54,497 nt of DNA, filler included, from Catajapyx aquilonaris (GCA_000934665.2; 2 parts of 2 records of this genome joined end to end with filler, not necessarily neighbours in it); one strand, 5' to 3'; shown: positions 1 to 54,497, numbered from the whole stretch's first letter. A program made the numbers and translations. Notes: generated from the letters alone by a model not told the origin.

Positions 1-12308: not shown

Positions 12309-14176
12309 TAGTCAGAATCAGAGATATGAAAGGTAGCTTTATGGTCAGAATATAATAATATTGCATTATTGCTCCAGCATTGCTCTTCTACACAAGAAAA
12401 TGCATTCTATTTCGAATAATTGCCTTCCTTGGTAGATACCAGGCTCTCCACACGATTTCATCTCTGCAACAATGTGTGTACCAGAGTGTGTTTGATTCCT
12501 ACCTGTGCTCGCACACGAAACTTCCTTCCTCACTCAGCATGGCCAAGAGATGGACTTGCTCTGATGGCTACGGTACGTCTTCGAAGGGTGAAGACCCTCC
12601 AGCGTCCAGCTCAGTCGAACACAGCAATCGAACACTGCACTGTTCCAACACCGGTTATTTATTTAGAACGTGACCATTTGGCTACACTGTATGATTTCTA
12701 TTTCCGCCCAATTTCTGGTGAATCCTTCATGAAGTAATTTATTGTTTTAAAAATAGAGAATGTTAGTCATAATTAATGAGGTAGTTTTATCTAACCAAAA
12801 TGTTTAAATATTAATATGTCACATTATTTGTTGCAGGTCTGAACCACCTCTGAACCGGTCTGAACACCATCACCCGAGTGGAATATCTAGACTACTGTTG
12901 CCTGCACATATTTTCAGAAAATTGTAAACCTAAAAAATCACGCTCCCGAAACAAACTAGATATTCATTTGCTTATACTACAGTATTTTGTAAACATAATC
13001 ACCTTGGTTACATGTTAATTTTTCTTCACTTTTTCCAGCTGACTTCATTATTAGTCCTAAGCATTTGGACTGAGGCTTAGACGCTTTTAAAAGTGCACAT
13101 AGCTGTAGAAAGCGCTTTTATTAATCCGCTGAGTATTTGCTACTGTAATATCGTTGTTAATCATGCTGAGGTTTGTGGGCACGTTTCTTCTAGGTAAGTT
13201 ACCTGTCAGGCCTATATGTCATTTTAAAATAATAAATATGTCAATGATTACCCATGGCAATATTAGGTCTAACCTTGGTCTAACCAATATTTGGGTATTA
13301 TCATTATGCCATGTAGGGAAAAGGAGACTCACCGTTTTTTTGGAAGGAGCTTGTACATCATTATTATGCCTCTTCATTAACACATTAATCTTGCAAAAAT
13401 TTAGTTCTGATAGCAATATGCATGTATGCTTTCAAAAATGGTAAACTAAGCACACAGAAATAGGTCTATTAATAGTCTATGTTTACCACAGCCAATCTTA
13501 TTATTTGGAATGCTGGACACTGGACAGGTCAGGGACTCAGTGTGGTTCTTTGTAGGAGTATCATTTGACCTTGCTTATTAATACTTATTAATGTCAAATA
13601 TATTTAACAGCTACTATCCTGGCATTATGGTGGAATATGCCTCATAGCAAGGTTTGCATATTTCTGCACTGCGTCCCAGACTACCAGATGGTGACTAGAG
13701 AAGATCCTGTGCTGGTAAAGCCTATATGGAAAATTCCCATAGGGCACACAACTCAGGTTAGTACACAACGTCTACCAAAGCCTATGGGTTTTGTGTGTCT
13801 CATGGGTACGTTATTTTCACCCTTTATGTCCATGGAACTAAATATCTCATGTAACAGGGATGACCTGAGGTTTTTAAAAAAAAACCCTGAACATAGCAGA
13901 AGTCATTGAATCATGGAATTTTTTTTAAGGTCCTGGCAGTGAAGCAGGATTTCACATGAATTTTTGTTTCATGTAGCAAAATGGGTATAATGTGAGCAAA
14001 TACAGAATTTTTAAGGTCCTTCAGTAAGGGAAACACTTTGTACTGTATAATTAATTATGTATTTGATGGAGAGGGAACGGTGGAAAAAATGGCAGTGAGA
14101 GGTGGGGATGAGAGAAAAATATTGTTTGTGGAGAAATGTTGAATGTTTTATTATTAAGCCAAGGCTCATTTTATTA

Positions 14177-14482
14177 CAGTAGAACCCTGATTATCCATCA
14201 CCCACGGAACGGAGGCATTGACACATAACAGTAAAGTTCGGATAATCCCAGGAGCAAAGGAAAACACAACAAAAAGCATAAACAATCATAAAATAATGCA
14301 CAATATTACATTTTTCTAAGAAAGAGTGACGTATTTATCTTTTACGTACACACTCTGATGTTTACAATTTAACTCAGGCAATACAAAACAAATGATTAGT
14401 ATAGGCCTGCATTACAGTATTCGATGAAAAATCATACATTTATTGCTGGAGTGGGACGGTCGAATATAAACGGGTTCTACTG
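14177..14482. mobile_element. pogo/Tigger-type MITE
   Basis: TA-CAGTAGAACCC ... GGGTTCTACTG-TA. Confidence 0.8.
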
Positions 14483-15477
14483 TATATGCATGAGCAATAT
14501 GCAATGTATTAGCAACTCTTAATTTCTTCCTGCAGTATCCATGGCTCTGTCATCGAAGTGACACTATTGGGAAGCAAATAAGAGATGACGAGACCATTTT
14601 GGGTTGCAGCTGCATTCCAGCCGACAAAGACAACTCAACTCGTTGTGGGTGTACCTCAACACGAAGTCATGCACCTTATTCTCTCTGCTTAACATGCCTA
14701 AACATCCATGATACTCTCTCATCATCTGATCTTGTCTGCAATGAATGCACATAACGAAGAGCTGTAAAAATAATATTTTAAGAGTATTTCCTGAGATGTT
14801 CTGCTAAAATTACTAAAGTCATATGTAAATCATGGATAAATAGTGCAGAAATTTGGAAAATATTAAATATCATGCTAGAATAAAAAATAGCAGCTTCACA
14901 TTGGCATACAGCAGTAATAAATGCTCTATCTTACATTCAGGAATATTTTAGTCTAGTCATTTTAAATGTCAGTCTAGAGAGAGAGAGAAAAAAATGCAAT
15001 ATATTCAATTTTATTACATACCCATTTTTATAAACACGTCTCTAAATAAAGAAGGAAAGCATATTTATGTCAGGCACTAATAATATTGAGTGGGCAACAG
15101 TTAGATCCACATCAGTAGATGCTTTTCCCATCAATCACAATGGCTAACAGGGGTTGCAAGATTCCAGTCACCATTGGAATTAGTGACATATCCAGAACAA
15201 TAACTTTTGACAGAATTAGGAAGATTTTGGACTATTGGATCACACGAATTGAAGAGTAAATCACGTGGCCCAAAAAATGTTACCGATGTGCTACACGTGC
15301 TGCAAGTGTGTTTTGAAGTAAAACTAACGCTAACCCCTCGAACATCCCTTTGAGAGACACTTTCCAGATTAGGGTCTATGCTAATTAATATCGTGTGAGC
15401 TTGGTCTATGACATCTGCTACTTTAATGGCAAAAGTGTACAAGAGCAGTGGTCTTGGAACGCACTAGGAGCTACATC

Positions 15478-17401
15478 TTAATAGCTGTCCAAGGGTGGGC
15501 CTGGTTCATAGTGGTCCTTCCTTTCCCCTGACCACCACTGGCGGTGACGCTCAAGACGCATAGCAGCAGCACGAGTCCGCTGAAAGAAAATAACACTTTG
15601 TGAAATTTGTATTATCATTTTTTAAATGTACACTGTGCCAGGGCCCTGGGCCCTCTTAGGGGAGTGGAATATCACCATTTTTTTTTGAACCATATATATA
15701 TGTGTGTTAATTGCTCCAAGGGTAAGTAGGAGGGATGTGCAAAGTGCAAGTGCAATGTCGTATATTGGTCATTTTGTGAACTCCCCCGGGTGGATTAGTC
15801 TAGAGGAAATTTCCACCCGAGACAAAGCCAGAGATGGCCCAACTCTGAACAAGATGAAGGGGGGAACCCCTGGCGGGATTTGATCCCGGGACCTTAACAC
15901 CCGTGGGAGCATATGTTACCGCAGCGCCACTTTGTCTCCCTTGTGAAATGGATTATTTTCCATAATGAGTATTTGCTGTCAACTGCAGTGTCTTGCAGCA
16001 GCCATAGGATAAATCAAGTTTGCTCAGGGACTGGCTAACCCTGTTCGGACTATGTACTATCTGTTTACATATGGACTCCTGCTACACTAACAACTCACTG
16101 GCCAAATACTTAAATAACTCATAACTCCTAAGCTAAGGTTCATTAGCATGTAGCACAACATATTTTTTTCTTCTTGTACAGTGGCTATATTCCCCATCAA
16201 ATGAGAATGGTTTCAACAAATTTGGGATTGGGCAGTTGACCATAAATCCATCAATTCAGACCTAATTAGACACTACCCAAAAATAATGTCCTGTAGCACT
16301 AACAATGATTATTAGGGTAATTAGGACACAAAACAAAAAATCTCTTGCTCCATTTCAGTTTATCAAAAATAACCTGGTTATGGCATTGCAAATCAATAAG
16401 ATTCAAAGATTCCTCTCTAAATATTCTTCCAATAAATTTCAGTGACAGCTCAACAACATAAACAGGCAATATTAAACCTTAATCCATGTGATTAACAGCA
16501 TGCCGGGTGTACTCATAGCCACAAATGCACTTATGTCACGGGCTTACAGCTCTGAAAGTAATTTCTGACCTTTACCAGGTAGATAATATTGTTCAGATGA
16601 TAAATTCATTGGGGTTAAGCATAGTGGCCAAGAAGAGCATGCAATTACCCCATCCCTACCAATTTTTGTGGGGCCAGCTGTGGCTGGGCTTGTACTTGGA
16701 TATGATTTAGTGTTGTGCTCTTTGCCCACTACCAGTTCTCCTAAGAAATGGAACATCATCCCAATATAACCTAATGATGATGCATCACCTGAATGGTGAG
16801 TTGCTTGTGGAATGCATTGATGGAGATGGGATAATTGCATGCTCATCTTTTCAAAGTCTAGAAGTCACTAGACTTTATTCCACTGAATTTTTCCTGTGGG
16901 GCCATATGAAAAATATTGCCTACCCGGCCTCTTATCGCATGCTGTCATCAGTCCACATCCGTTGTGATTGGAGTTGCCGCATCGGCAGTGCTGTAGTGCT
17001 CAACTGTGTGGCGATCCTGGCAGGCTTCACCCGCTGCCAGGATCAGCACACAGTTGAGAACTACAGCAGCATGATACGGCAACCCCACTCACCACAGGTA
17101 ACCTAGCTAACAGCATGGGGGTCTCCATAAGGATGGGGTAGGTGTTTTATTGGGCTGATCTAGCCTACTAGTAATGGATATGGCAGAGAGTTAATATTCA
17201 AACCTGCTTGTGCCTCATGGTGCACTCCCGAAAATCTTCATAGACGTCCTGGCACTTCACTCTAGCCCTATATCCCCCATAGGCCTCCAGGCACTCGATG
17301 AAACGCATCTCAAAGTCAGCGCATTTCCCAAATGTCTGACTTGTCATCATGGGGCCAGTTACATCCGTGAATGGAGTGCGAAGAAAAGGACCCAGTGACA
17401 T
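15478..17401 (-). CDS. NDUFS5: NADH:ubiquinone oxidoreductase iron-sulfur protein 5 (15 kDa), 2 coding exons, 99 aa
   Basis: Exon 17401-17204 (MSLGPFLRTPFTD...CADFEMRFIEC...CQDVYEDFREC, twin CX9C) spliced in phase 0 to 15579-15478 (RTRAAAMRLERHRQWWSGERKDHYEPGPPLDSY*). An acceptor at 17431-17430 implies an upstream non-coding exon. Confidence 0.92.
15720..15940 (-). mobile_element. Degenerate tRNA-derived SINE in the NDUFS5 intron
   Basis: Minus strand has A-box-like GTGGCGCTGCGGTAA (15930-15916) and B-box-like GGATCAAATCCC (15886-15875) at tRNA-like spacing; no intact cloverleaf or CCA. Confidence 0.55.
16600..16930 (+). mobile_element. Degraded Tc1/mariner transposase relic
   Basis: EFFLWGHMKNIAY resembles the DFFLWGxxKxxVY motif after WPxRSPDL; surrounded by stops and frameshifts. 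Confidence 0.5.
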
Positions 17402-17687
17402 CTTGGATGGCTGCTTTCTTTGTCAAGATCTAAAGAATGAAGAATAGCCTGAGGTTAGGAAATTCCAAATTATAAGCCAAAAATGCATGCCATCATGCCA
17501 CAAAGTCTCAACAGTGGCAGATTATGACTTCATAATGAGTGTCATTACCTTACATTCTGTTCTCACAACTATGAAGTGTACAAGTCAAGGAAATAGTCCA
17601 AGAGTTTTGCAAAAGTTAAGCAAGATTATGATACTGCAAAACTGGGCCATACCAAAATGATTTTCAATTATATTTTTTTGCCACACA

Positions 17688-18140
17688 TACAGGTGGGTAG
17701 ATTGGCACACATTATCAATAGAATCCTCCTGGAGCCGAATGCACTGGTGCCATTGGTGTGGCAGCCTCTTCAGACACTCCAGGAACCACTTTTTGGCCTA
17801 CCCACTCCTGGACAACTGCTTGCAGTCAACAACATCCTCAAAATATTGTTGGCGAAGGGGTTTTTTCATGGCTCCAAACAGGTGAAAGTCACTGGGGGCC
17901 AGGCTGGGGGAGTATGACAAGTGTGGAAGCATCCACACCCTGATCCATGAAAAATTTCCCTTGCCGATGCCACTTTGAGAACATTGTTGACTGCAAGCAG
18001 TTGTCCGGGAGTGGGCACTACCGAAGCATGGTTCTCAGAGGGCCTGGAGAGGTAGCCACACCCATGGTGCCAGTGCCTTCAGCTCCAGGCTATCCTTGTA
18101 AATCACATTGCCATTTCCTGCACATGGTAATCATACACTG
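17688..18140. mobile_element. Mariner relic with inverted duplication of its 3' part
   Basis: Minus strand has PSLAPSDFHLFGAMKKPLRQQYFEDVVDCKQ (mariner YSPDLAPSD motif); ~17720-17840 and ~17975-18095 are diverged inverted copies. Confidence 0.75.
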
Positions 18141-18829
18141 TGATTGACCAACAAATTTAAAGAAAACCTCATGTTTTACTAGCAGAGATGCTAGCGTGAC
18201 ACATACACAAGATATTAGGGGTAGACAAGAACAACTTTGAGGATAAAAGAACAATACTAAACACTGGTACAATGCTGTAGCATAGCTGTTGAAGAAAATA
18301 TGTGTTGTGCAATGAAGAACACTTGTGCAACATCTTTTTCTGGCTGTTAAAAGTACAATAGGACCATAACATTATTGTGGTGGATGCTGATACAACGAAA
18401 TGCATAAAAAATGGTACATGATCCATTGATTTGATCATTGATGTGATAATACTGGCATTCATGTTTCTCAGCGGTTATGACATGGCCTGGATAAAGTGTC
18501 ATAAAAACCACATAAAATATCACTTCCAGTTGAACATTATTCATCTTGACAGTGGTCCATATGTGTTGCTAGTTCTCTGAAATGTCAGTCACACCATCAC
18601 ACCAGAGCAGTGCTTCCCAATCTTTTTCATTGGTAACCCCAGAAAATCGTCTTGTAAAATTCCAGACCCCACTTTATAATTCAAGACTCTCCCATGTTCA
18701 CACTGGCTCTCCCATCACCCCGCCACACATGCACATATTGATCAACAAACATGAAACGATGCGCACACAATGGTAGCTGATGACAATCATTGATAATTAT
18801 TGTTGAGTAACTGAATATTGTTCAGAAAC

Positions 18830-20710
18830 TTACCTCTTATGTGAGACTTGCCCCTGAGCTTCACCACACAAACGATCAAAGTCAGGCTTTGTAGAGGAGA
18901 GCACACACCTAAGTTCTTTCGAAAGGTCCAGTGATGAACGACAGCTGGACTTGGTAGCCACTGCTGCACTAAATCCCGATTCACATTGGTAGGATGTTGT
19001 AAAAAGTACGAGCCACTTCAATGCGCGATGGGACAATTTTTTGTACTCTTCTCTGATGCTGAGCCAAAATTCAGATGTTGAAAGATTTGAAAAGGAAGCT
19101 AGGTGGGTTCTGTCTTCTGAGAGGTCAATTAACTGTTCCACTTCACCAACTGGGAGGTCAGTTTTCTCAGGGCAAGAATGGAATGGATTTCTAATCCAAT
19201 CCAGCTGGTCCAAGTTAATGCCAGGAAAGTATGACTTGAAACTGTTTTCTATGGAACTGAGGTGGGCAACAATAGTTCCTGTGGAAGGTTGTACAGCACT
19301 ATTCTCAGAAAGGAAACTGGACAGACTAGGAAAACACTCGAACTTTCCTTCCTCTACGCAAGTCTTCCAGAGTGCTAGTTTCCTAAGAAATCCATTGATC
19401 CGATCGCTCAGTATGAGAATGTGGGTGTCTTTTCCTTGTAGGCTTGCGTTCAAGTCATTAAGCTTCTGGAACATGTCACTTAGGTAGGAAAGCAGGCTCA
19501 TCTGGTGACCGTCTCGAAAGAAATGTGCAAATTTCTGATTCCCACAGCTCACGAAATATGCGTATATTTCTGTGCGCAGCTCAAAGAAACACTGCAGTGC
19601 TTTTCCTCTGGACAGCCATTGCATTTGTGTGTGGTAAAGCGTCTCATCGTGCTCAGCTCCCATGTCCTGGCGAATTTTCGCAAATAATCTGGCTCTGAGG
19701 GGATGATTTTTTATCAAATTCACGGCTGCCACCACTACCTGCATTACCTCATGTAATTCGCTACTGAGAGGTTTTGAAGCCAGTTGCTCTAGATTAATTA
19801 AACAATGAGTCCATACCACAGACGGGGCCATATTCTTCACCAAACTGTGAAATAATCCTTGACATCCAGACATGGAAGGTGCTCCGTCAGTGCAGAGTCC
19901 AACCAGTGTGTCTGTTGGAATTTCATTCTCCTGGAGAAAGTTTTGCAGAACTTGAAACATAGCCTCACCATTTTCCTGGTCTGGGAGGGGAAGGCAAAAG
20001 AGAAAATCTTCCTCAATGTGTGCCTTGCCGACATATCGCACGTAGGTCATGATGTGGGCGTTGCGTCCATCAGTGCTCACATCCACCTGGAGGGCATATG
20101 CATGTGTTTGCTGGAGGTGTTCCACAAGAGTTTTCTTCTGGTATGTGACGATAGCTTCAATCCTTCGCTTCACCGTACTGTTGGACAATGGGATGTTTTT
20201 CAGTTTGTCGGCCTCAGCATCCCCACACATTATCCGAACCATATCAATAGCTGCTGGCAAAATCAAACTCTCGGCAATGGTGTGCGGCTTTTTGCACTGA
20301 GCGATCCGATAGCTGACTTCAAAAGATGCTCGCAAGGCTTGGTTTGAAATGGTCATTTTCTTTTTAAATTCCTTCGTTTGTGATGCAAGTCCATCCAAAT
20401 GAAACTTAAAAAACTCTCTTGGCTTCCCCACATGCTCCAAGTGGTGGGTCTGAAGGTGTCGCCTCAGTTTGTTTGGCTTCATGCTCTCCGACGACAACAC
20501 AACTTGGCACAACACACACTGGGGTCGGTCTTCCTCATTCACATTAACATGGGTAAATCCCAGCTCCAGGTAGGCTTCATTGTACCTCCTCTTTTTTGTA
20601 CGCACACGTACCGACTGCTCTCTACTTGATGAAGCAGTCGGTAAGTGTTCCTCTCTTGGTGTCTGGACAGACTCCAAAGCATATGACGTTTGCACAAAAA
20701 ACTTTTCCAT
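18830..20710 (-). CDS. Intact hAT/Buster (Charlie; ZBED5/ZBED8/SCAND3-like) transposase-derived protein, ~626 aa
   Basis: Uninterrupted ORF from ATG 20710. BED finger PQCVLC...MKPNKLRRHLQTHH, KKPHTIAESLILPAA, PLSNSTVKRRI, QVDVSTD, CTDGAPSM, WLSRGK, TSYQCESGFS, C-terminal QGQVSH. Only degenerate TIR-like relics (~18608 CAGTGCTTCCCAATC; ~21132 GGAACACTG) and no matching 8-bp TSD. Confidence 0.93.
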   Translation of the reverse strand: MEKFFVQTSYALESVQTPREEHLPTASSSREQSVRVRTKKRRYNEAYLELGFTHVNVNEEDRPQCVLCQVVLSSESMKPNKLRRHLQTHHLEHVGKPREFFKFHLDGLASQTKEFKKKMTISNQALRASFEVSYRIAQCKKPHTIAESLILPAAIDMVRIMCGDAEADKLKNIPLSNSTVKRRIEAIVTYQKKTLVEHLQQTHAYALQVDVSTDGRNAHIMTYVRYVGKAHIEEDFLFCLPLPDQENGEAMFQVLQNFLQENEIPTDTLVGLCTDGAPSMSGCQGLFHSLVKNMAPSVVWTHCLINLEQLASKPLSSELHEVMQVVVAAVNLIKNHPLRARLFAKIRQDMGAEHDETLYHTQMQWLSRGKALQCFFELRTEIYAYFVSCGNQKFAHFFRDGHQMSLLSYLSDMFQKLNDLNASLQGKDTHILILSDRINGFLRKLALWKTCVEEGKFECFPSLSSFLSENSAVQPSTGTIVAHLSSIENSFKSYFPGINLDQLDWIRNPFHSCPEKTDLPVGEVEQLIDLSEDRTHLASFSNLSTSEFWLSIREEYKKLSHRALKWLVLFTTSYQCESGFSAAVATKSSCRSSLDLSKELRCVLSSTKPDFDRLCGEAQGQVSHKR

Positions 20711-22011
20711 TGTCCACCTATTCACCTAACCAACAATGAAAGCCAACGAAACCACTTTCATACCGCAAGGTCCCTTACAAACAGGGAGGTGTCTGGCCCA
20801 CACGCATCTCCAGCTACTCTAGTTCTGCTTCTGTCTGAATCTCCGAGCTTATATTGTGAATCACTACACTTCTTAATCCAAAACACTTGTGGACGAAGGA
20901 ACTGAATTGTGCAATCCGAGAACGTGACTTTCAGCTAGGTTAGTTTATTAGGCGGCCACACTCAGAATTCAATAATCTTACTTACGGGAATATTTTTTAA
21001 AGAAATAATAATTTTGTAAAAATAAATTGTTACCCTTCTCTGTGACCCCTAAGAACTGCACCAGGGGTTTTTCCTCTACAACTTTGATTTTCTACGTTGG
21101 TCAATCACAGTTCACAATTACCCGGAACACTGGTTCTGCTCATAAAAAGCAAATAAGCAGAATGAAATCAACTGCACAATGTGTTTAGACGCAGTGAAAA
21201 CAGGTCCATTGCGAAAGACTGCTTGCTGGGAATGTATGATTATTTGGCTGCTGCTGCCGCTGCCTGTCCTTCCCCACCTCTAGGCCTTCCCAAAATCTGG
21301 TGCATACAACTCCACAACCCGTCCAGCCACACACGCACACACTCAATCAATATTCCAGTGTGATTCTTTGGTTACTGTCTCTGCAGCTAATACTGACCAA
21401 CGTGGAAATGTCCTGCCAGAACCGGCCTCTTTCGTCTGCCTGTAACTGCCACACACCCCTCTCCTTCCTTCCGCACCTCAGGCTACCTCCGTCCGTGTTC
21501 CTCAGCAGGAATCCGTCCTTCTCCCAGTTCTCTCTGGTGTTCTACTCCAAAGAACCACTGGGCCTACTGTTGGCATCACTGCGCAACAATTTATTACACG
21601 CTTTCACTGCGGGCGGTTTATTAATTTATTTTAACAAATACAGTCACAATTTTGAGTTTTGTGATGGACAAGCATAATCTGGTTTTAGTTTTAATGATAT
21701 CCGGAGCAGGGGTGCCGTAGGGTGGCGCCATCTACGCCAAGCGCAGAATCACGCGCAGAATTTGAAATGTGTCGTCGTGGCTACTGCCAGAGAATCCCAT
21801 GGGGCCATGGGAATCCCTGCTACTGCTCATTGTATTTGCCTCCCTAGTAAAGTGTCGAGGATAAATTCTTATCAGGCATAATCGGAAATAACAATAAGTA
21901 AAAAAAATAAGTTACAATATTTCTGCTTAGAGGGAATAGATGTGTCACGAGTGCTTACGTGGGTTTTCCTAAAGTTATGTATCAGTTCCAGCGTTTAAAA
22001 AATTATTATAT

Positions 22012-22068
22012 TCTGGTAATATAAGTTGGATCTTACATAATATGTAAGATCCAACTTATATTACCAGA
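22012..22068. repeat. Perfect inverted repeat, 28-bp arms, 1-nt spacer
   Basis: TCTGGTAATATAAGTTGGATCTTACATA-A-TATGTAAGATCCAACTTATATTACCAGA. Confidence 0.95.
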
Positions 22069-22686
22069 CTGGTGTATTATTTCTTATATATTATATATTA
22101 TATTATATATAGGGTTTTCTCGGTTATCAGGGCGTCCGGAGTAGTGGCTGGTGGCGAGAGGGGGGGGGGGGCTTGTTTTTGACGAAGNGACGAAGTACAG
22201 TATTTCATAGGGTAATATTAAAATTTAATATTGAGTGTCTGTTTCTGAGGTGGGCAGGGGTCTGAAAAATTATGAACACTTACAATTCAGTCATATTTAT
22301 TTTCACAAATAATACAACAAGTCGCCTACAAGTTAAGAGTGCAAAAGTGTAATAGATTTCCTCATTTCTTTGTATGAGTACCATAACAATAGCCTATTGG
22401 TTGCAAATCACTTCAATATGATTTGTTTTAACCTTTGTTGCACAGTATTTGAACTGCTACTGTATTATTATTGTTTAATATATGTATACTTGTGCCAACT
22501 GGATTAAAATTAATTTAATTCAAAACTTATCAAGCTTACACTGCGGGAATTGTGGAGCAATCGTTCGTATTATATCGAGAATGATTGTCTTATGATATGT
22601 ACAGTACAACGTAATGAAATCAATCTGGCACTTCATAAAACATAAGATGCAGGCCAACTACTGTACCATGCTCCCAATTTGACACA

Positions 22687-25121
22687 TTAATTCTCTTTGG
22701 AATTCTTGGTATCTGCCGGATAAAATTTAGTTGCCATTTTAATATGCTCTTGAGGCATGTCCTTGTCTCCCCAACCCCATATGTAGTGTGTTCCATCTCC
22801 AGTGCGGAGGGCACGTTGTTTGATTACATCCGGAGAGACAGTCTTGAGATCATAGGCCCAACCAATCAGGCCAAAGAAATCGATTACCAGAGTAGTGAGA
22901 TTAAATCCTCGTAAGAGTCCGTTAAAGCGCAATTCAGATGCTCGATAATCCCATGGAAAAACATGATGATAATTGTGGTAACCTTCCCCTTGTCCAATGA
23001 TTCCCAACAGAATTGAATTTGTTGCTCTGATGTTCCTGTTGAATACAAGTACCGGTATAGTTATGAATTCACATGAGCAGGGTAATTTTCACATACAAAG
23101 AAGCCAATTCGTAATATTAGCTAGGAAGTGGGAGATGCAAGTGCAAATGTCCAAAATATAGAGAACAGTGTAGACGTTAGCAAATTGCAAATTTAAAAGT
23201 TGTGTACAACATAACTAACCTGTCATATGGTTTGTTTCCAAAAAAATGTGCATAGCTATTAATCATCCATGTGATATTTAGTAAAATTGCGTATCTGCCT
23301 AGGTTTCCATAAAGGAAGCAATAAAACCAGTTTTCATAGGTGAACAGTCTGAAGACCAGCAGTGGGATAACAAACGTAGAAATTAGGTAGAGTTTTGTAT
23401 AGTGTCTGTAAATGTAATAACAAAAATTATTGTATGGAATATTTCAGATAATTTGACAATAACAATGAAATTTTAACTGCATGTCAGAACTCACTTGTGC
23501 TGCCACATTATGTAAGGGTCTTCCTCCATATCTTTCATATCCAAGTTCTTTCCAGCTTTTGCAACGTCTGGATGTTTTTTGCACATAAGCCATCCAATAT
23601 GAGCAAAAAAGAAGCCTCTCTTGATGTTATGTGGGTCTGCGTTGGTTTCAGTATATTTATGATGCATGCGATGGTCACGAACCCATACATAGCACGAATT
23701 CTTAAAATAATAACACGAATAAGAGGAGGTATAACAACATTTTTCGTCATATTTGTTTTGAAAATATATATTTACCTCAAGGTACTCTTGAGTAACACGG
23801 TAGTATTTCTTAAATTAGGCCTACTATATAGTCATACTTTCAAAAATGCAAAATAAGCGCATTAGCAGATGAATGTCAATTTATGCTAACTTTACATGGA
23901 TTACAGTCCCCACAATAACTCAAATATTCCTTTCGACTCCAACGTTTCGGTACATACTATACAGCAGAGACTTGCTAAATGATCATAAGGATCTCATCAG
24001 TAATCTTATCCCTGGCAGAATGAATAATATTATAATTGAGTTGTCGGCAAAAGAATGGTGTAGGCTTATACTGCAACATCTTACCCCAACTTCTGCTGGC
24101 CGAAGTATTATTGCTGCAATAATTGGTTTCCGATTTTCTCAAATCTTCGGAGTTTTGCTTCGGCCTAGTTTTGTCATAGCATGTGTCAACTAGTCACTTC
24201 AGGATGCCATGTTTTGTCTCATTGGGATACAAATAGCCTTCCTGCACCCCAGTGCAAAAATTACAATCACCTTTGCTAGCGTGTTTTGTGCTGGGCAAAA
24301 AGGCGTAACCCAGTTTGCATTAGACTTTCATATAGGCCTACATAATGATTGCGTATTTGCGTATCGTCTTGAAGAGTGGTTTATCTGGTTCTGGATCTGG
24401 ATAATCTGTGTAATGACTGCGTACCAGTGCGGCGGCTTTTAACAGCGAAACAAAATTATATCTCTGCAAATTAACGCTGTTTCTGTGTGTAATGTTTTAC
24501 CAATCTTAAGCGGTATTCCTATAGCCTATAACCTTCTTTTTCAATCTAGTTTCTAACCTTGTAACAGGCAGTATTAAAGAATACTTTTGATTATACAGTA
24601 GGCCTAATAATATTTTATGGTGTTGCCTATATACTCCACCTCCACTACCTCTTTTACACTTTCCCTTATTTTCTGAAAATGGCTGAAAATGAACCATACC
24701 TCTGATGCTAATGTCTGGAAAAATAGCAGGATTACTTTTAAGGGCAATTTGGCTCTATACCCCTTGTGAGACCAAAGGCGATGTGCTCCAGCGGTAATAC
24801 CAAGATTGCCCAGTGTAGAATATACATAACCTGAAAGGAAATGATATTACTGTCACATAGTTATTATTATTAGTGACATTTTAGATACTCACCAACAAGG
24901 AATGTTCGGAGGGCTAAGTTCCCTGTCACTATTAGAATGAAAAGGTGTATACCAGCCAACTGAACGACTGTCAGAAATATAACATTTCGCCACACTAACT
25001 CGATCCTTGAGGTACTGCTATCTTTACAATCATCACCACTGACAGTGCCATGATCTTGCGGCTTTGAAGGAATGGTTTCTTGTGCTCTGCCGATTGCTTT
25101 TAGTTCAACTGTTTCCAGCAT
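22687..25121 (-). CDS. Acyl-CoA desaturase (Delta9/Delta11 first-desaturase family), 5 exons, ~366 aa
   Basis: Exons 25121-24893, 24830-24700, 23700-23495, 23405-23220, 23035-22687 join in frame (1101 nt). His boxes GITAGAHRLWSH, DHRMHHKYTET, GEGYHNYHHVFPWDY; also RGFFFAHIGW, GNKPYD, RTGDG. Confidence 0.95.
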
Positions 25122-25458
25122 CTTTGCACAGCCTTTGAACTGAAATGCACGCCGTTACCTATATTTCAGCTTGAAGACATACGGTATGGCAGATATACAA
25201 GGTTTTAATATATGAAACACAAAATGGATGGGAGCTGGGATTATCTCTGCTGCTGCGTCATTTCTGTCTCCGTAATTTAGAAAATAATACTGGGAGGTTC
25301 CATTTGAGATCAGCCAGTGAGTGAAAAAAGGTGTCAGGTCATAGTCATCGATTTTTTTGAAAAATATATATGTGAAACCCACATCGAATTGAACTATTAT
25401 GGAACAATCAGTTTTACGAGATTAAATTTAGTTATCGAGATATAAATGTTTCTTTAAA

Positions 25459-27184
25459 GGGGTACCAAAATCACAATCACGCGAAGACGCACTTTTTCCA
25501 GCTTCTTCCATTGCTTTCAATGAGTATATCTCGGGAACTGTTCTGAGAACCAACATTAAATTTTTTACTCATGCTTTTGGAATAACACGCTGTTATGTAA
25601 TGCATAAATTTACCTTATTTAATGGTACAGTCACCTGCAAAAAAAATCTCCAACATTGCATATTTTGGTCAACATTCGCATATTTCGCAATTTATTACGG
25701 CGTTATGGTAAACGTGACGGTTATGCCGATTATATTTTGTGATATACTCGGTCACCCCCTCCAGGCTATGAAATAAAACCTTCGTTAGCTCCGCGTGTAG
25801 TTGAGATATTCGAGGTGAAAATATAGCAAAAAGCGAAAACATGCATATTTCAAAAATTATTTTCTCAAAAAAAACCATTTTTAATATTTTATTTTTATTT
25901 TTTATTTTACAAGGTAAGGCATGGTATAAAATTACCTGGTGTCAAAACCCCGCATATATTTTTTGTGCGTGAGATATAAATTTTTGAAAAGTCACAACTT
26001 TTGTAATTGTGCTACAATATGCACACTTTTTAAAATAAATATTTTCTCGAAGAAGCCATTTTAAATATTTTATTTTTATTTTTTATTTTATAAGGTCGGA
26101 CATGTTATAAAATTAAGTAGTGTCAAAACCCGGTGTATATTTCTTATACGTGAGATATAAATTTTTGTAAAGTAACAACATTCGAAATTGTGCTACAATA
26201 TGCACACTTAAAATAAATATTTTCTCGAAGAAGCCATTTTGAAAATTTAATCGTTATTTTTTGTATACCAAAGTAGCATGAGTTCGATTATAAAATTATA
26301 TCAAAATTCGGTATATATTTGTATTCAGTGAGATACGAATTTTTCTCACAGGGGCGATTTTTGTTTCTATGCAACAACATGCACATTTCAAAAATTAATA
26401 TATGGAAAACGCCATTTTTAATTTGCAATATTCTTTTATAATTATTTCATAAAGGAAAGACCGGTTCTGTCATAACATAATATCAAAACCTGGTATAGAT
26501 TCTTGATAAATTAGGTACAAATTTATGAAAAGTGGTATTTTTGCTTTTGTTTAGTGTCTTTCAACACCCTTGCAGTTACTTCTAAAGTTATAAACTCATA
26601 ATGAATTATAACAATAGTGAAATTTATTTATATTTCGTCAGTTGCAACACTCCGTATCCTATCTCATAGACTTGGGTACAGTTGTTCGCATATTAATATG
26701 CGTGAACTGATATAGTCTAACTTTTGTTGTGAATTTCATTATAGTAAGGGAACTTACTTGACAGTACTTAAGTAGCAGTCACTTCCTCTTGTCAGGAGAA
26801 GTATATGTATTGTACATCCATTGTCCACGAACCAATGATGGCAACTTTGAATCACTTTCGCCGCTGGAATGGCTACCCATTCATCTTTTTTTTGCTTCCG
26901 GTATGCTTCCACACAATCTTGGGTTACATGTATAATGGTCACGTTTTTTAGAGAAGCACTTAATACCCTGGCTAAATCTTCTGCAGACTGGATGGCATCT
27001 ACTGCATCATGGGTCAGATTGTGTAGTGTCGCGTGGTGCTTCATTAGTCCTCCGACTCCGTCACATGGACCTTTCCCATGCCCAGTTGCAGTGAATATCC
27101 ATTCCCTTTCTGGACTTGTTTTTCGATAGGAAAGTGCATTCAATTGGTAGCGGTTTTTAAAATGGCTTGCGGCACCATCGGAGA
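25459..27184 (-). mobile_element. Sola2-like DNA transposon, 3' part, truncated by the gap
   Basis: 26754-27184 encodes SDGAASHFKNRYQ...WIFTATGHGKGPCDGVGGLMK (Sola2-type DDD core). Long AT-rich subterminal region; putative terminus GGGGTACC after TTAAA. Confidence 0.7.
25835..26540. repeat. About four diverged ~180-bp tandem repeats (Sola-like subterminal array)
   Basis: ATGCACA...AAATA...TTTTCTC...CCATTTT...TCAAAAC...GAGATA...AATTTTT recurs near 25841, 26019, 26200 and 26379. Confidence 0.85.
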
Positions 27185-27284
27185 NNNNNNNNNNNNNNNN
27201 NNNNNNNNNNNNNNNNNNNNNNNNNNNNTTAATTAATTAANNNNNNNNNNNNNNNNNNNNNNNNNNNNNNNNNNNNNNNNNNNN
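27185..27284. other. Assembly gap with artificial six-frame-stop linker
   Basis: 100-nt block: Ns, TTAATTAATTAA, Ns. Confidence 0.97.
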
Positions 27285-27540
27285 CCCATCTGGCACAGTG
27301 AAGTTATACAAGTAAAATCCATAGGAATTGGTGCCATGAGTTGAATCAATTCATGGGACATGCTTCACACCCTTTTACACGCATTATCCACCTCCTACTA
27401 CAGGAGTTGGATCATATGAGCAGTTATGCTGATACCTTTTGGACCCCCATCTTGTTATCAAATAAACTGCCAGTCATGAGCATATTCAGTTTGTTTCTCT
27501 GTTAGTTTGAGTGGGAAGGAGTCAAAGCATCTCTGTGTCA
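27285..27540 (-). mobile_element. MULE/Mutator transposase fragment
   Basis: IDSTHGTNSYGFYLYNFTVPDG matches the MULE first-Asp motif DSTHGTNxY; stops upstream. Confidence 0.65.
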
Positions 27541-27959
27541 TACCCTCAAAAAGATTCATTTCTGTTCAGTTGATGATGGTAAATAAGAGCAGCATGAAGG
27601 TCTGTCAGAATTCCATGCTCATTGTGCTGTACATCACGAAATTGGTGGCCGAGTTCATAGGCACAATCTCCTTTGGAGGATTTCATTATAAAATTAATTA
27701 CTGTCCGTGCTGTTCACCTTCTGCCAACTCTTATTCACCCTTTTCCATTATCCGGCCAGTCCTTCCGGCAATGCAAGCATTCTCTGGGCCTCTGTGCTTT
27801 TTACCGGATATATTAGTAATTCATTCTATGTATTCCCCTTGGTTGTACTGGAGGCTTCAGTGGAAAGATTTGATGGAATTTAATCTCTTTAAATTAAATT
27901 CTCCTTATAATAAACACAAACACATGCAGGCTTTACATTAATGTGTCCCATGAGAGGTC

Positions 27960-28120
27960 TTGATATTCTTTTTCACGCCCTTTCTCCATGCCCTGAATGC
28001 AGAGTTCTTGCCTTTTCCCTGAGAAATATGACACTGTCACAACCGGAACATGCGTGGAATCCTCTTAAGCGCAGCCGATATCGTCTCTCCGAGTACATTT
28101 GCCATGTTATGTACAGGCAA
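27960..28120 (-). mobile_element. Academ-like transposase (XPG-like domain) fragment
   Basis: LRGFHACSGCDSV resembles FHAFTGCDTxS. Confidence 0.5.
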
Positions 28121-29337
28121 GTAACGGGCTGAACCAACTTGGTGAGAGACATCTGAGGAAGCTTGGAAAGAGGCTTGGTCCTCCTGGTAAATACCTGGTC
28201 CGTGCTGAAACGGCTCCGGAACTCGGGATCATCTGGATACACTTGTACACCACAGTCAATTAGCCTCCCCTCTTTCCGCATGCCGATAAGAGGACAAAAA
28301 CACCCCCCAATCCGGCGACAAGTTTGTGCAGAATCCAGATAATAGCTTGGAAAAGGCACATGATTATCTATCCAGAGCCTATGCTCAAGTGATACTTTTT
28401 TGGCCCTACGATCTCAGGCCCCCCGGGTTTGTGACGTAAATACGATACGCCCAATTTTCCATGACACATATTGGGAAAAGTTCCCTTGCGATCAATCAAA
28501 ATCATTAGGACAAAGCGGAGTATTGAAAGAAAGAGACGTTTTTAGCTGCACAATTTATTTACCTGGCTAATTACATCTTGCAAAGTGACTCTGTGACGCG
28601 AAGGCATCACATAAAATAGTGGGTCCATTGTACTTTGATTTATTCTGCCTTGATACGTGCGTTACAAACAAAAGTCAGGAAGGGATAGGAGAAATGGGTA
28701 AAGAGTGATAGGTCAGGAGTAACGACCAGCTCCCGGGGAACTGGCCTGGAGCATACGTGGGTGGTTGGTTAAGTAGTAAGGTGAGAACAATGCATGATGG
28801 GTACTCACGAAGGTGAAACAGAAGTTACGTATTTAACAGAATGTATGATGGTTAACAGACCTTTGCAGCTAACGGTATATACATAGATGGAGAAATAGGT
28901 CAACCTCGCCAATGCAACGGTGCATCTCGCATTGGTAAATGGGGGAGGCAACAACAACTCGAAAAGAAAAAAGGGTGATGGAATGGGCCAAAGACCCCCT
29001 GTCATTCAGGAAGGTGACAACTCCAACACACGTTCTCTTTTGTTTTTTATTAACCACTGATCTCGGGCGGAAAGCAAATGAAACACTTTTTGCACTCTAT
29101 ACATACCATCTGCCAGACCATTCATCTTCATCACACATTCACTCTTCGTTGGCAGCATGTGCTACTCCCCAACCACCATTTGCCACAATCTCGACGGCGC
29201 CGGGGACGGCTGGCTGCATGAGCCGGCATGTCGGGCTGCAGGAAAAATAATTGGTGTCGTGAAAATTACTAATAGCTTCTGCCAAATGGGCTAAAATAAA
29301 AAAATAAAATAAAAATTTAAAAATGTATGTAAACCCT

Positions 29338-29945
29338 CTACTCTGCGACAGCCCGCCGCCGCTTCCAACTTCTTTGGCTGTTGTCCAACTCTCTCTGTTC
29401 AGCCCTTATGTATGTGGCAACCTCGTCTCGTCCATTTGCCTCAGCCAGATCTTGTGGTCTTCGGCGTTTGGTGGTGGTGGTGGCCTCCATGTCGGCCCCC
29501 TTTTCCACCAGGAAGGCCACCACATCTTCGTGGCCACGGTAGGCCGCCACATGCAGAGGGGTCCACCCATCCGCAGTGGTGGCCTCCAACTTGGCCCCCT
29601 TCTCCAACCTTCAAACCATGGTAGGCCGCCAGATGGAGAGGGGTCTGGCCGGATTTGTTTGCAGCTTCCAAGTGCGCGCCCTTCCTCAGCAGCAGCCTGA
29701 CCGTCTCCACGTGGTTATGGGAGGCCGCAAGGTGTAATGGGGTCTCCCTATCCTTGTTTTCCGCTCCCATGTTGGCATTTACCTTCAGCAGTTCGCGCAC
29801 CATTTCCACGTGGTTACAGCAGGCCGCCAAGTGGAGGGCCGTCTCCCCATCATTGTTCTTGGCCTCCAGCTCCGCCCCCTCCTTTAGCAATACCTGGGCC
29901 ATTTCCACACATCCTGTTGTAACTGCCACATGAATGGCCTGGACG
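29338..29945 (-). pseudogene. Intronless ankyrin-repeat fragment, frameshifted near 29608
   Basis: Repeats GETALHLAA, RETPLHLAA, GQTPLHLAA, GWTPLHVAA; no own start; abuts a transposon end. Confidence 0.85.
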
Positions 29946-29986
29946 TCTAATAAAGGTTTGGCGGGGTACGGCGGGGTACGGCGGGG

Positions 29987-30054
29987 TACCCTCGAAATCA
30001 GTATTTTTTGCCCGATTTTTAGAATCCAACTTGTATTTTGAGTGGAGTGTCCCT
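29987..30054 (-). mobile_element. Kolobok-like transposon terminus inserted at TTAA
   Basis: TTAA-AGGGACACTCCACTCAAAATACAAG...; the TTAA (30055-30058) is unbroken in the paralog at 38611-38614. A second copy starts at 54359. Confidence 0.6.
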
Positions 30055-30058
30055 TTAA

Positions 30059-31591
30059 GCTTTGCTTCTCTGACCTCATCTGCCCAGTGACAAGGAAGGT
30101 AAACACCTCGACTTGGCTTTGCCTTGCCTTTTGAAGCAGTCCGAAATCTTTATCAGCATCAATGTAGGAGTGTCCACTCAAGAAAAATTTGTGGGTTATC
30201 TTTTCGAAGGAATCTCAAGGTGTTGAGGTAGTCCGAGTCGATAGTATACTCTGCACTCAAAAAATTTTTTACCTGTAGTAGCAAAAATTATGACTCCCTC
30301 AGCTATAAATTTTGGATCTATATGACGCTCCTAAAAATGTATCTGCCACAGATAAAAAATATAGGAACAGAAATTTACCTGCCACAGATATATTTTTATC
30401 CGTGAGAGACAAACTAACGTGCTCTAGCAGACAGGGAATATGCAGCTGTCACTGCTAAAACATAATTTATCTGGAACATTTTAGCTATGGCAGGTATAAT
30501 TCTTTTACTATAGCAACTGTACTGTTTAGCTGAAATACCTCCTTTTCATATACTTGATTTAAATAATTGTAAAATGCACTGGAATAAAATGCAAAGTATA
30601 CTATAAGCCCCCAAGAGTCCAGGTGATCGTCCACTGACACTTCGGTATCCATCCTGCGTGCACAGCTGCATCGCAGAAAGCCAGAAACAGACAAGCGCGT
30701 GTCGAGACCAGGACTGCTCTGCAATATGGCGCCCGCCGCACCGCCCGCACTTCTCCTGATCTACTCATGTTACGTCCTTTTCAAAGATGCATAAAAAAGT
30801 CTAAACCTGCATGCGGTATGTCTGGAAACATAAAAAAGACACACTGTCCAAAAGGTGCGCTAACAAACCAAAGTATATCACTTTCATGTCGGCAAATCGG
30901 ACGGGAACTTAAAATGACTGTAATGGAACAACACCCATGAAATGGCGTCGGTAGTCTCCACATGGTAGCCGACTTCAAACACAATATACAAACTTCGTGC
31001 ATCTGGTTCCAGGCGTGGGTCTGAAGAGGTTATAATTACAAATTAAGCCGTGATTTTAGCTTGTTTTTCAACATATGCTTGACGATGGAATCTGGACATT
31101 TACGGATATCTCATTGTTTTCCGACCGGACGCGGCGCGCGCAGCTTCTTCACGTCTAGCATTTTCGCCCTCCCAGCAGAACATTAGCTGTGTCAGGCAAA
31201 GGCCTCTAACACGCTTTACTGGTACAGCTAAATGCTCTGACTCTTTCAGCTATAAGCAACAGTAAGAATATATGGCTCTGGCAGGTACATACGTTGCCAA
31301 AGGCAGGTTAACTACATGCCTGCTCCAGCTGAACTTGCATCTGGGACAGCTAAAATGCGGTTGCTAAAAATTATTTGCTGTCACAGCCATATCCTTTTTT
31401 GAGTGTGCATGTTGTGGCAACGACAAATCAAGTCGGATGGTCCATTTTCGCCTGAAAATAGTGCTTGGTTAACGGAGAAAATGCATGCGGTTTTTGACTT
31501 AGTACATTTGGGAAGGCGCATATGCGCGCAATATTGTCGCTTGGTCCGACTCTGCACCGTAATGACTCAAGCACGTCGACTAAGTCCGCAC
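30059..31591 (-). mobile_element. Sola1-like transposase fragment, split by a CACTA-type insertion
   Basis: ITHKFFLSGHSYIDADKDFGLL. Segments 30059-30253 plus 31406-31591 match the continuous copy at 38612-38996. Confidence 0.7.
30254..31405. mobile_element. Non-autonomous EnSpm/CACTA-type element
   Basis: TIR CACTCAAAAAA / TTTTTTGAGTG, 2-bp TG duplication, many ACAGCTA/ACAGGTA-like subterminal motifs; the empty site CTCTGCATG is present at ~38800. Confidence 0.85.
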
Positions 31592-31809
31592 GTGGGTCAC
31601 TGTTTGGAAGGGAAGGAGTCGATATAGGAGATGGACCATTAGTGCAAAAAATTACCCATTTTTTTCCAATGTATCATCGTAGTATGATCTCAAATTCGTC
31701 GTCGTTCATGTCCCTTGGTCAATTCATGCGCTCAAGCCCTCATTTATATGCTTCACATCTTAATGAACACACCAGGAACAGCAACACCTAGCCCAAAGAC
31801 AATAATACG

Positions 31810-31930
31810 ATGGCACAGCAGGGTTAAAGAGCAATCAGGCATGTCTTCCATGTAACCTGCTTTGTACCATGCATATTTTCTGAATTCCTTGAATCTGGGT
31901 GCTGAGGATTGATAGTGAATGCGGGTGTTG
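31810..31930 (-). mobile_element. pogo/Tc5-like transposase C-terminal fragment
   Basis: IHYQSSAPRFKEFRKYAWYKAGYME. Confidence 0.55.
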
Positions 31931-32634
31931 TGGCTTCGGAATATTGACCATTTTGACCCTGCTAACGTGAAAGTTAGCAGTGGAGGTGATGTTTACACAA
32001 CACTAGGCCAAGCAGAATTAGATAAGTCTTCAAAAAATTCAAAGTTCGGGGGTGTAAATTGTGGTAGTTTGGTTGTGAGTTCTGTATTCCTTTCTGCAGT
32101 CGTTTTACAGCTATTACATCCTGCCTTCTCATTACTCCTAGTTTGACACGACTTCTCTTCAGTTTGCGGGCTAGAATTTTGGGTGCCTTCCTTCACATTC
32201 TTATATGCCACTGAAAACGTGAATACTGATGATTACAGTTTTTTTCGGGAGTTGCCTTTCACTCTTGAGATTGCCTCCCAACTTAATTCTTAGGTATTCC
32301 TACTTGACCTAGACAGGGTGTAACGGTTTGACCCTGACCACCCTATTTGTGGAATATAGGCCCTAAATGGTACATTTTAAATTCCACTGAATGACAATAG
32401 TAGTGCCGAACAACCAAGTAGTTACACCTCTGAATTACAATGTACCAGACCATACCGTACACAAATTCCCCAGTAAAGTCTTTAACAAATATGTACATTA
32501 TAGTTTACAGGGTTACCATATAGTAGAGGCTGGACATATAGGTCATAATATTGTATTGTTGGTTCCCAGTCTATCAATAATATTGTCAACAATACAATTT
32601 TGAACATGCCTCCGTACTGCACCATCTTATCCCC

Positions 32635-33640
32635 CTAACCTCTATGTGTATGTACTGCTACTTCTGTTTTTGCCGGTAGTACAACCTTTGGTTTTGCGAC
32701 CATGTCATCGTACACCTCCCAACTCAGGTCTGGCCTTCGGCAATACGCTACATATTGGCCAGCATCAGTGTCTCTCTCTGGTGCAGAGAAGTGCACTACG
32801 CCACGCAGATGGTACGACTTTCCGGAGATCTCCATCAAGGTACGGATATCTTGCAGACAGCACGTGAGACATTCCTTAACGATGTAAGCGCTGTTGACGT
32901 TGTGCTGCCTCTCAGAGTTATCCACTATGCCACAATGCTGAGAAGTTCACGAGCTTCATGAAGAGAGTCAGCTCTTGCAACAAGAATTATGGATCGGGTA
33001 AGGAATTCCTTCTGACGAGGTTTCAGACATGCAATTTCTTTCCGGCGTCGTACCATTTTTGTGAGGTGAGCAACATCGAGGCGCACGAGTACCTTCGGCC
33101 TGCTCGAATTCTGTTTTACTGCCATAATTTCCTTTGAAGTACCAGTTGCAGGGCATGCGCCTCGCTTCATACAGCAAAGCTGCCAGTACATCGGTCCATA
33201 TCTCGAGCTGTAGCACCTCTATCGCTCTGCAGCCTCCCTTACGATTTTTCGCAGACAACCGACGGTATTGTTAAGTCACTGGGGCCATCACTCGCCATTT
33301 CTCCTTCGGGATATGAAGAAGGAATTCAGTTGTCAGGGCTCCCTTTTGAGCGCCACCAGCAGGATCGTCGATGTCCTCTTCGTCCTCCTCTACTTCTGAT
33401 CCGTCCCGGAGAGTCGCTAACCATCGTAATTTGCCGATCGACAAGTCCAAGATCCTCCTTGATATTCCACTTATCGCAAGAGATGAATGTGTAAAGACCT
33501 TTGGGAGTTTTGTTTAGTCCGTGCTCCTTGATCAATTTTGACCATACTCTATCAGATAGAGGAACTACTTTCCCATACCTAATAATGAGCTGGTTGCTTA
33601 CTATCGAGGAGTAAGTTGGGTATGGATAGGTTGGGTTGGT
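32635..33640 (-). mobile_element. NOF-FB-like (Mutator-related) protein fragments, with C-terminal C19/USP-like His-box region
   Basis: VVPLSDRVWSKL...LYTFISCDK, VRLDVAHLTKMVRR, YHLRGVVHF...GQYVAYCRR...WEVYDD; deleted and frameshifted. Confidence 0.55.
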
Positions 33641-33702
33641 CACATTTGAGATATTTGCCGGTCGGTTCCTTTGTTTTGGGGTATGGGAGCAGGTGCGGTT
33701 AA

Positions 33703-34560
33703 TTAATGTTCTTTTGGGAACGGGTGTCTAGCTCTGATGAGCATGCGGGATAGGTTCTTGCCTTGTTTTGGCGTGTTGCTGACGCATCTTGTTACGTATC
33801 TGCAACCCATCGGAGCGGTCGTCCTCTGCCACTTTTTCACTATGTTGCTAAGCTGCTTATGTCCCGTACACTGTGGGAGAGTCCACCGCCGTTTGCCTGT
33901 CAGGTCAGGTGCTGGTTTCCTCAGGGGCGTGTCGTCGTATGGCATCAGGTGATGACCATCTTCCATGATGTTTTCCTGAATGATCTGGAACAGCTGGGCT
34001 AGTCCTGTTGCCACCAGTTGGGATGGGTACTTTCTTCTGATCAGCTGCACAAGCGTCTCCAGACCGGAGATGAGTGCTCCCGTAGCCGTAGTGGACCTAC
34101 GTCTAATTCGTATGAGGGCACCTGTAACGATTGCTTTAAAGACATGTTCTGAATGCAAGCTGTCGGGTGTCACACATGGCCGGGGGTTTAGTATAGTGTA
34201 CAGTTTGTATGTGTCTGTTTGCGTCAAAAAATATGTGCGTATCCAAGAATGGTGCATGTTTTCCTCTGTCGTGTACTGTCGCTGTCAAGTGTTTGTCGTT
34301 ACGTATTTTATCATTGTGTGTTCCCTGGTGATTATAAGAATGTCGTCTAAATATCACGAAAATGTGTGTACTTGTAGCTCGTTTTTCTTCATGAAAGTTA
34401 TCTCCAGTTCATTCAAAAAAATGTCAGCCAACAATGGTGAACAACTGGACCCCATGGCTATCCCCTTACTTTGTTTATAAAGGTCCTGGCCAAACCAGAA
34501 GTAATTGGCCGCAAAGAACATATCTAGCAGTTCTTCCATAATGGCTGGTGTAAATCTTCT
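33703..34560 (-). mobile_element. Penelope-like reverse transcriptase fragment
   Basis: NYFWFGQDLYKQSKGIAMGSSCSPLLADIFLNELE, APFLDTHIF, PDSLHSEHVFKAIVTGALIRIRRRST; frameshifted. Confidence 0.85.
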
Positions 34561-34949
34561 TGTTTCGTCGTGTGTTTTGTGCCAAAAAGTGTAGGTAGGG
34601 AGGTGCAGAAAACTACAACACCAATTGACCCTTTCACTGGGGAGTCCACTTTTGTGGCTTCTTTGATATTTACATAAGGACAAAAATTATGGCAATAAAA
34701 GGCACATAATTATGTCCAGAAGGAGATCTTTCATTTACATCCATAGGTTCAACATCTGGGTTAACATTTGCTTTGGTATAGGAAGCGTTTGGTTGGAAAT
34801 GCTTTTGAGGAACAGCACAGTTCTTCCCAAAATGGGGTGACCGATTCCAGGTGATATACCTCTGTTATTCCAGCAGACGGTCCTGCCTGGACCGCAGCCT
34901 TGGATTTCGATTTGAACAGCTTCGCCTGCATAGTAAAAATTGCATGTAT

Positions 34950-36392
34950 CTAAGCTGGAAAAACTTTAAAATGCTTTTCAACGAATTCTCTTTCCTGTCG
35001 CGAAAAGTTAAGGCATTAAAAATATGCGAATGAATCGGTGGGGGAATAGCAGCTTCTCCCATTTCGTAATTTCTGACTTGAGTAAATTCCCGCATGCCGC
35101 CGTAAATCGGCAAAACAGTTAGACCATCATAGAGAGGTTCTGGTATCTGGTACTGAGGATTGCACTGATGTTTACCCATCCAGTGCCTGCTCCTTCAACA
35201 GACGTAAGCTCGGCCCACGCAGCCGCTCCCGGGTAGCCCCTCAGATTCAGGTGGTCCCTGGGATTGAGATTGGTGTAGCCGACCGACGTCAAGAAGTTCC
35301 CGAGTACGTAGTCACATGTTTTTGCTGATTGAAAAGTTATGTTCTGCCATCCTGGACTCATAGAGAACAGATGCCTGGCAAGTAAACTGGTAAGCCCCAT
35401 TATGTCTGTGCTAATCCCATCAGCGAACTGAATGTCCACCTGCACCTGCTGTGGAAATATCATGGCTAATAGGATTTTGCGAAAGTCTTCAATATCGGAA
35501 CTGGTCACAGTTCCTACTAAAAATTGGTTGAAAGCATCAGCACGAGTCGATGACGTGTTCATCTGATTTGTCAATTGCGAAATCTCTAATTCTGAAAGTT
35601 TACATTCTGGAAAACAAAACTGAGATGAAAAAGCAACAGATAATGAATTGACTCTTGGCAGCCAGCTCAAGAAACTTGGAAGTCTTCTCGGAGTTGCTGT
35701 ATGCAACCAAGTAACGTTATTTCTTCCATAAACTGGTCGAACTCCATCGTAATTCCAGTTCTCTTGGTAGCAACAAATTCAGTCATCCAATTTCTAAGTT
35801 CTAGCGAATCACGAAATATTAAGTCTTGCGCTCTAGTAGCAATTCCGGCTATGAAAGGATTAATAACCACACCAATTTCTTCCCGATCTACATGAGAGAT
35901 AGGAACGAATGCTTCGCGATTATCTATCCACATATTCTTCACGTCTGCTTTTGTTACACCTTTAAGACGTATCATCTAACCCAACAAAGAAGGGGTCTAT
36001 TGTCGACATTCCTCCTTCTACGATCTTCTGGTGCACCCGATAAATTTTATATAATTCCTTTGTACCTCCTTCTATCACATGGTGCAACTTTCCCAGATAT
36101 TCGGGATAATTGCTACAGGGAGTCTGAACGGTTCTTTGCTTAGCAATCGTAAGGCACCATTCTCCTGGAACATCATATAAAATTTTTAACTGGATCGACT
36201 TTCTTGATTTCCTTCGGCATTTCAATACTAGCTGTACTCAAGAGCTTCAAGTAGCGTAGTTAGTTTCAAATCATGAATGTCTTTAACTTTAATATCTTCT
36301 GCTTTGTCCACCCCCTGTGGGGCCTCCGCAGATGTCGGAGCTGCAGACTGAACAACATTCTCGGTCTTAATATCCGAAATGCCCTCAGCCAT
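34950..36392 (-). other. Endogenous viral element: reovirus (orbivirus-like) VP3/T2 inner-capsid gene, degraded
   Basis: Frameshifted ORFs 35975-35667, 35706-35119, 35179-34865. DIEDFRKILLAMIFPQQVQVDIQF...[31 protein letters not shown]...GAGTGW aligns by eye with remembered bluetongue VP3 [21 protein letters not shown]...[31 protein letters not shown]...ATGTGY. Confidence 0.75.
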
Positions 36393-36639
36393 CTTTGGAC
36401 GGGTTTCACAATGCAGTTCACATGATGCAGTTAGTGTGAAGCAAAAGGAGTTGATTAGAGGAAAATAAAATCACCTCCGAGGCTTCGTTACTGCCTCCAA
36501 GAACTGGTGGAGTAGGCTGAACAATGGCCACTTCTTCCGTAACACAGCCTCGGAGCCACTTCGGCCATCTCCGAGCGCCTTCTTTTCCCGGACATATTTA
36601 TCCCTCAGGCTCTTCCACCTCGCCTTGGCTTCGGCAACT

Positions 36640-36800
36640 GTAAAAAATTATACCAGGGAGTTGTTTTTCAATGAAACAAGTTTCAAAGTGGTCTAAGTAA
36701 ATGTCAGCAATTAATGGGGCTACTGCACTCCCCATGCTGACACCCTTAACTTGTCTATAAACCCTATCTCCAAAGTGGAGGAGGGTGAACATTTCATTAA
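36640..36800 (-). mobile_element. Second, distinct Penelope-like RT fragment
   Basis: HFGDRVYRQVKGVSMGSAVAPLIADIYLDHFE. Confidence 0.8.
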
Positions 36801-37289
36801 GACCTTATCAGGGTAATGTCAATTTCTGATTCCCAATACTGCTTGATGTGAATTTATTACCAAGGCACATCCATATAGCCTACCCCATGAACATTTCGCC
36901 GTCGGGAAAATGTCGGGCCAACTGCGACAAACCGCCAGATTTAGGCGGCCCGCTGGCGCGTTGCTGACACCGGGCCGCTGGCCGAAATGGGAAAATGAAC
37001 GCCCCCCGCGTCACCGGCGGCAAAAGGTGTCGGCCCGACAGCTGCATCTCGCGGCAGGCCCGACAGAGGCATATTGCAGGAGTGTATTTATACTTACTGT
37101 TAATTCTTCACCATAATATATGTGCAACAGGCAACTGATCAGTCAATTTGCCTCTTTCCGTGCACCTGCCCCAATAACTGATGACTTACATGCCACATGC
37201 AACTTCTCGTGGAGAAAAATAAATGGGAGATTCCTGAGCAGACAGTAACACTCGTCTACATGCCACTTTTTATTGCGCATGTGCTAGTG

Positions 37290-37620
37290 GAATTATGGAA
37301 TGTTTATTACAGGTCCCATCAATAATATTTAGGGTAACAAGATACATTTCCGTACACTTTTTGTAATCTTGACAGTAGTAAGTTCCCTTGACAAGCTGCT
37401 TACAACAGAAATTCCTAACTCTGATGAGTTACATGGGTACATGAAATATTTACTGTACTCCTGAAATCTTTTCCCAGCTACAAATATGCTACAAATATAT
37501 CTCCATCCATTTGAAGAAAATTTTCAGCACATATAACTACCTTCGATGGCAACAGAATGACTCGATCTGCGTGAAACTTTGGAATTAAAAGCGTCTTCGA
37601 TTACTTTCTGCTTCAGAGAA
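37290..37620 (-). mobile_element. EnSpm/CACTA transposase C-terminal fragment
   Basis: GKRFQEYSKYFMYPCNSSELGISVVSSLS...VRKCILLP. Confidence 0.55.
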
Positions 37621-37637
37621 AAATAGTCGACGCTACA

Positions 37638-38100
37638 CTACACTGAATACATTAGGATGTGTACTGCTACTTCTGTTTTTGCCTGTACAACCTTTGGTTT
37701 TGCGACCGTGTCATCGTACACCTCCCAACTCAGGTCTGGCCTTCGGCAATACGCTACATAATGGCCCGCATCCGTGTCTCTCTCTGGTGCAGAGAAGTGC
37801 ACTACGCCACGCAGATGGTACGACTTTCCGGAGATCTCCATCAAGGTAGGGGTATCTTGCAGACAGAACGTGAGACATTGCTTAACGATGTAAGCGCTGT
37901 TGACGTTGTGCTGCCTCTCAGAGTTGTCCCGCACACGACGAGCGGTTGTGGTATAGTTCCTGGCACTTGTTGGCAGCATGGACACCATACCCGTGGTGGG
38001 GTTGCCAGCAGCTTGCTCATGGCATCTACCCCTACATAGATTACCATCTGCGTCAAAGTAATCAGCATATCCAAGTGGGCAATTGTAACGTGCTCGCCCA
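37638..38100 (-). mobile_element. Second copy of the NOF-like USP-type C-terminal fragment
   Basis: 37660-37929 is nearly identical to 32651-32923; GHYVAYCRR...WEVYDD. Confidence 0.6.
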
Positions 38101-38513
38101 ACGCGACTTTAAAGTATTACCGTCACATCTTTCGGCACTTTTTTCTTGACCCCTTGTTGCAGCTGCTGCTGCTTCCTTCGGTCGTCTTCAAGGAAATCAA
38201 TATGCGCTTTCATGCCACTGATCGTAGCATTCAACGCCTCCTTCGTTGGAGAAGGTGGTTCGAAGGGTCTTGTCCCTGAAATGGGTGTGGTTTAATAAAG
38301 GTGTTCCTCCAAGTGTTCCTCCGTGCGGAAATATTAATATAGTTATATCTATATTTATTAAATCAATATGTTTAGATTTATTTGGTAGAGTGCACATGTG
38401 ATAGCACAGATAGATTTCTCGATTGCATTGTCTTAACTGCATAAAATAACAAAAGTAAGCTTGGATTTTGTCTCAATATCATAGTTGCGGTGTACGAAAC
38501 CAGCCATTTCATT

Positions 38514-38996
38514 TTATTTGGTATTAATCTTGCGGTGAGTGACCTTGTGCAATAGACTTTTCACGTTGACAATTTCGCGACCTATCATTTCATGAACTAC
38601 AAAAGGCTTCTTAAGCTTTGCCTCTCTGACCTCATAGGCCCAGTGACCAGGAAGGTAAACACCTCGACTTGGCTTTGCCTTTTCAAGCAGTCCGAAATCT
38701 TTATCAGCATCAATGTAGAAGTGTCCGCTCAAGAAAAATTTGTGGGTTATCTTTTCGAAGGAATCGCAAGGTGTTGAGGTAGTCCGAGTCGAAAGTATCC
38801 TCTGCATGTTGTGGCAACGACAAATCAAGGCGGATGGTCCATTTTCGCAATGAAAATAGTGCTTGGTTAATGGAGAAAATGCATGCGAATTTTGACTTTG
38901 TACATCTGGGAAGGCGCATAGTCCGGATACGCGCAATATTGTCGCTTGGTCCGACTCTGCACCGTAATGACTCAAGCACGTCGACTTAGTCCGCAC
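38514..38996 (-). mobile_element. Sola1-like transposase fragment, uninterrupted copy
   Basis: ITHKFFLSGHFYIDADKDFGLLEKAK...VYLPGHWAYEVREAKLKKPFVVHEM. Confidence 0.7.
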
Positions 38997-39769
38997 TTGG
39001 TGTGGTACACATCTGCTGTCCCCGAACCCGATGGCGCCGACATCGCCATCTTCCTTTTCTCTTGGGTGTACCCGTCCGGGAGAGTTTTGAATCTTGCGTT
39101 TACGTCCGCCACTAGATTTTAGAAGAAGAAGGAAAAAAAAAAAACAACAGCATGATTAGGAATACATGACACTTTGCCATCAGTAAATACCCGTATCTGT
39201 ACTAACTTGTATGTTATCAATAACTGTATGAAATTTCCTTTTTGGTTACAATCCAGTAAAATCAATGATTATCTGATTATCATAACATTCTGATACATAA
39301 TAATCTTTGAAAATGAGATATCTGTATGGAACTATTCAGATCATAACTCAAGTTCAACCTAACCCTTGATTTCAGTATGAGGGCTAACAATGCGCGACTG
39401 AATTTTTGGATAATCACACTCCGGCGTGGAATTACCCTGCACAACACTACTGGTTTGGTTGCTTCCATGGGGTCGCTTCTGCATTTACTTTCTTGCTTAC
39501 CTAAGCTACGAGTATGTTAGCCACTATGATTTATATGCTGTACAACATGCCGAATGCTGCCAAAATGGCATGGGCTGATTTCATGACACGTTATACCTTT
39601 AATAATAATTCATGACAATAGAGTTCACCCCGTTCTACGGTATGCAAAATTTATTTATGATCACCTTTGTATCTCGGTGGAAGCAGGAGATTTTTTTTTT
39701 TTAACTCAAGCAAGTTGAGAGGTGGGGTGCATTTCAGGTACTGGTAACAATAATAAATACCTACCACTT

Positions 39770-39955
39770 ATTGTGTGCTTTTTCCTGGCAATATCTGCCC
39801 ACAGTGCATTGACCAGGTTTTTTTTCTTGTGATCCTTGTTTCTCGGATTCCAAATAGCCTCCGCCTCCGACACGTATTTGGCCAGCACCTCTGAGTCCTC
39901 TGCGTATTCGCTCTTCCTGTCTCTCCCACGTGTAGGTGCAATCTTCGGGCCCATT
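39770..39955 (-). mobile_element. MADF-domain (Harbinger-associated) exon fragment
   Basis: YVSEAEAIWNPRNKDHKKKNLVNALWADIA, followed by a GT donor. Confidence 0.65.
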
Positions 39956-40339
39956 TTGGCACGGAGAGGGAAGGGAATGGGAAGGGGCGAAGTCGGACAG
40001 GAAGGGGATAGGAAGAGGAACACACACAAGGAGGAGGAATAGGAAAGAAAGATGGCGGATGCCGGAGGCGGAGAGAAGTAGGGTGGGAGGGAGGTGAGAT
40101 GAGGAGCCACGTGACTTCCTCCGATTGGCTCAACGCGACGGCATGCAGTCCGACTTCAAAATTTTTTGAAGCCGGCAGCTCGCTCTTCCGACGGCCAAAC
40201 GCGGCTGTGTGCTGCGAGTTGCAAGGGGTTGCACACTTCCCTAAAAAGTGTACACGGAGTTTGGAGTTCCATGAGTTTGCAGGAGTTTGAGGAGTTTCGT
40301 GGGAGTCTGAGGAGTCTCAAGAGAGTTTAGGGAGTTTCG

Positions 40340-40740
40340 AGCCTTGCCTTGCTACCTCGATGATAAACCGCTTGCACCGTTCCTTTACTTCACTCACAAT
40401 GTCAGGCGAGATATTTTTGTCTTTCACGCATACCTCAAACTCATACCCAAAGTTCATCCCCCTTGTGTGCATAACAAAATTATCGAACTTGAATTCAATA
40501 TACTTCTCTCGCGGTACCTTAGCAAGTTGAGCTGGAACCACAAATGATTGCAGCAGCTCTGCGTAATATACAAGTAACTCCTCAGCTAACGTGGTCTGGT
40601 CAACAACTTCTGCCTGGAAGAGTCTGTTGACTCTAGAAAGTTCCCTCATTGCCGCCTTCAAATAGAGGAAGTACAGCAGATTTGCCTTATCTGCATACAT
40701 TTCATGCAACTGAACAGCTGTGGAGCACCTGGCCTGGCTC
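40340..40740 (-). mobile_element. hAT transposase fragment
   Basis: LYFLYLKAAMRELSRVNRLFQAE...NFGYEFE...VKERCKRFIIE. Confidence 0.65.
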
Positions 40741-41109
40741 CTTGCTGTGATATCCATTTGCTCAGAAGGTCAAAAATTTTGTTTATTTGTAACTTTCTTT
40801 GGGCGTCATCTTACAATAATTGTGGTTTGCTTGCAGGTGATTTGGGTGGTGGTCTTTTCCGAGCATCCTTTAGCTTTGGTTCTGTTGGCTTGGACATGCT
40901 AGTATCCATTTGGGTGACATTGTTGTGTGACGTACTTCCTAGGGCGTTTCTAGCTTTCAGTTTTTCAGCAACAAGAAGCATCATTTTCTTGTGGCCAGGT
41001 GGAAATTTCAATTGTGCATTGTCAGTAACACCCCGAAAGTATTTCTCCTTTTCATCATCAGGTATGAGAGAGCGAAAATTTGGCTGGCAAAACTCGTGGC
41101 AAATTGCAA

Positions 41110-41865
41110 AGCTATATCTACATTTGGAAAAGTGTCTCGCAGCTCTTGTTCACGCACGACTTTGAGTAAATTACTCGGATGAACGTCTTTGAAACCTTCC
41201 ACGTATGATGCAAAATGAACAACTTCATTGGGAAAGGTGTCATTCAGGTCATTTGGATAGCTACATTGAAGCTCTTTTGCGCACTTTGTTAACTCGCTGG
41301 CAGACATTTCTGCCAATGCAAACAGGAATCCGAACTTTTTGGACATATCAGCATATGCATCACGCCTTTTCTTCAACTCAGACAGCAATAAATCTAATAT
41401 GACGTAGTAAACGGTAGTGCGAAATTTGTCACTCGCCGACTGCAATGTTTCCACTCCACTCTCTCGAGGTTCATCAAAAAACTTTGCATGACGACGATAA
41501 TCCTCTGTTCTTCATTTGAATATTTATCGGTTGACACCAAACTCTTTCCAGTGCTCTCGTAATCTGCTAACATGGCAGGATCACGTAGCTGATCTAGATA
41601 CCCTAACAATGAATCGTAAAGACGTACTGCGGTGATAATGTCCATTGTGGAGGATTGTAACTTTTTGCTGGTCACGTTAAAACGCTCTAAAATCGCAGTC
41701 CAGATAACTGTCAACATACCCATTTCCAACTTATCCATTTGCAATGCGTAGGAACCTGCCTCCGAACGAGTAGCTAATTGTTGTTTTCCATCCGCTTCGA
41801 TGGAAAGGAGTGCAGATTTAATGTGCTTATAACGTTTAAAAAACGCCTTACATGCATCTGCACGA
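41110..41865 (-). mobile_element. hAT (Tip100/ZMYM1-like) transposase fragment
   Basis: RADACKAF...IWTAILERFNVTSKKLQS...KFRTTVYYVILDLLLSELKKR...FPNVDIAL. Confidence 0.75.
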
Positions 41866-42679
41866 GTCTATATTGACTGTAGCTAGCGGCAGAGCCATCT
41901 AGCGACGTAGAATGTCACTTGATAATTTGAGTGACGAAGTAGAGTCAGTAACCGGACGTACCAATTCACCTTTAAAGAAATATCTCCTTCCTTTGCACGG
42001 GCAATCCACCTTGCCCGGCTTTTTCATTTATTTTATTTATTTACTTTTTACGTCCGCGTCGTTGGGCCCTATTTTCCGTTGGGCCCTGTGCGGCCGCACA
42101 CTCCGCACATGCGTAAATCCGCCACTGATGGCACGCCACCACTATAATTACTGGCAGAATCCCTGGTTGTCCTGGTGGTTGTCCATTACTGAGGCTGCTG
42201 GAGACGGGGGCAGAGGTCGGGCCAGAGGCGAGACTGATCCTAACTAGTCTTTTTCGCCTCCTTATATAGGATCTTTAAGATTGTGGGGGAGGAGGATGGG
42301 GAGAGTCGTTCGGGATAATGCCAAAAAATCCACCATCTGCTTTAGAAATCTCCAGGACCACCCCCCCCCCCCCCCCCTACATAAANNTGAAAATAGCCAA
42401 TGAAGGAGTTTTTTTCTTCTTCCTTTTGCTTTTCCTTGGTCAACCCGGTTGGAGGAGAGGGGTGGGGGCGAAGGGGATTTCGAAGACCCCTCTTTTGGTC
42501 CAACTCCTCCAGAAAGAAACGTCTTCTTGGGCATTCGAAATCCCCCCCATTCATTATTATGAGTATTCAAAACGAAGAGATCTTTTGACAGATGGCGTTT
42601 CTTGGGTTTTCCACTGGGGATGGAGGTGACATCTGCGTATGGGAGAAGTTAGGAGAGGGAAAGAAAGGTTGACGTTGGG

Positions 42680-43709
42680 GAGGTGGTGGATATTGAAATT
42701 GGCGTATGGCCTGCATGATGGCCATTTTGCAATCAATTTTTGCATGACTCTCCACTTTCTTAATTTCTTGAAGCGGTAAGGACAGAAAGGCCATGTCCCC
42801 GTCTGCATCCTCCACTTCCTCCTCCCGATTCTTGACCAGAAGATCCAGCAGCTGGTTCTGGAAAGGGCTCATGCGCTGCCCTTTTTTTTTTGCTTCCCCC
42901 TTTGGGACGTTGACACCCCGGCAATCCCGGCATCCTGACCCTCCGAGGAAGAGTTGGCCTCGTCGTCGCCTTCCGCCGAAAAGTTGCTGTCAGTCGTGTT
43001 GTGGGAAGTTGTGGGCTCCAGGAATGACAGCTCCTTTTAATGCCACGACATCATGTATTGTGCAAAAGCTACCAGATGCTGAAATGTATTTGCTACATGA
43101 CACAGTTTTTGGTTTGAAATATACATATAATATATAATGCATTAATCACTTACCGCGTTCAATTCTTTCCTGCGCGCTTGCAGTCTCCCAGTCACTGAAG
43201 ATGGCACCTGCAACCTCTTCCCAGGCCTGCCTGCCTCCTCAGGTCCCTGTCGCTGTACTGCTTCTCGTCCATCTTCCACAAACATGGACGATCCTGGATC
43301 TCAATAATGAGCCTCTCCATGTCGAACATGCTTGTCAGAATGTGCCCAGGGCGAGAAGAAGGGTGCACCTGACCCGCTTTCTCCGTCGGGATGTGGCCTT
43401 GCCCCGCCGGAATCTATACATTGCAGTGGGATTATTGCTCCCGACGGAAAACGGAACGGATGTCTTCTGCTGGGTCTTCCGCTGGTGCTCAACGGAACGA
43501 CAGAAAAACCGTCGTGTGTGTCTCATCCCGACGGAAAACGGAACGGATGTCTTCTGCTGGGTCTTCCGCTGGTGCTCAACGGAACGACAGAAAAACCGTC
43601 GTGTGTGTCTCATCCCGACGGAATCCCGTTTACTTCCATGTGTTTGAAATTTTTGAGCGGACCGCACCGGAAATTCCGTTGCGGAGATTCCGTCTAGTGT
43701 GGCCAGGCC
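42680..43709 (-). mobile_element. Harbinger-like end with MADF and BESS exon remnants
   Basis: Terminus GGCCTGGCCACACTA at 43709; ~87-bp direct duplication (43440-43620); MADF LIIEIQDRPCLWKMDEKQYSDR (43335-43150); BESS DGDMAFLSLPLQEIKKV...KMAIMQAI (42880-42680). Confidence 0.6.
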
Positions 43710-43719
43710 ACTGCTATTG

Positions 43720-44540
43720 TCAAGGTAGGCTCCTGCACCGGATTGCGCCCTCTCATGTAATGCCAGGGCAGAGTCAGGGCACTCACTGATGATAATCCTA
43801 CGAAACTCTTCGGCTTCTTCCTCTGGCAGGTGGTCGCTGAACTTTTCTGTCACATGGCAGAGATCCGTTACTTTTGTGGCCTTGTAATCCTCACTGCTGA
43901 CAGATTTCAACTGTCTCCACTGGTTTTCCAAATCTGTGCAGCTGAAATCCTCCAAGCTGTCCATGTTGGTCCTGCGTGTAGTAAAAAGAAATTTGTTTTC
44001 ATTGTACTGACAACCAATGCCATACACCACGTGACCATGCGATACACACCTACCATCTCACCCAAACATTAATGTTTAATATCTCCTGTCGCACTAATCT
44101 GCAGGTAAAGATTCTCTTCAAAAGAATAAATTGTCAAAGAACTCTACAAGTGGTTACAGCTTTACTTTAGTCTACTAATGCTATCTTTGGGGGTGTGATG
44201 GGTGGGGATTGTGGTCGTAAAACCCATACCCTAAAACATGTTGCATCACTGTTCAGGTAAATGAGCAGTCCCACTGCATGCTTGCACATAGCAGAATTCC
44301 CAGCCTTACAGGTGCAATGTAATTTGGGTACAAGCTGGCCAGTGGACTTGTCTTTGCCGAGTACCGCCTTCACTTGATGGGGCTTGCCATTTACTGCGGT
44401 TGTTTGCAGGCCCAAGGCTACTATTTCACATTTCACCTTGCTTCTTTCGAGGACACCGCAACAAATAAAAAATTTCGCGTCGACCAGTGCTTCTCCCTCC
44501 TGCAAGCACCGTTGCTTCTCGCCAACATACTGCATGATAT
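43720..44540 (-). mobile_element. SWIM zinc-finger accessory-gene fragment (ISL2EU/Kolobok-type), two exon remnants
   Basis: LQEGEALVDA...LHCTCKAGNSAMCKHAVGLLIYLN, then DFSCTDLENQWRQLK. Confidence 0.65.
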
Positions 44541-45239
44541 TAGAGATGCTGATACTTATCAAGGAAACACACACACAAAGCCTTGTTCACTACTTACGTT
44601 TTATTCAGTCTTTTCCCAGGGAATACACACACGTCTTACTCAATGGCAGGCCCACTCCCTTCTGTGCCTCTANTCTCTCCCCCCGGCCAGTGGGACCGGA
44701 CCAACCGCCCCACCCCCGGCAGGGGAGCCAACAGTGCACATTCCATGTTACAATGCCCCCATCACCAACTGGCGACCAGATTCTTTGTGTGCTGCCAACA
44801 TCAGAATTCCTCCATGTTGACATGCAGTCAGTTGTTGTCTCTCTGAGACGGCAATGAGGTGCTTGTCAATAAATTAGTGGGACGGGTCCAGTTTGCTGTG
44901 GACTATGTAAATGACCCTACTCTTAAAATGAATCACGTGATAGCCTACTCACATAGGGATTTATCCCTTCACTCTGGGCGTGCTTTTTGGAACCGCCACC
45001 CCACACCATCTGCAGACGTTTCACCCCGGACTGAGACCTCCTGCTCCTCCTGAGGCCTTGTCGTGGTGGTCAACTGGCGACCAGGGGGAGCCGCCTTCCC
45101 CAAACCACATACAGAGCAGGAAAAAAACGAAGACAAGGTAAAAAACAGTGCGGGGAAAAAAGATCTCCCACTCGCCAAAAGAGTTCAATCCACCATTACA
45201 GAGTTCAGTCACTAAAGAGTTCGGCTACGGGAAATCCAA

Positions 45240-46075
45240 CAGTGCACATCCCATGTTACAAGATTCAGGACCCCGTCCTCTCTGGTGGACTCCGCGATCC
45301 CCCGCGCCGTTAGTGGATGTCCTGAGTCAGTCTCCAGTAGCAACACCGTGGCCGGCCCTTCCGTGCTCATCTCTGGATGGGGAAGAGGAAGGCGGCTCAG
45401 CGCGTCGGCATTGCCCACTTGCTTCCCAGGCCTGTACGCTAGGGCATACGCATATCCTGCCAGTTTTGTGCGGTACTTTATCACCCGCGGCGACACCGTT
45501 ATGGGAATGGGTTTCTCCGGATTCAGTAGGCTCAGCAACGGCTTGTGGTCTGTGAATATTTGCACCCTCCTGCCATATATGTATTGGTGGAATTTGGTTA
45601 CGCCAAACATAACCGCCAACGCCTCCTTGTCTAACTGGATGTAGTTCCTTTCCGCAGTTGACAAGGTGCGAGATGCGAAATACACAGGGGCCTCTCTCCC
45701 TTGCTTGTCCAGCACCGCTCCCACGCCATATTGGCTCGCGTCACATACTAACCGCAGCTCCTGCTCTCCGTCGTAGTGTGCGAGTACCGCCGTTGACGTT
45801 ACCAGCTGCTTAGCCGCCTCATATGCCCTTTGTTGCTCTCGATTCCACTCCCACTTGGCTTGTGCGTCCAGCAGCCTGTGCAAGGGCTCCAATGTCGTGG
45901 CCTTATTGGCCATGAAACAGCTGTAAAAATTCATTTGCCCCAGCCACGCCTGCAGCTGTTGCTTATTCTGGGGCTCTGGGGCCTCCGTGATTGCTCGTAC
46001 TTTCTCCGCCACTGGGTGGACCCCCCTTGCATCTATCTCAAATCCCAGGAACTGCACTTTTTCCACTCCAAAGAC
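45240..46075 (-). mobile_element. Ty3/Gypsy Pol fragment (RT C-terminus, RNase H)
   Basis: VQFLGFEID, LVCDASQYGVGAVL, FASRTLSTAERNY, FTDHKPLL, YRPGKQVGNADALSRLP. Confidence 0.95.
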
Positions 46076-47119
46076 GCACTTCTCTCTCTTGCTTCGACGC
46101 CCCCCTCTACCACGGGAGGCCACAGCAGCAGCCTGCGCCGCTCCGCCCGCAAGTCCTTGCCTTCAAAATCAACCTCGTCGCCACTGTTATGTCTGCCAGA
46201 ATCACCTCTCCAGTTCAGCTCGTAAGCTACAATGCTTTATTATCCTGTCACCCATACAACACTCGAGACTGCCTCCAGAGGTCTCCCCCCCCCCCACCTC
46301 CCTACTACTACTGACCTCTGGCGAGTCCTCGTACATCACACCAGTCACGCTTGTGAAGTTCATTATTATGAGTATTCAAAACGAAGAGATCTTTTGACAG
46401 ATAGCGTTTCTTGGTTTTTCCACTGGGGGTTGGATACTCACGAAGCGATTCTGGAAATGTCTCAGAAATGTTCTGGTCGGGGAATTTAAGGCTTACTAAA
46501 TGTTCAAATAAAGGGATCCCAGTCTGCACTTCACTCTCCTGTAGATTTCCAGGATCCGCAAAATTCAGGTCAACTGTGCTCTGGTCCCATAGATCTTCTA
46601 ATGCACTTTCTTCTTGAATTCCTAATAGTCCTATCCACCAGTTCTACAATAAGCATGATCTGCAGAATACCCTGCGCAGACTGCAGCTGCGTGTCAAAGG
46701 GCGCCATCTTGCCAGAGTCTTGTTGGGAATCATGGAATGAATGGATAAGTGAGAGCACCATTGTTATCCAACAGTACAGTTCCTTCTTCAATTTCAGTTT
46801 CTGGTCTGTTTATGTCGGCCACTGTACTGGCTCCAGTTGCTCCACCACCAATGGTATCATCACTGGCTACACTAATGCTACACCTCCATTTCACAATTGA
46901 TTGACATTCCTCAGCCTCTGTTGGAGCTGTCTTGTCCAATGAAACTTCTCGTTGCATGAATATACTAATGCATGAATTGCCCGCTCCTGGATAATGCTAC
47001 ACATTCATGGACTGTATTAAGCCATACATTCTCTGGCGTATTTACTGGCATGAAATGCTACTGGCTGGGTGCCCTGTGAAGGTTCACTCCAATCTGGGCA
47101 CAATATTACAAATTAGACT

Positions 47120-47680
47120 CACCTCCATGTTGGTCCTTGTTGCCCTCGGAGTCACCGCGTCTTTGAGGAAGTGGAGTTGCTGGTAGCACCACCACTCTTT
47201 CCCCTCCCCCCCTGCAGCCCCACTCTTCACTTTTTGCTTTCTTAGCGCTTCGCTGAACTGGCACCTCAAGTTCTGCAATTTCGTCTTGATTGCCTTCGGG
47301 ACAATTCCCGGCCGCACACTTTGCATCGCGGCTGCCATTTCTTCTAAAGCCTTCGCAGTCCAAGAAACCTCTTGGAGTATGAGGTTTTTTGGCCCTCAAG
47401 TAACTGTGTAGTGCACAGGCTGCCAGTGCGATTTTTGCAACTTTCTCAGCTGAGAAGCAGATAGGTCCCAGGAAAACTCTAAACCTGTTGGCGAGAATGC
47501 CAAACGTGCTCTCTACCATCCCCCTAGCCCTGCTCAGGCGGTAATTAAATATCACTTGCTCCTTAGTTAGACCACGATGCAGGTAGGGCTTGAGGATGTT
47601 GGTCTGTAATGGGACGGCATCGTCTGCAACAAATACATGTGGGACTGGGGTTGTACCCCCAGGCAGGGACATGTTTGCCG
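47120..47680 (-). mobile_element. PIF/Harbinger transposase fragment joined to a MADF fragment
   Basis: PHVFVADDAVPLQTNILKPY...FNYRLSRARGMVESTFGILANRFRVF (47680-47370); KLQNLRCQFSEALRKQKVKSGAAG...WWCYQQLHFLKD (47345-47120). Confidence 0.85.
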
Positions 47681-47689
47681 TTACTAGAT

Positions 47690-48025
47690 CTTGATAGAAT
47701 GGGCAGCAGACCGTAATCAAAGACAGCCTGCATCTGCTGTTCGTTTTCAACTCTGTTATTCGATATGGTCTGTAGAATATACTTTACATTGTCACTGTCA
47801 GCTTGAGAAAGAAGTGTTTTAAATTGGTGTAAAACCCCAGAATCGAACATAAGCTTATCGTAATTTCCTCCCACGAGGTAGGGCATTGTCTTCAGAACAC
47901 CGGTCACCACTGATGGCTCCCCATTCTGAACTAGCTGGACAAGACTCTTCGCTTGACCACCGCGTCGACATTATCCTGTATTCTATCCTCAGTAATCCAG
48001 AAGAAGGCCCCGCACGCATGAACTG
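47690..48025 (-). pseudogene. Divergent importin-alpha (ARM repeat) fragment, intronless
   Basis: HACGAFFWITEDRIQDNVDAVV...VVTGVLKTMPYLVGGN...GVLHQFKTLL...ILQTISNNRVENEQQMQAVFDYGLLPIL resembles the importin-alpha ARM motifs TISNITAGNxxQIQAVIDAGL. Confidence 0.65.
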
Positions 48026-48279
48026 AAGGCAAGAGAGTCATTAAGTTGTGTTGTTTTTGGCAGTATTCTTCAAAATAATATATCTTTATATCCCGCCCAC
48101 CTGACAGAACGGATGTTATGCAGGCGAACCTTGAAATCAGTTTTTCGTCAGCTCCTAAAGTTCAGGGTAAGATTCAATTGAAAAGATCTACGAATATTAA
48201 GGAAACTTTATCGGTAATTTCGTCTGAAACAGGCGGATTTTTAAAGAACCATCCAGCAATCGTAGGTTCAGTTTTCATC

Positions 48280-48470
48280 TGCGCAGTGTGCGTATCGTAC
48301 CACGTCTCGTTGAGGTACACTTGATTGTAGACCAAGGACCTCCACTACCTGATATCATGAAGATACCGAAGCCTACAGACGACAATGCGTAGGGACTCAA
48401 CTGCAGCTGACTCGTTTTGTAGTGGAATCCCATGCTGCCTGAGAGCTTCCATAATGTTGTCTGGAGGTAT
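48280..48470 (-). mobile_element. Tc1/mariner (Sailor/DD82E-like) transposase fragment
   Basis: TTLWKL...GFHYK, then ESLRIVVCRLRYLHDIR*WRSLVYNQVYLNETW (VYLDETW motif). Confidence 0.55.
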
Positions 48471-49321
48471 GGTAAGGTGTACTGCATGCCTCTGGAAATG
48501 GCGTTCGAGGGGAAATGTTGGGGGTTGAGGCTGATTTCCTTGACCATTTCACGTAAACAACCCAAATACCCCTAATTGTTGTTGCTTAGGCTCGCGCACA
48601 CTCCGCATCCGAAAGATCATCCCGGATGAAGAATTCTTCCATGTCATCTTCGTCAGATTCATCGCAGCTGGAGTCGCTTGCCAAGTTAATTTCTGGGATC
48701 TTCTGACCGCTCTGTTCTTGGGAGTATATTTCTATATATTGGAAAGCTCCGATTGGAGCGCCAAATGTGTACTTTTTTCGGCGTCGTATTGGCCTCTGCT
48801 GCTTTTGTGCCATAAATCATCAATATCAATCAATCAAATGAAGCTTGCCACGTTAATGACAAGGTCATCAAATATTTCCTCAAGCGGCTGCTCTTTCTCG
48901 TAATAATACTCGAATATCATCTTTGTATGATCCACTCACTTTTCTGAGTTTTAGATGTTATCGAATCTAGGGCTCTGTGCGTGATGTCTTATGTTTCCAG
49001 CAATCATCTGCTTCTCATTGTTCGCCGAAACAAACTGTTTCCGACCAAAGGGACACTTCCGGTGAGCAGCTGTCGTCGCAAGTCTAGTTGATGTAAAATA
49101 CGTGGTGTGGTAACAACAACAAAAAATACACATTTGTGGGATTTCTAAAACTTAACTAATAATTGGGACTGAACGGACAAGCAGTACGTTGCCAGCGTAA
49201 ATTATATTATAGGTCATTATATTATCTATAGGTAATTGATATATCAATGCCGATAAGTGACGCCCCCCATTCCCCCAATCACTTAATGACCTCAATCACA
49301 GACGGTCACACCAGCCTAAGA

Positions 49322-49762
49322 TTAATAATAAACACGCTGAAAGTTATTTACAGGTCGGCGGCAGATTGGACAGGTGTGGGGTTTTGGCAGACCCCACTGG
49401 TCCCCCATGTTACGCAAAGTTATATTACAAGTGTCACACATGCACAAATGCATGCATGGCATGTATATGTATGTCCTTGGTGCCATCATGCAGCAGACGC
49501 CGACCAGCACACCATTGCCTCCCCCCTGCTGGTCGTCGGCGTCGTTTGCAGCCTGCTGGATGTCGTCGTCGGCGTCGTTTGCTGCAGAGCCTGCAGCAAG
49601 AGCACCTGCAGCAGCAGCAGGCTGAACGATTGGCAGTTGATGAATATTATTCCCTCCACCTGGATGGATAACAGACAGGTGTGAAACAATCCTGCACATG
49701 CTAGTAGGTATAGTACACTCACTGTCAATGATTATATGCTTACTGTTAAATTGGCGATCCAC
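49322..49762 (-). pseudogene. C-terminal IAP-type C3HC4 RING fragment, probably transposon-borne
   Basis: VCCMMAPRTYIYMPCMHLCMCDTC...CPICRRPVNNFQRVYY*; the first Cys appears lost. Confidence 0.7.
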
Positions 49763-51254
49763 ATATGCCCTGACAGTGTGACGGGAAGTCAGGAGATGAT
49801 GTTTCAGGCGGTGGGAAAATTCCCGAAACCGCTGGCAGAGTCGCCTTATCCGTGTGTCCTGGTGGCCCTTGCCCGTCTTATGTCAACTCCTACGCTCACA
49901 CGTGTATAGTCTTGTGCCTGAGACTGTTCGGTGGCCATCAGTCTCACTGGAAAGAACGTCATATTGACACTTAGACACTTAATTTTTTGGCCTTATTCTG
50001 TCAATCTCTCTACTACACGCGAGTACGTACGTCCCAAATAATTGGTTTTTCTCGAATATAAATGACAAACACCTCGTCCGATGATGCAGACACCATTGCT
50101 GCAGCCAGCTTTTTTTCTGACCAAGGAACCGGCAGGAATTGGAACAGGCAAGGCGAGGTGGGGTCGCGGGGAGGGGTGGGCAACATGGCGCGAAAGGTCT
50201 CGACCAATCGTGGAGGCAGCGTAGGACGTAGCGAAGTACCAGAGCCTCGCTGCGTTCCCAAACTTTCCACCCCAATTTTTGGTTTCAAGAAGGCCCTCCG
50301 GGCTCAGCGCGGCGCCACGAGCACCAGTGTGACAGGGCCGGCGAAGGAAAGTTGGCTCGCTGGGGCCCGCGCAAGCGACGCAGCGTGTGTATGACGGACC
50401 CATAATAGGAAAACTGGCAGTCAGTGTATTCGTTGGCCCAAAACAAGTCGAAATTGTCACCATTTTGTAACAAGTAAATAAATGGACTCATGAAATTATT
50501 TGAGATGGTTTTGTTTTTTAAAGAAGTGTTTTTCTTAGCATATGTGTATAGGAAGTAGAGGGGCACGAGTCCAAAAAGTCAACTAATAGATCATTTTTAA
50601 AGTGCCACAAACCAACATTTCAGCCCCATTAAGATACCCTTAAAACCTCGGGAGGCATGTTGTTATTCTTTATATTCATGTAAGTTTGGTTGTATTAGCC
50701 TTGTGACGAGCGGTTTGGTTCGATGGTGGTGAGATAGAAATATAGGGCAACTGAGATCGTGTTCAAGTCCTCTTTAATGTGGGCCAACAAAATAGTAAGT
50801 GAAATGGAAGTAAAGGATAGTGTGGGGTAGGTGGGGAGTGACCTCCTCCTACGGATATGCTCCGATAGGAAGAAGCCTCGATTCGGAGACAGAGTGAGTT
50901 TATATACATATCATAACCCTAGGGCGTGATGGGAAAGAGACATGTCAGTCAATAACAGCACTCAAAGTAGGAGAAGTCCATCTAGCGATGAAAGTTGAAA
51001 GTTCTCCGGTCACAGCCTACTCATCATTTCAGGATTTATTGCCTCTGGTGTGTAACCATTTTGATTTGTGCAATTATCAATTTTTTGCTTGTGCCCCTGC
51101 TCCGGCTGCTTACGTGTGGACCTTTCCCCCGACCCATATGCCCCGACCTGGATTTTGAACTGAGGACTTACACCACCAGGTGATGCACACAAAGCAGGGG
51201 CCATGTTTGTTTAACCAAATATTAGTTAGGAAAAAATTATTGCACCTGACTTAC

Positions 51255-51830
51255 CCATGAAATCCCACGGATTATTTGGGTGAGCGTGTATCATGCGCCT
51301 CCCCAGAGACGCATGGAATGATTCTAGGCCAAATCCAGGCCAAAGACCGAGAAGGCCTCGGGACCCCCACGCACCATCCACTGTCTATTGAAATAGTTAA
51401 AGAATGTGGCGCATGTGGATCCTACCCCCACGCTGTCCGCATGGGACTGGATTGTGTGAAATGCATCCTCGATGTGAGGTGCAGGAACGAGAGCCAGGAC
51501 CATCGTCAGCTGGATCACCAGCTTTACATTTTCATTCCTATGGGCTTCCTGGCGTAACCCTATATGCTGGTGACCTTTCTGGCTATCGCCTGATGGGACA
51601 ATAAAAATAATTGTTATGAAGTACGTAGTGGTATCTGTTGTGCATATTGAATATCCCAACAATGGAACAGGTACTGACATAATTTATTATCTTCATATGA
51701 ACCACTACTTGGACCTCACCTGACAGAAATGGAACCACCAGCCATGTAATGCTGCTGTAGGAAGCACTATTGCCAATGCATTTCGTACACCAGTTTCATA
51801 ATCTGTAAGGATTGACGTTGGGGTCCACCA
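51255..51830 (-). mobile_element. MULE transposase fragment retaining an intron
   Basis: TPTSILTDYETGVRNAL...HGWWFHFCQ followed by GTGAG; next exon LALVPAPHIEDAF...FFNYFNRQWM...FSVFG. Confidence 0.8.
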
Positions 51831-51979
51831 GCCATTGATTCTGTGCACATCCTTTCGTAGCTCATTTTCCTGATCGCGGTAAATGCTCTTAATATTCAAA
51901 CTAAATGCCATGCCGTATGCATATGCTGTAACATACTGTATATAAATAATTATTATATGTAACACATTGGCCATTGCCC

Positions 51980-52146
51980 ATCCCTCTTGGAGCTGCCTTC
52001 ATTGGAATAAACTGGTTGAAAGATCTCTTCTAGGTCCTCTGCCGTTAGAGGCCTTGACCCGTTGTCGCATAACATATGTTCGAAGGATCCTGGGTTTTTG
52101 ATAACTTCATCAAGGAAACCAAGGGTCTTCAACCCATCCTTAAATC
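51980..52146 (-). pseudogene. G2E3-like HECT domain exon fragment
   Basis: Acceptor TTCAG, then FKDGLKTLGFLDEVIKNPGSFEHMLC...LTAEDLEEIFQPVYSNEGSSKR. Confidence 0.6.
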
Positions 52147-52292
52147 TGAAGAAAAACACGAATAAAGATATAGGAACACTGAAAATACCTGAAAATTTAT
52201 TGCACCCTGGGAAGTGCAAGCAATGCCATGTACACAGAGAAAAATTTACGAGTCAAATGACGAGTCTTCTTAGTCACGTGACGATACAAATT

Positions 52293-52582
52293 TGACTAGC
52301 CTTGGCTAGTCAGCCCACTAGTCGTTCCTAGTCAGCCAACTAGCCTCTCCTCGTCACTTGACTAGTCTTCCCTAGTCAGCCCACTGACCTTTCTTCGTCA
52401 CTTGGCTAGCCTTGGATTGTCAGCCCACTGGCCTGGAAGAATCACTTGACTAGTCTTCACAGTCAACCTACTAGCCTCTCCTCGTCAACCTACTACCTTG
52501 GAAGAATCACTTGACTTGTCTTCACTGTCAACCTACTAGCCTGTCCTCGTCAATATACTAGCCTGGAAGAATCACTTGACTA
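52293..52582. repeat. Degenerate minisatellite (GACTAG/CTAGTCA/CACTTGACT units)
   Basis: Directly visible repeated ~20-40-bp units. Confidence 0.85.
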
Positions 52583-53194
52583 CCATCCTCTTCCGATATG
52601 TAAGACATGGCTGTGAGAAATATGAGCGCTCTCCATGCCCGGGAAGTGGCTTAATTAGGCGTGATAAATAAATAAATAAATAAATGTGCAAATTTTGTCC
52701 TTTATTAAGAAAATGCACTCACACCTTAACATCTAAGGGCCTTCAGAAAGTTCACAAGGGAGCGTCTCTTCGACTTAACGCTGCACCCCAATCCAAATAT
52801 CTCCTCCAGAGCACCAATAGTGGCACCACTGCCCTTGACATACTTGATGTCTAACACGGCATGGAGGGCCAGATATCCTGCTACAGCTAGAATTATTCCC
52901 TCTGCTGAGAAAATAGTGACCCCTTCTCCTACAACCTTAAACTTGCTTGCATTCGGGGTCCTGAGGTTTGCTCATGTCATCCTCCAGCAACAAAACTGGT
53001 GCTGGATTTCCATCATCATTTTTGGCCTGAAAATATGGCAGAACTTATGAGTGATTGAAATACAGTGTGCATCAATATTACATGATATGATTATGTTGGA
53101 TACTGCTGTATTGACAAAATAACAAGTCAAAAGGTGCCTGTTTCAGGATGAAATGGAGTGTCTGGGGATCTCATTTGAAGAAGTTTATGCTGCA

Positions 53195-53402
53195 CTAGCT
53201 GGGGCACCCGGCGTCGGCCGGGTTCATTTTTATTGAGCAGCTTAGCTAGCGAAAGGAAATGACATTGTAAGAGTAGTGATGTGTCACTGAAAGGTCAATT
53301 GTCATGAGACTCATGACATACTGCACCGGTGGCTCTTTTGATCCCCCATCCATGTGCAAAATTTCAGCTCAGTAGCTTAAAAACTGTGCAAATGCATCCC
53401 CG

Positions 53403-53434
<32 letters not shown>

Positions 53435-53448
53435 TCCTCGTTTATAGA
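53195..53448 (-). mobile_element. Short non-autonomous Helitron-like element with (CTGT)n
   Basis: Minus strand: 5' TC at 53448, (CTGT)n tract, 3' hairpin CCCGGC-CGAC-GCCGGG followed by CTAG-T. Confidence 0.7.
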
Positions 53449-53666
53449 CATACTGTAGATGAGCATAAGGACGACTGAGCCTTGGGAAATGCAAACTGCC
53501 ACATGCATGCACTATTTATTGGCTATTCATGAGAGTAAATCATGCTGATTTTTATAGGCTGTTTCACAGCCACCCCTCCCACCAGAATATTCAGAATGTC
53601 AGTTATGCAAGATCACAATCGGTGAACCCTCGGCTACCAGTTTTGTTTAGCATATTTTAAGATTAA

Positions 53667-53791
53667 GGGCCGGTTTCACCGAGCTTGGTATATGATAAAG
53701 CCAGGTTTCTTTAGGAAAATCCATACAAATAGATAGGGATTTTGAGCAATACCCTGGTTTTATCATATACTGAGCTCGGTGAAACCGGCCC
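53667..53791. mobile_element. Tourist/Harbinger-type MITE
   Basis: TIR GGGCCGGTTTCACCGAGCT / AGCTCGGTGAAACCGGCCC with TAA/TTA flanks; nearly fully palindromic. Confidence 0.88.
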
Positions 53792-54358
53792 TTACTTTCT
53801 CGCCTGTTTTTCAAAGTATCTTACATACAACCCTGAAATTCATCAGTGCAGGTAGAAATATTTACCCGAAAGAAGTCCTCGGTTTTGTCGCCCATGATCC
53901 CAGGCAGTGAGGAGATGAGCTCCTGTTTGAATCCTGAAATAAGATATAATTTTTGTTCAGTTGCTGCTTTCATATACACGTGTACCCTGCAACAATAACT
54001 TGGCCAAATTTATGCACATGCCCATGGCCACCTGTAATTGGCCTTTACACAGAATGGAACATACCAGGGTTTTCCAGGCCACAGCTCAATCCCTTCGTTA
54101 TGCCACTGGGGAGGCGTTGCACATTCGTGTTCAGTTGCTCAATCATGTCTATTTTTTTTCTGCGAAGTAGGCTACCTCCCGGATAAGCTAATGGAATTCA
54201 AAAAGTGGAATTAAGTATGGTAATGACTAAGTAACAGCATTTGGAAAATTCATGCAACTTAATGCACCTCCTTCGCATCGCCCAAGTCACTAAACAATCT
54301 TTGATGGGCTTGTTGGACAGATGGCGAATTGGTAATATGATGTCCATCAGCTGCTTAA

Positions 54359-54497
54359 AGGGACACTCCACTCAAAATACAAGTTGTGTTCTAAAAATCG
54401 GGCAAGAAATCCTTATTCCGAGGGTATAAGCAGTTTTTCTGAGAGACGAACGGTAAGGCCAGGGCGAGCCGTCAAAGTTCGGAAATTCGAATCTGGC
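54359..54497 (+). mobile_element. Kolobok-like transposon terminus, runs off the window end
   Basis: TTAA-AGGGACACTCCACTCAAAATACAAGTTG...; similar to the inverted copy at 30054-29987. Confidence 0.6.

What the first reader, a model, noticed from the sequence alone, without database searches (positions are those of the whole stretch)
27285..54497. 27-kb same-strand mosaic of transposon, virus and host-gene fragments (uni-strand piRNA-cluster-like archive)
Seen: about 28 recognisable coding fragments, mostly 0.1-1 kb, every one on the minus strand. They include MULE, Academ-like, Sola1, pogo, NOF, Penelope, CACTA, hAT x2, Harbinger/MADF/BESS, SWIM, Gypsy, Tc1-like, a reovirus gene, ankyrin, importin-alpha, RING and HECT. 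No element is full length, and many coding pieces abut with no termini or TSDs. Known: uni-strand clusters such as Drosophila flamenco and EVE-rich Aedes clusters store antisense fragments. Inference: a plus-strand transcript would be antisense to all of them. The dominance of short DNA-transposon coding pieces over nested LTR elements is unusual and suggests strong selection for, or active capture of, oriented coding fragments.
Basis: partly seen in the sequence, partly recalled or inferred. Interest (0 to 1): 0.88.

Follow-up and report, generated by a model that had tools for sequence, protein, structure and literature searches.

The report
One-strand transposon and virus fragment array
A 27-kb stretch of an arthropod-like genome is packed with broken transposon genes, a reovirus gene piece and host-gene pieces that all read on the same DNA strand, which is the layout of loci that make transposon-silencing small RNAs, but no RNA data could be reached to show that this one does.

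Summary
The core observation holds. In 27285-54497 every protein-family match lies on the minus strand: 14 loci at Pfam E<=0.01, 8 of them above Pfam's own cut-offs. The plus strand gives one spurious match among 240 ORFs scanned. Dispersed repeats, purine skew and long-ORF excess point the same way.

The reovirus piece is real. It is an internal, frameshifted fragment of a T2 inner-capsid gene (34874-36231), 42% identical to its nearest relative.

Only about 18 of the claimed ~28 fragments could be verified. Academ, Sola1, pogo, NOF, CACTA, Tc1, HECT and BESS were not confirmed. "No termini or TSDs" is not wholly true, because a 1.15-kb element with inverted ends interrupts one fragment. Three coding-to-coding junctions do abut within about 25 nt.

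The window is two pieces joined by an N spacer. The array is therefore the whole second piece, open at both ends, and the genes at 1-27 kb are not its neighbours.

The best reading is a strand-polarised transposon/virus graveyard, probably part of a uni-strand piRNA source. This is a known kind, closest to the Aedes flamenco-like locus, and its function is untested. The scan has noted at least six similar arrays on other DNA of this genome.

The parts
27185..27284 (.). Artificial spacer (44 N, 12-base TTAA-type linker, 44 N) joining two separate pieces of the assembly. The array begins at the first base after it.
29341..30214 (-). Ankyrin-repeat fragment: about five 99-nt repeats with one frameshift. 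It sits in one 257-aa ORF that runs in from the neighbouring transposon piece.
   Evidence: Pfam Ank E 2.4e-28 and 7e-11; 99-nt periodicity
29987..30060 (+). 74-nt transposon-end-like segment. Its inverted copy (92%) lies at 54353-54426. Both copies end at the same sequence next to a TTAA.
30055..31595 (-). Copy A of an unnamed transposase-like fragment 'X' (30055-30255 plus 31406-31595), split by the inserted element.
   Evidence: 92.5% and 90.9% identical to 38611-39000; Atlas lead DUF7869 at 0.83, weak
30254..31405 (.). Complete 1.15-kb non-autonomous element with inverted ends (11 nt perfect; 32 nt at 72%). It is inserted into X copy A. A 2-nt duplication is possible.
   Evidence: the uninterrupted site is seen in copy B
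32651..32946 (-). C-terminal ubiquitin-hydrolase (UCH/USP-type) fragment, copy 1. It is cut short at its 3' side relative to copy 2.
   Evidence: 95% identical to 37660-37929
33706..34686 (-). Reverse-transcriptase fragment. Calling it Penelope-like rests on recalled motifs only.
   Evidence: Pfam RVT_1 E 8.5e-4, below cut-off; tblastx to the second RT piece at 36664-36774, 49% over 37 aa
34874..36231 (-). Endogenous reovirus fragment: an internal part (about aa 145-600 of ~940) of a T2 inner-capsid (orbivirus VP3-type) gene. It is colinear, frameshifted, and lacks both ends.
   Evidence: Pfam Orbi_VP3 E 8.3e-13; PDB 2btv E 6.8e-5; 51 relatives, best 42% identity, E 8e-43; tblastn map
36471..36647 (-). 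MADF domain, C-terminal half (profile 42-81). It abuts the RT piece within about 25 nt.
   Evidence: Pfam E 5.5e-5, above cut-off
36598..36804 (-). Second short reverse-transcriptase piece (about 160 nt of RT sequence).
   Evidence: tblastx; translation
37641..38108 (-). UCH/USP-type C-terminal fragment, copy 2.
   Evidence: Pfam UCH E 9e-5, just below cut-off; PDB USP2 E 0.047, weak
38611..39000 (-). Copy B of fragment X, uninterrupted.
39709..40155 (-). ORF with the N-terminal part of a MADF domain (weak).
   Evidence: Pfam E 0.0034, below cut-off
40320..41867 (-). Probable hAT-type transposase fragment (a lead, not a Pfam match).
   Evidence: Atlas first hit 0.97, unnamed; nearest named clusters FAM200-GTF2IRD2-like 0.92 and Dimer_Tnp_hAT 0.89 (on 41397-41867 only); the extension down to 40320 rests on my reading of the other ORF translations
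43195..43413 (-). N-terminal part of a MADF domain (weak).
   Evidence: Pfam E 9.1e-4, below cut-off
44170..44586 (-). SWIM zinc-finger fragment.
   Evidence: Pfam E 1e-4, above cut-off
45215..46162 (-). Ty3/gypsy-type RT-RNase H fragment in an open 316-aa ORF. No protease, integrase or LTR was found.
   Evidence: Pfam RT_RNaseH_2 E 2.9e-29
47087..47395 (-). MADF domain (profile 25-84), joined directly to the transposase piece upstream of it.
   Evidence: Pfam E 1.6e-9; junction read
47109..47783 (-). PIF/Harbinger-type DDE transposase fragment (profile 72-157).
   Evidence: Pfam DDE_Tnp_4 E 2.1e-12
47566..47970 (-). Importin-alpha-type armadillo fragment (about two repeats), joined directly to the Harbinger piece near 47690.
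   Evidence: Pfam Arm E 0.0019, below cut-off; PDB importin-alpha E 1.5e-7 over query aa 5-92
49325..49882 (-). C-terminal RING finger ending at its own stop codon, followed by non-coding sequence.
   Evidence: Pfam zf-C3HC4_3 E 7.6e-10; PDB MGRN1 E 0.0027
51708..51998 (-). MULE transposase fragment (weak).
   Evidence: Pfam MULE E 6.3e-4, below cut-off
54353..54426 (-). Inverted copy of the 74-nt transposon-end-like segment at 29987-30060.

Best explanation
The second piece of the window (27285-54497, at least 27.2 kb, open at both ends) is a strand-polarised graveyard of truncated mobile-element genes. They are mainly cut-and-paste transposons, plus two or three retroelement pieces, one reovirus capsid-gene fragment and a few host-like gene pieces. 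All have their coding sense on the minus strand.

The most likely mechanism has three steps.
1. The locus is, or lies within, a long Pol II unit transcribed on the plus strand.
2. Insertions and captured fragments whose sense strand is opposite to that transcript are the ones retained. Later deletions and nested insertions whittle them down to abutting pieces.
3. The antisense transcript is processed into piRNAs, as at flamenco and at the Aedes flamenco-like locus.

Shown here: the polarity, the diversity and truncation of the fragments, the co-oriented viral fragment, one ordinary nested insertion, and the tight junctions.

Inferred, not shown: transcription, its direction, and any small RNA.
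For: - Pfam matches: 14 loci on minus and none credible on plus, among 470 ORFs scanned on both strands.
- Five dispersed direct repeat pairs. The only inverted pairs are a transposon-end-like 74-mer and a hairpin. An RT pair is co-oriented at protein level.
- Purine excess on the minus strand also holds in the 19.9 kb without annotation: 51.8%, against 50.3% in the left piece.
- Long minus-strand ORFs far exceed shuffles.
- The viral fragment is co-oriented with the transposon pieces. This is reported for the Aedes locus that makes one antisense transcript and phased piRNAs (PMC7161354, abstract and passages).
- The nested inverted-end element shows that ordinary insertion acts here.
- Earlier scan notes report at least six similar one-strand arrays on other pieces of this genome (unchecked by me).
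Against: - There is no RNA evidence of any kind.
- No promoter or flank is available, because the piece begins and ends inside the array.
- Poly(A)-signal counts show no strand asymmetry: AATAAA 26 on plus, 22 on minus.
- Drosophila flam-like loci are defined by Gypsy/LTR enrichment, and their strand bias is driven by Gypsy alone (PMC10643416, passages). Here only one of about 18 fragments is Gypsy-type.
- Selection for antisense piRNAs does not by itself explain why the host-like pieces (ankyrin, importin-alpha, RING, UCH x2) are co-oriented too.
- Only 27% of the piece (7.3 of 27.2 kb) carries a verified annotation.
Confidence: 0.5

Rival explanations
1. An ordinary long transcription unit with no dedicated small-RNA role, such as a large intron, a long non-coding RNA or a read-through zone. 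Fragments that carry splice or poly(A) signals in the sense direction of the host transcript are purged. Survivors of every kind, host-gene pieces included, end up antisense to it.
For: This filter acts on any sense-oriented gene fragment, so it explains the co-orientation of the host-like pieces as easily as that of the transposons. The piece has no flanks, so a surrounding gene cannot be excluded.
Against: The polarity is total (14 of 14 loci). From recall, the antisense bias of repeats in introns is usually only moderate. No host exon was recognised on the plus strand (0 credible matches in 240 plus-strand ORFs of the piece). Neither AATAAA nor GTRAGT is depleted on the plus strand beyond what the left piece shows.
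Confidence: 0.2
2. An RNA-templated mosaic. A retroelement reverse transcriptase switched templates repeatedly among cytoplasmic mRNAs (transposase, host and reovirus plus-strand RNA). The resulting sense-oriented cDNA chimeras were integrated, in several events, at one locus. Polarity would then be a by-product of how the fragments were made.
For: - The reovirus piece can only have entered DNA through reverse transcription. It lies between two RT fragments of related type.
- Three junctions join unrelated coding pieces within about 25 nt.
- The piece is unusually coding-dense: ORFs of >=100 aa cover 47% of the minus strand, against 10% in shuffles.
- Host-like pieces share the polarity.
- Template switching by retrotransposon RT is the proposed origin of viral DNA forms and TE-EVE hybrids in mosquitoes (PMC5497376, passages).
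- An earlier scan note describes a gypsy element carrying a host gene piece in this genome (e1-7500842, unchecked).
Against: - No poly(A) tails mark fragment ends. On the plus strand there are T runs of >=7 at 8 sites and A runs at 4.
- There is no 3' bias in which parts of the parent proteins are kept.
- 27 kb is far longer than any single cDNA.
- Deletion, or internal deletion within one Harbinger element, explains the abutting pieces equally well.
- One insertion is plainly DNA-mediated.
- The intron test could not be run because no genome is held.
Confidence: 0.1
3. Cargo of a gene-capturing DNA element (Helitron, Pack-MULE or CACTA type) that picked up fragments stepwise.
For: Maize Helitrons carry several gene fragments each; the one passage I saw mentions eight predicted fragments in one autonomous element (PMC3288121, one passage). 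That captured fragments tend to share an orientation is my recall, not from that passage.
Against: No Rep/helicase or other capture-element hallmark appeared among the 470 ORFs scanned. About 18 fragments over 27 kb far exceeds the eight in the passage I saw. The only long inverted pair has its ends facing inward, not outward.
Confidence: 0.03
4. Chance or an assembly artefact, for example chimeric reads or cDNA contamination.
For: The piece is short, begins and ends inside the array, and could not be checked against reads. It contains a 100% identical 87-nt tandem duplication.
Against: The binomial p is 1.2e-4 to 0.008. Internal copies are 91-97% identical rather than identical. Frameshifts are present. 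There is a nested insertion with a preserved empty site. Inside the piece there are only three single ambiguous bases and no gap. Similar arrays were noted on at least six other pieces.
Confidence: 0.03

Closest known systems
Aedes aegypti 'flamenco-like' locus (EVE cluster 38; PMC7161354, abstract and passages read)
   Same: [quoted passage not shown]
   Different: The Aedes locus is 143 kb and has a demonstrated continuous antisense transcript, phased PIWI-bound piRNAs and a candidate promoter. Aedes EVE regions are LTR-rich with only about 3% DNA transposons (PMC5497376, Table 3 passage). Here at least 27 kb is seen, there are no RNA data, cut-and-paste transposon domains dominate the verified pieces, and host-like pieces are included.
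Drosophila flamenco and flam-like unistrand clusters (PMC10643416, passages read)
   Same: Strong one-strand orientation of fragmented transposons.
   Different: flam-like loci were defined by LTR enrichment in 100-kb windows (flamlike1 is about 560 kb), and their strand bias is driven exclusively by Gypsy-family elements. Here one Gypsy-type piece is seen among about 18, and the bias extends to DNA transposons, a virus and host-like pieces.
Non-retroviral integrated RNA virus sequences from Reoviridae in mosquitoes (PMC5497376, passages read)
   Same: A fragment of a segmented dsRNA virus gene integrated in a transposon-rich region.
   Different: The mosquito cases were VP1- and VP5-like and rare, with at most one per species. 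This one is a T2 (VP3-type) inner-capsid fragment, 42% identical to its nearest relative, which is an unnamed ~2.9-kb assembled contig.
Gene-fragment-carrying Helitrons of maize (PMC3288121, one passage read)
   Same: Several unrelated gene fragments lie side by side in one stretch of DNA.
   Different: No Rep/helicase and no recognisable Helitron ends were found. There are far more fragments, and most are themselves transposon genes.

Membership tests
Uni-strand (flamenco-type) piRNA cluster | Transposon fragments overwhelmingly in one orientation | tested here: met
   14 of 14 Pfam loci on minus, none credible on plus; direct repeats
Uni-strand (flamenco-type) piRNA cluster | Many unrelated, truncated and nested mobile elements | tested here: met
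   At least 9 different domain families; every coding element is truncated; one nested insertion
Uni-strand (flamenco-type) piRNA cluster | Enrichment for Gypsy-family/LTR elements (criterion used for Drosophila flam-like loci, PMC10643416) | tested here: not met
   One RT-RNase H fragment and no LTR pair. This fails the Drosophila flam-like definition, not the wider class.
Uni-strand (flamenco-type) piRNA cluster | Size of tens to hundreds of kb with defined ends and a promoter at one end | tested here: inconclusive
   At least 27.2 kb, but the piece starts at an artificial spacer and ends with the window
Uni-strand (flamenco-type) piRNA cluster | Abundant 24-31 nt, 1U-biased small RNAs from one strand, antisense to the elements | not testable with these tools
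   No RNA run was listed
Uni-strand (flamenco-type) piRNA cluster | One long precursor transcript | not testable with these tools
   No RNA run; no genome
Endogenous viral element from a reovirus (T2 inner-capsid gene) | Significant, colinear similarity to viral T2 proteins | tested here: met
   Pfam Orbi_VP3 E 8.3e-13; PDB bluetongue VP3 E 6.8e-5; 51 relatives, 11 of 11 tested carry Orbi_VP3; tblastn aa 145-574 of P0001
Endogenous viral element from a reovirus (T2 inner-capsid gene) | Embedded in host or repeat DNA, and not a free viral segment | tested here: met
   Both gene ends are missing, frameshifts are present, and RT and MADF fragments flank it on the same contig
Helitron or other gene-capturing DNA transposon | Rep/helicase gene or characteristic termini bounding the cargo | tested here: not met
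   No such Pfam family in 470 ORFs; termini were not searched for specifically

The most novel reading that the evidence does not exclude
These one-strand arrays, this one and the similar ones noted elsewhere in the genome, are not passive traps. They would be the product of active, RNA-templated acquisition. A retroelement reverse transcriptase copies short stretches of whatever mRNAs are abundant (transposase, host, reovirus), switching templates as it goes. The sense-oriented cDNA mosaics are then added to a transcribed locus, giving a heritable antisense archive. This would be a eukaryotic analogue of spacer acquisition from RNA.
Probability: 0.1. Interest if true: 0.8.

Novelty: new member of a known kind. 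Interest (0 to 1): 0.36.

Why it matters
If small RNAs confirm it, this would be a uni-strand piRNA source outside Diptera whose verified content is mostly cut-and-paste transposon genes. It also holds a dsRNA-virus capsid fragment and host-gene pieces. Together with the other arrays noted in the same genome, it would allow two tests: whether strand polarity is imposed on all sense-oriented sequence or only on active transposons, and whether fragments enter as DNA or through RNA. Taken alone, without RNA data, it is a well-documented candidate of a known kind.

Tried and rejected
- RNA evidence: the look-up of sequencing runs on 30001-40000 listed no RNA holder, so read laying could not be used.
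- Whole genome: none is held. Copy numbers, parent genes, intron tests and flanks were therefore out of reach.
- The search for homologous proteins, 'longer' setting: nothing at E<=0.001 for the VP3 ORF, the RING ORF or the ORF at 40320-40769. The tool itself calls this weak evidence.
- Pfam at E<=0.5 on 80 ORFs of >=85 aa that had no match at E<=0.01 (plus the AveC_like ORF; the ankyrin-overlapping ORFs were left out): only noise on both strands, so it did not extend the catalogue.
- PDB sequence search for the supposed HECT region: no match.
- Rfam (gathering threshold) and tRNA scans of the whole window: nothing. In particular there is no histone-type stem-loop behind the RING fragment.
- Earlier-findings look-ups: nothing by sequence with the VP3 piece, by 'relatives' or by 'near'.
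- Poly(A) signals, splice-donor-like hexamers and A/T runs: no informative strand asymmetry.
- The 74-nt inverted pair 24 kb apart was considered as the ends of a giant element. I rejected this because both termini face inward.
- Sharp borders of the internal repeat pairs were considered as evidence for copied fragments. I rejected this because the overlap of two independently truncated copies always has sharp borders. For fragment X (copy A stops at 30055 while copy B reads on) and for the UCH pair, one copy visibly continues where the other stops.

Full report
WHAT THE WINDOW IS. The window is not one continuous stretch. Positions 27185-27284 are 44 N, a 12-base TTAA-type linker and 44 N. 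This is an artificial spacer between two pieces of a fragmented assembly.

The left piece (1-27184) holds ordinary genes on both strands:
- an enolase-superfamily gene on plus;
- an ASC-type channel on minus;
- an ankyrin/SOCS-box gene on minus;
- NDUFS5 on minus;
- a desaturase-like gene on minus.

These genes are therefore not neighbours of the finding. The finding is the entire second piece from its first base to the end of the window, so the array is at least 27.2 kb long and open at both ends. Inside it there are only three single ambiguous bases and no gaps. Earlier notes of this scan describe the genome as arthropod-like. The Atlas neighbours of two ORFs are also mostly arthropod.

IS THE POLARITY REAL? 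I translated every stop-to-stop ORF on both strands and scanned them against Pfam at E<=0.01.

Minus strand:
- 14 of 100 ORFs of >=60 aa matched.
- 3 of 128 ORFs of 35-59 aa matched. One is credible (MADF) and two are spurious.

Plus strand:
- 1 of 101 matched. It is AveC_like at 17 bits against a cut-off of 26.6, which I regard as spurious.
- 0 of 141 matched.

Merged into loci, this gives 14 on minus:
- ankyrin repeats;
- RVT_1;
- Orbi_VP3;
- UCH;
- four separate MADF pieces;
- SWIM;
- RT_RNaseH;
- DDE_Tnp_4;
- Arm;
- RING;
- MULE.

Eight loci pass Pfam's own cut-offs and six do not. Of those six, the Arm piece is independently supported by PDB importin-alpha matches (E 1.5e-7). The RVT_1 piece is supported by a second, co-oriented RT piece (tblastx). 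Two-sided binomial p is 0.008 for the eight strict loci and 1.2e-4 for all fourteen.

Adding the second copies of UCH and of fragment X, the second RT piece and the hAT lead gives about 18 fragments, all on minus.

Three annotation-free measures agree:
- Self-comparison gives 11 direct and 2 inverted pairs. Five of the direct pairs are dispersed. The two inverted pairs are a 74-nt transposon-end-like segment and a 131-nt hairpin. Neither says anything about coding orientation.
- The minus strand is 52.3% purine against 50.3% in the left piece. 17 of 19 bins exceed one half, against 8 of 18 on the left. The 19.9 kb without annotation still shows 51.8%.
- ORFs of >=150 aa number 14 on minus (31% cover) against 0.6 expected from shuffles, and 7 on plus against 1.5. 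The piece is unusually coding-like and more so on minus.

WHAT WAS NOT CONFIRMED. Several family names (Academ, Sola1, pogo, NOF, CACTA, Tc1-like, HECT, BESS) found no support:
- a Pfam rerun at E<=0.5 gave only noise on both strands;
- two PDB searches of the putative HECT ORFs were empty.

hAT is a lead only. Pfam may simply lack models for some of these superfamilies, so these names are unverified rather than refuted. Verified annotation covers 7.3 of 27.2 kb.

THE VIRAL PIECE. The ORF at 35122-35778 matches:
- Pfam Orbi_VP3 (E 8.3e-13);
- bluetongue virus VP3 in the PDB (E 6.8e-5);
- 51 proteins in the 1.84-billion representative library.

The best of the 51 is a 937-aa protein at 42% identity (E 8e-43). 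All 11 relatives that I scanned carry Orbi_VP3. The eight that I looked up sit alone on unnamed assembled contigs of 1.8-3.2 kb. By recall, about 3 kb is the size expected of a reovirus T2 segment.

tblastn maps the homology colinearly to 34874-36231 on minus. That corresponds to roughly aa 145-600 of about 940, with frameshifts and both gene ends missing. It is a bona fide endogenous fragment of a dsRNA virus gene, and it must have passed through reverse transcription. Reovirus-derived integrations are reported as rare in Aedes and involved other genes (PMC5497376, passages).

ANATOMY OF THE JUNCTIONS. Not everything lacks termini. Fragment X occurs twice, at 30055-31595 and at 38611-39000 (91-93% identical). 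In the first copy it is interrupted by a 1.15-kb element at 30254-31405. That element has 11-nt perfect inverted ends (32 nt at 72%), and the uninterrupted site is preserved in the second copy. This is an ordinary nested DNA-transposon insertion.

On the other hand, three junctions join unrelated coding pieces within about 25 nt:
- importin-alpha repeats to the middle of a Harbinger-type transposase, near 47690;
- that transposase to the middle of a MADF domain, near 47340;
- a 160-nt RT piece to the C-terminal half of another MADF domain, near 36650.

The transposase-MADF join could be an internal deletion within one Harbinger element, since by recall such elements carry a Myb/MADF-like second gene. 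The other two joins cannot be explained that way.

The reovirus piece lies between two RT fragments that cover the same part of RT at 49% identity. These come from two different elements, not from one split copy.

X and the UCH piece each occur twice, in opposite order but in the same orientation. The repeats are therefore not one duplicated block.

HOW IT MOST LIKELY WORKS. Total polarity across at least nine unrelated families needs a directional filter or a directional source.

The best-documented filter is a uni-strand piRNA source. A long plus-strand transcript would be antisense to every fragment. Insertions in the useful, or harmless, orientation persist and decay.

The closest described case is the Aedes aegypti flamenco-like locus. 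There, TE-EVE hybrids on one coding strand give one antisense transcript and phased piRNAs (PMC7161354). [quoted passage not shown] I give this reading 0.5.

It differs from Drosophila flam-like loci. Those are defined by Gypsy/LTR enrichment, and their strand bias is carried by Gypsy alone (PMC10643416). Here one Gypsy-type piece is seen among about 18.

RIVALS.
- A plain long transcription unit that purges sense-oriented fragments (0.2). It explains the co-oriented host-like pieces at least as well, and it cannot be excluded without flanks or RNA.
- An RNA-templated mosaic made by template switching (0.1). It would explain the polarity, the viral piece between RT fragments, the tight junctions and the coding density. 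Against it: no poly(A) tracts mark fragment ends, there is no 3' bias, and the array is far longer than any cDNA.
- A Helitron-like capture element (0.03). No hallmark gene was found.
- Chance or artefact (0.03). This is unlikely given the diverged internal copies, the nested insertion and the statistics.

WHAT IS NEW COMPARED WITH EARLIER NOTES. The scan had already flagged at least six one-strand arrays on other pieces of this genome, none with RNA data. I did not check them.

- recognition of the spacer, and so of the open ends;
- a both-strand Pfam control;
- annotation-free polarity measures;
- the mapped reovirus T2 fragment;
- the nested inverted-end insertion;
- the three tight junctions.

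It does not add the decisive RNA evidence.

VERDICT. The polarity and the mosaic are real, while the count and several names are not verified and one statement is corrected. This is a new member of a known kind, of moderate interest.

Noticed in passing
window 27185-27284: 44 N, a 12-base TTAA-type linker and 44 N. This is an artificial joiner, so the window concatenates two separate assembly pieces. Gene neighbourhood must not be read across it.
   Followed up: yes
window 18833-20725 (minus; left piece): An open 631-aa reading frame with no Pfam family at E<=0.01. It lies between an NDUFS5-like exon and a desaturase-like gene. It could be an orphan gene or a transposon ORF.
   Followed up: no
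window 43439-43612: Two 87-nt units in tandem at 100% identity, inside a 240-aa minus-strand ORF of unknown family. This is either a very recent duplication or an assembly stutter.
   Followed up: no
window 52295-52600: A degenerate tandem array with nested periods of 22, 44 and 65 nt.
   Followed up: no
window 53664-53794: A 131-nt near-perfect hairpin (42-nt arms, 93% complementary), MITE-like.
   Followed up: no
window 29960-29989: Three perfect copies of a 10-nt G-rich unit, lying exactly between the ankyrin fragment and the 74-nt transposon-end-like segment.
   Followed up: no
window 42550-42619 and 46359-46428: A 70-nt segment repeated at 97% identity in the same orientation, with unrelated flanks on both sides. 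Its origin is unknown.
   Followed up: partly
window 2612-3735 (plus) and 4994-6843 (minus), left piece: Exons of an enolase-superfamily (MR_MLE_C) gene and of an amiloride-sensitive channel (ASC) gene. These are ordinary host genes that served as a both-strand control.
   Followed up: no
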